Of a stretch of DNA of 64,000 bases, positions 1 through 64,000 are shown one piece after another. Within the stretch, counting starts at the first letter, position 1. Each line of letters starts with the position of its first letter. The stretch is from positions 288,001-352,000 of the forward strand of contig CAVPXI010000007.1 of NCBI GenBank assembly GCA_963709585.1. The letters are read 5' to 3'. The DNA is from Candidatus Dormiibacterota bacterium (GTDB lineage: Bacteria; Chloroflexota; Dormibacteria; Aeolococcales; Aeolococcaceae). The notes under the pieces were generated by a model. The model saw nothing but the letters and a program-made list of their open reading frames with translations. It made no database searches and was not told the origin of the DNA. The translations under genes and the position numbers were made by a program.

Positions 1-2
1 CC

Positions 3-863
3 AACACGCTCTATGCCTCCGACCCGTCCGGTTCAACAGTCTCCGTGATCGATACTGCCGCCTGTAATGCCACCCATACCGCCGGATGTCCGCGTAAACC
101 TGCGACGATCACCGTCGGCGAGGCACCGGGACCACCGGTGCTCGACACGGCGACCCAGACCCTCTATCTGCCCTTTGGGGCCAGTGCAAATCAGGTGGAT
201 GTCGTGAATGTGGCCTCCTGTAACGCTGAGGTCGCTTCGGGCTGCGGGAAGACTCAAGGCGTCGTCAATGTCGGCGAGGGGACGGACACTCTGGGACTGA
301 GCGCCAAGACCGACACGATCTACGCGCCTGGTGTCGGGGTTCCCTTTGCCACGGGAAATACGGTTTCGGTGATCAACGGAGCGACCTGCAACGGCACCAA
401 CCACTCCGGCTGCAGCCACGTGGCCGCGACTGTGACCGTCGGGCTTGGTCCCTACGGGGTCGCCGTGGACGACGCAACAAATACCGTCTACGTGACGAAC
501 GATGGAAGCGGTGACGTGCCCGGGACCGTGTCGGTGATCAACGGCGCCGCGTGCAACGGCGCCGATATCGCAGGTTGCGCGGGACCCATCCCCACGGCCT
601 CGGTCGGCCGGGCGCCTCACCTGGCTGTCGTCGACCCCAGCACAAACATCGTGTACATCACCGATCACGGTGGCGGAGCGGTGTCAGAGCTCAACGGAGC
701 CACATGCAATGCGATAGTCATGAGTGGCTGCAGTACCGCCGCGGGCTTGCAGGTGACGGTTTCTGAACCGGTCGGACTGGCGGTGAATCCTGCGACCAAT
801 ACCGTCTACGCAATGACATCCCTGGTGCCCGGCGCAATGTCGATATTCGGCGGCGAACCCTAG
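3..863 (+). CDS. YncE/YVTN-like beta-propeller repeat protein (5'-truncated by window edge)
   Basis: Frame is open from base 3 (NTLYASDPSGSTVSVID...). Repeated 'TVSVINGAxCN' and 'xAVDxATNTVYV' blade motifs. Confidence 0.8.
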   Translation, partial: NTLYASDPSGSTVSVIDTAACNATHTAGCPRKPATITVGEAPGPPVLDTATQTLYLPFGASANQVDVVNVASCNAEVASGCGKTQGVVNVGEGTDTLGLSAKTDTIYAPGVGVPFATGNTVSVINGATCNGTNHSGCSHVAATVTVGLGPYGVAVDDATNTVYVTNDGSGDVPGTVSVINGAACNGADIAGCAGPIPTASVGRAPHLAVVDPSTNIVYITDHGGGAVSELNGATCNAIVMSGCSTAAGLQVTVSEPVGLAVNPATNTVYAMTSLVPGAMSIFGGEP

Positions 864-912
864 GCGGATCGCTCGCCCCTGTCGAGGTTTGACCCACGGA
901 GGGCTGCCTCGA

Positions 913-2962
913 TCAGCGATCTTCTCCGGGAACGTTGCAGTATGCAAGCACCTGAGCCGGAAACGTCTTGACGTCGATCGGCTTGACGATGACCCCAGCA
1001 AAGCCGGCGCGCGCAAATCGGTCCCGATCGATCGCCATCACTGATGCTGTCACCGCAACCACGGTCGTGCCGGTCGTAGCCGGATCGGCTCTCAGGTGTT
1101 CGAGCGCAGTGACGCCGCTCATGCGTGGGAGCTCGATGTCCATGAGAATGATGTCGGGAGCCGCCGTCGCCGCGATTTCGAGTCCATGTTGGGCGTCGGC
1201 TGCCTCGAGTGTGCGGAAGCCGTAAAGCCGCAGGAGGTCGCGGGTGAGCGTGAGATTCTTCTCATTGTCCTCGATTATGAGCACCAGCTGACCGTTCGCG
1301 CGGTGGCTCACAAGAGAGCTGGCGCCGTTTCCAGGGGCTCGTTCGATGATGGCTGGATCTACCGGGCCGACACGGTCATTAGAAACGCTAGAGGCGGTGG
1401 ATCGACGGGACATCGGCAAACTGAACGTGAAGGTGCTGCCATGCCCGACTGCGCTCTCCACGTTGAGTTGGCCGCCGTGCAACTCAACGAAACGCCGCGA
1501 CAATGCGAGTCCCAACCCCGTCCCCTCCTGCACGGTGAATCCGCCAACCTGTTCGAAGTTTTCGAATATCCGTGCCTGATCCGTGGGTGCGATGCCGACG
1601 CCATCGTCGCGTACGCTGATCACAATCGCATCGCCGAGGTAACGTGCGATGACGTCGACGTGCCCGCCTCGATCGGTGAAGTTCAGCGCGTTCGAGAGCA
1701 GGTTGAAGAGCACCTGCTTGAGGAGTCGCTCGTCTGCCTCGACCAGGCCAACATTCGGGTCCACGTCGAGCCGCAGCGCGATGCCCTGCCGGGTGGCTCG
1801 CTCGCGCAAGAGTTCAGTCGCATTCTGCAGCATCTCATCCAGAGCGAAGCGGCTCAGCTGCAGCTGCATGCGCCCCGCCTCGATCTTTGACAGATCGAGG
1901 ACATCGTTGATGAGCGTCAACAGATGCCGAACTCGACGTCTGGATGGCAGTCACATACTGCGTCTGCTTCTCATTGAGATCGCCGACCATCTGCTCATGC
2001 AGAAGATCGGAGAAGCCGATCACGGCGTTGAGCGGCGTCCGCAGCTCGTGGGACATGTTCGCCAGGAAGTCCGTCTTGTGCTTGCTTGCCGCCTCAACCT
2101 CCTGATACAGGCGCCCCAGCTCGTCGTTCATGCGGTTGAGGTTTGCCGCCAGCTCACCCAGCTCGTCGCGATTCGGCACATCGACGTGCCCCGAGAAGTC
2201 GCCGGCGGCGATCGCCGCCAGTTTCGCATTCACCTTCCGGATTGGCCCGAGGAGCATCCTGGAGAGGATGAACGCGAGAAGTACGGCAAGCACTGCGCTC
2301 GCGGCGGCAACGCCGATGAACAGGTGCTGGGAGCCGAGATATGAGGCAGTGTTCTGCTCGGGTAGGTCCGTTGATAACTCTTGAGTATTGACGACCAGTT
2401 TGTCGGCGTCAGCGGCCAGGATATTGTTGTAATCCATGTCTGGGAGGTTGTTGTCGTACGTAGCGTTCAGGTCACCCCACTCGAGCGCCGCCATGTCCTT
2501 GGAGATCGCGCCATATTTCGAGTGGATATCAGTGAGGAGGTTCAATTCGTTGGAGGGGGGCGTGAAACCGAGCGCGTCGAGTTCGGTCTTGGGCTCCATT
2601 GACTCGAGTGTTGAGGCGATCTCGCCGTCATACTCCGCGAGTTGAGGGAGCGAAGCGCTTTCACTCGATGCTCCACAATTTCCGTTGAGGAAACACTCAA
2701 CAACGAGCGCGCTCCGGTGCTGCAACTCGACGCCGAGGTGCACGCTGTCGTCCAGGAGCTGCTGATATGCCGCCAGGCGTTGGGGCAATTGACTGAGCGT
2801 TCCGGCGCGGGTGTTCGACTGACTCAGGACGCCCAGACCCAACGCGCCAACCGTTACCAACAGGGCCACGATAACCGCAAAGGCAAACAGAAGCTTGCGT
2901 TGCAAGGAGGTGGAAATACGCGCGATGGCGCGTACCAGCAAGTTGTCAGCGGGCGTGGCCAC
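913..2962 (-). CDS. Hybrid sensor histidine kinase/response regulator (HAMP-HisKA-HATPase-REC), split by a +1 frameshift at 1930-1931
   Basis: Two TM segments, HAMP (NRDELGELAANLNRM), H-box ANMSHELRTPLN, N/G boxes (NLLSNA, DDGVGI, GTGLGL) and REC (IIEDN, LMDIELP). Removing one base gives ...QTSSRHLLTLINDVLDLSKIEAG. Confidence 0.9.
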
Positions 2963-3025
2963 AACTCCGCCGGCATCCTCTCACGGACGGCCTTCTCTGG
3001 GGAATGGGCAACGGGTTGCTTGCGC

Positions 3026-4906
3026 TCAGGACCAACGCCAGTTCTCCGGGTAGATCTGCAACAGCGGATCCTGAGGGAGGGTGCCCCGCAGGGCCTTGTT
3101 GATCATGGACAGCTGCCCGTAAGCAACGGGCAGCCAGATGACCGGCAGTTGCTTCGCGATGTAGTCTTCGTAGGTGTGCAACGCCGACACGTTGTTGCTG
3201 GACTCGGTGGCCAGAATGTCGCTTTCGGCCTGCTGATCACAATAACCACCGGCGTCAGATCCGGCTAGCATCTGGTCGTTGCCTGATCCGCTACACGCCC
3301 AGAGTTCGTCACCGGTTGGGTAGTAATCAGGGGCGTAGAACCAGCCAGCGCCCCAGAACTGCATGTCCCACGTACATGACGTTCCCCCGCACGCGAACGC
3401 GTTGCCAATGACCGTGTTGAATGGCGCGGTGCTCAGGTTGATCTGAATGCCGGCCAATGCGTAGTCGGACCTGAACTGGGCCATCTCCTGGTCCAGCGAG
3501 GACTGTCCGCTCACGTACTGAAGGCCGAATGATGCCTTCGCGCCCTGCGGAATGCCGGCGCCGCAGTGGCCGGTGCCACCGCCCGGGCTGCTGCAGACGC
3601 TCACGCCGCCCACGTTGACGGTCCACCCGTTGGCCTGGAGCAGGGACACGGCAGCACTCGGGTCGTAGGGGTACGGATTGGTCTTCTCGAACGCGTCGAC
3701 GAACTTCGAGGACGGCTTGATCGGCACCGGGCCGTACGTCGGATATCCGTACCCGAAGAAGGCCTTGGCGATGAACGTGTTCTGATCGACCAGATCCTGC
3801 ATCGCCTGTCTGAAGTACAGCTGACTGAAGATCGGTCCACTGGTCGGGTTGGTGAAGTTCTCCGGTACGTAGGTGATCTGCCAACCGGTCCACGGTTGGA
3901 AGTTGTAGATGCTGCTCAGTGAGGCTCTTTGTGGGACGTCATCGTCAGGGATGTACCCGTAGTCGATGCTGGTGTTGGTCACCGAGGTCGCCGCTCTGAG
4001 CTGGTTGAACTCGGTGGTGTCCTCGGTGAACGGAACCTCGTTGAACTGCGTGAGGGTCGGCTTGATCGGTCCGCCGTAGTCGGGGTTCGGCACCATCGAG
4101 ACGTTGCCCGCAGTGTCCATCGACTTCAGCTTCCATGGACCCGAAACCACCTGCCAGAGCGGGTCGGTATCGTAGGTCGAGATGCTGTTCGACTCAAAAT
4201 CGAGGAGCTTGTAGACCGCCTGCGCGCCGGCTGGGGTCTCGTCGTAGTTACCCACCGCGCCGGTCGGCAACTCCTTGTCCCAGACGTGCTGGGGAAGCGG
4301 GGTGATCTGGCTCAGCTCGTTGTAAGTGAAGAAGTACGAGCCGTACGCCTCGGTGAGGTTGAAGGTGATCTGCAGCGGGTTGGTCGGGCTGATCGTCGTG
4401 CTCAGGACATTGTCGGGATAGTTGCTCGCCGAGTAGCCGGCCCAGTCGGCCTTGTTGGCGGTGACCAGGTTCTGCCAGAACTGGATGTCGCGCGCCGTGA
4501 TCTGGGTCCCGTCCGACCACTTCCAGCCTTTGAGGGTGATGGTCACCGACTTGCCGTCCGCGGAGTAGACGGGCGGATCGGCTAGGCTGAGGCTCGTGTT
4601 CAACTGGACCTGGCCGTTGGTGCCGAACCAGTAGAGCGGCCGGTACATGAGGTACTGGAACTGGCTCAAGGTCCCGGTATTGAAATCCTGGTTGCGCACA
4701 AGCGGGAAGATGTAGTTCGGTTGCGCCCCCGGTGACTCCGCGAACGTAGCCGTGGTCTTCTTGACCATCGGGCCGGTGGAGGGGCCGCTGCCGCACGCAG
4801 CGAGCAGCATCGCCCCCAAACCGACCACCGCGGGCCACCCCGTGGCCGTCCTGGCCATCGTCACGGAAGCAATATACCGAGAGCCCAGAGGTACTGCAGC
4901 GCTCAA
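3026..4906 (-). CDS. Peptide/oligosaccharide ABC substrate-binding lipoprotein (SBP family 5), stand-alone
   Basis: Lipobox LLAAC; 'ITLKGWKWSDGTQITARD' family-5 signature; 'FRQAMQDLVD'. Start could be ATG 4858. Confidence 0.85.
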   Translation of the reverse strand: MSAAVPLGSRYIASVTMARTATGWPAVVGLGAMLLAACGSGPSTGPMVKKTTATFAESPGAQPNYIFPLVRNQDFNTGTLSQFQYLMYRPLYWFGTNGQVQLNTSLSLADPPVYSADGKSVTITLKGWKWSDGTQITARDIQFWQNLVTANKADWAGYSASNYPDNVLSTTISPTNPLQITFNLTEAYGSYFFTYNELSQITPLPQHVWDKELPTGAVGNYDETPAGAQAVYKLLDFESNSISTYDTDPLWQVVSGPWKLKSMDTAGNVSMVPNPDYGGPIKPTLTQFNEVPFTEDTTEFNQLRAATSVTNTSIDYGYIPDDDVPQRASLSSIYNFQPWTGWQITYVPENFTNPTSGPIFSQLYFRQAMQDLVDQNTFIAKAFFGYGYPTYGPVPIKPSSKFVDAFEKTNPYPYDPSAAVSLLQANGWTVNVGGVSVCSSPGGGTGHCGAGIPQGAKASFGLQYVSGQSSLDQEMAQFRSDYALAGIQINLSTAPFNTVIGNAFACGGTSCTWDMQFWGAGWFYAPDYYPTGDELWACSGSGNDQMLAGSDAGGYCDQQAESDILATESSNNVSALHTYEDYIAKQLPVIWLPVAYGQLSMINKALRGTLPQDPLLQIYPENWRWS

Positions 4907-5031
4907 TCATCAGCCATCACCTCACCTGTCACCCCGTGATGCGCTATCACAGAGTCCGATTCCCGCGCCGTGCCCCGTCTCGACCGTTCATTGCCTGTGA
5001 CGACTGAGCACGGCGCGGGCCGCGATGTGCG

Positions 5032-6017
5032 CTAGCCCTCGATGTTGACCAGGAAGCCGTGGAAGGAAGCGATGGGGCTTTCGACGTACAAACCCACCAC
5101 GACGTCACCGTTTGGGCTGATGTTCTTAATGAACGTTCCGTCGCCGGCCCTGTGCCGGCATGCGGGTCGTCAAGGGGCGAGAACTGCCAGTCGCGCAACA
5201 GCCATCCATGCGTAGCGCCGCCGCCGTTGATAATGGTGCCGTCGATACTTCCGCGGTGCGAGATCGCGCTCGGCGTCGTGCCCTGTCCGGCGCCGCTGCC
5301 AGCTCCCGGAGCGTTGATGGTCGTGAAGTTCCCCGACGTGTCAACGAAGCCATGGCTGACGTTGTGATTGTCGATGTACTCTCCGACGACTACTCCGGCG
5401 TCGTTCTCACTGGTCAGGATCGTGCCCTGGCCGGCGCTGACGCCGGCGTGAGGCGCATTCACCGTAGTGAAGACGCCAGCGTTGTCCACGAACCCGTGGT
5501 TGACGTTGTTGCTGTCGAGATACTGGCCGACAACCACACCCTTGTCGTTGAGACCCTCTGGAATCGTGCCGGCGCCGCCGGAGCCCACCTTCGGGTCGTT
5601 GATGACGCTGAAGGCGCCTCGAGGCCCTCGCACGAAACCGTGCCAGATCCCGGTGTCATCGATGTATGCGCCGGCGACAGTGTTCGTGTTGTTGATGCCG
5701 GATGGGAACGTGACCCCGGACGTCCCCGGGTAGTCGAACTGGACGACACGCCCTCCGGATATGACGTAGCCGTGATAGCCACCCCCGGCGTCCAGATACG
5801 TACCCGTCATGACCCCGGCGTCATTGACACCGTTGACGTAGCTGCCGAACTTTCCGACGTTGACAGTGAGGTAATGCAGCGACCTATGTGCTGCCTGGGC
5901 CTGCAACGATGACGAGGCCGTGAGGGCGACTCCAGCACTCGCTGTCGCTGCCGCTACGACAAACGTCTTCCGTTTGCGGTTGATGACATCAGTCTGACCG
6001 AGCATGACCACACCCAC
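5032..6017 (-). CDS. Secreted HAF-like extracellular repeat protein; apparent -1 frameshift near 5145-5150
   Basis: Signal peptide; repeats 'GINDxGxVVGxYxDxxxxxHGF'. The last repeat (GDGTFIKNISPNGDVVVGLY...HGFLVNIEG*) continues in another frame to the stop at 5032. Confidence 0.75.
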
Positions 6018-6614
6018 GCTGCGGGCTGGTCGTTAGCGTGACGGCCGAGTTGCCCGCGTCCGCTTACTCAGGCGGTCACCAGAGGTGCACGCATGTTCAA
6101 CCGGACTGAACATCTCCGACGCGGCGTAGGTGGCAGTGCGCCGGCTCTCCAGTTGGCCGTCGATGGTTCTCGCAAGCGTCCGTCAGCGTGACCTCTGCCT
6201 CCGCGTCGCCAAGAACCCTCGAACTGCGAACCGGGCGGCGGTAGGCTCCGGGCATGAACGCGCGTACAACGCATGCCAGATGGACTGATGAGACGTCAGT
6301 CGCGGCTAGCGCAGACCTCTGCAGAATGCTGAGGCCAGTCGCGATCGGCGGGGCCTGGATGTGTCTAATGCCAGATTAGTCGCTCGAACTCCTGGCGTCG
6401 GCATCGCCACCCTCGAACTCAAACGTATTGGCTGATCCGACAACTCCGATGCTCGCGATCGACTGCTCGATAAGCAATCGCTGGCTAACCGCCATCTTGG
6501 GATCGATGAGGAGTTGGGCCCCCAATCGCGCAGGCTCGGTCGCCGCGGAATTGAACCGCTCGGATGCTCCCGCTTCGACACCTGAGCGCCGTGGCATGCG
6601 CGGGGCGGCTTCTC

Positions 6615-6923
6615 CTAGGTTCTGTCACGCACTTCATGAGCCTCGAGTGCGCCTTCGACGAACCCCGCCCGCCAGAACCGATCGTCGTGCCCGTGCCAGT
6701 CATCGTTCCAGAGTGTTTGCCACTTCCTAAGTGCGGTCGAGCCGATCTCATCGGCGAGCTTGAGACATCGCTGCCAGTGCCTCATTTCCACACTTGCGGG
6801 ACCGAATCCCTGCTGCTCGTACATGTAGCGGAGCTGGTCGAGCTCTGATCGCTGTGCTTGGTCGCGCGCCCAGCGCCGGCCACATTCCTTGCCCCGCGCG
6901 CGGTCGACTGCGTGATCAGGCAT
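6615..6923 (-). CDS. Hypothetical protein (~102 aa)
   Basis: ATG at 6923; protein-like composition (GRRWARDQA...FWRAGFVEGALEA). No family recognised. Confidence 0.5.
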   Translation of the reverse strand: MPDHAVDRARGKECGRRWARDQAQRSELDQLRYMYEQQGFGPASVEMRHWQRCLKLADEIGSTALRKWQTLWNDDWHGHDDRFWRAGFVEGALEAHEVRDRT

Positions 6924-7375
6924 GCTAGCGCAGTGTAGGCGCGCACCGCTTACCACGCGCGCGCGCCGCTGTGGGGAGTTTAGGAATCCCGTCACCCGTC
7001 TGGACAGCGCGAGCATGCTACTTGTTACTGCAATTGTTACGTGGCGAGCCGAGAACTCTCAATAGAACCTGCGCCAGACACTGGCACATGGCCAGGCCGA
7101 GGTCCGCTGAGGAGACTCGACGGGCTGCGATCAACCCACCCGCTGACGGCGATGTCCTCGCCGTTCAATGCGGTTGCCATCCTTCCGAACCCTTTATTGA
7201 CGCTCGCTACAGTCGCTCTCGAATCGCGCAGGGCGAAGTCGCAGGCTGGCGGGACGATGACCGGCATTCGCGAAAGGAACTGGCCGCGCCAGCCTAAGCG
7301 CTGATTCCCGCACGACGTCTGTGTCCTTTGCGCGAGCGCTTGCGCGGCCTGTGTTATAGCCACGGGTGACTAGAA

Positions 7376-7419
7376 GTCCGGAGGCGCGGACTCGAACCGC
7401 GGGCCCCTGGTCCCCCAGA
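7376..7419 (-). other. tRNA-Pro(GGG) 3'-half remnant (att-site-like)
   Basis: Minus strand reads CTGGGGG (loop) ACCAG GGGCC CGCGG-TTCGAGT-CCGCG CCTCCGG A. T-arm intact; no D-arm or 5' half upstream. Confidence 0.65.
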
Positions 7420-7445
7420 TTTTAGAGTGCAACCTTCGGTGATTG

Positions 7446-8057
7446 CTACAAGACTTTGTCGCTTCCACCTATTCGCGGCTGGACTTCGCGCACGACTTCG
7501 TAAGTGATGAAGACGAGGCCGTCCCCGACGATCCGGGTGTCGACGAGGCGCATTGGCTTCTTGTCGCTGGTCTCGCCGAAAAGGCGTTCGCCGGCCCCGA
7601 GCACGACCGGGTAGACCATCAACCGCAGCTGGTCGACGAGGTCGTGCTCCATCAGCGTGTGCACGAGGTGACCGCTTGCGGCGACGACGATTTCCCCGTC
7701 CAGCTTCTGCCTCAGCTTCGAGACCTCATTCACCACATCGCCGGTCAGGACCGTGGAGTTGTTCCAGGCGGGATCTACGAGCGTGGAGGACACAACATAC
7801 TTGGGCATGCTGTTCAACCTGTCCGCCCACTCGCCCGTTCGGGATGGCCACCGGGCCGCCAAGAACTCATAGCTCCGCCGACCCAACAGGAAGGCCTCGG
7901 CACCGAGCGCCTCGGCGAACCCGACCTTGGCCCAGCCCTCGCGGTCCTTGTCCCCAATCTGGGCGAACCATCCGCCATACCTGAAGCCCTCCTCACCGGT
8001 CGGGTCCTGGACGACTCCGTCGAGCGTGACGTTCTCGCTGACCACGATCTTTCCCAT
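7446..8057 (-). CDS. Dihydrofolate reductase / RibD C-terminal family protein
   Basis: MGKIVVSENVTLDGVVQDP, LLGRRSYE, MPKYVVSSTL, DLVDQLRLMVYPVVLGAGERLF. Confidence 0.92.
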   Translation of the reverse strand: MGKIVVSENVTLDGVVQDPTGEEGFRYGGWFAQIGDKDREGWAKVGFAEALGAEAFLLGRRSYEFLAARWPSRTGEWADRLNSMPKYVVSSTLVDPAWNNSTVLTGDVVNEVSKLRQKLDGEIVVAASGHLVHTLMEHDLVDQLRLMVYPVVLGAGERLFGETSDKKPMRLVDTRIVGDGLVFITYEVVREVQPRIGGSDKVL

Positions 8058-8128
8058 TTCGGTTCTCCCGTCGTTGGTGGTAATCGAGTCACTACTGATG
8101 TAGGGGCGCGACGCGTCCTACATTTGTT

Positions 8129-8689
8129 CTAGTCGACGGAGTCTCCGGGTCGGACGCCGGCCTTCGCATAGGGCATTCCGCTGCCAGTAGTGATCAGACT
8201 GGGCAAACTCGTGCGCATGAGGGATCCCCACGCGTTCGAGCAGACGTCAAAACACTCGAACTGGGACTGAAGTCCGATGTGGGTGAAGAGAACTTCTGTC
8301 TGTCCGTTCTGGCGGCTGATCTCAAAGCAAATCGTGGTACCGACCCACTCAGCTTGATCCTCGACAAAGTTCATGTGGTTTTCAAGGACGAGCCAGGCGA
8401 CGTTCTTGTTGGCCACGAGTTCGATGACTCGAAGTTTGCTGTAGTGGACGTCCTGGACACGGTACGTAAACTCGTCACCGACCCTCTGGCTACTGCCTTG
8501 GACGTCTTCACCCCACCATCCGCGAACGTCGTTGATGGCGTCGAAGACCTCTTTTGGGTTCTGGTCAACCCTAAATGAGACGGCATAATTGCTCACAGGT
8601 TCCGTCCTTGCCGTTAGTTCAGCGTGGGAGTGAGCTGGCAGCAATTCGTCTTCTCTCTGAGTAGTGCCTGTTTTATCCGCGACTGTCAC
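8129..8689 (-). CDS. SRPBCC (AHSA1-like) domain protein
   Basis: EVFDAINDVRGWW, EWVGTTICFEI, TEVLFTHIGL, ECFDVCSNAW. AAGGAGG RBS precedes GTG 8689. Confidence 0.85.
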   Translation of the reverse strand: MTVADKTGTTQREDELLPAHSHAELTARTEPVSNYAVSFRVDQNPKEVFDAINDVRGWWGEDVQGSSQRVGDEFTYRVQDVHYSKLRVIELVANKNVAWLVLENHMNFVEDQAEWVGTTICFEISRQNGQTEVLFTHIGLQSQFECFDVCSNAWGSLMRTSLPSLITTGSGMPYAKAGVRPGDSVD

Positions 8690-8802
8690 GACGTCCTCCT
8701 TATGAGTACGGGCTTGGGCAGGATCCCTACCCCGATTGCATGATGCAAGTGAGGATACCAGATAGACTTGCATCATGCAAGCTCTGATGGTAGGCTGAGA
8801 GC

Positions 8803-9366
8803 ATGCTCGGGAAAACCTATGACACTCAGGTGTGCTCGGCCGCTCGAGCGCTCGAACTCGTGGGCGAGCGGTGGAGCCTGCTGATCATCAGGGACGCGCT
8901 GTTCGCCTGCGCCACCCGGTTCAACGACTTCCTCAAGCTCGGAATCGCAACGAACATCCTCCAGAACCGCCTGGATGGATTCGTCGACGCCGGAATCATG
9001 GAGCGCCGGAACTACTCCCAGAAAACGGAACACTATGAATACCTGCTGACCGACAAGGGTCGCGACCTGGCTCCCGCCATCGTCTCGCTGACCGAATGGG
9101 GCGACCGCTGGGCGGCCCCCAACGGCCCACCCGTGCTCTACGTGCATTCCGTCTGCGGTGCTGCGATAACCCAGCAGACCACCTGCGCCAGTTGCGGCCA
9201 GGTGCACGATCCCACAGAGATTCACATACGACCAGGCCCCGGCATGCCCGCCGACATCGCCGCGCGTATGCGCAGACCGATTGTCACGGGCGGTGTCGTC
9301 GTCCGAAACAGCGCCAGCCAGACTGGAAGGGTCAACAGAAACATCCCGCGCCAACGAACCTCGTAA
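8803..9366 (+). CDS. HxlR-family winged-helix transcriptional regulator
   Basis: CSAARALELVGERWSLLIIRD, RFNDF, EYLLTDKGRDL. Divergent from the SRPBCC/DHFR pair. Confidence 0.92.
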   Translation: MLGKTYDTQVCSAARALELVGERWSLLIIRDALFACATRFNDFLKLGIATNILQNRLDGFVDAGIMERRNYSQKTEHYEYLLTDKGRDLAPAIVSLTEWGDRWAAPNGPPVLYVHSVCGAAITQQTTCASCGQVHDPTEIHIRPGPGMPADIAARMRRPIVTGGVVVRNSASQTGRVNRNIPRQRTS

Positions 9367-9449
9367 CTTGCTTGGGACGCGGCAATTCAAAGCCGCCAGG
9401 GCATTCGCCATCGGTCCTAGAAGTCCGCCAAGTGGCAAACTGAGCCGTA

Positions 9450-9650
9450 ATGTTGCGTCGCCTGTTCACCTGGCGGATGAACCTCTACCGGCTCATCGTT
9501 GGCGTCATCGTCCTGGCCATCGTGATCCCTGCATGGGCAGTTGGGGTACAGGCGATGTGGCTGGTCGCGATAGTGTGCGTCCTTGTCGTCATTGGCGCCG
9601 TCGGTGTTGGAACGCGTGTGTCGTCGATCCGAGAATGGTTGCGTCACTGA
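9450..9650 (+). CDS. Small membrane protein (2 TM)
   Basis: 66 aa with two hydrophobic helices. Confidence 0.5.
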   Translation: MLRRLFTWRMNLYRLIVGVIVLAIVIPAWAVGVQAMWLVAIVCVLVVIGAVGVGTRVSSIREWLRH

Positions 9651-10130
9651 TCACCTGGGTCCTGACGCGATACGCCATAGCGGAGGAACAGATGCCTGTC
9701 GACCGTCACGTGAGAACCGATCGCATCTGGTGAGCACCCAGGGTCGGCTGTCTGCTTTGTAGTGATACCGGTCAGTCCCGACGCACGGCACCAGGTCGAT
9801 GGGAAGTACTGAGTAATGTGGACTTAGCCCCTCTACAACCCCTCGATGATCTTGGCGTCCGTGAACCCGCGCGTATCGGCTGATCGAACGATACCCATGG
9901 TGATCATCGACTGATCTCAAGGTCCGCCATCGCGGGGCAGCAGGTCGTTCTTCGTTACGGCACATGGCGTACGGATTGCGCGGTGGAAGACACGTGACGT
10001 GGCGCTAATGCGGGGGTGTCTCGGGACACAACGGTGCTCATTTTGTGGCAAACTCGCCCCCCGGTCGACGACCGGCCCGGAGCCGAAGGATGGGTCTATC
10101 CGAGGCGCGTGAATGTAGAGGAAGTGCCAT

Positions 10131-10616
10131 ATGGCGATTGTGGGTCCGGCTCCTCCGATGCCACAAGACGAGTACGGATTGAGGATTGACGACCAGGTCG
10201 TGCAATTCCTCCAACTAAAACAGAAGCTTTCCTACTTCCTGATTACGGCTGCGGTCGCCGTAATAGCCTTCGTAGTCGGCTTCATCGCGGCGAACTCAAA
10301 GACTACCGCGGGATCGATAGCGATTACGCCGTTAGATGCAGTGCTCGTTATCGTGGGAAGTTCAGCTGGCATCGTAGGCGCGGGTGCGTCGCTTCTTTCG
10401 CTGCATTTCGGGCACCGATCCTTTGCTCTTCACCTCGAACACCGATATGACCACAAAGCGTATGCAGACCTTGACCGGTGTGACCAAATGGCGTGGGACC
10501 GAGTTGGCAAGTGGGCCCGCGTGTACTTGCTCACCGCCTTCGTGGCTCTATTTGTGGAGATCGTACTAATGGTGTCGTATTTTGTAGAATTCTTTCTCAT
10601 GAGGACACACGGATGA
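10131..10616 (+). CDS. Hypothetical membrane protein (3 TM)
   Basis: GAGGA RBS before ATG; three hydrophobic segments; lower GC than flanks. Confidence 0.65.
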   Translation: MAIVGPAPPMPQDEYGLRIDDQVVQFLQLKQKLSYFLITAAVAVIAFVVGFIAANSKTTAGSIAITPLDAVLVIVGSSAGIVGAGASLLSLHFGHRSFALHLEHRYDHKAYADLDRCDQMAWDRVGKWARVYLLTAFVALFVEIVLMVSYFVEFFLMRTHG

Positions 10617-11218
10617 CGCATCATTTCAAAGCGACTTGCACTGTGAGGCGCGTAGGGACAACCGCTCGCCGACGCGCACCCGCCGCTGGTGGCGATCTCG
10701 TCAAAGCGGTGCAGAACCTCGTGAACGCATTGCCCGTCGGCGAGCTGGAGAAGCGCCTTGCGCGCCTTGAGAAGACAGTCGCGCGGCTCGAGACGAGCCT
10801 GCGTGGCGCTGCTCGTCGCGCGACCACCGCGGTCAGCCGTGGTAAGCGCTCCACTGCGAAACGCGCGACCGCGAAGCGCGCCGGCGCCAAGAAGACGGCG
10901 GCCCGCAAGACCGGCGCACGGAAGACCACGGCGCGTAAGACCACCGCGCGTAAGACCACTGCCCGCAAGACCACCGCGCGCAAGACCACTGCCCGCAAGA
11001 CCACTGCCCGCAAGACCACGGCGCGCAAGACCACTGCCCGCAAGACCACCGCCCGCAAGACCACTGCCCGCAAGATCACTGCCCGCAAGACCACTGCCCG
11101 CAAGACCACGGCGCGCAAGCCAGCAGCTCGGAAGACGACCGCGCGTACGCCTCTGGCCCAGCGTCGCGCAGTAGGCAAGCCGGACGCGACACCGCCTGCG
11201 ACCGCGAAATCGGCCTGA
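10613..11218 (+). CDS. Histone H1-like basic protein: short coiled coil + (RKTTA)n tail
   Basis: LEKRLARLEKTVARLE heptad followed by a K/R/T/A-rich repeat tail. Start uncertain (ATG 10613 or GTG 10643). Confidence 0.8.
   Translation: MTHHFKATCTVRRVGTTARRRAPAAGGDLVKAVQNLVNALPVGELEKRLARLEKTVARLETSLRGAARRATTAVSRGKRSTAKRATAKRAGAKKTAARKTGARKTTARKTTARKTTARKTTARKTTARKTTARKTTARKTTARKTTARKTTARKITARKTTARKTTARKPAARKTTARTPLAQRRAVGKPDATPPATAKSA
10904..11143 (+). repeat. Coding tandem repeat, 16 x 15 bp (consensus CGCAAGACCACTGCC)
   Basis: Units counted directly; variation is mostly at third codon positions. Confidence 0.95.
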
Positions 11219-11716
11219 GGGGACCGCCTCAGTCATCCCCCGGTTTTTCGTTCAGAGGGCCTTGGCCGGCGCCAGGGCCCTCTTGAGTGTTGCCGGGAGA
11301 ACGAGGGCCTGGTATCGGATTTGACCGGTGTAATGCCAAATTACTCGTCCTATGCGCACCCTCCAAATGTCGCGTTGTTGACCTCGAGACCAGTGGTTGA
11401 TACGGCACTCCCGATGATGATCATCGACTACCTCCGTGGCCTGCAGATCTCTCGAAATCGCCTGCAATTCAGCATCTGATAGTACAAAATTACCGTTGCT
11501 ACCGGCGGCCCATAGTGCGGGCTGGAAAGGGCATCCAGCCCTTTGTCTCGCAGCGTCAGTGCGATTCTCCCTCCCGATTCGCAGCGTCCTGCTGGAGCCG
11601 CACGCGCCGCAGCGCGTGTGGCAGCGTAAGCGCACGCCAAGGCTTGGTATCTCGACGCCCGTGGCCACCCATATCCCCTCGGAGAGGATGGATCCTTGGA
11701 TCGGCCGGGCTCCGGG

Positions 11717-12595
11717 TCAAGGTCGACCTTTGCGGCCAAGCGATGCCTCAGCCGGAGCGTGATCCAAGCAATCCAACACTCCCCTCAGATAGTCGTGGGC
11801 GCGTCGGGCGAGTGCCGTCGGATCGACGTCCCGTCGGTTGAAACCGGCCTCAACGGTGAGAAACCCTGAGTACTCAGCGTTCTTCAAAGCCGTGATCATG
11901 GCGACAAAATCGGCCTCGCCATCGCCGGGGGCCAGTCGCCCGCGTTCCGCGACGTGCACATAACGCAGGTGTTCTAGCAATTCGCCAACATAGTCTGTGA
12001 GAACCTCGTTGCGGTACAGGACGTGAAAGGTATCGAACATGACCTTCACATTCGGAAGACCTACCTCGCGCATCAACCGCAAGGCGTCCCCTCCTGTCTC
12101 GACGATGTTGCTGTCTGCTGGAGTTGGCTCGATAACAATCGTAATGCCAAGGTCTGATGCGGCTTTAGCGATGTCGGTGAGACACTCACGCGTCCAAGAC
12201 CAGGCTTGTTCCTGGTCGACACCGTAAACGCGCCATCCCGCCACGAACACGAGGGTCAGACCGCCTAGTTGATTGCACAGCTCGAGGACGTCGCGCGTGT
12301 GCCGAACGGTGGCGCGACGCTCCTCGGGAATGAACGACGCCACATTATTTCCTGGTCCGCCGCCGGGGGCGGGGAGCATGGCGGATAGCGCGAGGTTGTG
12401 CGCATCAAGGAGGGAACGAAGGTCTCGACGCATGCTCTCATCGAGGTAGGCGGGGTATGCATGAGGGCTGGCCGCGACGATCTCAATACCGTCGTAGCCC
12501 ATGGCTGCCAATCTCGGGATGACGACATCGATGGGATACGCAGGTAACCATGTTGGAGCGCTCGAAAACGCGGCGGTTGAGAATGAGAGTTTCAT
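11717..12595 (-). CDS. Sugar phosphate isomerase/epimerase (xylose-isomerase-like TIM barrel, FrlC/DPEase-like)
   Basis: GYDGIE, IVIEP, VMFDTFH, YVHVAE..R.APGDG, LTVE metal-binding motifs. Confidence 0.88.
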   Translation of the reverse strand: MKLSFSTAAFSSAPTWLPAYPIDVVIPRLAAMGYDGIEIVAASPHAYPAYLDESMRRDLRSLLDAHNLALSAMLPAPGGGPGNNVASFIPEERRATVRHTRDVLELCNQLGGLTLVFVAGWRVYGVDQEQAWSWTRECLTDIAKAASDLGITIVIEPTPADSNIVETGGDALRLMREVGLPNVKVMFDTFHVLYRNEVLTDYVGELLEHLRYVHVAERGRLAPGDGEADFVAMITALKNAEYSGFLTVEAGFNRRDVDPTALARRAHDYLRGVLDCLDHAPAEASLGRKGRP

Positions 12596-12618
12596 CGTGT
12601 CTGGTAGCCTATACCTAT

Positions 12619-13548
12619 CTATTTCGCGCTGTTAGAATCGCGGATCGCCGAGTAGGAAGGTACTCCCGCGGCGGCTCCGACCGCCTGCAACGACTTGGCG
12701 GCCACGAGAGTCGCAACCTCCGCTGCGGACTCGATCGTCTCTCCCTGCAGGAGCGCCACAATCAAGCCAGCATCAAAGGCGTCACCTGCCCCAGTGGCGT
12801 CGATGACGTTGGTTGATTGCGCGACGACCCGGTGGACGTGGCCGTTCTCTGCTACCAGGCAGCCCGCCGCGCCCATCTTGAGTACGACCGCACGTGCCCC
12901 GAGACGTAGAAGATGCAGCGCCAGCACACGCGCCTCAACTCTCGGATAGATCGCAGAAAGATCCTGAAAGCTGGGGGCCAGAACGTCCGCCTCTTTGACC
13001 ATCAATTCGAAGAGCGGGCGCGACGGTCCCATACCATGAGTCTCGTCAATAAGGGTGCGGATTCCCCGCTGGCGAGCGAGCGCCAACATCTCCACCGCCG
13101 GCTGGCCGTCGATTCGGGGTAGTGCGAAGATGTCTGGCATCACGAGCGCATCGCTTTCGAGCAAGGCGTCTCGATCGACCTCGTCGAGGGAGAACGTGCG
13201 ATTGCAGCCCGGTGTGTGGGTGAATGTTCGCTCTCCGTTTGATCCAATGCCAACGAAGGTGAAAGGGGTCGGTTCAATCGGGTCCACGTAGACAGTCGAG
13301 GCATCTACGCCAGCGGCCGCTACCTCTTCACACAGAAATCGGCCGCAGAAGTCGTCGCCCACCTTGGCAAAGAGTCGTGCGGTAAGGCCAAGCCGTGCCG
13401 TCACGGCTGCTACATTGGTTGCGCCGCCACCAGGCTGCAGCCGAACATGCGTGGTGTTTACTTGAGGTTGGCTTTGACTTGGATAGTGGTCCAGCGGCCA
13501 ACTTACAGCGTCGACCAGGGCCAGTCCGAGGCACGCGATCCTCATCAA
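12619..13548 (-). CDS. PfkB-family carbohydrate kinase
   Basis: PGGGATNVA, KVGDD, DATGAGDAF signature. Confidence 0.92.
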   Translation of the reverse strand: MMRIACLGLALVDAVSWPLDHYPSQSQPQVNTTHVRLQPGGGATNVAAVTARLGLTARLFAKVGDDFCGRFLCEEVAAAGVDASTVYVDPIEPTPFTFVGIGSNGERTFTHTPGCNRTFSLDEVDRDALLESDALVMPDIFALPRIDGQPAVEMLALARQRGIRTLIDETHGMGPSRPLFELMVKEADVLAPSFQDLSAIYPRVEARVLALHLLRLGARAVVLKMGAAGCLVAENGHVHRVVAQSTNVIDATGAGDAFDAGLIVALLQGETIESAAEVATLVAAKSLQAVGAAAGVPSYSAIRDSNSAK

Positions 13549-14879
13549 CGAACGAGCGTGTTAGTCATAGGATATACATCCCTCGCGGTCTGCCTCAGCA
13601 TCTGCCGCGCCACTAGTTCCGCCTCTTCCAAGCTGTACTGGCCGCGGTCGATTCTTGAAGCTAAAGCTTCGGCAAGTAGATGCCTAATAAGCACCGCCTT
13701 GGTGTATGTCCATTCCAGGCTATACGCATCGGAGAAGAACCCGATCTGACGATTGGCCGGAAGCATATCCAAGCGCTCATCGATCACCTGGCGAATCGCA
13801 GTGGGAAAGAAGTTGTGCCACCAATAGGCGGCGAGGGTCAAATTGGGCAGTTCGCGGCAAAGGGTTGTCATTGCTTGGTTCGCGTGGCGGCTTGACAGCA
13901 GGCAAACGAATCGTATGGCTGGGTGCCTAGCCACCATGTCGCCCACGGCTCTGATTGCAGCTTGGGGGGCAATGCTGCCTGTCTCATGCGGTAGGGGCTC
14001 AGCTCCAAAGCTGAACTGGAAGACGATGGGCGTCGAGAGACGCGCTATGTGTTCTAACAACAACTCGTTCAGATAGGCTGCGTAGACATCCTGCTCCTCT
14101 TGCCCTGCGGAGCCGCGACGCAGAAGCGCGGCGCGCATCATCGCCTCCGAAACGGGCGACAAGCTCAGCTCCGTCGAGATGTGCGTTGCGAGAGAGACTA
14201 CGGGCGCCTCGGCCAATTGCGCCACGAAGTATTTCATCGCTTCGTGGACATCATCGATCGTAACGATTGTTCGGGACGTTTGCGGGCGCTGGGCAGTTCC
14301 GTGGGCGACCGGGACTCCGGGAGGCTCGCCCCATGTTCGCTCTAACTCGTACAGCGGCGTGTCAAACACTCCGCGTTGTACGCGTGTGAAGAACGCCCAT
14401 TCCATGGAGTACTCGAGAATGTCGATATCAACGTCGGCGGCACGCGAAAGCTCAGTTGTTAGACGCTCCACATTGCAGCGAGTCAGGATTTCACGCTGCC
14501 ATCCGCGGTCGTCGGCCCGCTCCGCAATCTGCCGATTGAGGCGACGCCAATTCTCCGGGGTGAGTTGCTCGGTCCAATTGTACAGATCGCGCAGGGCGGT
14601 ACGAAGGAGCCAGTAGCAACTCGTGTTGAGGATCCGAGGGACGTATGGGACGGCTTCTTTGATGCGGACCTCGGCCTCGCGCTCTGTCGGCTGACCGGGC
14701 CACTCAGTCAATCGATCGCCGCTCGGACATCCCGATGCGTACAGATCACTGACGACCATGTGGTACAGGAGCACGTCATGCAGACCCCTAGCCGTGAGCC
14801 GACCGCCCGTCAGGTGAGTGTGGGCATCGATGAGTGGGATGGACTTGAGCATCTCCAACACTTCAGCCTGCGTGGTCAT
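13545..14879 (-). CDS. Glucuronate isomerase (UxaC)-like amidohydrolase-fold protein
   Basis: PLIDAHTHL, LLYH, YWWHNF, GFFSDAY..EW..K motifs. Confidence 0.75.
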   Translation of the reverse strand: MTTQAEVLEMLKSIPLIDAHTHLTGGRLTARGLHDVLLYHMVVSDLYASGCPSGDRLTEWPGQPTEREAEVRIKEAVPYVPRILNTSCYWLLRTALRDLYNWTEQLTPENWRRLNRQIAERADDRGWQREILTRCNVERLTTELSRAADVDIDILEYSMEWAFFTRVQRGVFDTPLYELERTWGEPPGVPVAHGTAQRPQTSRTIVTIDDVHEAMKYFVAQLAEAPVVSLATHISTELSLSPVSEAMMRAALLRRGSAGQEEQDVYAAYLNELLLEHIARLSTPIVFQFSFGAEPLPHETGSIAPQAAIRAVGDMVARHPAIRFVCLLSSRHANQAMTTLCRELPNLTLAAYWWHNFFPTAIRQVIDERLDMLPANRQIGFFSDAYSLEWTYTKAVLIRHLLAEALASRIDRGQYSLEEAELVARQMLRQTARDVYPMTNTLVR

Positions 14880-14996
14880 CAAGTTCCTTCTGGCCGCAGC
14901 CCGATGGTCGTCGCCCGGCACCTGATGCAAGAGGTGGCGCTACGGTCCGATACGGCTTGAGGCCTCCGTAGCCGGTTGCGAGCAGCGCAGCACGAC

Positions 14997-16184
14997 TCAC
15001 TTTAAGACCTCCGTCCAGCTCCTCGTCCCGGTAAACTCCGCCACGGCCGCGATGACTCGCTGCACCTGCAGTCCGTCGGCGAACGACGGTCGCGGATCTC
15101 GATCCTCGGTGATGGCCTCAACGAATGCGGCCACTTCATGTGTGAAGGCGTGCTCCCAGCCGAGGATATGGCCTGGCGGCCACCAACCCCCGAGCCACGG
15201 ATGCCGCGGATCCGTCATCGGGATGCTCCGAAATCCACGTTCGCCTATGGGCATGGTTCGGTCAAACAACTCGAGCTCATTCAGGCGCTCTAGTGAAAAC
15301 CGAATCGAGCCCTCGGTGCCACCGATCTCGAGGCGGAGGTCGTTCAAATGGCCAGCAGCCACCCTACTGACTTCGAAGGATGCGACTACTCCGTCGGTCA
15401 GTTCTGCAAGGAAGGCTGAAGCGCCGCGTGCAGCTCTCGATGGCTCCCTCGTTGGGGTCAGCTCAGGCGTTGGAACGTGGGGCATTGATCGATCACGATT
15501 CGGAGAGGTGAACGGGGAGCGGTCTCCGAAGGAAGGCGCTCCCACTAGCCGTTGAATATTGTGTCCAGCAACGTGCTGCGCGAGGTCGACTACGTGCGAG
15601 CCAAGATCTGAAAGAGCGCCGAGTGGCGAGCGCTCCGAGTCCGACTTCCAAGTCGTCTCAGATTCTGGATCCTCCAACCAGTCCTGAAGGTAGGAACATC
15701 GCAAATGAGTGAGCTGGCCGAGCCGATCTTCTGAGATCAAACGCCGGGTCAATTCCAAGGCCGGGACCCGTCGATAGTTGAATCCCACCATCGCCCGCAC
15801 ACCACGTCTTGAGGCGCGCTCAGCGGCGGATACCATGTCTGTGGCCTCGGAGACGCAGCTGGCGAGCGGCTTCTCGCAGAGCACGTGTTTGCCGGACTTC
15901 AACGCCGCCACTCCAATCGTCGCGTGGAGATAATCGGGAGCGCAGATGTCGACGACATCAAGATCGGAGCGTGCGACGAGCTCTTCCCAGCTGCTCTCGA
16001 CGTTGGCCCATCCGAGCCGAACCGCGGCGGCGGTAGCGGCGACACGATCTCGGCCGGCCAGCGCCACGAGCTCAGGCCGAAGCCTAAGAGGGAAGGCTCG
16101 CGCGACCACACTCCAAGCATTGGTGTGAACGCGCGCGATAAAGCCGTGTCCGACGATTCCAATTCGAAGAGTGGCCGGTTTCAC
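14997..16184 (-). CDS. Gfo/Idh/MocA-family oxidoreductase
   Basis: IGIVGHGFIARVH, KHVLCEKP, GFNYRRVPA, GALSDLGSH, WWPPGHILGWEH. Confidence 0.92.
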   Translation of the reverse strand: MKPATLRIGIVGHGFIARVHTNAWSVVARAFPLRLRPELVALAGRDRVAATAAAVRLGWANVESSWEELVARSDLDVVDICAPDYLHATIGVAALKSGKHVLCEKPLASCVSEATDMVSAAERASRRGVRAMVGFNYRRVPALELTRRLISEDRLGQLTHLRCSYLQDWLEDPESETTWKSDSERSPLGALSDLGSHVVDLAQHVAGHNIQRLVGAPSFGDRSPFTSPNRDRSMPHVPTPELTPTREPSRAARGASAFLAELTDGVVASFEVSRVAAGHLNDLRLEIGGTEGSIRFSLERLNELELFDRTMPIGERGFRSIPMTDPRHPWLGGWWPPGHILGWEHAFTHEVAAFVEAITEDRDPRPSFADGLQVQRVIAAVAEFTGTRSWTEVLK

Positions 16185-17209
16185 TTGGGCGCCTCCGCCC
16201 TACGGCCGAGCCCAAGGACAGTAGCCGCGTACTCCATCGACCTCGCAACCGCAACGAGCTCGCGTTCGGCTTCCAGTCCATCTGAGTCACAGGACTCGAT
16301 GATCGCGTGCTCCCCATTCTCGACCCAGGCCATGTAATCCATGAAGATCCAGGCGGGAACGTCCCGATAAGCGGACCAGAACTCCGCCTGCCGATAGTGG
16401 AACTCTCGGGGCGGTACTCCTATAATTTCAAGCTCGAAGGGACTCCCTGGACAGAGATCGGCGAAGCGTTTCGCGAGCCTGGGTAAGTCAACTGTTCCTT
16501 CGCCGAGCGGAACCCATTCGACGACCGCCCCGTCTTCCGTCGGCCGTGCTCGGCAGTCGCGAATGCCGGAGGTAAGAACGTAGGGGGCAATGACCTCCAG
16601 AGCTGCGGCTGGATCCTCAAGCGTCCAGGCGGCATTGCCGGTGTCAAAGAGGGCGCCCACGAAGTGAGGACCGGCACGCTCGATCAGATTCCTCAATTGC
16701 ACCGACTGGAGGTCGCCTGAGTGATTCTCAACCGCGATCTTGATACCGAGACCCATCGCAACTGGTTCGACCGCTTGAAGTACGCGAACGGTTTCATCCA
16801 TGAGCAGAGCGAAGGCCGCCAGACGCTCGGCCGGGCTGGCGGATTCACTAGGTTGAAATCGGTCCTCGGCGCCACCTTGAAAGCAGCGCACTATTGGAGA
16901 ACCCAAGCGCTGCGCGATGTGGAGCATTTGGATGAGCTGGTCCTCGGCTGAACCCGCTAACGGTTCGAACCAATTGGACAGCGCGCAGATCGAACCCATG
17001 CCAACCTCGAGACCTAGTTCAAGTTCGTTCGCCAACGCACGTATTGATGTCAGGTGGCGGTCGGTCAGATCTCCGAGAAAGCGCGGCTCTGAAAAGTGGA
17101 CAACCTCCGCTCCGAGCCCCGCGCAGTAGTCGAGAAGCCGCTCCGCGCTCCAATTTTGGGAGCGCAAGCTGTAGACATCCAACCCGAGCCGCGGTCTTGC
17201 CGGAATCAT
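16181..17209 (-). CDS. Sugar phosphate isomerase/epimerase family protein (TIM barrel)
   Basis: LGLDVYSLRS, IAVENHSGD, LFDTGN, PLGEGTVD, FELE. Confidence 0.85.
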   Translation of the reverse strand: MIPARPRLGLDVYSLRSQNWSAERLLDYCAGLGAEVVHFSEPRFLGDLTDRHLTSIRALANELELGLEVGMGSICALSNWFEPLAGSAEDQLIQMLHIAQRLGSPIVRCFQGGAEDRFQPSESASPAERLAAFALLMDETVRVLQAVEPVAMGLGIKIAVENHSGDLQSVQLRNLIERAGPHFVGALFDTGNAAWTLEDPAAALEVIAPYVLTSGIRDCRARPTEDGAVVEWVPLGEGTVDLPRLAKRFADLCPGSPFELEIIGVPPREFHYRQAEFWSAYRDVPAWIFMDYMAWVENGEHAIIESCDSDGLEAERELVAVARSMEYAATVLGLGRRAEAPK

Positions 17210-18117
17210 GGACCAACTACGGTGACGGTGGAGTCAGCGATTCCTTCATGGGAACGCTCGGGGAGATGTGACGTCTCGTCAACACGGACCTGCGTGACCT
17301 CGACACCAAGAGCTCGGATCCCTTCGATCTCATCAGAATCCGCCAGTTCCGACGTGACGATATGCGCTACGGCCGTGAGAGGCGCGACCCTGATAAGCGA
17401 CTCCTCCCCGAACTTGGAGTGATCGACCAGCAGAATCACTTCCGATGCTGCCGCGATCATGGCTCGTTTCGCAGGCACTTCTTCGGGAATGGGGTTCGTG
17501 ATGCCCGACCGGACGGAGATGCTGTGCGCGGCCAAGAAGGTCCGTTCGACATGGATCTCCCTCAGTGATGCGATCGTCATATCCCCGACAGCAGCGAAGG
17601 TCGCTGGACGGACCATGCCGCCGATGAGCATCAGCGTCACATGCGGGTTCTTGGTCAGTTCGGCGGCATGGGTGACGGCATTCGTGGCGACAACGAGATC
17701 TCTCTTACCGCGCAGTTCACGGATCAGGTACATCGTGGTCGTGCCAGCGTCGACGATAAGCGTGTCGCCATCCTGAACAAATCGCGCAGCGAACTTGGCG
17801 ATGGCGCGCTTCTCCGCCTCGTGCTTTAGTAGGCGTCCCGCGTATGTGGTTTCCGAGAGCGCCCCAGTCGCGACTGCACCACCATGCACGCGCTCCACGA
17901 CGCCCATTGCCTCTAGCCGCTTCAGGTCGCGCCGGACTGTTTCGTCGGTAACGGCGAACGTCTCGACTAGTTCGCTGGCACGGACAGAACCATCGCGGGT
18001 AACGATGTCGGCAATCGTCCGAAGGCGCCCGCCACTGATCGCGCGGCGTGTCACAAGCTTCCCGGAGCCCTGGTCACCATCCCCAGCGGACATTTCATCT
18101 ACCGCGCCTATTTCCAC
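17206..18117 (-). CDS. DeoR/GlpR-family transcriptional regulator
   Basis: VTDETVRRDL...RVHGGA HTH, EKRAIA, DAGTT, DHSKFG. Confidence 0.93.
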   Translation of the reverse strand: MEIGAVDEMSAGDGDQGSGKLVTRRAISGGRLRTIADIVTRDGSVRASELVETFAVTDETVRRDLKRLEAMGVVERVHGGAVATGALSETTYAGRLLKHEAEKRAIAKFAARFVQDGDTLIVDAGTTTMYLIRELRGKRDLVVATNAVTHAAELTKNPHVTLMLIGGMVRPATFAAVGDMTIASLREIHVERTFLAAHSISVRSGITNPIPEEVPAKRAMIAAASEVILLVDHSKFGEESLIRVAPLTAVAHIVTSELADSDEIEGIRALGVEVTQVRVDETSHLPERSHEGIADSTVTVVGP

Positions 18118-18189
18118 GGCCCTACCTACCGTCAGGCCGCGCGCAGGAGTAACGCCACCACCTACCCTGGCACCATGCGGCGCGGAGCA

Positions 18190-19050
18190 TCAGGGCGCTG
18201 TCAGCTGCGCTACGGCGGCATCCAGATCGGAGTGCTGCACAGCGATGCGGATCGCTCGAATCATCGTTGCTGGATCAGGCTGGTCCCAGATGTTGCGCCC
18301 CATTGCGATCCCCACAGCGCCGGCGCGAGCCACTGTGACGATATCCTCGAGGACTTCTCGCTGAGTGGGACGTCGAGGCCCCCCGAGGACGACCACTGGA
18401 ATCGGCGCGGAACATACGATGTTCTCGAAGAATTCGGGATCTCCCCAGTATTCGATCTTTAGGATATCTGCCCCCATTTCAATTGCCTTGCGGGCACCAT
18501 CAGCGCCGATCTCCCTCCGTTCTTGCGCATCGGCTGGCACGGCTTCGCCCCAGAGATACGGCTCGATGATGAGAGGGATTTCCCAATGGTGGCACTCTTC
18601 AGCTGTCCGGGCGAGATACTGCAGGTTGGCGAGCTCGGCCGCGCGATCTGCGAATCCCACCACGAGCATCGTCTTGACAGCGTCGGCGCCCAATCGGAGG
18701 GCCTCCTCCACCGAGGCTTGCGGACCGTGAGCCACCACGGGGCCGGCACCCCGGATGCCAGCATGCATCACCTGGTCAAGAGCGATGATCAGACTCGGAC
18801 TGTCTCGCGTCGACAGGTCTTTTACGAGCCTGCGTGCGAGGCCTGCATTCAGTAGGACCCCATTTGGCTTCTCGACGATCGCCTTCGCTAACACTTCGCG
18901 AGGGTTCCGCAACCCATTGACGAATCCAGCGATGCCGTGGTCCATCGCAACGATGACAGCGAACTCGTCGGGCGAGCCCAACAACCGCGCTAACCGTCGC
19001 CCGCAGCCCGCAGCTAGGTCGCTGATTCCTCTACGAATATGTGGAGTCAC
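18190..19050 (-). CDS. Class I aldolase, DhnA/LsrF type
   Basis: VAMDHG, VEEALRLGADAV, MGADILK (Schiff-base Lys), PVVVLGG, MGRNIW. Confidence 0.88.
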   Translation of the reverse strand: MTPHIRRGISDLAAGCGRRLARLLGSPDEFAVIVAMDHGIAGFVNGLRNPREVLAKAIVEKPNGVLLNAGLARRLVKDLSTRDSPSLIIALDQVMHAGIRGAGPVVAHGPQASVEEALRLGADAVKTMLVVGFADRAAELANLQYLARTAEECHHWEIPLIIEPYLWGEAVPADAQERREIGADGARKAIEMGADILKIEYWGDPEFFENIVCSAPIPVVVLGGPRRPTQREVLEDIVTVARAGAVGIAMGRNIWDQPDPATMIRAIRIAVQHSDLDAAVAQLTAP

Positions 19051-19650
19051 AACTGACCAGCCTTCCTCCTAACGCGCCTGACAGCCGTTTCGGTGTCGCC
19101 TCAACACTCCTTTTGGCCCGCCAGCGGACGGGGCGCACGGATGCGTCAATCTGAGACCGGATTGTGTGGATTCTTGTGGGCTTCTGTCAACGGCAACCCT
19201 GCCAAGCCCTGCCCTTAGGTAGGTTATGTGGGTTTGGATCCAGGAAACCATGAAAGACCGACCTCCAAGGCACCAATTTCCGTGGTATTGTACCCGGCCA
19301 TGCGTGGGTTACGCATTGTTAGGGGCCAACCCCAAGGCAGTTTGCAGGTCCCCGCCCGACGGGCTGCGGAGGTTTCCGAATTGCGTCCCAGCACACTGGC
19401 ACGGATTCACGTATGCCCGGGTCGGTCCTTCCTAGTCGCTACAGAACCGGCGTGGAGCGCTCGCTGCGGGGGACTCGGCGAGGCTCGGACTGAGTCCGCG
19501 CCGGGGCATGCTCAAACGCCGGCGGTCCGTCGAGGCCACGAGCGCTTATCGAAGCCTGTTTGCTCGAGAAGAGCAGCGAGCATCCGGTATAGCGAAGAAC
19601 GCAGGAAGGCCCTTGGAAACGCACCCTTTCGCGTGGCGTTTAGGTAGCGG

Positions 19651-20646
19651 GTGGCTCGCTTGGTCGTGCTGGGCAGCGTGAATATGGACCTCGTAGCCGC
19701 GGTTCCGCACCTTCCAACTCCCGGGGAAACCGTCCTTGGCGAAAGTCTTGCCCAGTTCCCAGGCGGAAAGGGCGCAAATCAGGCTGTCGCCGCAGCACGC
19801 CTCGGGGCGGGGGTCACGCTGATCGGGAGAGTGGGTAGCGATGCATATGGCTCGGCGCTGATCGAACAACTTGCCCGCGAGCCAATTACCGACCTACTTC
19901 TTGAGCGCGATCGCCACAGCCCTTCGGGTGTCGCGATCGTTCTTGTGGACCAAGACGGGCAGAACATGATCACTGTTCTCCCCGGGAGCAACGGTCGTGT
20001 CGGCGAGGCTGAGGTGACGAGAGCGATTAGAGCACTCTCACATTCCGACATCCTCCTTGTTCAGCTCGAGATCGCCGCCGATACGGTGCGCTCGGCAATA
20101 GACCAAGCGCGCGCCATAGGAGTTCGAACCGTCTTGAACGCAGCTCCGGCAGCGAATATCGATGTCCATATCTTGGACCGCGTTGATGTCTGCGTCATTA
20201 ATACGACCGAAGCCTCCTCAGTTGTTGGCCGGCCTGTCGATAGCACTCGCGATGCAAGCGAGGTTGTCCTCGAACTCCACGACCGGGGGATTCGCCTCCC
20301 GATTGTGACCCTTGGAGAAGACGGCGCCATCTTCTTCGAGGCTGGGCATGTGTGCCACCTCCGGGCGCCCTCCGTTCAAGTCGTCGACACCACGGGCGCG
20401 GGGGACGCGTTCGTCGGGGCTCTCTGTGCCGCTCTTCTAGTGGGGTGTGCACCTGCGAAAGCTGTGTCTCTAGCCAATGCCGTCGGTGCGGCTGCAACTC
20501 AGCAGCCTGGCGCGCAGACCTCGCTTCCCAATCGGCACGACCTTAAGGAACTCTTTGATCTGGAGTGGCCGGGACGCGACGTAGGCGCGGCGCCACACGA
20601 GACCGCGGGGGACTCTGTCATGGTCGAGGGGCCGCGTGAAGACTGA
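19651..20646 (+). CDS. rbsK: Ribokinase
   Basis: VLGSVNMDLV, PGETV, PGGKGANQAVAAARLG, QLEI, DTTGAGDAF. Confidence 0.85.
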   Translation: MARLVVLGSVNMDLVAAVPHLPTPGETVLGESLAQFPGGKGANQAVAAARLGAGVTLIGRVGSDAYGSALIEQLAREPITDLLLERDRHSPSGVAIVLVDQDGQNMITVLPGSNGRVGEAEVTRAIRALSHSDILLVQLEIAADTVRSAIDQARAIGVRTVLNAAPAANIDVHILDRVDVCVINTTEASSVVGRPVDSTRDASEVVLELHDRGIRLPIVTLGEDGAIFFEAGHVCHLRAPSVQVVDTTGAGDAFVGALCAALLVGCAPAKAVSLANAVGAAATQQPGAQTSLPNRHDLKELFDLEWPGRDVGAAPHETAGDSVMVEGPRED

Positions 20647-21652
20647 GACGCAGAGCCGAGATGCATCTTGGGGTCGCAAGACCCTACGCGGGATACTCGG
20701 TGAGTCGCGGCGTGCGAGAACCCGCGACATCCTCGTTCAACTGGCCCTGTATGCGGTATTGGCTGGTCTCGTTGCCTTCTTCGGGGTGACTACCCCCTAC
20801 TTCTTCAGCAGTGTGAACCTCGTCAACATTCTGGTCCAGGTCTCGGTCGTCGGGATGCTCGCCGTCGGTGAGACCTTCGTCATTCTCTCAGCGGGCATCG
20901 ACCTTTCGGTGGGGTCAGTCGTAGCACTGACCGGCTGTGTCGCTGGGTTCGTCGCCATCAAGCCAACGGGCTTCGTTCTCCCTGTTCTCGCGGCAGTAGC
21001 TGTCGGCGCGGCCGTCGGCATGGTCAATGGCTTCTTCGTGTCATATGCGCGGATTCCGGCATTCATCGTGACCCTGGCCGCCCTCTCAGTCGTTCGCGGC
21101 GTGGCATACATCATTACCAACACGCAGACGCTCTTCGGATTCAATAACGACTTCCTGTCGCTAGGGTCAGGATCGCTGCTGGGAGTGCCCTTTCTCGTAT
21201 GGATCCTCGTCGTCGTAATCGCGTTGGCATTCCTAGTTCAGCGATACACACCTTTCGGCCGCCATGTGCTCGCGATCGGCGGCAACCGCGTCGCTGCCGC
21301 ACTCTTTCGGGTTCCGGTACACCGGACAGAACTGTCGATCTACATCCTCAGCGGCGCCATCGCAGGCTTAGCGGGAGCGCTACTTGCGTCACGAATTGCG
21401 GCCGGCGAACCCGGCATAGCGATAGGGTACGAGTTGCAAGCGATTGCGCCGGTCATCATCGGTGGGACGAGTCTGTTCGGCGGGGAGGGCGGCGTCGAGC
21501 GCACCGTTGTGGGGATCCTGATTCTTGGGGTTATCGACAACGGGATGAACCTCATGGGCATCCCGTCGTACTACCAACTGGTGCTGACCGGGGCAGTTGT
21601 GGTTGGTGCAGTGCTGCTCGATCGGGCTGCGAAACGCAGCATGGTCGGCTAA
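20636..21652 (+). CDS. Sugar ABC transporter permease (RbsC type)
   Basis: GIDLSVGS, IPAFIVTL, FGRHVLAIGGN, YELQAIA..IIGGTSL.GG.G. Confidence 0.93.
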   Translation: MKTETQSRDASWGRKTLRGILGESRRARTRDILVQLALYAVLAGLVAFFGVTTPYFFSSVNLVNILVQVSVVGMLAVGETFVILSAGIDLSVGSVVALTGCVAGFVAIKPTGFVLPVLAAVAVGAAVGMVNGFFVSYARIPAFIVTLAALSVVRGVAYIITNTQTLFGFNNDFLSLGSGSLLGVPFLVWILVVVIALAFLVQRYTPFGRHVLAIGGNRVAAALFRVPVHRTELSIYILSGAIAGLAGALLASRIAAGEPGIAIGYELQAIAPVIIGGTSLFGGEGGVERTVVGILILGVIDNGMNLMGIPSYYQLVLTGAVVVGAVLLDRAAKRSMVG

Positions 21653-21891
21653 GGACGGCCCGCATGAGAATCGAGACGCAAGAAGGAGCATCAGAGATCA
21701 AGTTGCACGGACATTGGTTCCGTCGACAAACGGAGGAGCCTATGGCGTTGAGCGCAGACAGAGAACGATTCGAGGTCGAGTCAGGTTGTCGCAGATTTCG
21801 AGGCCGAGCAGTGTCGAGCATCGGTCGACCTTCATCCACGAACCCGGAGGCGCGCCAAGCATCCGTAATGATTGAAAGGAGTAAACCTACA

Positions 21892-22896
21892 ATGCGCAAA
21901 TCCCATCGATTGATCTCATGGTCATCCATACCCTTGCTGGGGGTGCCCATGCTGCTCGCTGCCTGTGGATCGAGTTCACCGAGCTCATCCTCGAGCTCAT
22001 CGACGAGTTCGATAAAGATTGGATTCCTCGTAGGTGACACGGGAAACACCGGACAGGCTCGCGTTTGGAAGTCCGCTCAAGCTGAAGCCAAGAAGCGTGG
22101 CGTCCAATTGCTGATCCTCAATTCAAACCGCGATGTCGCCACCGAGTCAACCAACATGGATACCTTCATTGCGGAGCATGTGAACGTCATTGTCGACGAT
22201 CCGCAAGACATCAATGGCAGCATTCCCGCTATCCAACGGGCCCAGGCCGCTGGCATTCCGGTCATTACCGAGGATGACGCAGTGACGGGGTCTGGTACGA
22301 CTTATCACTACGTGGGCTCAGACTATGTAGATGAAGCCGGCACGCAGCTTGCGGCTCAGCACGTACTTCAGCTGCTGAATGGAAAGGGCAACGTCGTCCT
22401 GCTCCCCGGACCTGTTGGTATTCTCGTCGAGCAGGTTAGAACGCAGGCCGCGCAGCAGACGCTCGCAGGTGCGCCAGGTGTTCACCTTATCTACCAGCAG
22501 AACTGTGCTAACTGGAATGAAGACGGCGGGACCACACAAATGGAGAACGCGCTGGCTAAGTTTCCGAGTGCAGGCTCGATCAACGCCGTTATTGGCGAGG
22601 ATGGCCCGATCGCTCTTGGAGCAGTTCAGGCACTGACGAAGGCGAACCAACTCACCGGCGTTATTACAGTGGGAACAGACGGTAACTCCGATGAATTGCA
22701 GTCGATGATCAACGGCCAGGAGACGTTTACCGTCTTCCAACAGAAGGAGAAGTTCGGAGTCGCCATTGTGGACGACGCTATCGCTCTTGCGGGAAAGAAG
22801 ACCATACCGATGAGAGACGACATCCCCTGGATCTTGATAGATACCGTTCAGCTTGCTAAGCAGTATCTGAAGGACATCTACGGGATCACGGCCTAA
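21892..22896 (+). CDS. Sugar ABC transporter substrate-binding lipoprotein (RbsB type)
   Basis: GAAAGGAG RBS before ATG 21892; lipobox LLAAC; Ser linker; AGIPVI; VGTDG. Confidence 0.9.
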   Translation: MRKSHRLISWSSIPLLGVPMLLAACGSSSPSSSSSSSTSSIKIGFLVGDTGNTGQARVWKSAQAEAKKRGVQLLILNSNRDVATESTNMDTFIAEHVNVIVDDPQDINGSIPAIQRAQAAGIPVITEDDAVTGSGTTYHYVGSDYVDEAGTQLAAQHVLQLLNGKGNVVLLPGPVGILVEQVRTQAAQQTLAGAPGVHLIYQQNCANWNEDGGTTQMENALAKFPSAGSINAVIGEDGPIALGAVQALTKANQLTGVITVGTDGNSDELQSMINGQETFTVFQQKEKFGVAIVDDAIALAGKKTIPMRDDIPWILIDTVQLAKQYLKDIYGITA

Positions 22897-22925
22897 CCTT
22901 AAACGGTCGAGGCAGGCAAGCATCT

Positions 22926-22965
22926 CTCGGAGTTCTCCTCTTCTCTTGAGGAGGAAGACTCCGAG
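22926..22965 (+). terminator. Intergenic stem-loop after the SBP gene
   Basis: CTCGGAG..CTCCTC / GAGGAG..CTCCGAG imperfect inverted repeat. Confidence 0.55.
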
Positions 22966-22992
22966 GCGGACCTTTGTTAAGGGAGTGCACGG

Positions 22993-23781
22993 GTGGCGGC
23001 TCCGTTGTTAGAGCTCATAGGTGTCAGCAAGGCCTTTGGCCCCGTAGAGGCTCTGAAGGACGTTAGCTTCGACGTGCGAGCCGGCGAGGTCCATGCACTC
23101 GTGGGCGACAATGGTGCTGGGAAGTCGACCCTTCTGAAAATCATCTCAGGCGTGTATAGGCCGGATCATGGGCGCATCCTGGTGAGGGGCGAGCCGGTGG
23201 ACATACACAGCCCGCAGGACGCAAAGCGTTTGGGTATCGAGACCCTGTACCAGGAATTGGCGCTAGTCGAGACTTTGGATGTAGCAGCCAACATGTATCT
23301 TGGCCGAGAAGTCACGTATGGACGCTGGTTTGGGCGTCTGCTCTTGAACGACCGCCTGATGCGGAGGGAGGCGAAGCGGTACATCGAGGACCTTCGTGTG
23401 AACCTTCCCTCGGTGCGAACCAAGGTCAGGTTCTTATCTGGCGGTCAACGACAGGCGGTAGCCATAGGTCGTGCCACAGCTTGGGGTTCGAAGCTGGTCA
23501 TCATGGATGAGCCAACAGCTGCACTCGGAGTTACAGAAGCGGGCATGGTATTGGGTCTCATCAGAACCCTCCGGGAGAAGGGGGTCACTGTGATCCTCGT
23601 GAGCCACAACCTCTTCCACATTCTTGAGATCACCGACCGCATCAGCGTCCTCCGGCATGCTCAGATGGCGGTGACCGTCACTAGTAGTGGAATGGATGTC
23701 AGCCAGTTGACTGAGCTCATCACCGGAATCGGCCCCACGCTCAGAGGTGATACTAATGCCGAACCCCCGGCAGGCACGTGA
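22993..23781 (+). CDS. Sugar ABC transporter ATP-binding protein (single domain)
   Basis: GDNGAGKS, LSGGQRQ, IMDEPTAALG, VSH. Confidence 0.93.
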   Translation: MAAPLLELIGVSKAFGPVEALKDVSFDVRAGEVHALVGDNGAGKSTLLKIISGVYRPDHGRILVRGEPVDIHSPQDAKRLGIETLYQELALVETLDVAANMYLGREVTYGRWFGRLLLNDRLMRREAKRYIEDLRVNLPSVRTKVRFLSGGQRQAVAIGRATAWGSKLVIMDEPTAALGVTEAGMVLGLIRTLREKGVTVILVSHNLFHILEITDRISVLRHAQMAVTVTSSGMDVSQLTELITGIGPTLRGDTNAEPPAGT

Positions 23782-23854
23782 CGATGCGGAGCTTGTAACC
23801 AGGCGCGCGGTTGGCCGCACCACTTCCGGCCAGGCGAGGTTCGAGGCACCGCCT

Positions 23855-24820
23855 TTAGTTGAGGGAGAGAGCAACCTCGGCTAGGAGATCAAGGGTATCC
23901 ATGTCATCCAGATTGAAATGCTGAAGCATCACTCGTTGAATGCCGACTTCCTTCCAACGTAGGAGTTGATCCGCGACCTCCTCAGGAGTTCCAACTAACC
24001 ACTTTCTGTCACGAATGAGAGCGCTCACGTCCACCGGTTTCATGGCTGGGCCATAGGCGCCCGCGAGGAAGTTGGTTAGCCACTGGGCCTTAGTCGCCAG
24101 CTCTGTCGGAGTCCTCGCAATACACACCCCACCAACCCAAGAACGTGCGATCGCGTCAGGGTTACGACCGAGTGTACGACAATGCTCCTCGAGTTTCGAG
24201 CGTTTGAGCACGTACTCCTCTGGACTCTGGACGTTCGCGTTCCACTCGTCGGCATGCTCGGCAACGATTCTCAGCAAGCGCTTCTCTTCACTGCCTCCAA
24301 CCAAGAGCGTCGTGCCGGTCGTACGAAGCGGTCTCGGAAAGGCAGTTGCTCCTCGAAGTCTGTAGAAGGATCCGTCAAAGTCAACGGGCCCGCCGGTGGA
24401 GAGGGCGCGGATCACGCGGATTCCCTCGTCCAAGCAAGTCATGCGCTCGCTGTAGCTTGGGAAATCAATTCCATACGCCGCGTGCTCCGTCTCGTTCCAA
24501 CCTCCACCCACACCCAAAACCAATCTTCCGTTCGACAGGAGGTCCACGGCCGACGCCATACGTGCGAGCAAGGCCGGGTTGCGAAAAGTCATCGGGCTAA
24601 CGAGCGAACCGAACTGGATACGCTGGGTCCATTGTGCCAACGCCGTTAGTGAGACCCACGCCTCAAGGGAGTCTCGTTCAACAGAGCCATGGTTGCTGAT
24701 TAGGTGATCGGACCGAAACAGGGAGTCGAGCCCGACCGTCTCTACTCGATTGGCTATTTGGCGCCATCGATCCCACGTCAAGCCCTCTTGGCCCTCGATC
24801 ATGATCCCGATGCGCACCAA
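23855..24820 (-). CDS. LLM-class (probably F420-dependent) oxidoreductase
   Basis: MIEGQEGLTW, SLFRSDH, FRNPALLA, GRLVLGVGGGW..EH, HADEWN. Confidence 0.88.
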   Translation of the reverse strand: MVRIGIMIEGQEGLTWDRWRQIANRVETVGLDSLFRSDHLISNHGSVERDSLEAWVSLTALAQWTQRIQFGSLVSPMTFRNPALLARMASAVDLLSNGRLVLGVGGGWNETEHAAYGIDFPSYSERMTCLDEGIRVIRALSTGGPVDFDGSFYRLRGATAFPRPLRTTGTTLLVGGSEEKRLLRIVAEHADEWNANVQSPEEYVLKRSKLEEHCRTLGRNPDAIARSWVGGVCIARTPTELATKAQWLTNFLAGAYGPAMKPVDVSALIRDRKWLVGTPEEVADQLLRWKEVGIQRVMLQHFNLDDMDTLDLLAEVALSLN

Positions 24821-25526
24821 CCTATTTTACTGGATTTCCAGGCTAGATGTGGCTACTCCGACGAGGTTGGCAATACTGCCTGGGAGCGCCTCAAAGCTCC
24901 TAATTCACATCGTGGTACGGTCGCATATCTTCCGATTGCTCGGGGAACTCATTCGGATGCTGCGACAAGCATTACGTGGAGCGGGCGATAGCGAGTGGGA
25001 TCCCGGCCCAGTTACCCGTCCACGCGAACTGCTGGCCCTAGATTGGGCAGCGTTTGCCGCTCACGAGATCGAGGTAACGTCGCCGACCGCGGTCCAGGCC
25101 CTCCCCGAGCTCGCCATATACCGGCGAGGCCAAACCGGGTTCAGGAGCGGCGGCCTTGTGGGTAGAAGTGCGACGAGGCGATGGTGATCAATGACGAAGA
25201 GCTGTTCGTAACCTATCGTCGCTCGAGCGCTGGGCGTCATCTTTTGCCCCAAAACCAACAGTTGTCCAATCCTTCACACCTAACATTTCCCGCGCATCTC
25301 GAAGAGCTCTGCGCTTAGCTCGTGGCGGAGGCTGAGGAAACCGCGCATCGACGAAGCTGCCAGTACGCGCTGATGAGAAGTTAGGCGTTCTACCCCACGG
25401 CTCCGATCTTCGGGATTCTGTGTTCAAGAGCGTCGACTGATTCGCCGCCCTCGCTCGTTAACATCGACTACTTCCGTGGCTCGAAACGGCTCAACTACCA
25501 AACCGATCTGGACGGTGCCTTGAGGT

Positions 25527-25790
25527 TCAGCTCTTCTGTGACGACGCAGCGCGTTTGGCCGCCAGGCGGGCTTGAATTGCGTCCGCCTCTCGTCTATAGC
25601 TCAGGCGGCGTTTAGGAGCGGGGTTGATCATTCTGCACCCGCCACACAGCGTCGGAGCGGCAACGACCATTTTCTTACCGCTGTCCATCCGGTGCAGTCT
25701 TCTCGGAGGGAGGGGTTTCCCGCACCCGGGGCACACATAACCGGACTTGCGCGAATAGCGACCTATGCTCTTTTCGGGTGGGCGAGCCAT
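25527..25790 (-). CDS. Small basic zinc-ribbon protein
   Basis: AGAGGT RBS before ATG; CPGC...CGGC. Confidence 0.6.
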   Translation of the reverse strand: MARPPEKSIGRYSRKSGYVCPGCGKPLPPRRLHRMDSGKKMVVAAPTLCGGCRMINPAPKRRLSYRREADAIQARLAAKRAASSQKS

Positions 25791-25908
25791 ACCTCTGAGT
25801 GTACCGCTCGGGAGCGGGAATGTTGCCAGAAGACTGCCAAGGTCAACTTCGGTTAGATTCTTGCCTGTGACTGTCAGCAAGGTTCGTCCCTGCCGCGAAC
25901 CTCGAGAT

Positions 25909-26544
25909 GTGGCGTCTAATCTGGAGCGGTACCTGACGGAGCGAGAGCCTACCGCCAGATACGCATCGTTTGATTACTGCTACAACTACTTCCAGACGTA
26001 TCGCGAACGGGCTAACGTCAGCGCCGTTGCAGCGACCGCGAACATGGAGCTCTCCTGTCTGCACTTGGGCTTCTACCTGGCGAGTTGGGGGATGCTGCGC
26101 GGTTCGACCGACTTGCTGCAGAGAAGCATCAAACATCTCGAGCCTGTTGTCACGGCGATTGCAGGGGCTCCGCCCGCGTTGTGGGAGATCGACGCGAACG
26201 ACTACTCCGACGAGGTATGGACCACCCTGGGCGGGTTTAATGCGGACCTGTGTGCAATCCTCTCTGGGAAGGCATCGGACACGTTGACCACCAAGATCAT
26301 GCTCGGGACCTTCGGATGCGTCCCAGCCTTCGATACGAACTTTGTGAGGGGCGCCGGCGTGTGGAAGTTCAGCCGGACCGCACTCCGACGTGTCGAGCTG
26401 TTCTACCGCGAGCATGCGGAGGTCATCGAAAGATATCGTCAACCCACGCTCGACTTTGCCACGAACGGGAACACCCACCGCAAGTACACACGGGCGAAGG
26501 TCATCGACATGATCTTCTTCGTCGAGGGAGCTGCGAGTTCGTAA
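25909..26544 (+). CDS. Conserved hypothetical protein, possibly HhH-GPD glycosylase-like
   Basis: RYASFDYCYNYF, LGFYLASWGMLRGS, TKIMLGTFGCVPAFD, YTRAKVIDM. Start uncertain (GTG 25867 or 25909); the fold is inference. Confidence 0.7.
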   Translation: MASNLERYLTEREPTARYASFDYCYNYFQTYRERANVSAVAATANMELSCLHLGFYLASWGMLRGSTDLLQRSIKHLEPVVTAIAGAPPALWEIDANDYSDEVWTTLGGFNADLCAILSGKASDTLTTKIMLGTFGCVPAFDTNFVRGAGVWKFSRTALRRVELFYREHAEVIERYRQPTLDFATNGNTHRKYTRAKVIDMIFFVEGAASS

Positions 26545-26705
26545 GCACGATCAGCAATAAGGAAGCACCCATAGCGGAGCATGGCATTTACCCCATCGGC
26601 TTCCCCCACGCGAAGGCCGGTTCGATACCCCAGGATGGGCTTCCCTATGGCTCGAGCGTACCCGACTTCAAAGGACGAGCCGTCGGCGGAGGCTTGCGCC
26701 AACTT
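26545..26705 (-). pseudogene. Nucleoside 2-deoxyribosyltransferase C-terminal fragment
   Basis: DGSSFEVGYARAIGKPILGYRT...VNAML matches the NDT catalytic Glu motif; N-terminal half absent. Confidence 0.7.
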
Positions 26706-27038
26706 CTTGACCTGGCGTAACCATGGCTCGCACCGGCGACAACTGCCTGTCGCGACCGGTGCCGGTAGGGGGCGCTTAGAGAGACACGCCATTCGGAGAT
26801 CGATGTTTACCACCCTTTGCGCTCCAGCCCCGGTTGGAGGCTTAGACTTTGGACGCACGCCTTACCAAGGCGCTCGACCGGACAGGGTCGTGCTCCGGGC
26901 GGCCCGTCGCCAACTCGTTTCAGGAGGTCCTGAAGGACACGTGTACAAGCGCGAGCCGATCCGGGATAGTTCGCGGTGGGTCGTCACATTTCCGGCCGAT
27001 GTGCTGCGCCATCAACGATGGGATCAGGAGACTGAAAG

Positions 27039-27635
27039 TTGAGAAACAACCAGGCGCCCTGCCCCATCTGCGGGCACGACATAGGCCTAGGGGACGAAGG
27101 CGAATGGGGCGCCGCCTGCGTGCACCTTGTAGCTGACTGGGCCCAGGACCCAGGTGATAATGACGGCGGCGTCGTTGGCGGTTCCGCTTGGGAAACTCCT
27201 GGAATCCCGGCCGAGGACTTCGCTCGTGCCATCCAGAGTCTGAGCCGCGAGTTTACAGAGTGCACCGACGAGAAGCGCGCACAGAAGATTGCGTCGCTCA
27301 AAGACATCCTTCCCGCCGATCGCACCCCGCGGTGGTGGTCGTCGCTATGCGACGCTCTTGACGACTTGGAAGGCGAGGCGATTGGAACGTCTAATTACGA
27401 TCTCGGCCGCATCCCCACACTCCTTGTAGACGATGTCATCTTCGACGTTGCCGGTATCGAGATCTCGTCAGTAAATGTTACGAGCGGTATACCCATGGCT
27501 ATTGACTATGAACTCGTCTGGGCTGAGGATCCCGAAGCCGCCAGCAGTGCGATCGCTGCCTGCATGAGTGATGCGACAGACGCTGTGCGCCTGGCGGAGG
27601 AAACGCTGACAGGCAGGACACTGAACCCAAACTGA
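27039..27635 (+). CDS. Hypothetical acidic protein with N-terminal CxxC...CxH
   Basis: AGGAG RBS before TTG; 198-aa ORF. Confidence 0.6.
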   Translation: MRNNQAPCPICGHDIGLGDEGEWGAACVHLVADWAQDPGDNDGGVVGGSAWETPGIPAEDFARAIQSLSREFTECTDEKRAQKIASLKDILPADRTPRWWSSLCDALDDLEGEAIGTSNYDLGRIPTLLVDDVIFDVAGIEISSVNVTSGIPMAIDYELVWAEDPEAASSAIAACMSDATDAVRLAEETLTGRTLNPN

Positions 27636-27904
27636 CAGCAGGGCCAAAGGCGTGTCGCTATAAGGAGATGACCTGAGTGACACCGGACGAGGCTGTTCCA
27701 ATCGCCAGAGTGCTGAAGTTCGTGGACGGCGGCGGCGATCTCATTCCAGTAAACATGGCGATGGGGCTGATCCTGCCTCGCGCATCACCGGCGGGCCTTT
27801 GCCCAGATGATTATCCATGGCACTGCCACGACCCGCGCTGACGACAAACGCGACGAGTACTTCCCCTACGGACAGGTGAGAATTCATATCGGTGCCTCCT
27901 ACTC

Positions 27905-28509
27905 CTATGGCTGCGTTGACCCGCGGAAGTGACCCTGCTTTACGACCAGCTCATAAGCGGGACCGCCACCAACGACGTCGACGAAGATTTCCTCACTCAG
28001 CGCCGCAAGGACGTCGCTCGGTTCTGTCACACCATCGCGGCAGAAGTTCAGACACGTGTGGGTTCCACCGCCAAGCTTCAGCCGATGGATGCCAAGTGCG
28101 CGACCACGGTCTCGTCGGCGCCCAGCCCGATTGGGCGGCCTGCCTTCCAGAAGCCCGAGCCCACCTCCATACACAGAGGCTCGTGGTCGGCTTCGCCGAA
28201 GAACGGGGGCCACAGGACTCCTCCACAGATCGACGCGTCCTCGTTTCGCCTCGAGCGCGGCTCAGAAACCACGGCCGCCATCGCCAACACCGGCTCCGCA
28301 ACCGCCACTTCAATGGCGGCTGTTGCTGCGCCGGACCCGCCCCTGGCGAACTGCACGTAGCGATCGCTGCGAGCAGCGTCATTGAAGATCACGAATGCGT
28401 CGTGTGTTCCCCGCAGCCAGAACAGAGCCAATGTCATTCGTTTGATCCGCCAAGCGGAACGGTCGGTCTGTTTAGGGACCCCTGCCTCCCACCAAGCCTG
28501 TTCGCCCAT
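27905..28509 (-). CDS. T3SS-chaperone-like (TY-Chap-like) hypothetical protein; apparent -1 frameshift near 28080
   Basis: AFVIFND..SDRYVQFA, LCMEVGSGFW. Continues in another frame as LKLGGG...NFCRD...LAALSEEIFVDVVG. Confidence 0.5.
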
Positions 28510-29155
28510 CCGCACGCTCCGTCGTCTGGGGCGATATCCCGCGCTTACCGCCGCATGGTGGCGGTCAGGTCTTCTCCGCGGGGGCACCGTGCGTGGGTGG
28601 CGCGGTTGCCGAGGCGGCAGCCGGGAGGCTTATGCCGTCTTCTCGTGACCCTTCTACAAGCGTACACGCGCGGGCGACACCTGCCTGTCGTCAGTGCGAC
28701 GCCCCGGGGATTCTCAGACCCTGGCCGGCAACCGACCGTCGCGATGTTTGCGCTACGTCAGCTCCGCTACGAGACGCGCGTAGTCCTGCGGCGTGCTCGC
28801 ATACAAGGCGATCTCGAAGTCCGGCGGTGACTGGTACGCAGCGAGGATTGCGGACCCACATCCCGAAGCGGAGGTGACCACCGCTCACTCCTGCTCGGAA
28901 CCACGGTGGCGCCGTCGACGGAGCCACCGAACCCGCCCCCCCCAACGGCCGCGTCGAGTAGCGGCTGATGCCAGATTACCCGACCTATTCACGCCCCATT
29001 GATGGAAGCCGATTCGATCCTATTTCGATTGCGCTAATTGATCATCGCGGTTGGTCATCAACGGCTATTTCCCGCAGTGCCGACACCCCGGGCGCAAGAG
29101 TAAAAGCCTCAGTCCGAGGTCGCCTGAATAGCGTAAGCGCGGTTTGGTGTCTATT

Positions 29156-29779
29156 TTAAGCTGTGATCGTCGTCGGATCTAATTTTGTGCGAGGAGGCGA
29201 ATCCTCAAGCGCTAGGCTGTTGATGAACGTACAAAGTCTGGTCGCTTCGTCTTTCTGCAGATCTACTGGCAACAGTATCTCTGCAACGATCCCCTGCCTA
29301 ACCGGAAACGGGTATCTGATCATGCGGCTGCTGGTAGATGTTCCAATGGCTTCCGTATCTAACGTAGACGCTCCTTGCGCGCGTGTCCGAGGGACGCGTG
29401 AACGGGCTGAGGTAGCACGTTCACCCGTTTTAGACCTTTCTCGAAGCTGCGGTCGGTAATTCCTTGGATCGTCCAAATACGACAAGTACAAACTAAGCGC
29501 TCGAAGGAACCGCGACCGATACGCGGCGAGGCTACCCGGAGCGAATTCCTTCTTCGCAAGGTTTTCAAAACGATCAAGAAGTGAATCAATATCGATAGAT
29601 CGTACGTTTATGGATTCCCAGTCTTGACCTTCAACTGATAGAACGCGCTGGACTGCCGCTCGTAAAGCATTCGCGGTATTCCGATTCAACAGGCCCTTTT
29701 CGGCCGCCCAATTCCAATGGTCTACGAAGTCGCGACCAGTCCCGTCTTCAGAACCATGGTCCACTACCACTTTCACCAC
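29156..29779 (-). CDS. Hypothetical protein: integrase core-binding (SAM-like) N-domain, linker, small C-domain; no catalytic domain
   Basis: KGLLNRNTA..LRAAV.RVL, IDIDSLLDRFEN, APGSLAAYRSRF, C-terminal YPFPVR..LPVDL..EA.RL. AT-richer than flanks. Confidence 0.75.
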   Translation of the reverse strand: MVKVVVDHGSEDGTGRDFVDHWNWAAEKGLLNRNTANALRAAVQRVLSVEGQDWESINVRSIDIDSLLDRFENLAKKEFAPGSLAAYRSRFLRALSLYLSYLDDPRNYRPQLRERSKTGERATSARSRVPRTRAQGASTLDTEAIGTSTSSRMIRYPFPVRQGIVAEILLPVDLQKDEATRLCTFINSLALEDSPPRTKLDPTTITA

Positions 29780-29963
29780 ATCCAGTTCGATAACATTATT
29801 AGCTGAATCTGATATTAGAACAATATCGTCAAAAAATCAAGAACCCACACTTGTGACGAAAGCTGCGTAGCCTGCTCGGCAATCTGAACTAAGGGTATGG
29901 CAATACCGGTCACGGCTACGGCCCTTCCGTCCGCTTCTATCTCGTCGCATCAAGGCAGGTTGA

Positions 29964-29992
29964 TTGTATGAGCTATCCAGCTTTGCTATACT
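29964..29992 (+). promoter_or_regulatory. Sigma70-type promoter of the tRNA-like gene
   Basis: TTGTAT-17 bp-TATACT with extended TGn; ends 7 bp before the cloverleaf. Confidence 0.7.
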
Positions 29993-29999
29993 GGAAGGA

Positions 30000-30075
30000 G
30001 CCGGTGTAGCCCAATTGGTAGAGGCAGGTGCCTGCCAAGCACCCACAGGTGAGGGTCCGAGTCCCTTCGCCGGCA
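30000..30075 (+). tRNA. Non-canonical tRNA / tRNA-like RNA: anticodon GCC (Gly) on a Leu-like body
   Basis: Acceptor GCCGGTG/CGCCGGC + A73; D-arm GCC-CAATTGGTAGA-GGC; anticodon arm GGTGC-CTGCCAA-GCACC; 7-nt variable region; T-arm GAGGG-TCCGAGT-CCCTT. Confidence 0.8.
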
Positions 30076-30087
30076 CCTGGGGTACAC

Positions 30088-30117
30088 ATAGGGCCGGGGC
30101 ATGAGCCCCGGCCCTAT
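30088..30117 (+). terminator. Perfect 13-bp hairpin after the tRNA-like gene
   Basis: ATAGGGCCGGGGC-ATGA-GCCCCGGCCCTAT; no strong U-tract. Confidence 0.7.
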
Positions 30118-30889
30118 TCGAAGCGACTGGCTTCGCAAGTGCCTGCCAAGCCTTCCGAGAGTACCACTTGCCAGCTTGGGATAATCGTCTCGATAGTGAG
30201 TGCCGACGGGTCAGGCCCTATCGTCTCTCGACCGCGTTCGCGTTCTAAATCAAGGCTCCGATCCTCGCGATTCTGCATTCGAGAACATGGAACTCTCTTC
30301 CCTCGCTCATCACCATCGCCTAGCGCGGTGACTCGAAACGGCTCAGCTTCTACCCCGTTCTGGACTCTAATCGTGGCTCATTCCTCGAGCCGGTGATACT
30401 CGGAGCATGGATGCCCTCGGATCTCAGTGCTGTGGGCTACTGAACCTCTGGTACTTCGGCGGAATCCGACGCAGTGCTCGGCAGGAAGTGGTTCTTGACA
30501 ACTCCGGCCCCGACGTCCTCTGCCTCCCCGAGGTCGATCCCAAGATATCGAGCGCTTCACCGAGGCTTCAGGTTTCTCCTGGTCGCGATGCAGCTTCGGC
30601 GCCAATCTCTCGGGCAGGTCGTTGGCTGTCGCGATCCTTGGGAGCTCACGCCTGACTCCACGAGCTGCGGCCAGCCCTCCGCAGGACGCCCGCCACACTA
30701 CGGCGACGTTCGTGCTCGGCTAGGGCGTGCATCCGAAACTCGTCTAAGAAGTGCTTTGGACACGCCACCGTGGCGACTACCCTCGACGTATAGCCGCGCC
30801 ACGCCGGCCATGCACCGCGAGGCCGGCGAGCACCCGCGACACGATGCTCCGCAAGGTGCCTGGATGACCCTGGATCGCCGAGACGAGAG

Positions 30890-31219
30890 GTGATCCTCTA
30901 TCACGCGACGGCGTCGGATGAGACGCTCACCAGCATCCTCAAGGATGGTTTCGCGGACCACGCGAGCCGATACATGGCCGCCGAGATACACGAAGGGGTT
31001 TGGCTCTCGGACCGACGTCTTTCCGCTGGAGAAGGTGGTCTTTCCGGGCACGAGGCTTTGCTGCGCGTCGAGATTCCCGAGGACGTGATCCGGCAGTACG
31101 AGTGGGTGAACGATCCCTGGGTGGGGTACAGGGAGTGGCTCGTGCCCGCGACGATCGTCAACCGATACCCACGAGAGTATGTCGACGAGTCGTTCGACAA
31201 GTCACATGAGCAAATCTGA
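30890..31219 (+). CDS. Small ADP-ribosyltransferase-fold protein (putative)
   Basis: GAGAGG RBS; ILYHAT...SILKDGF, GVWLSD, LLRVEIP, YREWLVP, which follows the ART strand pattern. Confidence 0.65.
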   Translation: MILYHATASDETLTSILKDGFADHASRYMAAEIHEGVWLSDRRLSAGEGGLSGHEALLRVEIPEDVIRQYEWVNDPWVGYREWLVPATIVNRYPREYVDESFDKSHEQI

Positions 31220-31228
31220 CCCCTTAGG

Positions 31229-34200
31229 TCACGCCGCCCCTCGTCGGGTCGACGACGGGCACGCGCGCCAATAGGCGCACCCCCAACAGGGCGCCTCAGG
31301 CGGCGCCGCTCGCTCCGCACTCACCAAAGTCGTTAGCAGCTCTTCAACTCCGACCCAGCTATCGTCACCACCGCGATGCACCGCGCCGGTCCGCATCTCC
31401 ATAAGCATCGCCCCCGCGTCGAGACCCAACGCTTCCCGTGTCGCACGCTTGTAGATGGCGAGCTGACGTCCGTACACGGTCAGCGCCTCGGCGCCAAGCG
31501 AGCGGTTTGTTTTGTAGTCGACGACCCAGGCCCGACCTTCGGCGTCGTTGCACAAACGATCGATGAATCCGCGCACCAAAACGGGCCGACCGCCCACATC
31601 GACCGCGAGGTTGACCTCTTGCTCCGTTGCGATGGTCCGCATTCCCGCGACCTCAGTACCGAGGTAGCGCTCGAGCATTCGCTCTGCAGTCGCAGACCAC
31701 ACGGTTACGGCACGCTCGGCTCCGACACTCAGGGTCGCGAGCTCGTTCCAAAGTTCGCACAGGCGCGGGAGGCCGCCAATACCATCTTCGGGCCCGGGCT
31801 GGCGGAACCGTTCGAGGACAGCATGCACGAGGGTACCGAGATCAGCCGCACCGATTGAACTCGCGATCGCAGGCTCGCTCTTGGGCGAGAGGTCATCCGG
31901 AGGCGCCGGCAGGCGCCATTCGAACATATATCTGTAGCGCAATCCGCACTGCGCAAGGACTTCGAGTTGGGAGAAGGACACTACCAACCGTTCCGTCGGT
32001 TCGGCCCCTCGGTCGCGCGCCAGGGCGCCGGCACCTTGCGGTAGAGGAATCGCGGCCAACTCCCCCGCGTTCACGGTGGGCGCAACCGTTGCTGGACTCA
32101 CTGCACTCGCGGCTTCCGTATCCATCAGGGTTCCGCATCCACCATCGCGCATGAAGAGCGCAAGGGTACGGAAGTGGTCGTCGGCCGGATCCCGCCGCGC
32201 CCGGCCGTTCCCGTCCAACTCAGAGAAGACCGACTCCCAGTCCGGCTCTTTCTTTCGTGTCGCCGACACGAACAATTGCCGCTCCGCTCGAGTGATCGCG
32301 ACGTACACAAGTCGGCGCAACTCGGCTCGGTCCACATCCTTCGGGAGCTCGCCCGCTCTCGCGGCGAGAAAATGGCCGTGCTTCAGTGTCGGATTCCTCG
32401 TGTCACCGAGATCCTTGATGATCAGCCCCATCTCATCGTCGAAGAAGAGCCAACCCCTGTGCTGGATGGTCGGAGGCTTGACGTGCGCCAGGAACACGAC
32501 GGGAAACTCAAGCCCCTTTGCCGCATGTACGGTCATGAAGCGCACAGCATCAGATCCGGAGACATCCGCTTCGGGGACGTCGATCTCGTGTTCGTCGTGC
32601 AGGTTGACGTAGCGGATGAACTCATCTAGGCCAGTGAACGCCTGTGACGCCTCGAAGTCGCCGGCCATCCGATAGAGCTTGCGTAGGTTGCCGACCCTTC
32701 GCGGCGCCTCCGCCGCCTCGCTCCCGGCAAGCGCGGCATATCCTGTCTCATCCAGTACCGCCTGCACCAAATCGCCGACCGACACTCCGGCCCGTCGCGA
32801 TGCTAAGCCTCGAACTAGGTCCAGCGCGGTTGTCACGCGCTCGGCGGTGCCGGCGTCACCCAGCTCCGTGAACCCTCCTTTCTCCGCCCGGATGACCCGA
32901 TCCCACCTGTAACGCAGCTCCAGTTCGTCACCCTCTGCACTGCGAAGGAGACGGTGCAACTGCCCGTCGCTCACCCGAGCCAACGGACCCTGAAGGACGC
33001 GAACCAGCGCCATGTCGTTGAGCGGGTTGTCGACCAAGGCCAGATAGGCCATCACGTCCTTGATCTCCTCGCGATCGAAGAACCCCTGACCGCCCGAGGT
33101 GACGTAGGGAACCCCGTGCTTGCGCAGCTCCTGCTCAAACGCGATGGGGGGTCGCGCCATGCGAGTGAGGAGTGCGATCTCTTGCCAGCGTGTGCCCTCA
33201 CCGTGCACGCGCAGAATCTGTCCCGCCACGAACCGCGCCTCGTCCTCGGGAGTGTCGGCGCGGTAGAGGGATACAGACCGCACATCGCCGCCGCCAGCAT
33301 CGGCCACCAGGTCGGGCTCATTCGCAAACTGACCGTCCTTCCGGATCAGATTTGTCGCCACATCCAGGATCGGTTGTGCCGATCGGTAGTTCGTCAGCAA
33401 GAGCCGCTCATCGCCGGGGAAGTCGAGAAGGTTGCGGATCTGTGCGTCGCGCCACCCATAGATGCTCTGCTTGGGATCGCCGACGACGGAGACATTTGCA
33501 AATCCGTCCTGCGCGAGCAGCTCGAGGACGTCGCGCTGGATCCGGCTTGTGTCCTGGAACTCGTCCACGATGATGTACTGGAACCGCTCGCGGACACGGT
33601 GCCGCCACGCAGCGTTGTCTCGCAGCGCATCACGGAGACGCAGCAGGATACCGTCGAAGTCGAGCATCCTCCACGCGGCGAGCCGCCGCTCGTATTCGTG
33701 GTAGGTCGCGCAGATGAGGCGCGCCACTTCCTCCTCCGCGAGCCGTTCGTTCCCCTCATCCGGTAGGACATCGACGCCGGCCGTGTCGTGCCAGTACACC
33801 TCAGCGCAGGTTGTGCACTGAGTGGCAAGGGTATCGGGTGCGATCCCCCGCCCTTTCATGCGCTGGATGAAGCCGAACGCCTCCGACGACACCTTCATCG
33901 CTACTTCGGTGCTGAGGACACGCAGGTCGAGGATCCCGGCCTCGGGAATCTCCCCGTTGCGCAGCGATGTGAGCACCTGGTCCACGAGGAGACGCTCTTC
34001 CAGCGGGTCGATGACCCTCGTATCCCGGTCGAAACCAATCTCGTAGCAGTCATCGCGCAGCAGGCGCACGCAGAGTCCGTGAAAGGTACCAACCCAAGCT
34101 GCGTCCATCGACGCACGATCCGCAACGAGGCCACCTGCAACCAGCCGATCGGTCACTCGACCGCGCAGGTCCGCCGCTGCCCGGTTGGTGAAAGTCACAG

Positions 34201-34360
34201 CAACGATGCGGCTGGGATCGAGGCCCCGCTCCGAGACCAGATACGCGAAGCGCTCCACCATCGTGAGCGTCTTGCCCGTGCCGGCTCCCGCGACAATCTT
34301 CTCCGCCTGAGTCGGGTCTGCTGTTGCCGCGGCCCGCTGCAGGTCGTTGATTTCAGTCAT
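31229..34360 (-). CDS. UvrD/REP helicase + RecB-like PD-(D/E)XK nuclease (AdnB/AddA-like)
   Basis: AGAGTGKT, VDEFQD, VGDPKQSIYGWR, NYRS, TVHAAKGLEF, YVAITRA; C-terminal RGFIDRL, VVDYKT, QLAIY, CxxCxxxxxC. Confidence 0.92.
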   Translation of the reverse strand: MTEINDLQRAAATADPTQAEKIVAGAGTGKTLTMVERFAYLVSERGLDPSRIVAVTFTNRAAADLRGRVTDRLVAGGLVADRASMDAAWVGTFHGLCVRLLRDDCYEIGFDRDTRVIDPLEERLLVDQVLTSLRNGEIPEAGILDLRVLSTEVAMKVSSEAFGFIQRMKGRGIAPDTLATQCTTCAEVYWHDTAGVDVLPDEGNERLAEEEVARLICATYHEYERRLAAWRMLDFDGILLRLRDALRDNAAWRHRVRERFQYIIVDEFQDTSRIQRDVLELLAQDGFANVSVVGDPKQSIYGWRDAQIRNLLDFPGDERLLLTNYRSAQPILDVATNLIRKDGQFANEPDLVADAGGGDVRSVSLYRADTPEDEARFVAGQILRVHGEGTRWQEIALLTRMARPPIAFEQELRKHGVPYVTSGGQGFFDREEIKDVMAYLALVDNPLNDMALVRVLQGPLARVSDGQLHRLLRSAEGDELELRYRWDRVIRAEKGGFTELGDAGTAERVTTALDLVRGLASRRAGVSVGDLVQAVLDETGYAALAGSEAAEAPRRVGNLRKLYRMAGDFEASQAFTGLDEFIRYVNLHDEHEIDVPEADVSGSDAVRFMTVHAAKGLEFPVVFLAHVKPPTIQHRGWLFFDDEMGLIIKDLGDTRNPTLKHGHFLAARAGELPKDVDRAELRRLVYVAITRAERQLFVSATRKKEPDWESVFSELDGNGRARRDPADDHFRTLALFMRDGGCGTLMDTEAASAVSPATVAPTVNAGELAAIPLPQGAGALARDRGAEPTERLVVSFSQLEVLAQCGLRYRYMFEWRLPAPPDDLSPKSEPAIASSIGAADLGTLVHAVLERFRQPGPEDGIGGLPRLCELWNELATLSVGAERAVTVWSATAERMLERYLGTEVAGMRTIATEQEVNLAVDVGGRPVLVRGFIDRLCNDAEGRAWVVDYKTNRSLGAEALTVYGRQLAIYKRATREALGLDAGAMLMEMRTGAVHRGGDDSWVGVEELLTTLVSAERAAPPEAPCWGCAYWRACPSSTRRGAA

Positions 34361-37300
34361 TCGGCCTCGTACGCCTCAGGTTCCTCGATGCGTCCAGGAC
34401 ATACCCAGGCGTAGTCGCACCCTTTGCCCCAAGCTGCGAGGCACGTATACCCGTCGTGGCGAGGGCGCGGCGCGAAATCTCCCGCGTGGATCTCTTCCAG
34501 CGTCGTGAGGATCCTCCCGCGGGCTTCTTCAAGCTGATCGTCGTTCAAATGGAGCGGCCCATTCTTGGGCGTCTCACCGTCGTCGGCAATGATCCGCGTC
34601 TTGCGGATCTGACCCCCCTTCATCAGGTTCGACGGATACCAGAGTCCGACGACATGGGGATCGACGGCGGGCACACCATCCACTTGACCGTCGCGGGAGC
34701 CGAAGAAGTAGATCAGCAACTGGAAGTCATGGGGGACGTCGCTCGTGATGCCGAGGTCGTCGCCCAGTTCACCGGTAGTCTTGCCGTTCTTGCCCGTCTT
34801 GTAGTCGATGATCTCGTGGCCACCTTCGTCAAGGACGATGATCCGGTCGATGTAGCCGCGGATCGTGACGTCTCGCAGCGGATGCCAGGTGATTCGTGCC
34901 TCGGTGGCCGCCGTGAGCGGCAACTCCTGCCCGTCAATTTCTGACCTGTAATAGTTGGCGAAGAGGCGGCGGAGCGAGCCCTTTTCGACACGGCGATCGA
35001 GCTCTCCGTCGACGGTGCGGAGGTGTGCCTCGATCGCCGCGTCACAGCACTCGGCATAGAACGTTTCGGCAAGCGCGGCGTCGTGGCGCCACCGCCGTTC
35101 GTTCTCCGGAGCGTGGAATCGCTCGGGCGCCGCGTGAAATGCGCTGCCTCGAGCCGCCGCGACCCCGGACTCGGTGCGCAGTCCGAGTGTCTTGCTGTAG
35201 TAGTACTGGCGAGGACAGGCGAGGAACTTGCTGACGCTCGATGAGCTGTCGTACAACTCACTGGTGAAGACGACCGGCTCTGACCACGCTTCCCAGCCGC
35301 TGAAGGCCGCTACATCGCGCTCGTCCTGCGCGTTGCGGCCGCTGCCAAGTGCCGGGTCGCGCTGTAGCTCTGTGTACTCGCCAAGTGGAGCGTCGCCCGC
35401 TAGTGGCTCTAGGAATGCGCTTGGCGCTCCGATCTCTTCCTTCTCATAAGTATCCGCCCACGACAGAAAGAGCATGTCTTGGGCTCGCGTGGACGCAACG
35501 TATCCGAGGCGCGCCTCTTCGCGCAGGAACTCCTCGTCGGTGGCGGGCCACGGAGGTGCGAAATCCACGAGCGTCTTCTCTAGCCACTGCTGCTCGTGCT
35601 TCTCCAGGAGTGGGGTCCGGGCGCGAGCCACGACGGGAAAGTGCTGCGATGCCATCGTCGGCATGAACACGACAGGAAACTCGAGTCCTTTACTGGCGTG
35701 AGCGGTGAGGATGCGAACGACACCCTGCTCGGGCTGGTCGGCAGCCGTAAGCTCGTCGATGTACTCGGGAAGGAGTTGCTCGAGGGCGGTGACGGTCTCG
35801 GCGAGTGAGGGTGGATGCTCGCTGAGCAGCGTCTGAAACTCGACGTAGTCGCCCACTGCTCGCAGCAACATCCGAAGCGGTACAAGGAGCTCGTCGCGCC
35901 GTGAGTCGGACGTAGCCGGTGACATCAGCAGGCGCACCACGCCGAGTTCGTCGAGGACCCTCTGCAGCAGTACATTGATGGCGACCTGACCGGCGCTCGA
36001 CCGCAATCGTGCCCATCGCCAAGTAAACCCATGGATGGCGTCGCGTCCATCGTCGCTCAGGAGATCGAAGAACCCTGCGGTTCGGCGCTTGGTTTCGTTC
36101 GGCTCGCGGGAACTCCACTCGAGGGCGTCGGCCGCGGCTCTCTCCCGCTCGAGGTCAGTGCGGTCCTCTGGAGAGAGCGGCGGTTCCGTGTTGCTCCACG
36201 GCAGCGGCCAGCGACTGGGATCTGCATCGCGGAGGAGGAAGCAGGTGTGCTTCAAGACTGTCAAGAGTGACGTGGTGCGCAGCGCTTCCGTCGCCGCACG
36301 CTGGCGGCGCTGCGCCTCCGCGAGCAGCCGGTGAGCGTCGGCAGCCGGAACACCAGCAAAGGGCGACTCCACCACGCGCATCAGGAAAGTGTCGTCATCG
36401 GGATGAGCGAGCGCGCCTAGGGCGTGCACCGCGAATCGAATAACGTCGGACGACGCGAAGTTGGGAGACGCGCCCACCTCGTGCGGGATACCAGCAGCAC
36501 GGAGCGCTTCTTCGAACTGACGGCCATGGCGGCGAACGCTGCGCAGGACGATGGCAATGTCACCGGCAGCGTAGCGCGGGCCGGGGGCGTGGCCGCTGGC
36601 AATGAGCTCCGCGATCTGGCGGACTACCGCCGTGGCCTCGTCGGTCGCATTCTGCTCGTGCTCGCGATGCAGCACCGGAACATCGGCATTGCCGCGGTTT
36701 GGGGTGAGCCCTGCGGCGCTAAGTCCATAGCGGTCGAGGAGACGATCCGAAGCCCGGAGAATGGAACCGTACGATCGGTAGTTCTGGCGCAGCTCCACAC
36801 GCGTGCCACCGAACTGCCACTTCTCATCAAGGAAGGCAGGCAGCGTCCCCCGGAACGAGTAGATGGCCTGGTTCGGATCACCCACCCACAGCAAGTCTGG
36901 GGTGCGGGTGATGGTGCTCCACCAACTGCGCGATGAGTTTGACCTGAGCGGCGTCCACGTCCTGATACTCGTCGACGATGACGTGCTGGAACTTCATCGA
37001 CAGCTCCTCTCGCAGTGCGTCGTCCCGCTCCAGATGGAGCTGACACTGGGCGATGACATCGCGAAAGTCCCAGAGGTGGCGGCTGTCCTGTTCGGCCCAG
37101 TACGCCCTGTAGATTGCGGCCAGATCCCGCATCTTCGCGTTGTTGGTAACGCGGGAGTACCCACCGAAGTCATCCGACCGAACAAGATTCTGCTTGAGAA
37201 CGCCGATGAACCAAAGGGCGTCCTGAACAAGTGCTTCGCTCGTCTGCAGCGGGCCAAGGATCTCAAGACCGCTCATCTGCGTAAGCACCCGGCGCATCAG

Positions 37301-37666
37301 CACCTTCTCCTCGAAACTGTTCATAAGGCGGAAGGGGACGATCCCGTGGAGGTAGCCGTGGGTGGTGAGGATACGGGTGGCGAAGGAGTGGAATGTGCTG
37401 ACCCACGACTCGTCATATGAGGTGTTGTGTAGGCCATCGATACGGCGCTTAAGATCGCTGGCCGCGTTATTGGCGAACGTCAATAGGAGGACTTGGCTCG
37501 GGCGCAGTCCGACCTCGTCGAGCAGGCGCAGATACATGGCTACAACCGTGGTCGTCTTCCCAGTTCCAGGCCCAGCGACTAGGCGGAGCGGCCCCTCGCC
37601 CATAAGGTTGAGGGCGGTCCGCTGCTCCGCGTTGAGATGTAGCCGGTCGGCTACAGGAACCGTCAT
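34357..37666 (-). CDS. UvrD/REP helicase + RecB-like nuclease (AdnA-like); +1 frameshift in the C run at 36885-36887
   Basis: AGPGTGKT, VDEYQD, (AV)VGDPNQAIYSFRG, NYRS, TAHASKGLEF, YVASTRA, CPRQY, RGYIDRI, IIDYKTG, QLLIY. Stop overlaps the next start (ATGA). Confidence 0.88.
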
Positions 37667-38436
37667 GTCCAGATTGTGGACGCCGGGCAGTGACGACGCC
37701 GTATCGAACCCATGAAGCCTCTGGGCACGGCCTTCAAGCCAGCACTTTCGACCGCGGCCGGGGATGGCCCACGCGGCATCGATCGACGCCACGCTGCCGC
37801 TTCATCTTCAGATCTGGGAACGTGTTGACATCCGTAAGCTAGGAGTCCGGCCAGACCCGCGTGTGTGCCGTCCCCTGAGCTTTACGTAGGTGCAGCGAGA
37901 GTGATCGATCGCTGCTATCAGCAACGCACGCATCTAGCGCGCGCGGCGGGCGGCGGCGACGGGTGTCCAGGGCGGTCTTGCTTCGTAAGGTCGATGCGCG
38001 CGCCTTGACATCACGGAACTAATTGCTACTGCCAAATCATCCAACGTCTTATAAGTCCCACATTTCAGCGCTGTCAAATTCACAAGCACCGGCTGATTCC
38101 ACAGGTCACGCTTTGGCCATCGACTGATCACGAGGTGATGAGCGAGTAGATCCTGCGCCAGATGGCGTGGCTCCTTCGACCGCAAGAGTTCTCGGCCGGT
38201 GGATCTGAAGGAAAGGGCATGAACGCTCCCGATGCGGTCGCAACGAGTCGACCAAACGGTGTCTTAGTCACCAAGAAGATGGTCTCTCTTCGAGATCGCC
38301 CGGCGCCTGGAGGCGGGCGACGTGCCTACACCCACCGGCCGAGCGAGATGGTTCCCGAGCTCCGTTGGCAAATTGCCAAGGCAGGCACACGATGATCACC
38401 CAAAACGAAGTTGACACGCGCGCTCCGCGCACGCGC

Positions 38437-41194
38437 TCACTCGATGCTCACCGCCTCGGCGAGCCCGAGTTCCTGCAGGATCTGACGCACCTCCGACACC
38501 AAACTCTCGCTGGCAGCAGCGTTGACCGTAACGGAGAATTCCACCCCAACTTTGAGATCAGAGCCGGATCGCAGCTTAGGAAGGATTTTCGTGCCGAGGC
38601 GGTTCCACATCTCCGGGGGAATCGTGCCAACGAGCCGGAAGCTCTTGGTCTGCTCGCCAGGGACCGGCTCAAATCCTGGTAGGGGGCCGGGGTCGCCGGC
38701 AGGTTCAGGACTTGGCTCGGCAGTGGGAGCAGACTCCGGCACGAAAACGCCACCCGCTTTTATTGCTTCTGCCGCCTCCCGTCGAAGTAGAAACACATCG
38801 GCGTCGAAGGCGACCTCGTCGGCCGGGAGGATCTCGTTGAACCACACGCGCTCGTAGCTACCGTCTGGCGTCTTGCCGGAGGCAAAGCCAAAGTCGCCAT
38901 GCTCGACGAAGTCGGTTATCTTGCCCCGAAGAGTTGTGTCGGGGTCGACCAGTCGTGTCAGTGAGCCGTTGAGAAAGCTCTGACGCAAGCTAGCAACAGG
39001 CCACGCCCCGGACGTCTTCAGCGCGGGTGGCCAGTTGCGCTCGATGTACCCTGCGCCGACCGATTCGTTGAGAAGCGCTCCCGACCGTAGCGCATCGATC
39101 ACCCGGCCGCAGAGCGTTCCTCCACTCGATGAATGGCCGGCACCCAAATCAATCACTTTGAGGCCATCAGGCTCTTGGCTATCCGCGACGACAGCGAATC
39201 GATAATCACCCCAGACCTCGTCCTTCGCGACCCCTTCCGCGTCCTTCACCTTCGTCTGCAGTTCGGCACGGTCGCTCTTCTCGAACTCGCCGCCTAGCGT
39301 ACCCTCGGTAACCTCGCGCGCCACCCGCCTCCACGCCAGCATCAGTTCAATCTTGTCGCGCAGTTCGCGGCCGGGCTTCTTGAGGCACCAGACAAGCGCA
39401 CCGGGGTAAAGGCGCGGAGATTTACCGCGCTGACGGGTCCACTCTGACAACTGTTCGCGTAGTGTCTCGCCGCCTGGCCACTCCATCTCAGGATCGGCCA
39501 CGACGAGCGTAAGCCTGGGAGTGTCCGGAATCTCCGTGGCTTCACTCGGGAATGGGATAACCGGGATGCTCGCCCCGCGCCGGAATTCCTCCTCGACGAG
39601 CTTCCGAACGCTTGGCTTCACCTCCGTCGCATCGTCGAGCGAGGCGCGCCGGTCGCTAACGACCTTCTTCATTGTTGGCTGATAGCCGATTCGAAATCCA
39701 TCCGAACCCGCCTTCCGAATGAAGTACGAGCGGTCCTCGAGCGCGAACGCGGCGTTGTCGATGGTCGTCGTGTCCAGCTCCGGCTCGCCGAGTGCGAACC
39801 GCAGCTCCGGGAGGTGCGCCACCTTGTCCGTCTGCCCGCCCGACGAACTCGAAAAGGATTGCGGTGCCAACGCGACGATGGATATCCCGCAAGGGGCCAC
39901 TGGTGTCGGCGTCGAGTGCTCTACTGTGCGCCTGCTCGCCGGCGATGTCCGTGTCGATCGCCGCGACAAGCCTGGACTCGCCGAGCTGTCCCAGCACCAC
40001 GCTGCGGAACCCGGGCTCCGCGAGCGGTGCCGAGCCGAGGGTGATGAGCGGCTCGTTGCGCGCCTTGGTGAATGCATCCTGGGCAGCGATCGAAATCCAC
40101 TGGGCGAGCATCGCCAGCGTGCCCCGCGTCTGCTGATATTGAGGAAGCGCCTGCCACTTGCGCTGGAAGACCGATAGTGTCGCCGGATGAAATGGGTAGC
40201 AAGCTTCGAACCGCCCCTGCAGGAACTCGCGCGCCTTCGCCTCTGTCGCTGCCGAGTCAACCGCGGTCCATTCAGGCGGTAGCTGCGCGCGACGCTCGAA
40301 ACACCAGTCTCCGAATGCCCTGGCGACGTTCCTCCGGATCTTCTCGCTTCCGATGTCCTGGAAGAGCCGACGCCGCACGACCTCGCTGATCTCTGTTTCA
40401 TCGTTCACGATCAGATCCTTGGCCACCCGACGGACCACCTTCGAGATTCGCTCCTGCCATTCCTGATCCCAGTCGGTCAACTCGACCTGGCTTCGCGGCA
40501 GGCTGATCACGCACGCGCCGTGTGAAGTACCGGTCGTGGCCACGGTCAGGTTTTGGATGAAAGAGAGGAACGACTCGGCACTACCGCGGTGGCGGTTCAG
40601 GTAATTGAGGACCTCGTCAAAGAGCAGCAGGACTGGAGCTCCGGCAGCCTGAAACACCTGCGCTATCGCATCGGTGCCAGGGGCGGTGGTCTTCGCTGCC
40701 GCGCCGAGCGCCTCGACGCCCTTGTCGCCTGCTAGCTGGCGGGCAACGTCGATCCAGGGCGTTTCGCGCCCGTCTTGCGGGTCCCAGGCATTGCCCACGA
40801 ACACCGCGACCTTCGCCCGAGGAATGGACGCGACGCCAGATTCACTTACTAGATCCGCGACCCCGTCGTAGCGGCGGGCTGCGTCTCCGTTCGTCGCAAG
40901 GTGGTATAGCGTGGTCAGCGTGTGAGTTTTGCCGCCGCCGAATTGGGTGATCAGAGTCAACACTGGCGAGGTGTTCTCGGTCTTGCCCGATAGACGGCGT
41001 AGCACCATGCCGGAGTGCTCACGTAGCGCCCGCGTGAAGCACGTGCGAGCGAAGAACTGCGCAGGATCGCGGTAGTCCTGCGGCGCTGTTCCGGCGACGA
41101 CCTGCTCGAGGGCAATGGCGAACTCATCCGGGTTGAAGGATCGACCTTCGCGAACCTCCCTGCGAGGGGTCGCTACCTTGTACCACGGTTCCAT
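38437..41194 (-). CDS. DUF499-family AAA+ ATPase; +1 frameshift at 39846-39847
   Basis: MEPWYKVATPRREV..G.SF.PDEFA, Y.DP.QFF, TQFGGGKTH, LLFDE, YPFHP, QQTRGTL. Corrected junction TAILFESSGGQ. Confidence 0.9.
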
Positions 41195-41203
41195 TCCAAC
41201 CTC

Positions 41204-42179
41204 CTAAGGCCTCTTCATACGAGCGAACAAGCTCGATAGCCGGTTCCTTCAGACGCACAAGGTTTGCATACGCGAGCGGCTCGAAACCGCGATCCGCCGC
41301 ATACATCCGGTAACGAACGCCGTCGGTGACAATGACGTCGCGGACAACGCCGAGCATCGCTACATACCCTTTGGCTTGTTCGAGCGCCCCTTCCACCCCG
41401 GCCCCCAGACGCTTTGCTTCGATCACAAGGTGGCAATTCTCCGGGGAACGTGGCAATGCGCTGAATACTGCCACGTCGATGTGTCTCCATTGCACCGCGA
41501 TGTTCTCCGGCGGCCAGCCGAAAGCGCGTAGAGCCGGCACGACGAAATGGGCGATCAGTTCGTCTTCGCTCGGTTGATCACCGAACCGTTGGCGGTCTTG
41601 GAGAAGGGGAACGAGGTCTGCTGCTTGAGCGACGATCCCTTGCAACATACTCGGGACCTCGTCGAGGAGCGCCTGTTCGACGGGGACGTCGGGAAGAGCT
41701 CCCATCTGCCACTGCGTCGGCGGAGACTTGACAAACCGCTGGGCGAAGTCAACGGCTTCGCTGTTCCATACCCGCGCGCATCGCGTCGGATTGGCTCCGA
41801 AGACAGGTCCAGAAAATATGTAATCCGTGGGCAGGTGATACCACCGTACGCGCCGAGCATGCTGAAGATCCCATCCGTTCACATCGTCGAAGGCATTGTG
41901 GTACTTATACTCGCTCGCCACAATGCCGACCGCCCCTATGGTCGCCTGGCCGGTTCGGAGCAGGAATATGTTCCCCGCTTGGACCTCACTCGCGAAGCGC
42001 CGCACGAATCCACCTTCGAACTCTTCGTCGTCGCGGTCCGGCGACCACGGACCAGCATCTCCTGGGCCAACGAGAGCGACCCCGTACCGGAGGAAGACAT
42101 CGGCATACGAGCGCGAAATCGGACCGCCCGATATCTGCCACACGCTTTGCGATGGATCGCTTGCCTGAGTTGCGGTCAT
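41204..42179 (-). CDS. PD-(D/E)XK nuclease (HsdR_N-like) with a putative PUA/EVE-like N-terminal domain
   Basis: SEDELIAHFVVP.L..FGW, IDVAVF, LVIEAK, ALEQAKGY, IVTDG. Removing one base at 41229-41230 gives LFARMKRP* just before the RBS of the next gene. Confidence 0.75.
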
Positions 42180-45100
42180 CGGGGCAAGGCGAGCAGCATT
42201 GCGTCGAGCAGGCGCTTCTCTTCACTAGTCTTTGGATAGAGTGCGGAGAGTGCGTTGGCGAGACGCATAAAATCGGAACCACGTTCCTGCTCCGCTTTCA
42301 GCAGCGCGCGCAGCGCGTTCGAGCGGCCGCCGGCTTGGAGCAGCATCGCTGCATGGACGCGGTCGAGCGTGGTTGCGTCCAGAGCGCCCGCCAAACGGTC
42401 ATCCGAAACGTCGACGTCAGCACGCTTACCGCTGACACGCCCGCGTCCGCGCACCGTCGGGGCCGCATTACTATCAGGAAAGAGCAGACCCTGTAGCGGG
42501 TTGCCACCGAGCGTCGCCTCGTGCTCAAGCCGCGTGGCAACGGCATGCGCACCATCGTCGCCGAAGAGTTGTTTGGCCCGCTCGCCGATTGGGAGCAGCC
42601 TCACAACGCCCTGCTTCGTTTCTATCACCCGACCTTCCCACTTAGGCAGATCAATGCCGAGCGGCTGCGCGAACCGGCGGACGACGTCAAAGACGAGCGT
42701 GAATCCTTTGACTTTGCTGGCCGACGCATCCTCATCATCCTCATCGGACGACGCCTCGGCCTGATCGTCGTCGCTCGTCCCGTTGACTGTCTCGCTGTTC
42801 GTGCTCTGAAGTGTCCAGAGAAAGAGCGCCGTGAGCCGCGCGTCCTCCTCTACGGCACCGGCAGCTCCATTGCGCGCCTTCGCCTCGGCAGTGCCGAGCA
42901 CTTGCTCGAGAGCGCTCCTCCCGACTACTTCCCAGACCTTCTCCAGATATTCGGCCAGATCCACCTCACGGCCTTCGGCCGTTTCAACCCTGGCGTGACG
43001 ACTGAAGATCTCTAAGGCAGGGCCTATGCATGCAAACACGAGATCAGCGCCCCGCACGCCTTCGTGCTGCAAACGCTCCATCCAGTTTCCGACGCGCTTT
43101 GGAAGCTCTCGGAGGATGTCGGCCCAGTCACCTATGACCGCATCGTCGGGACGAGGACGGCAAACGAGGTGAACGCTGGTAGCGAGCGCCGCCGAGTTTT
43201 GAGCCCTCAGTCTACCGGGCCTTTCCGTCGCAATTGGCCACGACGCAGTGATCGTCCACCCGCCGCGGATCATTCCTGACAGGAGCGCCTCCCACCCTTC
43301 CGTGGTTTTATGCGCAAAGACAACGGCACCGATTCCGTCGTCCCGTAAAACACGCCGACCTTCCGCGAATGCCCGCCGAACCCCATCCTCGAAAAAGGCT
43401 TGGTCCTTTTGCGGGTACCGTTCGGGATCCCAGTGTGCCATTTCGCACAGCTCGCGGTCTTTTGGAGTAAGCGGGTTCGTCGGATCGAGGCGGTCTCGAA
43501 GAAGGGGATTTTCGGGCATGAGCCGCTTGAGCCAGACGAAGAAGTAATCCGATAAGTCAGCATACGGAACCGCAAAGTAGTACGGCGGGTCGGTAAACCA
43601 AACGGCCGCCGCCTCGTCGGGAAGCGGATGCTCAGCAGCGTCAGCGGATTCGACAGTCCCAGCTGCAGAACCGGGCCATGCCTCGATAACCCGAGCAACC
43701 CAGTCGATGGCCCCGTCAAGGTTGCCCGACGAATCAGTCCACGGACTTGCCTCAGCAAAGTCCCACACCATAGGTAGCGCCTGTCGTCCAAAGGTGTGTG
43801 CGACGAACTCACCAGTTTGCGCCCATACAACGCCCGAGCTCCCGTAGTCAGCCGCGCGGCCGACGACCATCGCCATCGCGTCTCGGAGTGCTCCGTCTTC
43901 TATTGCCGGCCGCTGGCGCGCGATGCGTACAAGAGTTACCATCGCGAGCTTCTGCCTAGCCGAGAACATGTCTCCCCAGCGGCGCACCCCATAGAGCGGC
44001 ACATTAAACGTGCCGCTCATGAGTGGCAGGATCTCGTCCGGGACGGGGCTTAGCCCTTGCTTTCCACCATCCTCCCATTCACGAAGGACCGCGGAGAGCA
44101 TGACCTGCGACCTTCGGACCGCCTCGTAGTCCGCGGTCGTCGCAATTCGATAGCTGCATCCGCGTTCTCCGGGACGCCGCGTCACCACCGCGATAATCCG
44201 CGCTCCGCCTGATCGTTTCGATCCCACGCCATCGAACACGACGTCGGCACCCCCGTTCTGGGCGATGAGTTGGACGCGGACTCGCTCCGGTGCAAGCACA
44301 GCTCCGCACGTAGGGCACATTGCTTTCGCACGCGTTGTTGTACCGGACGGCACGTCCTTGTTCGATGTCGGCTCGAACACTTCCAGTTCAAGACGCGGCG
44401 TTCCCGTCGAAGGCCGTACGACGTCGTATCGTAGAGCTCGCTTGCGACCGGCTTTCGTACAAAGCCAGAAAGAGCGGACGAGCGGTATCTCGGTGCCGCA
44501 ATTCGGGGACTCGCATCTCACGGTTCGCGCCCACAAATATGCCGTGGGTCTCCGGCCGTCGGGATCATTCGGGTAAAGGTCAGCTAGCGCAGTCTCCGCC
44601 TCAGCCCTAATCTCGGCCCCTACTCGCCGCAGATCCTGCGCAAGCGTGACACCGTGCCGCGGAATGTCTTGCAGCATGACCTTCAAGATCAGGCAAGCGA
44701 CGGGATTCAGATCGCTCGCGAACGCGTCGCAACCAAGGCGAAGGGCCTCCAGTGGAATGGACCCGCCGCCAGCAAACGGATCGGCGATCAAGGGCGGCTC
44801 CTGTCCGTGTGCCGCCCTCACCAGCGCTCGGCTCACCTGCAGATACCTGCTGTTTGCGGCAAGATCCCAGTCCGCGAAATCACCAATGAACTTCAGCAAA
44901 GCTTTCCGTAAGTCCTCGTCGCGCGTCCCAGGGTTGTAGCCGACTTCTTCGCGCAACAACTTACGGGCTTGTTCTTTGAATTCCGGTGGGCACAGCGCAT
45001 CGCACGGATCGGGCCAAAGCAATGCGAGGAGAACAGCTCGAACTCGAAGCGAGCGGACGCCTGGCCCACCATATGTGCAATGTGCTCGGGTGTCCGTGAC

Positions 45101-45188
45101 GGATCGACTTCTCAGTCGCTGCGTGTCGCGAGACCTCGGCGATCGGAAAGTCGACCTCGGCTAGGCGCTTGCAATCTTTGGGGATCAC
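42176..45188 (-). CDS. DUF1156-domain adenine-specific DNA methyltransferase with Zn ribbon; +1 frameshift at 45041-45042
   Basis: [64 protein letters not shown]. Confidence 0.92.
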
Positions 45189-48100
45189 GACGCGCCATCG
45201 TAGGGAGGCGCGTCCTCGCGGACTTCCATTGGTGTGGTCATTGCGTCGACCGACAGGTAGTAGTGGGCTACCTTGCTTACCTCGTGCCAGTCAAGACGCG
45301 CGGGATCGCGGATCGGCTCTTGGAGCCGCGGCGTACCGTTGCAATCAGTGACGACGTAGAGCCAGAAGCAGTCAGGACGGTCCTCCGCGACGCGGCGCTC
45401 GTTGGGGGTCAGTAGGATCGTGCCCGTCACCGCGCCAAGCCCCTTGACCTCGATCAGCCTGAGGTCTCCTGAGGCGAGGTCGAGACTGGTGACGTCATAT
45501 CCCAAATTCTTCTCGGACACGTCGGCGACTTGGCGGCCTTGTCCACGTTCATGCTCCATCACAACGCGCATCGCGGTTGCCTCGGTTTCGAAGTTCGGCC
45601 GGAGACGCCTGACTTCAGGCGTATCACCGTCGGGATGCGGCAGGACCAGGACACTAGCGAACCGTTCTACCGATTGCAGCGTCAGCGCCCGTTGGCGGTC
45701 GAGGTCTGTGCGTCGGCGATCGCGACGGGCGAGTAGTTCTGAATGTCGCGCTTCCGCTTGTGCAAGTCGCCCCTCGGCGCCAGCCAACTTTTGCTCGACG
45801 TCGGACCCCGCACGCCCGATCTCGTCATCGGCCCGTTGGAGCAACTCCGTGAGCGAGAGCTCGACGTGTGCACTGACCCGACCAACCTCGGCCACGCGAT
45901 CTTTGCGCATCTCTTCCAGAAACGGGGCGAGTGCACTGTCGTGCAGCCAACCCGTGGCCTGGGGGAGAGACGCAACGGCAGGCAGTTCCGCCGGCGGATC
46001 AGCAGGCGAGAAATTGCCAAGCAGGCCGGGTTCCTGGAGACGAGGGTCGTCACCGTCGCTGATTTCCACGGCAAAAAGCCGCTCGTGTACGACCTGCCCG
46101 AGCCCATCGACGACACGCGCGCGATAGAAGTCGATGCGCGCCGGGCGCTCATGCTGAAGCGAGTAAAACGTCGCCCCCTGGCCGAGAACGTCGAGAGCCT
46201 GCAGGTGAGTGTGACGTCGGATGGCCTCGAACAGTGGATGGCCTGGGGTGACCCATTCCAGCTTTTCGGTCTCAGCTGTGTCGCGGTCGGTCGAGCAGCG
46301 GGGATAACGGTCCGCAAGGGGCGGCAGCTTCCAGTCTGCTTCTTTCTCGTAGCGCCTCAGAACCGGCGGCGTCCGAGCCGGTTCGAACGTGTGCGGAAGA
46401 TTCGGCACGTCCTTCAGCGCCAGCGGTACGAATCCGGAAGCCTCCCGGATGAATCGCGCGATGGTCTCAGGGACGACACGCCGCTCCTGCGCCTGCGCTC
46501 GTCGCTCGATCAACATCTCCAGGTTCAGCTTCTTACTTGCCAGCCCCTCCAAAGCGTTCTGGCAGATGGCGCGAAACTGCTTTTCATCGACGTCGCGGAG
46601 CAGCCGTTCCTCGAGGTCGGCATCGCCCAGCTTGCCCGCATAGTAGTCGCGCAAGACGCGCTCCACGTGAGCCGCTGGCAGAACTTCGCCGACAACGTTG
46701 AACACAGAATCGTCGTCGAGCGCATCCCGAATTTCTTGCAACTTTTCATGGAGGCGCTGCAGCACACGTCCCTCGATAGTGTTGGTCGCGACGAAATTGA
46801 AGATGAGGCAGTCCTTGCGCTGTCCATAGCGGTGGATACGCCCCATGCGCTGCTCGAGCCGGTTCGGATTCCAGGGGATATCGTAGTTGAACAAGATGTT
46901 GCACACCTGGAGGTTGATGCCCTCGCCCGCAGCTTCCGTGGCGACGAGAATCTGGATCTCACCTTCCCGAAACTGTTGCTCAGCGTGCAGGCGCGTGCCG
47001 GGCTCATCACGCGAACCCGACTTCATCCCACCGTGAATGCACCCGACGCGGAAGCCCCAGGACTCCAGCCGCTCCATGAGGTAGTCCAGAGTGTCTTTGA
47101 ACTCCGTGAAGAGGAGCAGGCGCTGATCCGAGTTATCAAAGAACCCTTCCTCGTGAAGCAGCTTCTTGAGTTTCGATAGCTTGGCCTCCGTTCCCGAGTT
47201 CCTCCACACCTTGTGCCTGAACTGCGAGACGCCGGAGCTCTTCAGCTTCGTGGCGTACCTGATCGGCGCTCCCTGCCAGCGTGATGGCCTCGAGCATCGC
47301 TTCCAACCGCTCGCGCTCGCTGTCCTCCATCTCCTCCAGCTCCTCCGGATCGGGGAGATCAGGAGGAGCCTGGCGAGCGAGATCTTGCGCATGCTTGAGA
47401 CCCTCTTCCAAGCGCCGCGCGCGGTTCTCCAGCGAGCGCCGCATAGCGCGGGTACTGGAGGCGAGCCGACGCTGGTAGAGAGACATCAAGAATCCGATCG
47501 CGCGCGCTCGCGGATTCTCACCTTCGGCAGCAGCCCGAGCGCTTTCACGCTTCACGAACCGCGTCACGTCGCGGTAGAGGTCGAACTCGGCACCGTCGAT
47601 GGCGAAGTCCACCGTGTGCGGGATGCGCTTGGTAAAGATTGGCTTGGCCGCCCACGTGCCATCTTCTCGCCGCTCCGGAAAGTAGACCATCGCCTCCTTG
47701 GTCCGCCGCAGGTAGAACGGCGCCCGGCGTTGGTCCATCGCCTGCCGGATCGACTTCACATCGGCAAACGCATCGGCGTCGAGGAGTTGCAGGAATAGGC
47801 TGAAGTTCTCCGGATCGCCCTTGTGAGGCGTCGCGGTGAGCAGCAGCATGTGATCGGACGTGTCGCGCAGCAGCTCGCCCAACCGGTAGCGCAGGCTCTT
47901 GTGCAACTCATCGGAGGCCGACATTCGGTGCGCCTCGTCGACGATCACCAGGTCCCACTGAACCTGTCGAAGCCCTGGAAGGATGTCGGCGCGCTTCGCC
48001 AAGTCGAGCGACGTGATCACCCGCTTGCGATCCAACCACTGGTTCACGCCGAACTGTTCGCGGACGTCTTGCCCCCGCATCACCAAGAACTTTGTGTCGA

Positions 48101-48620
48101 ACTTTTCTTTGAGTTCGCGCTGCCATTGGAAAGCGAGATTTGCAGGGCAGACGATCAGGATGCGTTCGGCGAGTCCCCGCAGCTCAAGCTCGCGAATCAG
48201 GAGCCCCGACATAATCGTTTTGCCGGCGCCCGCGTCGTCGGCAAGGAGAAAGCGCACCCGCGGCAGCTTGAGCAGGTAGTCGTAGATCGCCTCGAGCTGG
48301 TGCGGCAGTGGGTCGACACGAGAGATTGACAGCCCGAAGTAGGGGTCGAACTCGTACGCGATGCCGAGCGCGTACGCCTGAAGGCCCAAACGGAGAAGAC
48401 GGCCATCGCCGGCGTATGAGTGCTGCGAATCAAGGATCGTCAGGCTGGCCAGATCCTCAGCAGTTAGGGTGACCCTACGGAACCGCTCCGACCGTGTTCC
48501 CGCCAACCCGACTACCCAGCTCGAAGCGCTATTCGCCTCTACGGTTTCAACGCGCATTGGCTCGTTGAATAACGCGCCAGTCAGAATCTGGCCCGTCTCG
48601 ATCGTGCTGGAGCCGGTCAC
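45185..48620 (-). CDS. SNF2-family helicase with C-terminal DUF3883 (NOV-C) nuclease-like domain; +1 frameshift at 47199-47200
   Basis: [60 protein letters not shown]; C-terminal GYDVTS..LIEVKG..LTPNE. Confidence 0.92.
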
Positions 48621-48838
48621 GACAGACTGCGCTCAATCAACACGCGACCAGCCAGCGGCCTTCGGCCTCCAGGTCGGCTGCGCGCTGTGCTCTCGGGAAG
48701 GTCTTGTCGACGGCGGCGATACGCGGCCTTCCGGCACGCAGGCGAGCAGAAACGCCGCGGCCGTCCAGTGGACCCATGTTCGATCTCCCTTCCACAACTT
48801 GCGCAACCATCACCGACACGTAGTGCCGCTCCAGCCAT
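48617..48838 (-). CDS. Small zinc-finger protein (CxxCG...GRPRRFCSxxCR)
   Basis: Four-Cys motif; GTGA overlap with the helicase start. Confidence 0.7.
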   Translation of the reverse strand: MAGAALRVGDGCASCGREIEHGSTGRPRRFCSPACRKAAYRRRRQDLPESTARSRPGGRRPLAGRVLIERSLS

Positions 48839-48968
48839 GCGGAGCGGACCCTACCACCTTTCGTCCCGCGCTACAACGCGCCGCAACGGAGCTACACGTT
48901 GACCCAGGCCCGGCCGAATCCCGAAGGCGCTGACCGAAGCTCTCCCCTTCACTTCAATTACCGCCGAG

Positions 48969-50220
48969 TCACGCGGCGTGCAACTCTTGAGCCAGCCGCT
49001 CGAGTTCGACTCGCCTGTCCAGCTCCTGCGAGCCCGGCGGCCCGATCGATATCCCGCGAGATCACGTCGTCGACGGCTCCCGCGGAAAACGCCTGAACCT
49101 CGGCGGAACGGGCGAGCAGGTAGTGCCAAAAGTTCGAGCCAGTTGCCCGGCTCGTTGGAGTTCGCCGCGTACTTTCACCTACCTGCTGATCCGCCAGAAG
49201 TACGTCCAGCGGATGCACCCCGCGCGCGAAAAGGCCGGCGCAGAAAGCGCACTCGCAATAGCGATCTCGGTACGCAGCCGCGTCCAGATCACTGCCACAG
49301 CGGTGGGCATCGTCGAAACGCATGACGCCACGCACCCCCGGTACGTAGGTCCGACAGGACCGGGCGAAGCCGCCCAACTCTTGCGCAGGCTCGCCGTTGT
49401 CAACCCAGCCTAGATGATGAGCTACGCCCGCTACCCCAACGAGTGATAGCGCGGCCGCCGTGTACCCGAGCTGGGTTGGTATGACGGGGACACCACGCGT
49501 CGCAAGAGTCCGAATCGCGACCACCAAAGCGGCGAACGCGTCGTGCCTGCTGACCAACCATTCCTCGGTCACCCCAGGAGTCCACAGGAGGTAGCCTCGA
49601 GCGCTGGCTTCCGGCACTGAACGGAGCAGATCTCCGACTTGGTCAAGGGTGAGCCTCTCCTTTGGAATCACCACCATGGCCAGCACCGGCTCGCCTGCCG
49701 CCTCGGCCGCGGCATCGACCAGAAGGCGGTTCACCTCGTCCTCCCTCGTCGACAGGGCCACAAGCGCGGGCGCGATGAATCGGCTCGGGCGAAGCTCACG
49801 AGACAACATGGGATCGAGCATGTCGAGTTGACAGCTCATCTCAAGTCGATCCTTCTGATACCGGACGATGTTCGCGGCAAGACGCTCCCACTCCGCGACC
49901 GTCTTCACCGTTTCGAGCAAATGTCCTTCCTCGAGGTAAAGGTTCGTCCCCTCGGAGTAGTGCTTGGCGAGCCGACGGTAGTTCCGCTTCGTCTCTCCCT
50001 TGTCGTTGCGCCACCACTCCGGCACCTGGAAGCGCCAAAGCACGGGATCGACCATGTAGCCGTAGCCAGTGCCGCGCAGATGGGCCGATGTGCTCTCCGG
50101 GCTGTTCTCCAACTGATTCGCGTTGACGATGAGTTCATCGCACATGCCGCCCTGGAGATACGTGAGGTCGTCAGATGTGCGCAACCTCATGTAGTGGACG
50201 AGCTTGTTGTCCTCTGTCAT
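48969..50220 (-). CDS. Uncharacterised TIM-barrel-like protein with a TGT/DpdA-type Zn site (CxCxxC...H)
   Basis: LIVNAN, YMVDP, FIAP, YCECAFC, NFWHYL..R..E. ATGA-coupled to the upstream gene. Corrected C-terminus RLERLAQELHAA* (extra base at 49005-49006). Confidence 0.65.
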
Positions 50221-51185
50221 GACAGGCTTCGGCGGTGCGCGCGCCGTTTGTCGACCTCCGCCTTGATCAGCGAGCGATCCGTTAGTTCCGGAAACGCCGC
50301 GTACACCCGCTCGACCAGGTCGGGCGTGTCCCACTTCCGGCGCAGCTTCTGCACTCGTTCATGGAGCTCGTCGTACGCATCACTTGACTGCCGGAGGCGC
50401 TCGGCCGTCGCCCGACCGGCTTCGCTCAGCTCGAAGACCTCGGCCTCCCCCTCCTGTGGAGGGGCGGCCCGCTGCATAACTGTGGCCATCATGTGCTCGA
50501 ACGAGGGTGGCGACGAGGACGCGGAGCCCGCTTGCCCGCTGGTGAGAAACCCGTTTACCCGTAAGGCTTCAGCACTATCGATGACCCTTTCATCGAACGG
50601 CCCATAGTTGTGTGCATAGAAGGTCGAGGACTCCCGATCAAGCTCCTGTTGGATCACAAACAGCAGCTTCTGCAAACGGGTCATTCCGTGGATCGCATCG
50701 CGACCCTTGCGGTCACCGTCGAGAAGCAGAATCATCATTTCCTTCAGAGATGGCCGGGGCCGGATGGAGGCTACCGCATCCTCCCGCGCAAGGCCGGCCT
50801 CCACCCATTGGCGGGCCAGCTGGTGGTACGGCCGGCGAGTCTCGTGGGAAAACTGCTTCAGCTCGCCGAGCATCTGGGGTTCGACCTTGAGGTTGAGCTG
50901 CTCTGACGATCTCGGCGCCTCGGCGTCGTCGAGCTGGGCCGCCGCGCTTGGCACTTCGCCCGACCGCAAGCCTTCAAGAATCCAGGACCGAGCCAACCCG
51001 TGGTATGGCAAAGACTTCGACGCAGCGACGGTCTTCAGTGTTGAGATCAGTCGCTTCGGGACCCTCAGAGTGATCTGAGCTGTCTTGGGCCGGGCGTAGA
51101 CAAGCGGCGGACCCTCCGGGAGATCGTCCCAAGAGTCCCCCCAATCCTCAGCGAGGAGCCCGTCGTGCTTCGTCGAGTCAGCCAT
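50217..51185 (-). CDS. Antitoxin-like fusion: two CopG/BrnA-type RHH domains + SocA/Panacea (DUF4065)-like winged helix
   Basis: QITLRVPKRLISTLK..A....LPYHGLARSWI and QLNLKVEPQMLGELK....RPYHQLARQWV, then GMTRLQKLLF...FYAHNYGPFD. Confidence 0.78.
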   Translation of the reverse strand: MADSTKHDGLLAEDWGDSWDDLPEGPPLVYARPKTAQITLRVPKRLISTLKTVAASKSLPYHGLARSWILEGLRSGEVPSAAAQLDDAEAPRSSEQLNLKVEPQMLGELKQFSHETRRPYHQLARQWVEAGLAREDAVASIRPRPSLKEMMILLLDGDRKGRDAIHGMTRLQKLLFVIQQELDRESSTFYAHNYGPFDERVIDSAEALRVNGFLTSGQAGSASSSPPSFEHMMATVMQRAAPPQEGEAEVFELSEAGRATAERLRQSSDAYDELHERVQKLRRKWDTPDLVERVYAAFPELTDRSLIKAEVDKRRAHRRSLS

Positions 51186-51483
51186 TGGTTGCACGGCGAA
51201 ACGCCCGCCGCTCCTTGTCGGTCATTTCCCGCGCGCTGTATACCCTCACGATCCCACCCGCCTGTTGCTCGTAGACCAGAAAGAGCATTCGTCCGACGTA
51301 GGTTCGACCGAGCAGGAGGTTCGCCCCTCCTCGGCAACGCTTGCTCGTGTGCCCGCTCGCGAAACACTGCTCCGCTTCCATGGCCGAAACGTCGTGGTGC
51401 TCCAGAAGTTTGGTCTCGTTGCTCTCATCCCAATCGAACTCGGGCAGCAGACGCCGTCCACCGCTTCTGCCACCGCCAGCCAC
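51178..51483 (-). CDS. BrnT-family toxin
   Basis: EFDWDESN..K..HDVS..EAEQCF, LLGRT..GRMLFLVY, VRVYSAREMTDKER. Start uncertain. Confidence 0.85.
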   Translation of the reverse strand: MAGGGRSGGRRLLPEFDWDESNETKLLEHHDVSAMEAEQCFASGHTSKRCRGGANLLLGRTYVGRMLFLVYEQQAGGIVRVYSAREMTDKERRAFRRATNG

Positions 51484-51556
51484 CCTCGACGGCTCGCCGT
51501 CACCACTCGCTCGGGGCGAGGGCCAGGTGACGGGCCATAACGCTGCTCACTCGCAC

Positions 51557-51585
51557 ACTATAGCGTATATCCGAGAGATATACAA
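51557..51585 (-). promoter_or_regulatory. Sigma70 promoter with palindromic operator upstream of brnT
   Basis: Minus strand TTGTAT-17 bp-TATAGT; inverted repeat GTATATC-N5-GATATAC at 51565-51583 overlaps the spacer and -35. Confidence 0.75.
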
Positions 51586-51849
51586 GCGCTTCCCTTACCT
51601 GATAAGAGCCCTCGTCAACTTCCGATCGGCTGAGCCAGCGGTAGCCCGTTTACGCGGTGTGCGTGTGCCACCGGTGCGTTCACGTCAGGCGTGTCGGCTG
51701 ATCCGGCAACCCCGATCCTGTCCATCGACTGATCCGTGCACGGGCGGCCAGCGCCTGCTCGGGGTGGCCGGCGCCTTGACCGTGCCGCTGATCATGGGTG
51801 TGACGACCTCTCGTCGTCCGAACTGGTGGCTGCCGGTAAGCTCCGAGCC

Positions 51850-52180
51850 TTGGCCGAGCTCCCGGCGACGAGCATCAAGGCCGCCATCAGCAGTTAACAA
51901 ACCAGGCCACGGTGTCGGTGACCCACCCGCCCCGTAGCGGGAACAGTGGGGATCGCGGTCACCGCTAGCACTCCGGACGACGCTCCCTGGTGCGCGGGAC
52001 TTCCGTTGTAGGTTGCCGTGAACGAGTGGCTGCCGACTGTGATCGCACTGGTCGTGAAGATGCCCGCCATTGACAACAATCGCCGAACCCAGCCGCGTGC
52101 CGCCGTCAAAGATGCTCGCGGTTCCCGACGGCTGGCCGGTTCCGGGAGCGACCGGCGCGACCGCAACGGTGAAACGTCGT
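51850..52180 (-). pseudogene. Remnant of a surface protein: bacterial Ig-like (Big_3) domain and LPxTG-like tail
   Basis: FTVAVAPVAPGTGQPSGT..IFDGGTRLGSA / FTTSAITVGSHSFTATYNG...VPATG, spread over several frames. Confidence 0.6.
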
Positions 52181-52346
52181 CGTGGGCATCGATTAATGAG
52201 GCGGCGCGCGGGTTTACACACCCCGATCGCGGTAGACCACACACACCGCGATCTCAGGGGTATTCGATCACCCCCGCTCCTGCCAATCAGGTGCCCGGGC
52301 CTCCTTTCGCTCAGGCTGCTCGAGTCAGGTTGGTAGCCTGCAACCA

Positions 52347-53480
52347 ATGCCCAGCGAATATGTTGAGCGAGACGCCTGGGGCGTTGGCCTACGGTCAATT
52401 CGCGCCCAGCGCCCCAGGTGGGCGCGAGGAGGAGCCCGCGCTCAAACATTCGGAGCCGGGTTGGAACAGGCGGAGCAACTCTGGCGAGCCAGCGAAGCGG
52501 TCGGTCCTATCGCCAGTCCGCTCTTGCTCTTCTATGGGCTGACGCAGGCGGGTCGGGCCATATGTGCCGCGGGCTTGCCTGGATCCGCTTGGAGACCAGC
52601 GGAGAGCCATGGCCTCGAATTCGAAATCACCCTCCCCAGCAGCGGTGCGAATTTGGACCTGGCGTCGGTGCTCGTGAAACCGAGCGGAGAGGGTCTTGTC
52701 CAACAGGTCGCTCGCATCCTCGATTCCCCAGTGCTCGGGGGTCCGGCAACTTTGTCCGCGCTGCTCGCCTCGATCGATAAGCAACTCTTGTTTACCGATC
52801 TCCAAGTGCCTGATCCGCATCCCTTAGAAGTGAGTGAGTGGACGAAGAACCTCACGACGCTCGGCACTACCGGCACCGAAAGCCTATTCCTCGCGCCGGC
52901 GCCAGCGCGATTCGCTGCAAACACCGAACGGGTCCCGGCCCGTGCGCAGAATCTCGAATACACAAAGATCATCCCGCCGACTGCTAACGCGATTGCGGAG
53001 TGGTTGGCTGCCTATCCCACGCTCCATGAGCTTGGGACTCCCAAAGAGGTCATTGGCCCGGAGCCATCGTTAGACCGGTCCGACCGCGGTGAATGGGTCA
53101 TCAAGCTGATCTGGAATTCAGGCAACTCGATGGCTGGGGTCAAGCAGAGCGATTGGACGGCGGATCACGTCGATGAGCTGTACTCCTATGAGTGGAACGG
53201 AACCTCCGGTGTCGTGCTCCCGGCCGTTGACGGGAACACAAAGCCCCACGATCTCCTCGTCACCTGGTGGCTCGTCTTGTACTGCTTGTCGATGCTCGCG
53301 AGGTACTACCCGAAGGAGTGGACCGAGATGCTCGACGTGGACAAAAGTGAGCTTGCGGTACCAATCGAACACGTCCTGTCCGTCGCCTACTCAACGGTTC
53401 CGGATCTGATTGCCTTTCGGCTGCGATCGCTTCGTACCATCCAGGAAGAAAGACCAACCACACGCCGTAACCGAGCGTAG
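52347..53480 (+). CDS. YaaC-family protein
   Basis: EQAEQLWRA...PLLLFYGLTQAGRA, HGL, WW.VLYCLSMLARYYP..W. Confidence 0.8.
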   Translation: MPSEYVERDAWGVGLRSIRAQRPRWARGGARAQTFGAGLEQAEQLWRASEAVGPIASPLLLFYGLTQAGRAICAAGLPGSAWRPAESHGLEFEITLPSSGANLDLASVLVKPSGEGLVQQVARILDSPVLGGPATLSALLASIDKQLLFTDLQVPDPHPLEVSEWTKNLTTLGTTGTESLFLAPAPARFAANTERVPARAQNLEYTKIIPPTANAIAEWLAAYPTLHELGTPKEVIGPEPSLDRSDRGEWVIKLIWNSGNSMAGVKQSDWTADHVDELYSYEWNGTSGVVLPAVDGNTKPHDLLVTWWLVLYCLSMLARYYPKEWTEMLDVDKSELAVPIEHVLSVAYSTVPDLIAFRLRSLRTIQEERPTTRRNRA

Positions 53481-53896
53481 GCGGGCCTGCACTCAGCCTT
53501 AACGCTGGCGATACAGCTCTGGACCAAGAAGGCGATCGCAAGACAGGATTCTCTGATCGTATTCAGCCGGCCAAATCGGGGTTGATTTGGAAAGAGTGAC
53601 GGAGTGCTAAAGACCTGCGCCCGGCTCCTTCTCGAGGATAGGGTCAATCTGGCGCAAGCGACCAGACAGGCCCGTACGTGCCGCATTCCCGCGTCGATCC
53701 GTGAGACCTCGCGCAGACGATAGAATCGCGGCACCCCCCTGAGCCGGTCGTTTTATTAGGAGCCTCAGCCTTCGACCTCAGCAGCATCGAGATTCGCGGC
53801 ATCCTCCCCGGCCTCCGCCGGTACGACTTAAACCACGAGTTCCCCGACGTCCTGAACTACGAGGACTTCGACCTCCGCCCGGATCTCCTGGAGCTG

Positions 53897-55291
53897 ATGA
53901 TGGCGGGTCGCGGCCGCTTCGCATTCGATGGTCTGCAGCCGGTGAAAATCGGGAGGATCCGGACCTTTCCTTACCCGAAGTTCTCGCACGTCCCGGGGGA
54001 GGCGGCGGTGCGCGAGATGGCGGATATCGGGATCGTGGAACGGGTGGTGTTGCGAGGTGTGGCGGCGAGGATCGGGGCCGAGCTCGACGCGACGCTAAGT
54101 CCCCGGATGTTCGCGTACCGCCTGATCGAGTTCGGACCGCGGTGGCAACTCCGCCACTACGCCGAGAGCCACGCCGCGTTCCGCGAGGGACAAATAAACT
54201 CCCTGGTGGATAACTGGTGGCCGTATACGCTCTTCACGGATATCGCGTCGTTCTACCCGTCCGTTGACCTCGAGATGCTCGAGCGTGAACTCCGGTACCG
54301 CTGTCCGTCTCCGAGCGCGGCGGAGGCGGTCACCGCCCTGCTCGAGATGCTGCGGAAGTGGCACGACCGGGATCAGCTTGCGGGGCTTCCGATCGGAGAA
54401 GAGGCGGCTGGCATCTTCGCCGCGGCGGTCCTGGCGCCGGTGCACGAGGTGCTCCATCGAGTGGCTGCTGACCACTACGGATACAGCGACGACCTGGTGG
54501 TGTTTGCCGGCAGCGTCAAATCCGGCCGGCATGCCCGCGAGGCACTCGACGGCCGTCTCGCAGAACTTAGGCTCACGCCGCACCCGATCAAGACGCACGA
54601 GGTCGAGAACCCCCTCGACGCCGCGCGCGAGATCCAGAACTTCGCCATCTCCTACATCGAGGACTTCGCCGGGTGGATGGACTACCTGCTGCAAGAGAAG
54701 GTGCGCGAGCGGTGGTACGAGCGCGCCGCCGACGCCATCGATGAGCCCTACCAGGTGAGCGAGGTGAAGTATCTGCTCAACAAGATGCGCGCGGCCGGCG
54801 ACCGCCATGCCGTCGGGGGGCTGCTCAAGCGCTGGGACGTGATGGAGCTGTTGCCCAAGGAGACCACCAGGTACCTCGGGGATGTGGCGCTCTACGACCC
54901 GGATGTGGTCGACGCCATGCTCCGGGCTGCCGGCCACCCAGTCACTCGCACTAACGAGGGTCTGGTGCTGCACGCTCTGAAGCTTCTGAGCCGCGCGCCG
55001 CGGGACGATCGGTTGCTCGCGGTGTGCAACCGCGTGCTGGCATCGAAGACGGCAGCGGAGCCGACCAAGGCCTGGGCGGCCTACGCGATGCGACAGGCGC
55101 CGAGTTGGAGTTGGAGCCAGACCATCGAGCGTGCCGAAACCGGACAAAAGTACCTGGTGGGACGAGCGATGCTCGCGTCGACCCGGGGGATTACGGATCT
55201 TCCGGTGACCCGGCGGAGGATCCTCGAATCCATCGGCCGAGACCGGGTAGACATGGCCGCCACCTGTGAGTGGGCGCTGAGAGCCGCCTGA
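53897..55291 (+). CDS. Reverse transcriptase, UG/Abi-like, with alpha-helical C-terminal domain; true N-terminus probably extends upstream to about 53770 or further
   Basis: YPK...R (fingers), TDIASFYPSVD, GLPIG..AAGIFA, YSDDLVVF, L.LTPHPIKT; about 220-aa helical tail. Confidence 0.9.
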   Translation: MMAGRGRFAFDGLQPVKIGRIRTFPYPKFSHVPGEAAVREMADIGIVERVVLRGVAARIGAELDATLSPRMFAYRLIEFGPRWQLRHYAESHAAFREGQINSLVDNWWPYTLFTDIASFYPSVDLEMLERELRYRCPSPSAAEAVTALLEMLRKWHDRDQLAGLPIGEEAAGIFAAAVLAPVHEVLHRVAADHYGYSDDLVVFAGSVKSGRHAREALDGRLAELRLTPHPIKTHEVENPLDAAREIQNFAISYIEDFAGWMDYLLQEKVRERWYERAADAIDEPYQVSEVKYLLNKMRAAGDRHAVGGLLKRWDVMELLPKETTRYLGDVALYDPDVVDAMLRAAGHPVTRTNEGLVLHALKLLSRAPRDDRLLAVCNRVLASKTAAEPTKAWAAYAMRQAPSWSWSQTIERAETGQKYLVGRAMLASTRGITDLPVTRRRILESIGRDRVDMAATCEWALRAA

Positions 55292-55791
55292 GGCAACGTA
55301 ACAGTCCCGCCAATGTTGCACTGGTCTGTTCGCAGCGCGTGACCGCATCTCTTCCAATACCAAGCGGATGCGAAATCGCATTGGAGGAGAAGAGAGCGAT
55401 TCGAGCCTCAGATCGACTGAGCCAGCGTTAGGCGTTCTACGTGGCGTTCGCGATTTCGGTGGTCATGAACTGATTGGCATCGAATGAGCGCGCATCCCCG
55501 GTCATCAGGAGCGACTAATCTCCTGCCTCCGGGTCCTTGAGCATCCGTCCATGTCCGCTCACGCTTACTCACCGTGGTGCACGCGGGCACGCACCACGAG
55601 CAGCGTTCGCGGGGCCAGATTTCAGGAGCGATCGCTGCACCGTTGGTGGCCGTCGAGGTTCAGCGATGCTCGCCGGTGCGATCCCTGATGGCCCCATCGC
55701 CTCACCAAACGCCTCGAGAGCTCCCTCTCACATTCGCCCTCCACGGGTGCGGGGTCGGTGCTCCTTAACATCAGACGCCTCATCGGGCGTG

Positions 55792-56544
55792 TCAGCTGTC
55801 CACAAAGTCGGGGGCATATCGGCGTCGTTCCTCATCTGCCTGATCGAGCGCATCCACAACCGGTTTCCACACCGCGTCCGGACGACCGCCGCCTCGGCGA
55901 TACCCCTTGCCTGCGTCCAGATGGAGTCCGTCAAAGAGCGACTCGATCCGTCGCCGTAGGTTCGGCCACTCTGCGAACGCCGCGCCATCGGTTCGGAACC
56001 GCGTGACAATCGATTCGATCGCGTCGGCGACTTCGGCCGCAATGATCTCCTGGCTCTCCTCCCGATCGAAGGATGGATAGGGTCGGATCCGGGCCCATAT
56101 CTGTGCCACCTCGACCCGCGCATCCGGAGCGCCGGCGATCAGATGTTTGACGGCGACCACGAGCTCGTCGGGGGCACGATGCAGCTTCGCTTCGAGAGAT
56201 TCGGCCCTGGTCCGTAGTAAGGAGCAGGCATCGGTCATCGACGCAAGGCGCTGTCGTGTCGCCGTTAGCTCCAGTTCCACTTGTCCGTGTGCCTCGGCCC
56301 TACGCTGCAACGCGTCGTGTGCCTCGACGATCCTGGCAAGAGCGTCTCGTGTCGCCGCTAGCTCTCGACGGACCTCGGCGCGGGCAGCGGTGAGGGCGTC
56401 CGCCTTGATCTTCGCGACGTCAAGCGCTGCCAGACGAGCGTATTCCGAAGGCTTCACGCCCATGCCGCGGGCCAGGGTGTCGATGGTCTGCCGCTCTGCC
56501 TTGCTTTACCGAAAGGCGAGCGTCCGACTACGTTGTTCGGCCAT
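55792..56544 (-). pseudogene. RHH (MobC-like) + coiled-coil protein with in-frame TAA at codon 13 (56506-56508)
   Basis: MAEQRSRTLAFR*SKAERQTIDTLARGMGVKPSEYARLAAL has the beta-alpha-alpha pattern; the rest of the ORF is open. Confidence 0.65.
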
Positions 56545-56587
56545 CGTGATGGCGGGTGTCAGGCTCCCCGACCCCGCGAGCCTGATC

Positions 56588-56647
56588 CGTTTGCATACCG
56601 TTTCGACTACGTTTACGCGCCGTTTGCACCGCGTTTGCGACGCGGTT
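56588..56647 (+). repeat. Helically phased CGTTT repeats, 11-bp period
   Basis: CGTTT at 56588, 56599, 56610, 56621, 56632; CGGTT at 56643. Confidence 0.85.
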
Positions 56648-57149
56648 CCGAGGCCACTGCGGGGTCTCTACGCGCGCGCGTAAGGGTGCTGCGCGGCACG
56701 TGTATGCGACCCGTTCCACGGGGCATCCTGTGCGGCCCCGCGTGCGCGAGGCTAGGCCCCACGGACTCGGGTCGGTCGAGAGGGTCCGTCGCCATCGCTC
56801 ACAGGTCGACCCACGGCTGATCGCCGGCGGGCCACCCACAGCCCGCACCAAGTGGCTCGTCAACACGAGTGACCGGCAGGCCGTCGAGGGAGACGCTGGT
56901 CGGCTGCCTGGCCTCGCATGTCGCCGCGGCGATGGGCGCAAGCGTCGTAGCCAGCCGCTGCACGCTCGGCCAGTGCACTTGCAGGAGACCGCGCCTTCGA
57001 GGAACTGGCAGAGGACTCTGGCGGACGCCCCTTGCATCGCACCGAGTGGGCCGTCAGGAACGTACGACACTCCCGCGAGGACCGAGTCAAGGTCCGGGAA
57101 CATCTGCCAAGTGCACCGGACCACCCTCAGCTGGCCGCAAAACTGCCGG

Positions 57150-57338
57150 ATATGGACATTTCCCATCAGCACTCGAAGTCCCTGGTGGAGACACCTGCAT
57201 CCACGACGAACATTCGGCAAAGGCTCTGATGCGTATTCAACGCACTGCGAAACTGACATATATGGACATTTCCCATCAACCATCGTCGTCTCCGGACCTG
57301 ATGGGAGAAGTTACATTAACCGATGGGTAACTCCATAT
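57150..57338. promoter_or_regulatory. Operator-like repeat cluster upstream of the Xre gene
   Basis: ATATGGACATTTCCCATCA at 57150-57168 and 57260-57278; inverted related copies at 57299-57306 and 57322-57338. Confidence 0.75.
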
Positions 57339-57499
57339 CCCATAAGGGATATCCATACTGCGAGGTACCTTGACGTCCGATCGCGCAACGCGCATCATGC
57401 CCACATGATCTGCACAAGACGGGTGGCGATGCCATCCACTGCCGCCGAGACAGACGCGGCGCAGGTGTAGCGTCCGGCAATGACTGACGAGGGAGAGCT

Positions 57500-57763
57500 A
57501 TGAGTATCCGCATCAACGGCGAGGTCTTGAAACACATGGCCGCGCTTCGCGGTTGGAATGGCTCGGCCCTCGCCAAGAAGGCGGGCGTGGTCAACTCCAC
57601 GGTGAGCAGGGCCTTCGCCGGCGACGAAATATCGGTGACGACGCTGAGGCTCTTGGCCACAGCCCTGAAAGAAACGTCCGTCGACGAGGTTATCGAAAGG
57701 TTGCTCGGCCGAGGCGACCCGCCGCCCGAAGATGATCGGCCACCCACACCCGGGAACACGTAG
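57500..57763 (+). CDS. Xre/Cro-family HTH regulator
   Basis: GAGGGAG RBS; RGWNGSALAKKAGVVNSTVSRAFAG..IS..TL..LATAL. Confidence 0.85.
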   Translation: MSIRINGEVLKHMAALRGWNGSALAKKAGVVNSTVSRAFAGDEISVTTLRLLATALKETSVDEVIERLLGRGDPPPEDDRPPTPGNT

Positions 57764-57792
57764 CGAGCTGATGGCGTCGGTGCACTCGGAGC

Positions 57793-58734
57793 TCACCGCC
57801 GGCTCGGGGACGTGAGCGCTCTGACCATGGCGTTGTAGCTGTCGTCCTTGTTGAGGTGGGCGTAGCAGCTGGCGATGACCTCAGGGGATGCTCCGGCGAT
57901 GAAAGACAGCTGCACTGAGTTCATGTCCCGGCGCAGCATCTCGGTGATCCAGGAATGCCGGAGCAAGTGGGGGTGTATGCGCTTGGGAATCCCGGCTTTG
58001 GCGACGGTGTCCTTGACGATTTGATAGACGCCGCCGCTGGTCAGGGCGTCATAGTCGCCGAGTGGGCCGCGCCGAGAGGTCAGGAAGATTGCATCCGAGC
58101 TGCGCTCGTCTGGGCGATCCGAGATCAGCCGGTCGAGCCGACGGGCGAGGGTTGGCGGCACCGGCACATCCCGGATTCGATCGCGCTTACCGTGGACGCG
58201 AACGTGCACCTGCCGGCCGCTGCGGATCAGGTCGCCGGCGGTGAGGCGCGTGAGCTCGTCGAGCCGGAGGCCGCAGTCGGCGAACACCCGGATGATCACC
58301 TTGTCCCTCTCCAGGAGCGCTGCCTGCTCGAGCTGATCAATCTCGGCGCGGCTGAGCACGTCTCGGATGGGGCGGCCTCGGCGGGGAAGCTGAGGCTTCG
58401 CGGTGACCACTTCGCCTTCCCGACTCGCCCAGCCGAATAGCAGGCGAATCGGACGGATGTAGGTGGCGACCGTGTGCTTGAAGAGCGGCTGGCCCGCTTT
58501 CGTGGTACGAGTGAGGAGCTCCGAGGTGAACCGGTCGATGGCGCGGCGGTCCAGCTGGCTGAGGTCGGTGATGCCCTCCCGTTCGCACCAGGGGAGAAAC
58601 ACCGACTGGATCGAGTAGGTGTACTGGTGTTCGCTGCGCGGCGACAGGCCGCGCGCCCGGCAGTTGCTCAGATAGTCGTCGGCGAGGCGCGTCAGTGAGG
58701 ACGGGGCCCTGCTCTTGAGGAGTCGTACGGTCAT
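57793..58734 (-). CDS. Tyrosine recombinase / integrase
   Basis: SAM-like N-domain, GLRLDEL (R), VHGK (K), HPHLLRHS (HxxR), C-terminal CYAH (Y). Adjacent to the tRNA 3' end. Confidence 0.93.
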   Translation of the reverse strand: MTVRLLKSRAPSSLTRLADDYLSNCRARGLSPRSEHQYTYSIQSVFLPWCEREGITDLSQLDRRAIDRFTSELLTRTTKAGQPLFKHTVATYIRPIRLLFGWASREGEVVTAKPQLPRRGRPIRDVLSRAEIDQLEQAALLERDKVIIRVFADCGLRLDELTRLTAGDLIRSGRQVHVRVHGKRDRIRDVPVPPTLARRLDRLISDRPDERSSDAIFLTSRRGPLGDYDALTSGGVYQIVKDTVAKAGIPKRIHPHLLRHSWITEMLRRDMNSVQLSFIAGASPEVIASCYAHLNKDDSYNAMVRALTSPSRR

Positions 58735-58888
58735 GGTGGAAGCCCTTCACGCAGATATTTGTGGATTTATCGTCGTCGACTGAGCCGAAAAATCAATGCT
58801 CAGGAGCGACTAATCGGGTGATGTTTTGGGGACTTATCCACAGGTCGAAATCACCCGAAAAGGCCCGAATCGAATTCAAAATTCGGCT

Positions 58889-58963
58889 TGGCTGGGGAGG
58901 GAGGATTCGAACCTCCGATTGGCTGATCCAGAATCAGCTGCCTTACCACTTGGCCACTCCCCA
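58889..58963 (-). tRNA. tRNA-Gln (CTG)
   Basis: TGGGGAG/CTCCCCA-G-CCA acceptor; GCTGA-TTCTGGA-TCAGC anticodon arm; GGAGG-TTCGAAT-CCTCC T-arm. Confidence 0.97.
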
Positions 58964-59041
58964 GCGGAGGCCATCGAGTGTACCGGACGCCTCCCAGCGC
59001 CCCTGTTTGCCACCTCGGCACGCGGCATATACTGGACAGTG

Positions 59042-59362
59042 ATGGACTTGCTCGAGTTGCTCCGCTTCCAGGCCCGGCGCTATCGGTGCTCCGCCTGCGG
59101 CGAGAACATGGCCGACTGCGGGATCAATGTTCTTGCACAGCAGGGCAATCGGGCACTGGTCCGCGTCACCTGCGCGTCGTGCAACGACGAGAACCTGCTT
59201 CAGATCATCTTCCAGACCGAGGCCGAGGAGAGCAAGGTCCCCGCCATCGACGAGGGCTTCCCCGACGTCGCCGACCCGATCACCGGTGACGAGATGCTCG
59301 AGCTCCACTCCATCCTCTCCTCGCACGAAGGCGCACTGACCGAGCTGCTCGTCAAGCGCTGA
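59042..59362 (+). CDS. Small zinc-ribbon protein
   Basis: CSACG...VTCASC, PITGDEMLELH..L; strong GC3. Confidence 0.8.
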   Translation: MDLLELLRFQARRYRCSACGENMADCGINVLAQQGNRALVRVTCASCNDENLLQIIFQTEAEESKVPAIDEGFPDVADPITGDEMLELHSILSSHEGALTELLVKR

Positions 59363-59403
59363 CGGCGATCTCCGCCGGGGGTCGTGCGACACTTCCCCGC
59401 CAT

Positions 59404-59802
59404 ATGGCGAGCCTCGATCCCGGCCAGAGCATGGTGTTCGACGCCCTCTACGGGCTCGAGTTCGGCGAGACCACCCCGGAACACATGACCGCCTCGTGCC
59501 CGGTCACCCCCAAGGTCCTCCAGCCGTTCGGGATCGTCCACGGCGGCGTCTTCTGCGCGATGGGCGAGACCCTCACCTCGGTCGGCACCTACCTGGGAGT
59601 CAAAGACGCCGGCAACATCTCGGTCGGGATGTCCAACAACATGAGCTTCCTCCGCCCCATCACCAACGGCACCATCCATGCCGACGCGAGGCCGCGCCAC
59701 CGCGGGCGCACGACCTGGATCTGGGACGTGGAGATCACCAACGACGACGGCGCGCTCTGCGCCATCGGCCGGATCACGATCGCGGTTCGGCCCCGGCCCT
59801 AG
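59404..59802 (+). CDS. PaaI-family (hotdog fold) thioesterase
   Basis: QPFGIVHGGVFCAMGET, SFLRP, HRGRTTWIWDV. Confidence 0.92.
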   Translation: MASLDPGQSMVFDALYGLEFGETTPEHMTASCPVTPKVLQPFGIVHGGVFCAMGETLTSVGTYLGVKDAGNISVGMSNNMSFLRPITNGTIHADARPRHRGRTTWIWDVEITNDDGALCAIGRITIAVRPRP

Positions 59803-60208
59803 TCTCCTGGCGGTCGACCAGCCGCTTGGCCGCGTAGGCGCCGCCCGCCGAGCCGGCCGCGGACACCCCGCGGAGCACGACCTTCTGCCAGATCGGGGTC
59901 TTGTCGCCCCCCTTTTTGATCTCCTTGCGCAGTGCGTGCAGTTCGGCCGCGAGGTCGTCCAGCGTGACCAGCGCCGTCTCCTCCTCCTCGGCGACTTCGC
60001 CGCGCAAGCGCGACCGGATGAACACGATCGTCCCGACCAGCGCGATCGCCACCCCGGCGATCGCCGCATATCGCGGGGCATCGCGGCGCAGGCGCGCCTT
60101 CCAGTCGAGCTCGGCACGCACCTTCTGCTCCAGCCGGCCGGCGCTCTGCTCGAGCGCCTGCTTGCTCAGCTCCCGCTGACGCTGCGCTTGGTCAGTTCCC
60201 GGAGCCAC
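59774..60208 (-). CDS. DUF3618-like membrane-anchored protein
   Basis: Helical N-terminus, single TM; directly downstream of the holin-X-like gene. Confidence 0.6.
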   Translation of the reverse strand: MAPGTDQAQRQRELSKQALEQSAGRLEQKVRAELDWKARLRRDAPRYAAIAGVAIALVGTIVFIRSRLRGEVAEEEETALVTLDDLAAELHALRKEIKKGGDKTPIWQKVVLRGVSAAGSAGGAYAAKRLVDRQETRAGAEPRS

Positions 60209-60597
60209 TCGGCATCCTCCTTCAACGTTGCCTGCACGTTCTTCCGTCCCCGTTTGATCACCTTTCTCGCCCGTGATTGCCCGATGAAGATGAGCACCAT
60301 CGCGACGATCAGGAAGATCCCCCCGAGCGCGGCCCATCTCGCCCATTCGCTGCCGAGGATTGTCAGCCCCGACGGCAGCGCACCCAAAGCCTCGATCACA
60401 CCGATCAAGAGGAACACGAATGCGACCATGATCATCGCGATCGCGATTGCGAGCTGAATGATCGCTCGCTTCAGCTCGGCGCCGACCACCTCCATCTCGG
60501 CGCGCGCCAGCTTGATGGCGTCCTCGACCACCTGACGCGCGAGCGAGATGGGGTCGGTGCTCTCAGGCGCGTCGCCGTCCACAGTACCTCCAGGCAT
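60166..60597 (-). CDS. Holin-X / YqjE-like membrane protein
   Basis: LARQVVEDAIKLARAEME, two TM, TLKEDAEWL. Confidence 0.8.
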   Translation of the reverse strand: MPGGTVDGDAPESTDPISLARQVVEDAIKLARAEMEVVGAELKRAIIQLAIAIAMIMVAFVFLLIGVIEALGALPSGLTILGSEWARWAALGGIFLIVAMVLIFIGQSRARKVIKRGRKNVQATLKEDAEWLRELTKRSVSGS

Positions 60598-60733
60598 TGG
60601 ATCGGGAGCTCAACGCGACACTCCAGTGCGGCGCGTCGCCCGCAAGCTCACCCAAACTCGCAGGGTTGCATGATACTGGCGCGTACCACGGGGGGCGTAA
60701 CCCGAGCCGTACCCACCCCGTTGGACCCACCAG

Positions 60734-60928
60734 ATGGCCGAAATTTCTCCACTTCGACGTCTCCCCCGCGGCGGGCCCGACGGCTCTGCCGACCTGGCGG
60801 TTCGCCAGCGATACCTCCGCCGCAGCCGTCGCTTCGAGACCGGCCGCGCGTGGATCACCGTGTGGGTCGCCGCCTTCGCCGTCGTCGGCTGGCTCTTCAT
60901 CGCGGGGTTTGCCGGCTTCAACCACTGA
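60734..60928 (+). CDS. Small membrane protein
   Basis: 64 aa, C-terminal TM, high GC3. Confidence 0.5.
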   Translation: MAEISPLRRLPRGGPDGSADLAVRQRYLRRSRRFETGRAWITVWVAAFAVVGWLFIAGFAGFNH

Positions 60929-60958
60929 ACCCGAAGGGGGGTCCAGGCTCCGCGAGCG

Positions 60959-62455
60959 TCAGTCGATCAGCTCGCGGAGATCCTGGAGCTGGAGCGTGAT
61001 CCAGCGTGTGATGTCATTGGTCCGCACCACGTCGCGAATCTTTGTCTGGCGAGCCTTCTTCTGCGCCTCGTCCATCATCAACCCCAGGTAGAGCGCCTCC
61101 GCGGTCTCGTCGATGTCGAACGGGTTGACCGTGATCGCCCATTCACCCAGCTCCTCGTGTGAGCCCGCGTTCTCGCTGAGCACCAGGACGCCGTCGCGCT
61201 GGTTGACGAGCGGGCCTTCCTTGGCCACGAGGTTCATGCCGTCGTAGATCGGGTTGACGAGGAGCACGTCGAAGACGCGATACCCCGCGATCGCGCGCTC
61301 CATGTTGTCCTCGATCTCGACGCGAATCGGCGTCCAGCCACCGCGACTGTATTCGCGATTGATGCGCGCCGCGACGCTGAGCACGCTGCCGAGATAGGCA
61401 CGATAGTCGTCGATGTCCTGCCGGCTCGGCTGCAGAAAGGCCCAGAACATCACGTCGCCGGTCAGCTCCGGGTGCGCGGCGAGCAGGCGCTCGTACGCGA
61501 GAAAGCCACGCACGATGTTCTTGCTCAAGTCCGTACGATCGACGCGGAGGATGAGGTGCTTCGGCCGCCATTGGTCGATACGCTCCATCTCCACGAGCAC
61601 CGCGGGCTGCTCCGAATGCTGAATGAATGTTTTCGGATCGACGCTGATCGGGTAATTGCGCACCCACACCGCGCGGCCCTCGGAGAACACGGTGCGCTCG
61701 CGGTGGTCGACCGTCAATCCGAGGTTCTGCTCGCACGTCATCAGAAAATTGCGCACGTCGCGCGACGTCTGGAATCCGATGATGTCCGCACCGAGCAGGC
61801 CGTGCACGATCGCGTCGCGGATGTGCCTCGGCAGCACCGTCCAGTACTGCGGCGTCGGCCACGGGATGTGCACGAAGTGCTGGATGCGCACGTCGGGCCG
61901 GCGCTCGCGGATCAGCCCCGGGACGCAGTACATCTGGTAGTCCTGCACGAACACGACCGCCGGTTTGTCGGAGCGCTCGACCTCGGCGAGCACCCGCGTC
62001 GCGACCAGCTGGTTCACGTTCATGTAGCCGTCCACCCACGCCCTGTGGATCGACTCGTCGACGACCGGCTCGCGCGCCAGGTCCCACAGGTAGTGCTGGA
62101 TGAACCAGAGCAGCGGGTTCGAGATCACGTTGTAGTAGAGGTCGTATGCCTCGCTGGTCGGCTCGACGAAGGCGACCTTGATGGTGGTGCCGTCCTCGGT
62201 GGTGAGCTCGGCCGGGTCACCTCGTTCCGCGAGCCGGCGATCAGAGCTGTCGCGCGCCAGGGCGACCCACACGGCGTCGGTCGCCGAGGCCAGCGAGGTC
62301 ATCGCGGTGACCAGCCCGCCGGCGCCCTTGACCAGTCGCTCCGACGTCCCCCGGTAGGGGTCGGCAGGGTGGAGGACCAGCGGCGCCCGGTTGGCGACGA
62401 TGATCGGCTGGACGCCTCCGAGGATCCTGCGCGTGTACGGCTCGATCGCCGACAA
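60959..62455 (-). CDS. otsA: Trehalose-6-phosphate synthase (GT20 family)
   Basis: IVANR, GAGGLVTA, VQDYQ, FVHIPWP, YPISVD, RVDRTDLSKN, DGMNLVAKE, LSENAG. Confidence 0.9.
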   Translation of the reverse strand: MSAIEPYTRRILGGVQPIIVANRAPLVLHPADPYRGTSERLVKGAGGLVTAMTSLASATDAVWVALARDSSDRRLAERGDPAELTTEDGTTIKVAFVEPTSEAYDLYYNVISNPLLWFIQHYLWDLAREPVVDESIHRAWVDGYMNVNQLVATRVLAEVERSDKPAVVFVQDYQMYCVPGLIRERRPDVRIQHFVHIPWPTPQYWTVLPRHIRDAIVHGLLGADIIGFQTSRDVRNFLMTCEQNLGLTVDHRERTVFSEGRAVWVRNYPISVDPKTFIQHSEQPAVLVEMERIDQWRPKHLILRVDRTDLSKNIVRGFLAYERLLAAHPELTGDVMFWAFLQPSRQDIDDYRAYLGSVLSVAARINREYSRGGWTPIRVEIEDNMERAIAGYRVFDVLLVNPIYDGMNLVAKEGPLVNQRDGVLVLSENAGSHEELGEWAITVNPFDIDETAEALYLGLMMDEAQKKARQTKIRDVVRTNDITRWITLQLQDLRELID

Positions 62456-62552
62456 AGGCTCGACTCCATGACAGGCCGAGCGGGGCCCGCCCGCCGAACC
62501 ATGCTACCGGACCGTCCTTTGGTCGTCGCCAGCGGCGACAATCGCGTCTCAC

Positions 62553-63446
62553 ATGAGCCATCCCATCGCCGAGTACCGTGTCGATACGCCTCGATTGGCG
62601 CTCTCGGTGCGAGATCACGCCGGCGGCGAGCCTGCCCTGCTCGCGCTCCACGGGCTGGCGAGCAACGCGCGCTGGTGGGACCTGGTCGCGGACCGACTCG
62701 TCCCCGCCCACCGGGTGATCGCGGTCGACCTTCCCGGTCACGGGCAGAGCGACCGCCCCGACGGCGGGTACGACTTCGACACCGTGTCCCACGATCTCGA
62801 GGGGCTGCTGGCGGCGCTCCGCCATCCCGAGCCGCTGGTGGTGGTCGGGCACAGCTGGGGCGCCACCGTCGCGCTCTCCTTCGCGGCGGCGTATCCGGAC
62901 CTGGCGCTCGGTGTGGTCTGCATCGATGGCGGCGCCGGCGACCTCAAAGCGTACTTCGGGCCGAGCTGGGAGATGGCCGAGCAGACCATGCGTCCGCCGG
63001 CGCTGTCGGGGATCACCCCGGCGATGCTCCGCGCCTGGATGGACTCGTCGCCGCTTCGCGACGGGTCGGACCCGGACACCGCCGCGGCGATCCTTTGCGG
63101 CAACTTCGAGGACGACGGCACCGGCGCGGGCACCCTCCGCCCGAGGCTGTCCCTCGAGCACCACATGCAGATCGCCCACCACCTCTTCGACGCCAACGGG
63201 TACGAGTTGATGGCCAGGGTGCGCTGCCCGATGCTCTTCATCCCGGCGGGCCATCCCGACCACGAGGACTCGCCGAAGGTGCGCTCGATCGCTCGAGCGC
63301 GCGAAGTGGTGGGTGATCGCGCTCACTTCGTGTGGATCGACGGGGTGCACGACCTGCCGGTGCAGCGTCCCGTCGAAGTCGCTGCGGCGATCGCTGCGTT
63401 CGTCGACGAGCTGGCGGCTCAGCCGAGCAGCACGTCCCAGAAGTAG
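62553..63446 (+). CDS. Alpha/beta fold hydrolase
   Basis: LHGL, DLPGHGQSD, GHSWG nucleophile elbow, C-terminal His (GVHD). Confidence 0.92.
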   Translation: MSHPIAEYRVDTPRLALSVRDHAGGEPALLALHGLASNARWWDLVADRLVPAHRVIAVDLPGHGQSDRPDGGYDFDTVSHDLEGLLAALRHPEPLVVVGHSWGATVALSFAAAYPDLALGVVCIDGGAGDLKAYFGPSWEMAEQTMRPPALSGITPAMLRAWMDSSPLRDGSDPDTAAAILCGNFEDDGTGAGTLRPRLSLEHHMQIAHHLFDANGYELMARVRCPMLFIPAGHPDHEDSPKVRSIARAREVVGDRAHFVWIDGVHDLPVQRPVEVAAAIAAFVDELAAQPSSTSQK

Positions 63447-64000
63447 CGCTCGCTCCGGGGCACGCCCTGGTCGACGTGGATGTGCTTCACCTCGGTGTAC
63501 TCGAGCAGCCCCGCGCGGCCGTGCTCGCGACCGATGCCGCTCTGCTTGTAGCCTCCGAACGGCGCCAGCGGATTGAGCAGGTGCCAGTCGTTGATCCAGA
63601 CGGTCCCGGTGCGCAGTTGTTTGGCGATCTCGATCGCGCCTCGCGTATCCCGCGACCACACCCCGCCCGCCAGGCCGTAGATCGTCCGGTTGGCGCGCTG
63701 GATCACCTCGCCGAGATCGCTCCAGCGCTGCACCGCGAGCACCGGTCCGAAGATCTCCTCGGTGCCGGCGTGCGAATCCGGCGAGACGTTGGTGAGAACG
63801 GTCGGCTGGAGGAAGAAGCCGCGCTCGCTGACGTTGGGCGCCCGTCCGCCACCGCACGCGACGGTCGCGCCCTCCTGCTTTGCCCGCTCAATGGCGGACA
63901 GGATCATGTCGTACTGCGCCTGGCTGATCACCGGGCCGACCTGGGTGTCGAAGTCGGCCGCGTCGCCGACTTGCAGCGACGCCGCACCGTCGACGAGGCG
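63419..64000 (-). CDS. Aldehyde dehydrogenase (C-terminal part; runs off window)
   Basis: EEIFGPV, YGLAGGVWS, GTVWIN, PFGGYKQSGIGRE. Confidence 0.93.
   Translation of the reverse strand, partial: RLVDGAASLQVGDAADFDTQVGPVISQAQYDMILSAIERAKQEGATVACGGGRAPNVSERGFFLQPTVLTNVSPDSHAGTEEIFGPVLAVQRWSDLGEVIQRANRTIYGLAGGVWSRDTRGAIEIAKQLRTGTVWINDWHLLNPLAPFGGYKQSGIGREHGRAGLLEYTEVKHIHVDQGVPRSERYFWDVLLG

Follow-up and report, generated by a model that had tools for sequence, protein, structure and literature searches.

In the metagenome-assembled genome (MAG) of an uncultured soil member of Candidatus Dormibacterota, six genes within the 64,000-nucleotide stretch analyzed here (the window) are each broken by a single surplus base. 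These extra bases are almost certainly not in the DNA of the organism, so that the genes for a sensor kinase, HmaA, HmaB, HmaC, the protein encoded between HmaB and HmaC, and a protein with a tRNA-guanine transglycosylase (TGT) fold can be regarded as intact. The surpluses would represent systematic one-base insertions that arise when long reads become consensus, mostly at one near-palindromic site, CGA-S-TCG; here the A:T pair of GA-C is usually doubled, generating CGA[A]CTCG, and less often the other A:T pair, generating CGAC[T]TCG.

Six interrupted genes in the window

An earlier note on this DNA had drawn attention to five +1 frameshifts in a common context, GAACTCG, and to a sixth, similar candidate. 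Single-base surpluses are present in the window sequence at all six proposed places, where they affect six genes; five of them share GAACTCG or its complement, the word being found at each of the five positions given, and three-frame reading reveals a +1 frame change at every one. The window contains 26 copies of GAACTCG, where 14.1 +/- 3.8 are expected and 26 was reached in none of 100 shuffles, while GACTCG is found 44 times against 75.8 expected. These 44 sites bear out the remark that many GACTCG sites are intact, as do approximately 80% of the CGACTCG sites of the genome.

The first of the interrupted genes encodes a hybrid histidine kinase with a receiver domain (913..2962, - strand), assembled as overlapping open reading frames (ORFs) at 1835-2962, carrying the HAMP and HisKA domains in Pfam searches, and at 913-1920, carrying HATPase_c and Response_reg. 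It is broken by a surplus A in GAACTCG at 1929..1935 (+ strand, context CGAACTCGA), a site also flagged, as C7:289929, by the genome-wide frame scan described below. Removal of one A extends the open frame from 381 to 688 codons, and a related genome (G137) lacks one base exactly at this place, with the alignment gap falling in GAG-T-TCG.

Four further surpluses lie within a same-strand cluster at 38437-48620, in which PADLOC profiles match HmaA, HmaB, and HmaC. As in the candidate Hma (helicase-methylase-ATPase) defence system of PADLOC, the three proteins are encoded together; unlike in that system, an extra gene of no known family stands between HmaB and HmaC. HmaA, a SNF2-type helicase with NOV_C (45185..48620, - strand; Pfam SNF2-rel_dom, Helicase_C, and NOV_C), was assembled as 47136-48620 plus 45185-47392, and the two pieces match positions 7-467 and then 484-1131 of its profile (E-values 7e-91 and 1.5e-75); the profile breaks at 47192-47203, around a surplus A in GAACTCG at 47195..47201 (- strand, context AGGAACTCGG). 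HmaB, a DUF1156 DNA methyltransferase (42176..45184, - strand; E-value 1.9e-85), was assembled as an ORF at 42176-45022, its N-terminal codons lying in another frame, beyond a surplus A in GAACTCG at 45040..45046 (+ strand, context CGAACTCGA) approximately 45 codons into the gene. This N-terminus was read straight off the sequence and not from a family profile, and the start is approximate; at the break, WWARRPLAS and SRAVLLALL are read in two frames. The match of HmaB to the NCBIfam model DUF1156_antiphage falls under its cut-off. HmaC, a DUF499 AAA+ ATPase (38437..41194, - strand; DUF499 by Pfam), was assembled as 39656-41194 plus 38437-40401, matching positions 3-429 and 472-816 of the PADLOC profile, respectively (E-values 3.4e-77 and 1.5e-16), and contains a surplus A in GAACTCG at 39845..39851 (+ strand, context CGAACTCGA).

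The gene between HmaB and HmaC (41204..42179, - strand), which has no match in Pfam, PADLOC, or NCBIfam, holds the sixth candidate, previously read as CA(A)GCTCG at 41228-41235. A surplus base does exist here, but it is the C at 41234 (+ strand) and not an A, and its context, CAAGCT[C]G, differs from that of the other five sites. This C extends the gene, assembled as a 351-codon ORF at 41124-42179, into the start of HmaC; when it is left out, the frame ends in LFARMKRP with a stop codon at 41204-41206, just before a Shine-Dalgarno sequence and the HmaC ATG at 41194.

The last of the six genes (48969..50334, - strand) belongs to a family of proteins of approximately 416 residues and was assembled as an ORF at 48958-50334. 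A surplus A in GAACTCG at 49001..49007 (- strand, context CGAACTCGA) replaces its last 11 codons, the true stop being at 48969-48971; the C-terminal defect that had been considered probable is evident from six homologues, which end in LERLAxELxAA, as does the other frame of the window. The protein has no match in Pfam, PADLOC, NCBIfam, or a PDB profile search, and only unnamed clusters in the Atlas; its label of 'TGT-like' nevertheless holds at the level of the fold (Z 21). Its structural model (pLDDT 88.5) has its best matches at Z 20-21, with an rmsd of 3.2-3.6 Å over approximately 300 aligned residues, and tRNA-guanine transglycosylases account for all 50 of the matches listed. The family comprises at least 234 homologues; C322, C324, and C327 are invariant in it and H336 is nearly so, forming a CxCxxC...H pattern that we take to be the TGT zinc motif. 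The protein is thus predicted to be a member of the TGT/DpdA superfamily, with a TIM-barrel TGT fold and a zinc site.

Short-read contigs and the genome-wide frame scan

Logan contigs from four public runs (X1-X4) were compared with an 18 kb stretch of the window (34000-52000), which excludes the kinase site at 1929. The sole indels listed are single letters left out at 39846 (X2 and X3), 41234 (an X2 contig of depth 4.8), 45041 (X1), 47199 (X3 and X4), and 49005 (X1 and X2, in contigs otherwise free of differing letters). At these five sites the extra base is present in 0 of 7 contig observations, all of the depth, albeit low (2.8-10.8), being without it. Four of the sites lie in contigs of X1 or X2, runs in which most contigs match the window at 99% or better, while 47199 is covered by relatives only (X3 and X4, 95-96% identical), with no same-strain contig there. 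Loose ends of X1 contigs bear letters that we presume to be transposase adapter; a 30-mer from the loose-end letters at 36859/36894 was found neither in the window nor in the genome, and these letters probably belong to another helicase gene. A further break, in a helicase-nuclease gene at 36884-36888, may reflect an additional G/C.

The short-read check that had been proposed thus finds the surplus base absent at all five sites of the island that fall in the compared stretch, with 47199 seen through relatives. This bears directly on the idea that the insertions are real, in the form of decaying pseudogenes, programmed +1 ribosomal frameshifting, or a site-specific insertion process, the last of which had already been judged the less likely reading. 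Although the deposited assembly does contain the extra base, and a relative of the TGT-fold protein that is 90% identical (P0001) has the same shifted C-terminus, the short-read contigs refute real insertion for the covered sites, homologues and relatives read straight through, and fragmented assemblies of the same genus are free of the signature described below. A programmed frameshift or a pseudogene calls for an extra base that is in the DNA and kept in relatives, and this is not what was found. In addition, about one fifth of CGACTCG sites are affected, including some in UvrA, G6PD, and other housekeeping genes, and we consider real insertion highly improbable.

Frameshift contexts were also tabulated genome-wide, as had been suggested, by means of an unbiased scan of all 7-mers (7678 7-mer pairs) for insertion-type frame shifts, with approximately one fifth of the genome being assessable. 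GAACTCG is the top 7-mer, with a +1 shift at 42 of 286 assessable sites against a background of 1.9% (p 2.8e-24). CGAACTCG shifts the frame at 33 of 140 sites and CGACTTCG at 10 of 126, and nothing comparable was detected at other duplications of the CGACTCG/CGAGTCG site or at 11 control motifs. The error-prone true site is CGACTCG/CGAGTCG, at which the flanking C and G are needed and approximately 19% of sites are affected. When one A is taken out, a longer open frame results at 40 of 41 shift sites, as compared to 30 of 240 non-shift sites, and at 6 of the 12 sites looked at a single Pfam model continues across the break (G6PD_C, 1-82 and 83-289; CP_ATPgrasp_2, 1-100 and 101-374; the SWI2_SNF2 domain of HsdR; AA_permease_2; Epimerase; and UvrA), so that housekeeping genes such as those for UvrA and G6PD are split at the site. 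Together with the contigs, these observations uphold the view that the genes themselves are unbroken and that a systematic error tied to one context accounts for the extra bases; the errors at CGASTCG are recurrent and motif-bound, as would be expected of a systematic consensus error in long-read assemblies. Provided that the rate is the same in the rest of the genome, the 3.5 Mb assembly would contain roughly 250-300 false frameshifts.

Variants of GANTC are not clearly enriched in frame shifts (GAAATC, 7 of 158; GAATTC, 3 of 76; CGAATTCG, 0 of 11), and homopolymer runs of 3 to 7 display no excess of errors, indicating that the assembly is otherwise clean. A second candidate error context, GTCAGGC, was rejected, its flagged sites being ordinary gene junctions (ATGCCTGA overlaps).

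Distribution across the order and the cause of the miscalls

The occurrence of the signature was followed in 161 genomes of the order, from records titled Candidatus Dormibacterota, by the ratio R of the number of CGAACTCG to that of CGACTCG, a value of at least 0.45 being taken as the signature and contig number serving as a proxy for the sequencing technology of the relatives. Within the genus, median R is 0.59 in 22 contiguous assemblies versus 0.34 in 20 fragmented ones; with contiguity standing in for platform, R is at least 0.45 in 21 of the 22 and at most 0.41 in 19 of the 20. The same contrast is seen in genera g7, g12, g13, and g20. GAACTCG again comes first in a direct frame scan over 400 kb of a genome from another genus (G092; 13 of 89), and in another contiguous MAG CGAG[T]TCG takes the place of the (C/G)GAG-TCG of six relatives. 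In the sister genus g3, three contiguous assemblies are without the signature (R 0.32-0.36; fragmented median 0.37), including a one-contig genome (G049) with GAACTC shifts at 0 of 42 sites.

This distribution weighs against the suggestion that the mark is real but deposited by an enzyme of the island itself, either HmaB or the TGT-fold protein. HmaB is annotated by PADLOC as a 'DNA-adenine methylase', its neighbour has a TGT fold, and P0001 shares the shifted C-terminus; however, the errors are spread over the whole genome, and the signature is found in other genera as well as in nearly all contiguous assemblies of the genus, while HmaB was found in just one genome among 36 congeners, in the form of a paralogue of 37% identity, and the TGT-fold protein in none of 5 high-signature congeners. 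An island-encoded cause, as put forward in the earlier note, is hence very unlikely, and the Hma cluster is the place where the errors were noticed, not their cause.

The remaining explanations differ in whether the DNA is modified at all. With moderate confidence, we infer that the miscalls are caused by a base modification at CGASTCG that is conserved in the Candidatus Dormibacterota family. An artefact without modification, in which basecaller or polisher miscounts the k-mer on both strands in any DNA and the clade pattern reflects chemistry or software, is less probable. The signature tracks assembly contiguity, and a near-palindrome may be favoured even in unmodified DNA, since miscalls on the two strands must coincide for an error to reach the consensus. 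In addition, on the contig + strand CGACTCG is outnumbered by CGAGTCG in 18 of the 22 contiguous assemblies of the genus versus 11 of the 20 fragmented ones (in G019, 321 versus 505), an asymmetry that points to software, since biology ignores contig orientation; in the genome under study, insertion shows no dependence on contig orientation (17 of 57 forward versus 16 of 83 reverse) and there is no outlier in k-mer strand asymmetry. One contiguous congener (G016, R 0.35) is also clean, and the errors linked to modification in the available parts of the published accounts are substitutions, not insertions. On the other hand, the contiguous g3 assemblies without the signature, although a different platform or polishing could account for them, are difficult to reconcile with a miscount in any DNA, as is the lack of homopolymer errors. 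Furthermore, a consensus error of approximately 19% at a common unmodified 7-mer would contradict the near-perfect modern nanopore assemblies described in the accessible portions of the literature, where residual errors lie at methylated motifs.

Residual errors of this kind have been tied to lineage-specific methylated motifs, GANTC among them, in the parts available of four studies (PMC12710330, PMC12392509, PMC10687267, PMC11610603). As far as these excerpts go, they concern GANTC and short palindromes in agrobacteria (PMC12710330), GATC and GANTC in pathogens (PMC12392509), GCAGC/GCTGG in Listeria lineages (PMC10687267), and strand-specific mismatches at modified sites (PMC11610603). The CGASTCG errors resemble the modification-mediated errors of Oxford Nanopore data, as portrayed there, in that they involve one short recurring motif, are lineage-specific, survive consensus building, are absent from short reads, and are mostly coding, with distortion of gene calls. 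They differ in being one-base insertions (a doubled A:T pair), where the cases given in those excerpts are substitutions, in their motif, in their occurrence in uncultured Candidatus Dormibacterota MAGs, and in that modification is here a candidate cause only.

Candidate methyltransferase and implications

If the DNA is modified at CGASTCG, the modification would most simply be N6-methyladenine on both adenines of GASTC, and the enzyme could be an orphan methyltransferase of the beta class (N6/N4) encoded on the chromosome. Among the candidates, a conserved orphan protein of 264 residues (G000:C7:586185-586976) fits best, with orthologues in the genera that show the signature and only weak partial matches in g3, g14, and g9, a correspondence that involves few independent contrasts, kin not being independent.

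Likeness to CcrM, the GANTC-specific N6-methyladenine enzyme of Alphaproteobacteria, is apparent at several levels: GASTC, the core of the site, falls within GANTC, the doubled pairs coincide exactly with the two adenines on which a GANTC enzyme would act, and the candidate enzymes, beta-class N6/N4 methyltransferases, align with CcrM (6pbd, E about 1e-17). Unlike in CcrM systems, the flanking C and G are needed, and the phylum is a different one. Moreover, the two PF01555 proteins reach 73 and 77 bits against the CcrM equivalog model NF050803, where the cut-off is 830, and GcrA (PF07750) was detected in 0 of the 161 genomes of the order, with a positive Caulobacter control and a completeness of 88.8% for the genome under study. 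CcrM-type GANTC methylation in the strict sense (the earlier note had spoken of GANTC-like m6A) is thus rejected, given that neither CcrM nor GcrA was found and that no effect is seen at GAWTC. If the mark is GANTC-like, it must be narrower than GANTC, because GAATC and GATTC contexts are unaffected.

Other methyltransferases are encoded in the genome. A second orphan methyltransferase lies at G000:C7:583009-584193. A C5 methyltransferase (C4:347709-348701) is found in only 1 of 41 congeners and for this reason cannot give rise to a clade-wide signature. A type I system (PF02384) is also encoded, on contig C10; type I enzymes recognize bipartite sites, unlike the compact 7-mer.

Tentatively, and with less assurance than for modification as such, the observations may be read as a conserved, housekeeping-type methylation of CGASTCG (or GASTC) on both strands by an orphan beta-class enzyme, CcrM-like but without CcrM or GcrA, for which the assembly errors would be the first read-out. 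We know of no cultured member of the phylum Candidatus Dormibacterota. No paper dealing with its DNA methylation turned up in a literature search, and the main text of the Nanomotif preprint makes no mention of GANTC, GASTC, GACTC, GAGTC, or Dormi.

For annotation, the consequence is that neither the Hma genes nor the sensor kinase gene is a pseudogene, and by extrapolation this also applies to some 250-300 further genes of the MAG. False frameshifts of this kind recur in many contiguous public MAGs of the family, where they reduce the estimated completeness and leave split proteins in the databases; P0001, with its shifted C-terminus, is one example. Repair could proceed by short-read polishing or by motif-aware removal of one A/T at frame-breaking CGA[A]CTCG. 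The gain for biology is modest; if a modification is the cause, its footprint supplies the phylum with a motif open to testing and with a candidate enzyme. Should the housekeeping reading also hold, the orphan enzyme would be one encoded beside genes of core metabolism across most genera of a single family, and the errors would map both its specificity and its taxonomic range.

The defence island and its broken reading frames

The window is C7:288001-352000 of a 3.52 Mb assembly in 24 contigs, with G+C about 0.67. At 38.4-48.6 kb it carries a same-strand cluster that PADLOC assigns to the Hma system, with PADLOC and Pfam identifying the SNF2 helicase HmaA, the DUF1156 methylase HmaB and the DUF499 ATPase HmaC. 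This cluster is adjoined by a three-gene module and by YaaC-like, reverse-transcriptase and integrase genes, in a region whose G+C is lower than that of the rest of the genome, and which forms a defence island. Its remaining part, 51181-58734, includes the YaaC-like gene (52347-53477), the reverse-transcriptase gene at 53897-55288, which matches RVT_1 weakly, and, at 57796-58734, an integrase of phage type; this arrangement suggests an integrated defence island with an end near 58.7 kb. The module itself (48969-51483, minus strand) also occurs in a related genome, G041 (locus L096:8602-11111), where no Hma system adjoins it. It encodes a BrnT-like protein of 101 residues, a protein of 323-325 residues with a CopG-type N-terminus (64% identity between the two genomes), and a TGT-fold protein of 416 residues, from a family of 234 matches with no Pfam model. 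Structure prediction gives this last protein a tRNA-guanine transglycosylase fold (Z 21), and its CxCxxC motif is invariant; it may be an enzyme that exchanges bases in DNA or RNA and is linked to a toxin-antitoxin pair.

The word GAACTCG, which the earlier note had named at five positions as the context of single extra bases, is present at all five, and reading of the frames confirms a +1 shift at each, with family profiles spanning the breaks. In the kinase gene, Pfam places HisKA on one piece and HATPase_c with the receiver domain on the other; the PADLOC profiles of HmaA (7-467, then 484-1131) and HmaC (3-429, then 472-816) are split across the break, and the N-terminus of HmaB is divided over two frames. 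Six homologues of the TGT-fold protein end in ...LERLAxELxAA, which is the window's other frame, indicating that its last codons are also shifted, as had been thought probable. A 90% identical relative from another public assembly, P0001, bears the same shifted C-terminus, ...ASRTPAAGSRITRRVIP, and the false frame is therefore already in protein collections.

A further +1 break, in a different context, lies on the minus strand at 36878-36894, between open frames 36878-37792 and 34357-36894. The gene concerned, for another UvrD-type helicase that bears a PD-(D/E)XK nuclease domain, lies upstream of a similar gene of 1043 residues (31229-34360), and the two resemble an AdnA/AdnB-type pair. The window reads GTGGGTGGGTGATCC where a congener of 85% identity (G025) reads GTGGTGGGCGATCC, that is, an extra G/C within a run; no indel is listed here among the aligned short-read contigs described below, whose coverage of the spot is uncertain, and the break may be either an error or a true frameshift.

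Short-read contigs and the genome-wide context of the shifts

Public sequencing runs containing the stretch were sought, and Logan contigs of four of them (X1-X4) were aligned to window positions 34000-52000. Both X1 and X2 are soil metagenomes, from a single study, and 34 of 44 and 35 of 47 of their contigs, respectively, match the window at 99% or more; loose ends of X1 contigs bear transposase-adapter letters, which presumably mark a short-read library. The only indels listed over these 18 kb are five single letters left out: at 39846 (X2, X3), 41234 (X2), 45041 (X1), 47199 (X3 and X4, in relatives of 95-96% identity only) and 49005 (X1, X2). At each position the entire depth, low at 2.8-10.8, lacks the extra letter. 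These are exactly the island sites proposed earlier, including a sixth candidate, at which a letter is indeed surplus (41234) but is C rather than A, in CAAGCT[C]G, a different context rather than a similar one. The kinase site (1929-1935) lies outside the aligned stretch; at that very site one base is missing (GAG-T-TCG) in G137, a fragmented congener.

The third codon position in this G+C-rich genome is strongly G+C-rich. Codon phase was compared between the 150 bases on either side of every position, 737,567 positions with both sides clearly coding on the same strand were kept, and +1 and -1 changes were tallied for every 7-mer. Against a +1 background of 1.9%, ordinary gene junctions included, the tabulation of contexts that had been proposed as a check places GAACTCG first among 7678 words (42 shifts at 286 sites assessable out of 1340; p 2.8e-24). 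The 8-mer CGAACTCG shifts at 33 of 140 sites, and when each base of CGACTCG is duplicated in turn, only CGA[A]CTCG (these 33/140) and CGAC[T]TCG (10/126) stand out; an estimated 15% or so of sites are converted with C..G flanks, and at most 3% with most others. From this flank dependence and duplication pattern, the true error-prone site is CGACTCG/CGAGTCG (CGASTCG), about 19% of sites being hit. GAACTC is found in 71 of 494 insertion-type clusters vs 17 of 575 deletion-type ones, while GAATC-derived words and 11 control motifs yield no outlier in the phase scan, and homopolymers show no error excess in this genome. Once one A is removed, the open frame grows at 40 of the 41 sites with a shift and at 30 of the 240 without, and a single Pfam model runs across 6 of 12 sites examined, including G6PD_C (1-82|83-289), CP_ATPgrasp_2 (1-100|101-374), UvrA and type I HsdR. 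No organism could carry real frameshifts at one in five of these sites in genes of this kind. The shifts do not reflect biology but an artefact of a known kind, and the genes at all six sites should be annotated as intact, as had been supposed. Elsewhere, at C6:146308-150427 (L007), a lipoyl-E2 (2-oxoacid acyltransferase) frame meets a 2-oxoglutarate dehydrogenase E1 frame at GAACTCG; with that base removed the open frame would have 1373 codons, and the two frames may belong to a single fused gene or to a pair of neighbouring genes.

The signature among relatives

The ratio R = N(CGAACTCG)/N(CGACTCG) was counted in 161 genomes of the order, with contig number (contiguous: 30 or fewer) as a proxy for assembly type. 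In the window's genus, contiguous assemblies have a median R of 0.59 (n=22; 21 at 0.45 or more, the window's genome highest at 0.77) and fragmented ones 0.34 (n=20; 19 at 0.41 or less). The contrast recurs in genera g7 (0.48-0.58 vs median 0.35), g13 (median 0.60 vs 0.40), g12 (0.80 vs 0.37-0.52) and g20 (0.46 vs 0.27 and 0.37) and is absent in the sister genus g3 (0.32-0.36, n=3, vs median 0.37); the fragmented baselines of g3 and g7 come partly from genomes flagged unpublished (G039, G044, G048, G056, G154; G064, G065, G074), of which the contrasts in the window's genus, g12 and g13 are independent. Phase scans over 400 kb again place GAACTCG first in a g12 genome, G092 (13/89, p 5e-8), and find no GAACTC shift at 42 sites in the one-contig g3 genome G049. 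In another contiguous assembly (L090:481-662), CGAG[T]TCG stands where six relatives have (C/G)GAG-TCG; this insertion falls within a conserved methyltransferase gene of 264 residues and is what breaks it. The same gene is split near residue 86-90 in the contiguous congeners G006, G008, G139 and G140.

Probable cause of the error and candidate enzymes

The error is associated with assembly type and with certain genera, and base modification at the site, conserved in the window's family, is its probable cause. The alternative, in which the basecaller or polisher is biased at this k-mer and no modification is involved, is less probable. It would accommodate the clean contiguous congener G016; the clean assemblies may come from another platform, and the need for miscalls on both strands could by itself favour a near-palindromic site. 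On the contig plus strand, moreover, CGACTCG is rarer than CGAGTCG in 18 of 22 contiguous assemblies of the genus (321 vs 505 in G019; also in G021, G031, G012 and G004 among others) and in 11 of 20 fragmented ones, an unexplained asymmetry relative to contig orientation that points to software. No matching plus-strand excess of CGAACTCG is seen in the contiguous assemblies, which hints that consensus building makes another error at this site, one that depends on orientation and may be a substitution; the window's genome has a weak asymmetry (392 vs 453), and its insertions favour neither orientation. Against such a bias stand the clean homopolymers and, in the parts of the literature consulted, the location of residual nanopore errors at methylated motifs (PMC12710330, PMC12392509, PMC10687267, PMC11610603), although the modification-linked errors described there are substitutions, so that insertions would be a variation on the theme.

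The genome encodes five candidate DNA methyltransferases. Two are orphan PF01555 enzymes whose genes lie amid metabolic ones; the other three are HmaB, one C5 enzyme and one of type I. The earlier suggestion that the island's own DUF1156 methylase or TGT-like enzyme was responsible does not hold, since HmaB is found in 1 of 36 congeners, as a 37% paralogue only, and the TGT-fold protein in none of five high-signature congeners. The C5 enzyme occurs in 1 of 41 congeners. Of the two PF01555 enzymes, the one of 395 residues has counterparts in g3 as well (48-58% identity); the 264-residue one has orthologues (57-94% identity) in genera with the signature and only weak partial matches in g3, g14 and g9. 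CcrM in the strict sense was rejected, since this genome has no equivalog, GcrA was not found in any of the 161 genomes, and GAWTC is unaffected. The base pairs that are duplicated nevertheless coincide precisely with the two adenine positions of GASTC. The literature searched yielded no paper on DNA methylation in this phylum, and what remains as a lead is the motif CGASTCG together with a candidate orphan methyltransferase, in a phylum without a cultured member.

Follow-up and report, generated by a model that had tools for sequence, protein, structure and literature searches.

A tRNA of mixed identity with a duplicated anticodon arm beside a non-catalytic integrase-like protein: candidate recombination-type sites

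A tRNA gene that joins a Leu-like body to a Gly anticodon lies divergently from the gene for a 207-aa integrase-like protein, and its anticodon arm is duplicated a short distance downstream. The duplication suggests that the anticodon may serve DNA recombination or control and not normal decoding. We tentatively read the arm and its twin as tyrosine-recombinase-style core-type sites that would be bound by a protein possessing only the core-binding domain, a reading to which we give somewhat less than an even chance. All coordinates are positions within the window, the 64,000-nt stretch of DNA that was analysed, and L-numbers denote loci of the protein's homologues.

The tRNA gene occupies 30000-30075 on the plus strand. 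ARAGORN called tRNA-Gly(gcc) at 30000-30077, and the Rfam tRNA model RF00005 matched 30000-30075 over its full length (1-71), scoring 50.2 bits where the gathering threshold is 29. Together these confirm the originally predicted cloverleaf, with its GCC anticodon, A73, C3-G70, 3-bp D-stem, 7-nt variable region and TCC in the T-loop. Read from the sequence and the Rfam alignment, the acceptor stem contains G1-C72, C2-G71, C3-G70 and U6.G67 below discriminator A73, a C13/A22 mismatch leaves three pairs in the D-stem, the variable region is CACAGGT, and the T-loop is TCCGAGT with C at position 55. The 3' end reads ACC and then T, and the gene thus encodes CCA only in part.

The flanks of the tRNA carry putative expression signals. 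The divergent spacer (29780-29999) contains an extended -10 read from the sequence, with TG at 29984-29985 and TATACT at 29987-29992, its end 7 nt upstream of the tRNA +1. This part of the near-consensus promoter described earlier stood, but the -35 is poor (TTGATT 21 nt away, or TTGTAT, 3/6, at 17 nt) and a consensus scan that requires a -35 called no site at the tRNA promoter. By eye, -10-like hexamers also occur 6-8 nt before +1 at L013 and L016, the loci of the two closest homologues. Downstream, the perfect 13-bp hairpin noted before was recovered at 30088-30117, with fully complementary (100%) 13-nt arms (30088-30100 and 30105-30117) around a 4-nt loop; it lacks a T-run. The hairpin keeps its position in L013 and L016 when the three loci are aligned, and a terminator scan reported no site at it. 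The AT-richer block was likewise evident, with GC of 0.49-0.54 over 29000-30250 versus 0.60-0.68 on either side.

The Gly identity set derived from E. coli comprises U73, G1-C72, C2-G71, G3-C70, C35 and C36. The window tRNA has only G1-C72, C2-G71, C35 and C36, with A73 and C3-G70 at the other positions. Since the source genome keeps three canonical Gly tRNAs, which share GCGGGAG...U73 and include a Gly(GCC), the window tRNA is an extra; it is also accessory. These canonical tRNAs match each other at 21 of 25-27 positions and are absent from the best segment matches of the window tRNA, bearing out the claim that this RNA departs from a normal Gly isoacceptor. Its T-arm, acceptor 3' strand and A73 instead match best to the genome's tRNA-Leu(GAG/CAG/CAA), and a 29-nt match to tRNA-Leu(GAG) was found across the genus. 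In the D-arm, no column differs from the type I tRNA(UAA) (75-76 nt) that related families carry. The predicted Leu-like body is supported by both comparisons.

The window tRNA thus shares its D-arm, T-arm, A73 and short variable loop with type I tRNA-Leu and lacks a Leu anticodon; set against the anticodon, the segment matches show the body of one isotype joined to the anticodon of another. All five Leu tRNAs of the source genome are type II (83-87 nt), and type I tRNA(UAA) is present in 1 of 41 genus members and in 127 of 374 class genomes. It adjoins the 207-aa protein family at none of 39 loci. Judging from these comparisons, the window tRNA is best explained as an element-borne descendant of the type I tRNA-Leu of this class of bacteria.

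The same scaffold adjoins the protein's two closest metagenomic homologues (L013 and L016), with anticodon GUG in L013 and ACC in L016 as opposed to GCC in the window. The expectation that homologues would have a divergent tRNA with a varying anticodon was therefore met in part: such a tRNA lies within ~210 nt of the protein gene at two of five distinct close-clade loci, but most homologues are without one. Among the three independent loci, the tRNA is the best-kept stretch, with 81-84% identity versus ~68-70% for the protein gene's DNA, and the spacers are unalignable. By this sequence comparison, the conserved feature exceeds chance. Rfam scores of the three scaffold tRNAs (50.2, 53.4 and 41.4 bits) fall below the 55-68 bits of host tRNAs at the same loci. 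The L016 tRNA, with 41.4 bits, has two broken anticodon-stem pairs, and that of L013 has a U50/U64 mismatch, although 4 of 7 stem changes read in these two tRNAs preserve pairing. The L013 tRNA cannot be a normal His tRNA because it lacks G-1 and has A73. L015 and L016 have both flanks in common, with a Gp49+HTH pair in the slot of L015 and the tRNA in that of L016.

Outside these loci the scaffold is rare. A search of 41 relatives with the tRNA DNA matched the source genome only, the module being missing from the other 40 genomes (24 of the same genus), and a 32-nt scaffold pattern matched 1 of 401 phylum genomes. Two IUPAC scaffold patterns had 0 matches in viral contigs, blastn for the scaffold tRNA returned nothing in phages or plasmids, and a class-wide search recovered ordinary tRNAs and type I tRNA(UAA) only.

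The repeat begins within the tRNA. Copy 1 (30024-30040, plus strand) spans the end of the D-stem, position 26, the 5' strand of the anticodon stem, the anticodon loop and 2 nt beyond. Copy 2 (30135-30151, plus strand) is a 17-nt twin lying 111 nt downstream and identical at 16/17 positions. A 13-mer of the repeat has two exact occurrences in the window, and no third copy with two or fewer mismatches to it was found near the 3' end of the protein gene. At each of the three loci the tRNA's own D/anticodon-arm segment is repeated 55-69 nt past the tRNA, and the copies are spaced 106-121 nt apart, the length of one tRNA-plus-hairpin unit. The L016 twin is identical at 18/18 positions and reaches into the D-arm, giving a 31-nt alignment whose score was matched by 0 of 500 shuffles, while the L013 contig ends 12 nt into its twin. 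Alignable similarity among the loci stops at copy 2.

The two copies also change together. Between the window and L016 the loops differ by two substitutions (C32T and G34A), each present in both copies of its locus, with the mirroring drawn from three loci in all and one informative pair. In both loci the identity of copy 1 and copy 2 stops 2 nt past the loop; similarity ending just past the spacer is the pattern of tyrosine-recombinase partner sites and counts for the site reading. Neither the tRNA 3' half after copy 2 nor the 5' part before it aligned better than shuffles, of which 155/500, 486/500 and 70/500 reached the score. Contig C8 carries the canonical host Gly(GCC) tRNA in intact form, and the arm of this tRNA has only 7 nt in common with the copy. 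The exact 11-mer CCTGCCAAGCC of copy 2 has one further occurrence, at 19198-19208 on the same strand and beyond the protein gene, against a chance expectation of 0.07 per window. This site is a candidate for the second end of a 10.9-kb element, to judge by the shared 11-mer. Direct repeats around the protein gene consist of two clear copies on one side and, on the other, only this 11-mer. The downstream anticodon-arm twin and the att-site context were overlooked in the original prediction; with both in view, a recombination-site reading weighs at least equally.

The protein gene (29156-29779, minus strand) is an open reading frame encoding an integrase core-binding (SAM-like) domain and a beta-hairpin/helix domain. 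In its AlphaFold2 model (pLDDT 79.5), a four-helix core-binding domain (~13-106) is followed by a disordered linker (~110-150) and a beta-hairpin plus helix domain (153-189) that bears the motif YPFPVR...LP.DL..DEA.RL. VIA-align matched residues ~10-103 to the integrase core-binding fold. N-terminal domains of tyrosine recombinases fill the top rows (3nrw, Z 8.9, rmsd 2.7 over 89 aligned residues; 2a3v, Z 8.2; 1a0p and 1z1b, both Z 7.3), and all of the first 20 rows (Z 8.9-5.6) are integrase core-binding domains or non-catalytic integrase-like regulators. Foldseek alone gave no match at E ≤ 0.001 for the protein, and comparison of the C-terminal domain gave a best match of Z 3.0 and none at Z 5. 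There is no R-K-H-R-H/W-Y catalytic domain, as the protein stops after the 37-residue beta-hairpin/helix domain. Model and alignments agree with the earlier description of an integrase core-binding-like protein devoid of a catalytic domain, and on the basis of the model we infer that it binds DNA. A split or partitioned integrase gene of the SSV type was ruled out by the family's own conserved C-terminal domain and stop codon.

The family is large and lacks a name. We found 57 proteins at E ≤ 0.001 including the query itself, or 56 homologues, and 2362 clusters at the same threshold, with members of ~185-210 aa over the full profile. The 207-aa protein matched phrog_2602 (E 1.2e-10) and had no match in Pfam (including Phage_integrase, PF00589) or NCBIfam and no PADLOC name.

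Most homologues have Gp49/HigB-HTH pairs, NYN nucleases, host tRNA att sites or integrases as partners. In relatives, the gene sits at the edge of short elements (~1.7-2 kb) with flanking direct repeats, usually together with a Gp49/HigB-HTH pair. At L019-L022 the repeat runs from the anticodon loop of tRNA-Lys(UUU) toward its 3' end (element ~1.94 kb), at L038 positions 35-92 of tRNA-Ser(UGA) are exactly repeated (~1.98 kb), and at L005 the last 16 nt of tRNA-Ser(GCU) are repeated (~1.8 kb). L008, on a complete chromosome, has an 18-nt repeat (17/18) at a non-tRNA site, its copies 1707 nt apart. No integrase was found inside these elements. In all four element types and in the window, one copy of the repeat is found 217-372 nt upstream of the gene start. 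A recombinase gene is directly upstream at three loci, namely L024 and L032 (Phage_integrase) and L036 (serine recombinase). CIMEs and Xer-exploiting IMEX elements are short, have att-type direct repeats at their ends and carry no recombinase of their own. The elements at L008, L005, L019-L022 and L038 resemble them in being repeat-bounded and integrase-less, but differ in being marked by a core-binding-only protein, and their mobilisation is putative.

We propose that the window holds a small accessory module derived from a mobile element, which would pair a constant non-catalytic protein with a variable part, here a separately transcribed tRNA. Copy 1 in the anticodon arm and copy 2, on the outer margin of the conserved block, would be paired core-type sites, composed of a common left arm, GCA(G/A)GTGC, the 7-nt anticodon loop as spacer or overlap, and unrelated right arms. 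The 207-aa protein could read these sites through the domain with which true integrases contact their core sites, acting as a non-catalytic site-binder (a stabiliser, directionality factor or repressor), with any catalysis supplied in trans. The anticodon would then evolve as a recombination or operator spacer rather than as a codon reader. As the spacer of a DNA site, an anticodon would be expected to differ between loci, never to fit the identity of its body and to be tracked by its twin; if decoding is a secondary constraint, misfit anticodons are to be expected, and so are the blemishes that each tRNA carries (C55 and the 7-nt variable loop in the case of the window). The sequences, the fold, the genomic associations and the mirrored substitutions were observed directly, and from them we infer that the protein binds DNA, that recombination may occur at the copies and what role the RNA may have. 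Being 111 nt apart and on the same side of the gene, the copies cannot be attL and attR of an element containing that gene. Several observations run against the site reading. The whole tRNA is conserved and not the anticodon arm alone, all three loci have the -10 (6-8 nt before +1) and the hairpin, neither of which an att site needs, the nearest integrase is 28 kb away, in its left arm copy 2 repeats the element's tRNA and no host tRNA, and the 19198 site rests on 11 nt.

The main alternative, possible but less probable, is the one originally predicted and places the function in the RNA. Because of its Leu-type body and A73, the tRNA would be charged by LeuRS and would read GGC/GGU Gly codons (His codons at L013) as Leu, as a toxic or stress-induced mistranslator or as a decoy for an enzyme that targets tRNAs. 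In this account the core-binding-only protein would repress it from the common spacer, and the twin would be a second operator or act in RNA-level control. Conservation of the entire tRNA with its own -10 and hairpin at three loci argues for this account, as do the Leu-like T-arm, acceptor and A73, the D-arm invariant with type I tRNA(UAA) and the three non-Leu anticodons on one scaffold. The tRNA also occupies the slot of RNase-type toxins in sister loci (Gp49+HTH at L015; NYN nucleases, which fill the tRNA slot at L005 and L018), in a defence-island setting with Hma 8 kb away, and a Stx-phage homologue of the protein sits in the cI-N immunity region. Published precedents are the dual-identity tRNAProX, which is mistranslating and toxic in E. 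coli (PMC10404621), and a type I tRNA-Leu charged by a bacterial LeuRS (PMC6614811). Yet the genus has type II Leu tRNAs (5/5 in the source genome) with type I tRNA(UAA) in a single member, each copy of the scaffold has structural defects, and a dedicated synthetase such as that of tRNAProX is not nearby. The mirrored twin demands extra assumptions as well, and no minus-strand promoter for an antisense RNA across copy 2 was found at the scanner threshold. Rather unlikely is the fuller version of this account, a re-targetable effector cassette in which a Leu-charged leaderless tRNA swaps its anticodon between lineages to mis-decode abundant Gly or His codons and is silenced by the core-binding-only integrase relative, with the mirrored arm copy setting or sensing specificity. 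Taking the slot of HigB-like or NYN RNase toxins in sister elements, it would be a mistranslating RNA toxin in a toxin-antitoxin-like or defence module.

Two plainer explanations appear less likely still. The tRNA might be ordinary cargo whose anticodon shifted to Gly and which GlyRS charges via C35, C36, G1-C72 and C2-G71, the protein being unrelated and the twin a leftover of tandem duplication. All of these identity elements are indeed present, the copy spacing fits one tRNA plus hairpin unit, and tRNAs on mobile elements are commonplace. There is also no glyQ match in the source genome, which suggests the dimeric GlyRS type, and this type is less strict at position 73. We consider cargo improbable in view of the canonical Gly(GCC) tRNA already in the genome, the GUG form at L013 that is no normal His tRNA, the ACC at L016 that is not a normal bacterial Gly anticodon, and the linkage to the protein seen again in three loci. 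Moreover, a passive relic would not hold 16/17 to 18/18 identity and mirror lineage-specific changes amid decayed surroundings. Comparably improbable is a functionless pseudo-tRNA with the att remains of a dead element, the protein gene being its sole live part. Such decay would suit the low Rfam scores relative to host tRNAs, C55, the broken stem pairs, the missing nearby integrase and the absence of the module from the other genomes searched, but not a tRNA better conserved than any other DNA of the three loci, the coding gene included, with most stem changes preserving pairing and with the -10, hairpin and twin all kept in position.

Among the closest known systems is tRNA-dependent lysogeny of actinobacteriophages, where a full integrase lies beside attP, the core matches a host tRNA disrupted by integration, and the phage tRNA is a proper isoacceptor that replaces it (Guerrero-Bustamante & Hatfull 2024, PMC10865867). 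In common with that system are an element with its own complete tRNA near the attachment site, a short core (8-17 bp) over the anticodon region and an anticodon that varies among related elements. Here, however, we found no near integrase with an adjacent attP and no core matching a disrupted host tRNA, since the host Gly(GCC) tRNA is intact; body and anticodon disagree, and the core copies the element's own tRNA arm. Strict tRNA-dependent lysogeny was ruled out because the left arm of the copy is the element's own tRNA and not the host's. The tRNAProX of Streptomyces and Kitasatospora, described by Schuntermann et al. 2023 (PMC10404621), likewise combines a mixed body and anticodon with a varying anticodon in accessory genes. 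Those genes adjoin a dedicated ProRS isoform, whereas the window locus has no adjacent dedicated synthetase, its neighbour being integrase-like and putatively DNA-binding, and its anticodon arm is duplicated. Bacterial type I tRNA-Leu, as described by Fan et al. 2019 (PMC6614811), and the type I tRNA(UAA) of this class share the short variable loop and A73. The latter are core genes with a Leu anticodon, unlike the accessory window tRNA with its different acceptor and anticodon stems and non-Leu anticodon. MrpR (8a0a) and SroF (9rd5) of SPbeta-like phages resemble the protein in having an integrase-type fold that does not recombine in a phage or element control region; they are ~320 residues long and keep the catalytic-domain fold, unlike the present family, which couples the N-terminal domain to an unrelated beta-hairpin/helix domain.

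Should the arm and its twin prove to be sites of recombination or operators, selection on a DNA site would be shaping the anticodon of a tRNA gene, and a function would follow for a large unnamed family with no Pfam entry that marks very small integrase-less elements bounded by att-type repeats. If the tRNA is charged by LeuRS, it would add a second natural family to the deliberate mistranslators, one that is mobile and linked to a DNA-binding controller, with a bearing on mistranslation as a weapon or stress response of cells and elements. On either reading, the three loci offer a compact system of ~1 kb that is directly testable at the bench.

Pfam found no family in the five ORFs beside the module except helicase/nuclease domains in one, no synthetase domain occurred among the further window ORFs scanned, and the nearest PF00589 match is at 57847-58350, beside a tRNA-Gln. 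The defence island postulated initially is upheld in part by a PADLOC Hma system at 38.4-48.6 kb, but 22-31 kb has no defence-model match. Synteny comparisons found no empty site. A look for sequencing runs that contain the stretch gave no RNA run. Five soil runs contained small shares of it, and their short low-depth contigs, which leave out 29256-29996, showed no joints. When a 7-kb piece of the window was compared, only short matches (72-76%) turned up in two of five same-genus genomes, where relatives of the AdnB-like helicase are only 32-36% identical. DeoC had no relatives and PfkB only 30-32% relatives in five genomes, and by these sequence comparisons the whole region is accessory.

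The window contains two tRNAs called by ARAGORN, one of them a tRNA-Gly(gcc) at 30000-30077 that scored 50.2 bits with the Rfam tRNA model (gathering score 29), consistent with the cloverleaf of the original prediction. All of the oddities described there were seen in the sequence and the Rfam alignment: A73, C3-G70, a C13/A22 mismatch that leaves three pairs in the D-stem, a variable region of 7 nt, and a TCCGAGT T-loop with C at position 55. The near-consensus promoter held up in part. A -10-like TATACT preceded by TG occupies 29987-29992 and ends 7 nt upstream of tRNA base 1, but the promoter region had no good -35 and no site called by the consensus scanner. A perfect 13-bp hairpin was present as described at 30088-30117, 3' of the tRNA; it has no T-run, and a terminator scan returned no site. 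The predicted AT-richer block was also evident, with a GC content of 0.49-0.54 in 29000-30250 versus 0.60-0.68 in the surroundings.

We scanned the whole source genome (3.52 Mb, 24 contigs, 88.8% complete) for tRNAs. Three canonical Gly tRNAs (GCC, CCC, and UCC) share the acceptor GCGGGAG and U73; the window tRNA, also with anticodon GCC, is thus a fourth and is unrelated to them. Among 41 relatives, 24 of them from the same genus, only this genome contained its DNA, and a 32-nt pattern from the tRNA matched 1 of 401 genomes in the phylum. The window tRNA is thus an extra, accessory gene.

When the segment comprising the T-arm, acceptor, and A73 was compared with all tRNAs of the genome, the best matches were tRNA-Leu(GAG) at 18/25, tRNA-Leu(CAG) at 16/25, and tRNA-Leu(CAA) at 16/25. 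The genome's Gly tRNAs were absent from these best matches, as anticipated for a tRNA that is not a normal Gly tRNA; as a control, they matched each other at 21 of 25-27 positions. A class-wide BLAST search most commonly matched 29 nt of the genus's tRNA-Leu(GAG). It also returned 75-76-nt tRNAs with anticodon UAA, whose D-arm columns were invariant with the window tRNA, so the D-arm likeness to short-arm actinobacterial tRNA-Leu(UAA) in the original prediction was right in substance. Judged by sequence, the tRNA body is Leu-like and not Gly-like. By tallies that include unpublished genomes, the type I tRNA(UAA), having a short variable loop and A73 (e.g., L074 1494-1569 and L075 1495-1569), is a conserved single-copy core gene in 127 of 374 genomes of the class. 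It occurs in 106 of 159 genomes of one family and 1 of 41 in the window's genus, where tRNA-Leu(UAA) is an 87-nt type II tRNA. None of 39 loci with the type I tRNA(UAA) or similar carried the family of the 207-aa protein.

The closest metagenomic relatives of the 207-aa protein with upstream sequence, L013 (58% identity) and L016 (56%), resemble the window in that each carries a divergently oriented tRNA roughly 200 nt away from the family gene. ARAGORN called these tRNA-His(gtg) and tRNA-Gly(acc), respectively. In an alignment the three tRNAs share the acceptor, D-arm, 5' strand of the anticodon stem, and T-arm, and on this basis appear to be one scaffold. Their anticodon loops differ: CTGCCAA in the window, CTGTGAA in L013, and TTACCAA in L016. 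The L013 tRNA lacks G-1 and has A73, and hence is not a normal His tRNA, while the ACC anticodon of L016 is not usual in bacteria. In both relatives the T-loop is a normal TTCAAAT and the variable loop has 5 nt, so that of the three only the window copy shows C55 and a 7-nt loop. All three are accompanied by a GC-rich hairpin 3' of the tRNA and by a -10-like hexamer (located by eye) 6-8 nt upstream of +1. The observation holds up and was reproduced at three independent loci. A divergent tRNA with a varying anticodon, for which a check of the protein's homologues had been suggested, was found in L013 and L016, but in our scan of 59 loci with a family gene (8 from genomes and 51 from metagenomes) only 10 had a tRNA within about 400 nt upstream; 1 had a tRNA downstream.

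At all three loci, part of the tRNA is repeated 55-69 nt past its own 3' end. In the window, the twin at 30135-30151 matches the anticodon-arm segment at 30024-30040 in 16 of 17 positions. The L016 twin matches in 18 of 18 and reaches into the D-arm, giving a 31-nt alignment with a score matched by 0 of 500 shuffles; the L013 contig ends 12 nt into its copy. Two loop substitutions separate the window from L016, and both copies of each locus carry them. Identity between copies ends 2 nt past the anticodon loop, nothing resembling a tRNA 3' half follows the twin, and alignable similarity among the three loci likewise ends there. An 11-mer from the core of the twin, CCTGCCAAGCC, recurs exactly at 19198-19208 (+) on the far side of the family gene, where a DeoC/LacD aldolase gene and a PfkB kinase gene are separated by 600 nt (chance expectation 0.07 per window). 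It is a possible candidate for the far end of a 10.9-kb element. Same-genus genomes had no counterpart to the whole region around the module. L015 and L016 share their flanking genes (a membrane protein and asparagine synthase) and the family gene; in the same place, L015 has Gp49 and HTH genes (1612-2910) and L016 has the tRNA and twin (336-765).

A word-indexed search found 56 homologues of the 207-aa protein, encoded at 29156-29779 (-), and a profile search found 2362 clusters at E ≤ 0.001, nearly all of 185-210 aa and matching end to end. The protein has no name in Pfam, NCBIfam, or PADLOC, and matches phrog_2602, which has no assigned function. In its AlphaFold model (pLDDT 79.5), a disordered linker connects a four-helix N-domain to a beta-hairpin plus helix. 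Foldseek returned nothing at E ≤ 0.001. With VIA-align (48,161 chains), nearly all of the first 20 rows were N-terminal core-binding domains of tyrosine recombinases, including 3nrw (Z = 8.9), IntI 2a3v (8.2), and XerA, XerD, and the lambda Int core-binding domain (7.3), values that the tool's own note rates as middling, though the rows agree with one another. Two non-catalytic integrase-fold regulators were also among these 20. The C-terminal domain folded alone (pLDDT 84) had no structural match at Z ≥ 5, and the protein has no catalytic domain, in agreement with its earlier description as integrase core-binding-like and non-catalytic. In the immunity region of Escherichia phage SH2026Stx1, an Stx-converting lambdoid phage, an unnamed gene between cI and N (L065 3983-4516) encodes a 29% identical member.

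Some family genes elsewhere are accompanied by repeats. In L019-L022 (tRNA-Lys UUU) and L038 (tRNA-Ser UGA), the tRNA and family gene are co-oriented, and the stretch from the anticodon loop towards the tRNA 3' end has a second copy 1.94-1.98 kb downstream. L005 has a second copy of the final 16 nt of tRNA-Ser(GCU) at a distance of 1.8 kb. On the complete Dormibacteria chromosome L008, an 18-nt direct repeat (3740-3757 and 5447-5464, 17/18, 1707 nt apart) flanks a three-gene cassette of family protein, Gp49-like, and HTH genes at a non-tRNA site, with neither a tRNA nor a recombinase inside. No integrase was found inside the repeat-flanked 1.7-2-kb units. Their content is the family gene and then a Gp49/HigB-like ORF (11 of the 18 loci in which the ORF downstream was scanned), with an HTH gene third (5 of 5). 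A NYN nuclease adjoins the family gene in L005 and L018. Directly upstream of it is a Phage_integrase gene in L024 and L032 and a serine recombinase gene in L036. Every element with a mapped repeat had one copy 217-372 nt upstream of the family gene start.

Two explanations each fit most of this evidence. Tentatively, we read the anticodon arm and its twin as putative partner core-type sites, with a left arm in common, a 7-nt spacer, and unrelated right arms; the 207-aa protein, having only a core-binding domain, would be the non-catalytic reader of both. Such an arrangement of arms and spacer is the anatomy of tyrosine-recombinase sites. Paired sites would explain the mirrored loops, the loss of identity just past the spacer, the mismatch of the anticodons with any identity, the minor flaws in each tRNA, and the constant placement of the family gene beside recombinases and 217-372 nt from att-type repeats. 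However, both clear copies are on the same side of the family gene, the whole tRNA, -10 element, and hairpin are all conserved, and no integrase lies within 28 kb of the module. Conservation of the whole tRNA and its expression signals would instead be explained if the tRNA were expressed, charged by LeuRS, and controlled by the protein, either mis-decoding Gly/His codons or acting as a decoy. This possibility, which we rate somewhat lower, would also explain the Leu features and the toxin slot, and it has precedents in the mistranslating tRNAProX (excerpts of PMC10404621) and the ability of a LeuRS to charge a type I tRNA-Leu (excerpts of PMC6614811). Yet the genus otherwise has type II Leu tRNAs only, and an effector alone leaves the twin unexplained. 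The original prediction is partly supported, including its Leu-like body and non-catalytic partner, and the module proves more unusual than it foresaw. That the gene is an ordinary Gly tRNA by recruitment seems improbable, and we give little credence to a dead relic.

The nearest described system is tRNA-dependent lysogeny, where, according to PMC10865867, an element-borne tRNA adjoins the attachment site and an 8-17-bp core lies in the anticodon region of a tRNA. Three features defining that system fail here: the module lacks an adjacent integrase, the host tRNA is not disrupted, and the isotypes do not match. A full-text search found no description of stand-alone core-binding-domain proteins of this kind, which is weak evidence of absence, and the literature searched held no account of a tRNA scaffold whose anticodon changes and whose anticodon arm is mirrored. 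The module is best filed as akin to the element-borne tRNAs found at att sites and to dual-identity tRNAs, both of which are known.

The proposed defence island was apparent only to the right of the module. There, an AdnAB/AddAB-like pair of UvrD helicase and PD-(D/E)XK nuclease proteins (31229-37792, -) has its second subunit split into ORFs at 34357-36894 and 36878-37792; helicases in same-genus genomes are only 32-36% identical to its AdnAB-like one. Beyond it, PADLOC identified an Hma system (38437-48620, -) with HmaC in two overlapping ORFs (38437-40401 and 39656-41194, -), the HmaB methylase (42176-45022, -), and HmaA in two ORFs (45185-47392 and 47136-48620, -). The splitting of these Hma genes points to frameshifts or to errors in assembly. 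Immediately to the left of the module is a SAM-IV riboswitch aptamer (28536-28650, -; 65.4 bits versus a gathering score of 38), whose downstream ORF (within 28078-28587, -) had no Pfam match, and otherwise small uncharacterised ORFs and metabolic genes. Sequencing runs with the region yielded thin soil contigs only, with no RNA run among them.

Across the source genome, at least 7 of 11 integrase-domain matches were within about 1 kb of a tRNA gene (contigs C4, C8, C10, and C14, and window positions 57847-58963), including the canonical tRNA-Gly(GCC) on C8 and a tRNA-Gln(CTG) in the window. Separately, ARAGORN reported a 70-nt tRNA on contig C6 (54303-54372) with a 6-nt anticodon loop, a two-base anticodon 'tt', and a Lys-like body; it represents a damaged Lys(UUU) gene or else an error in sequencing.
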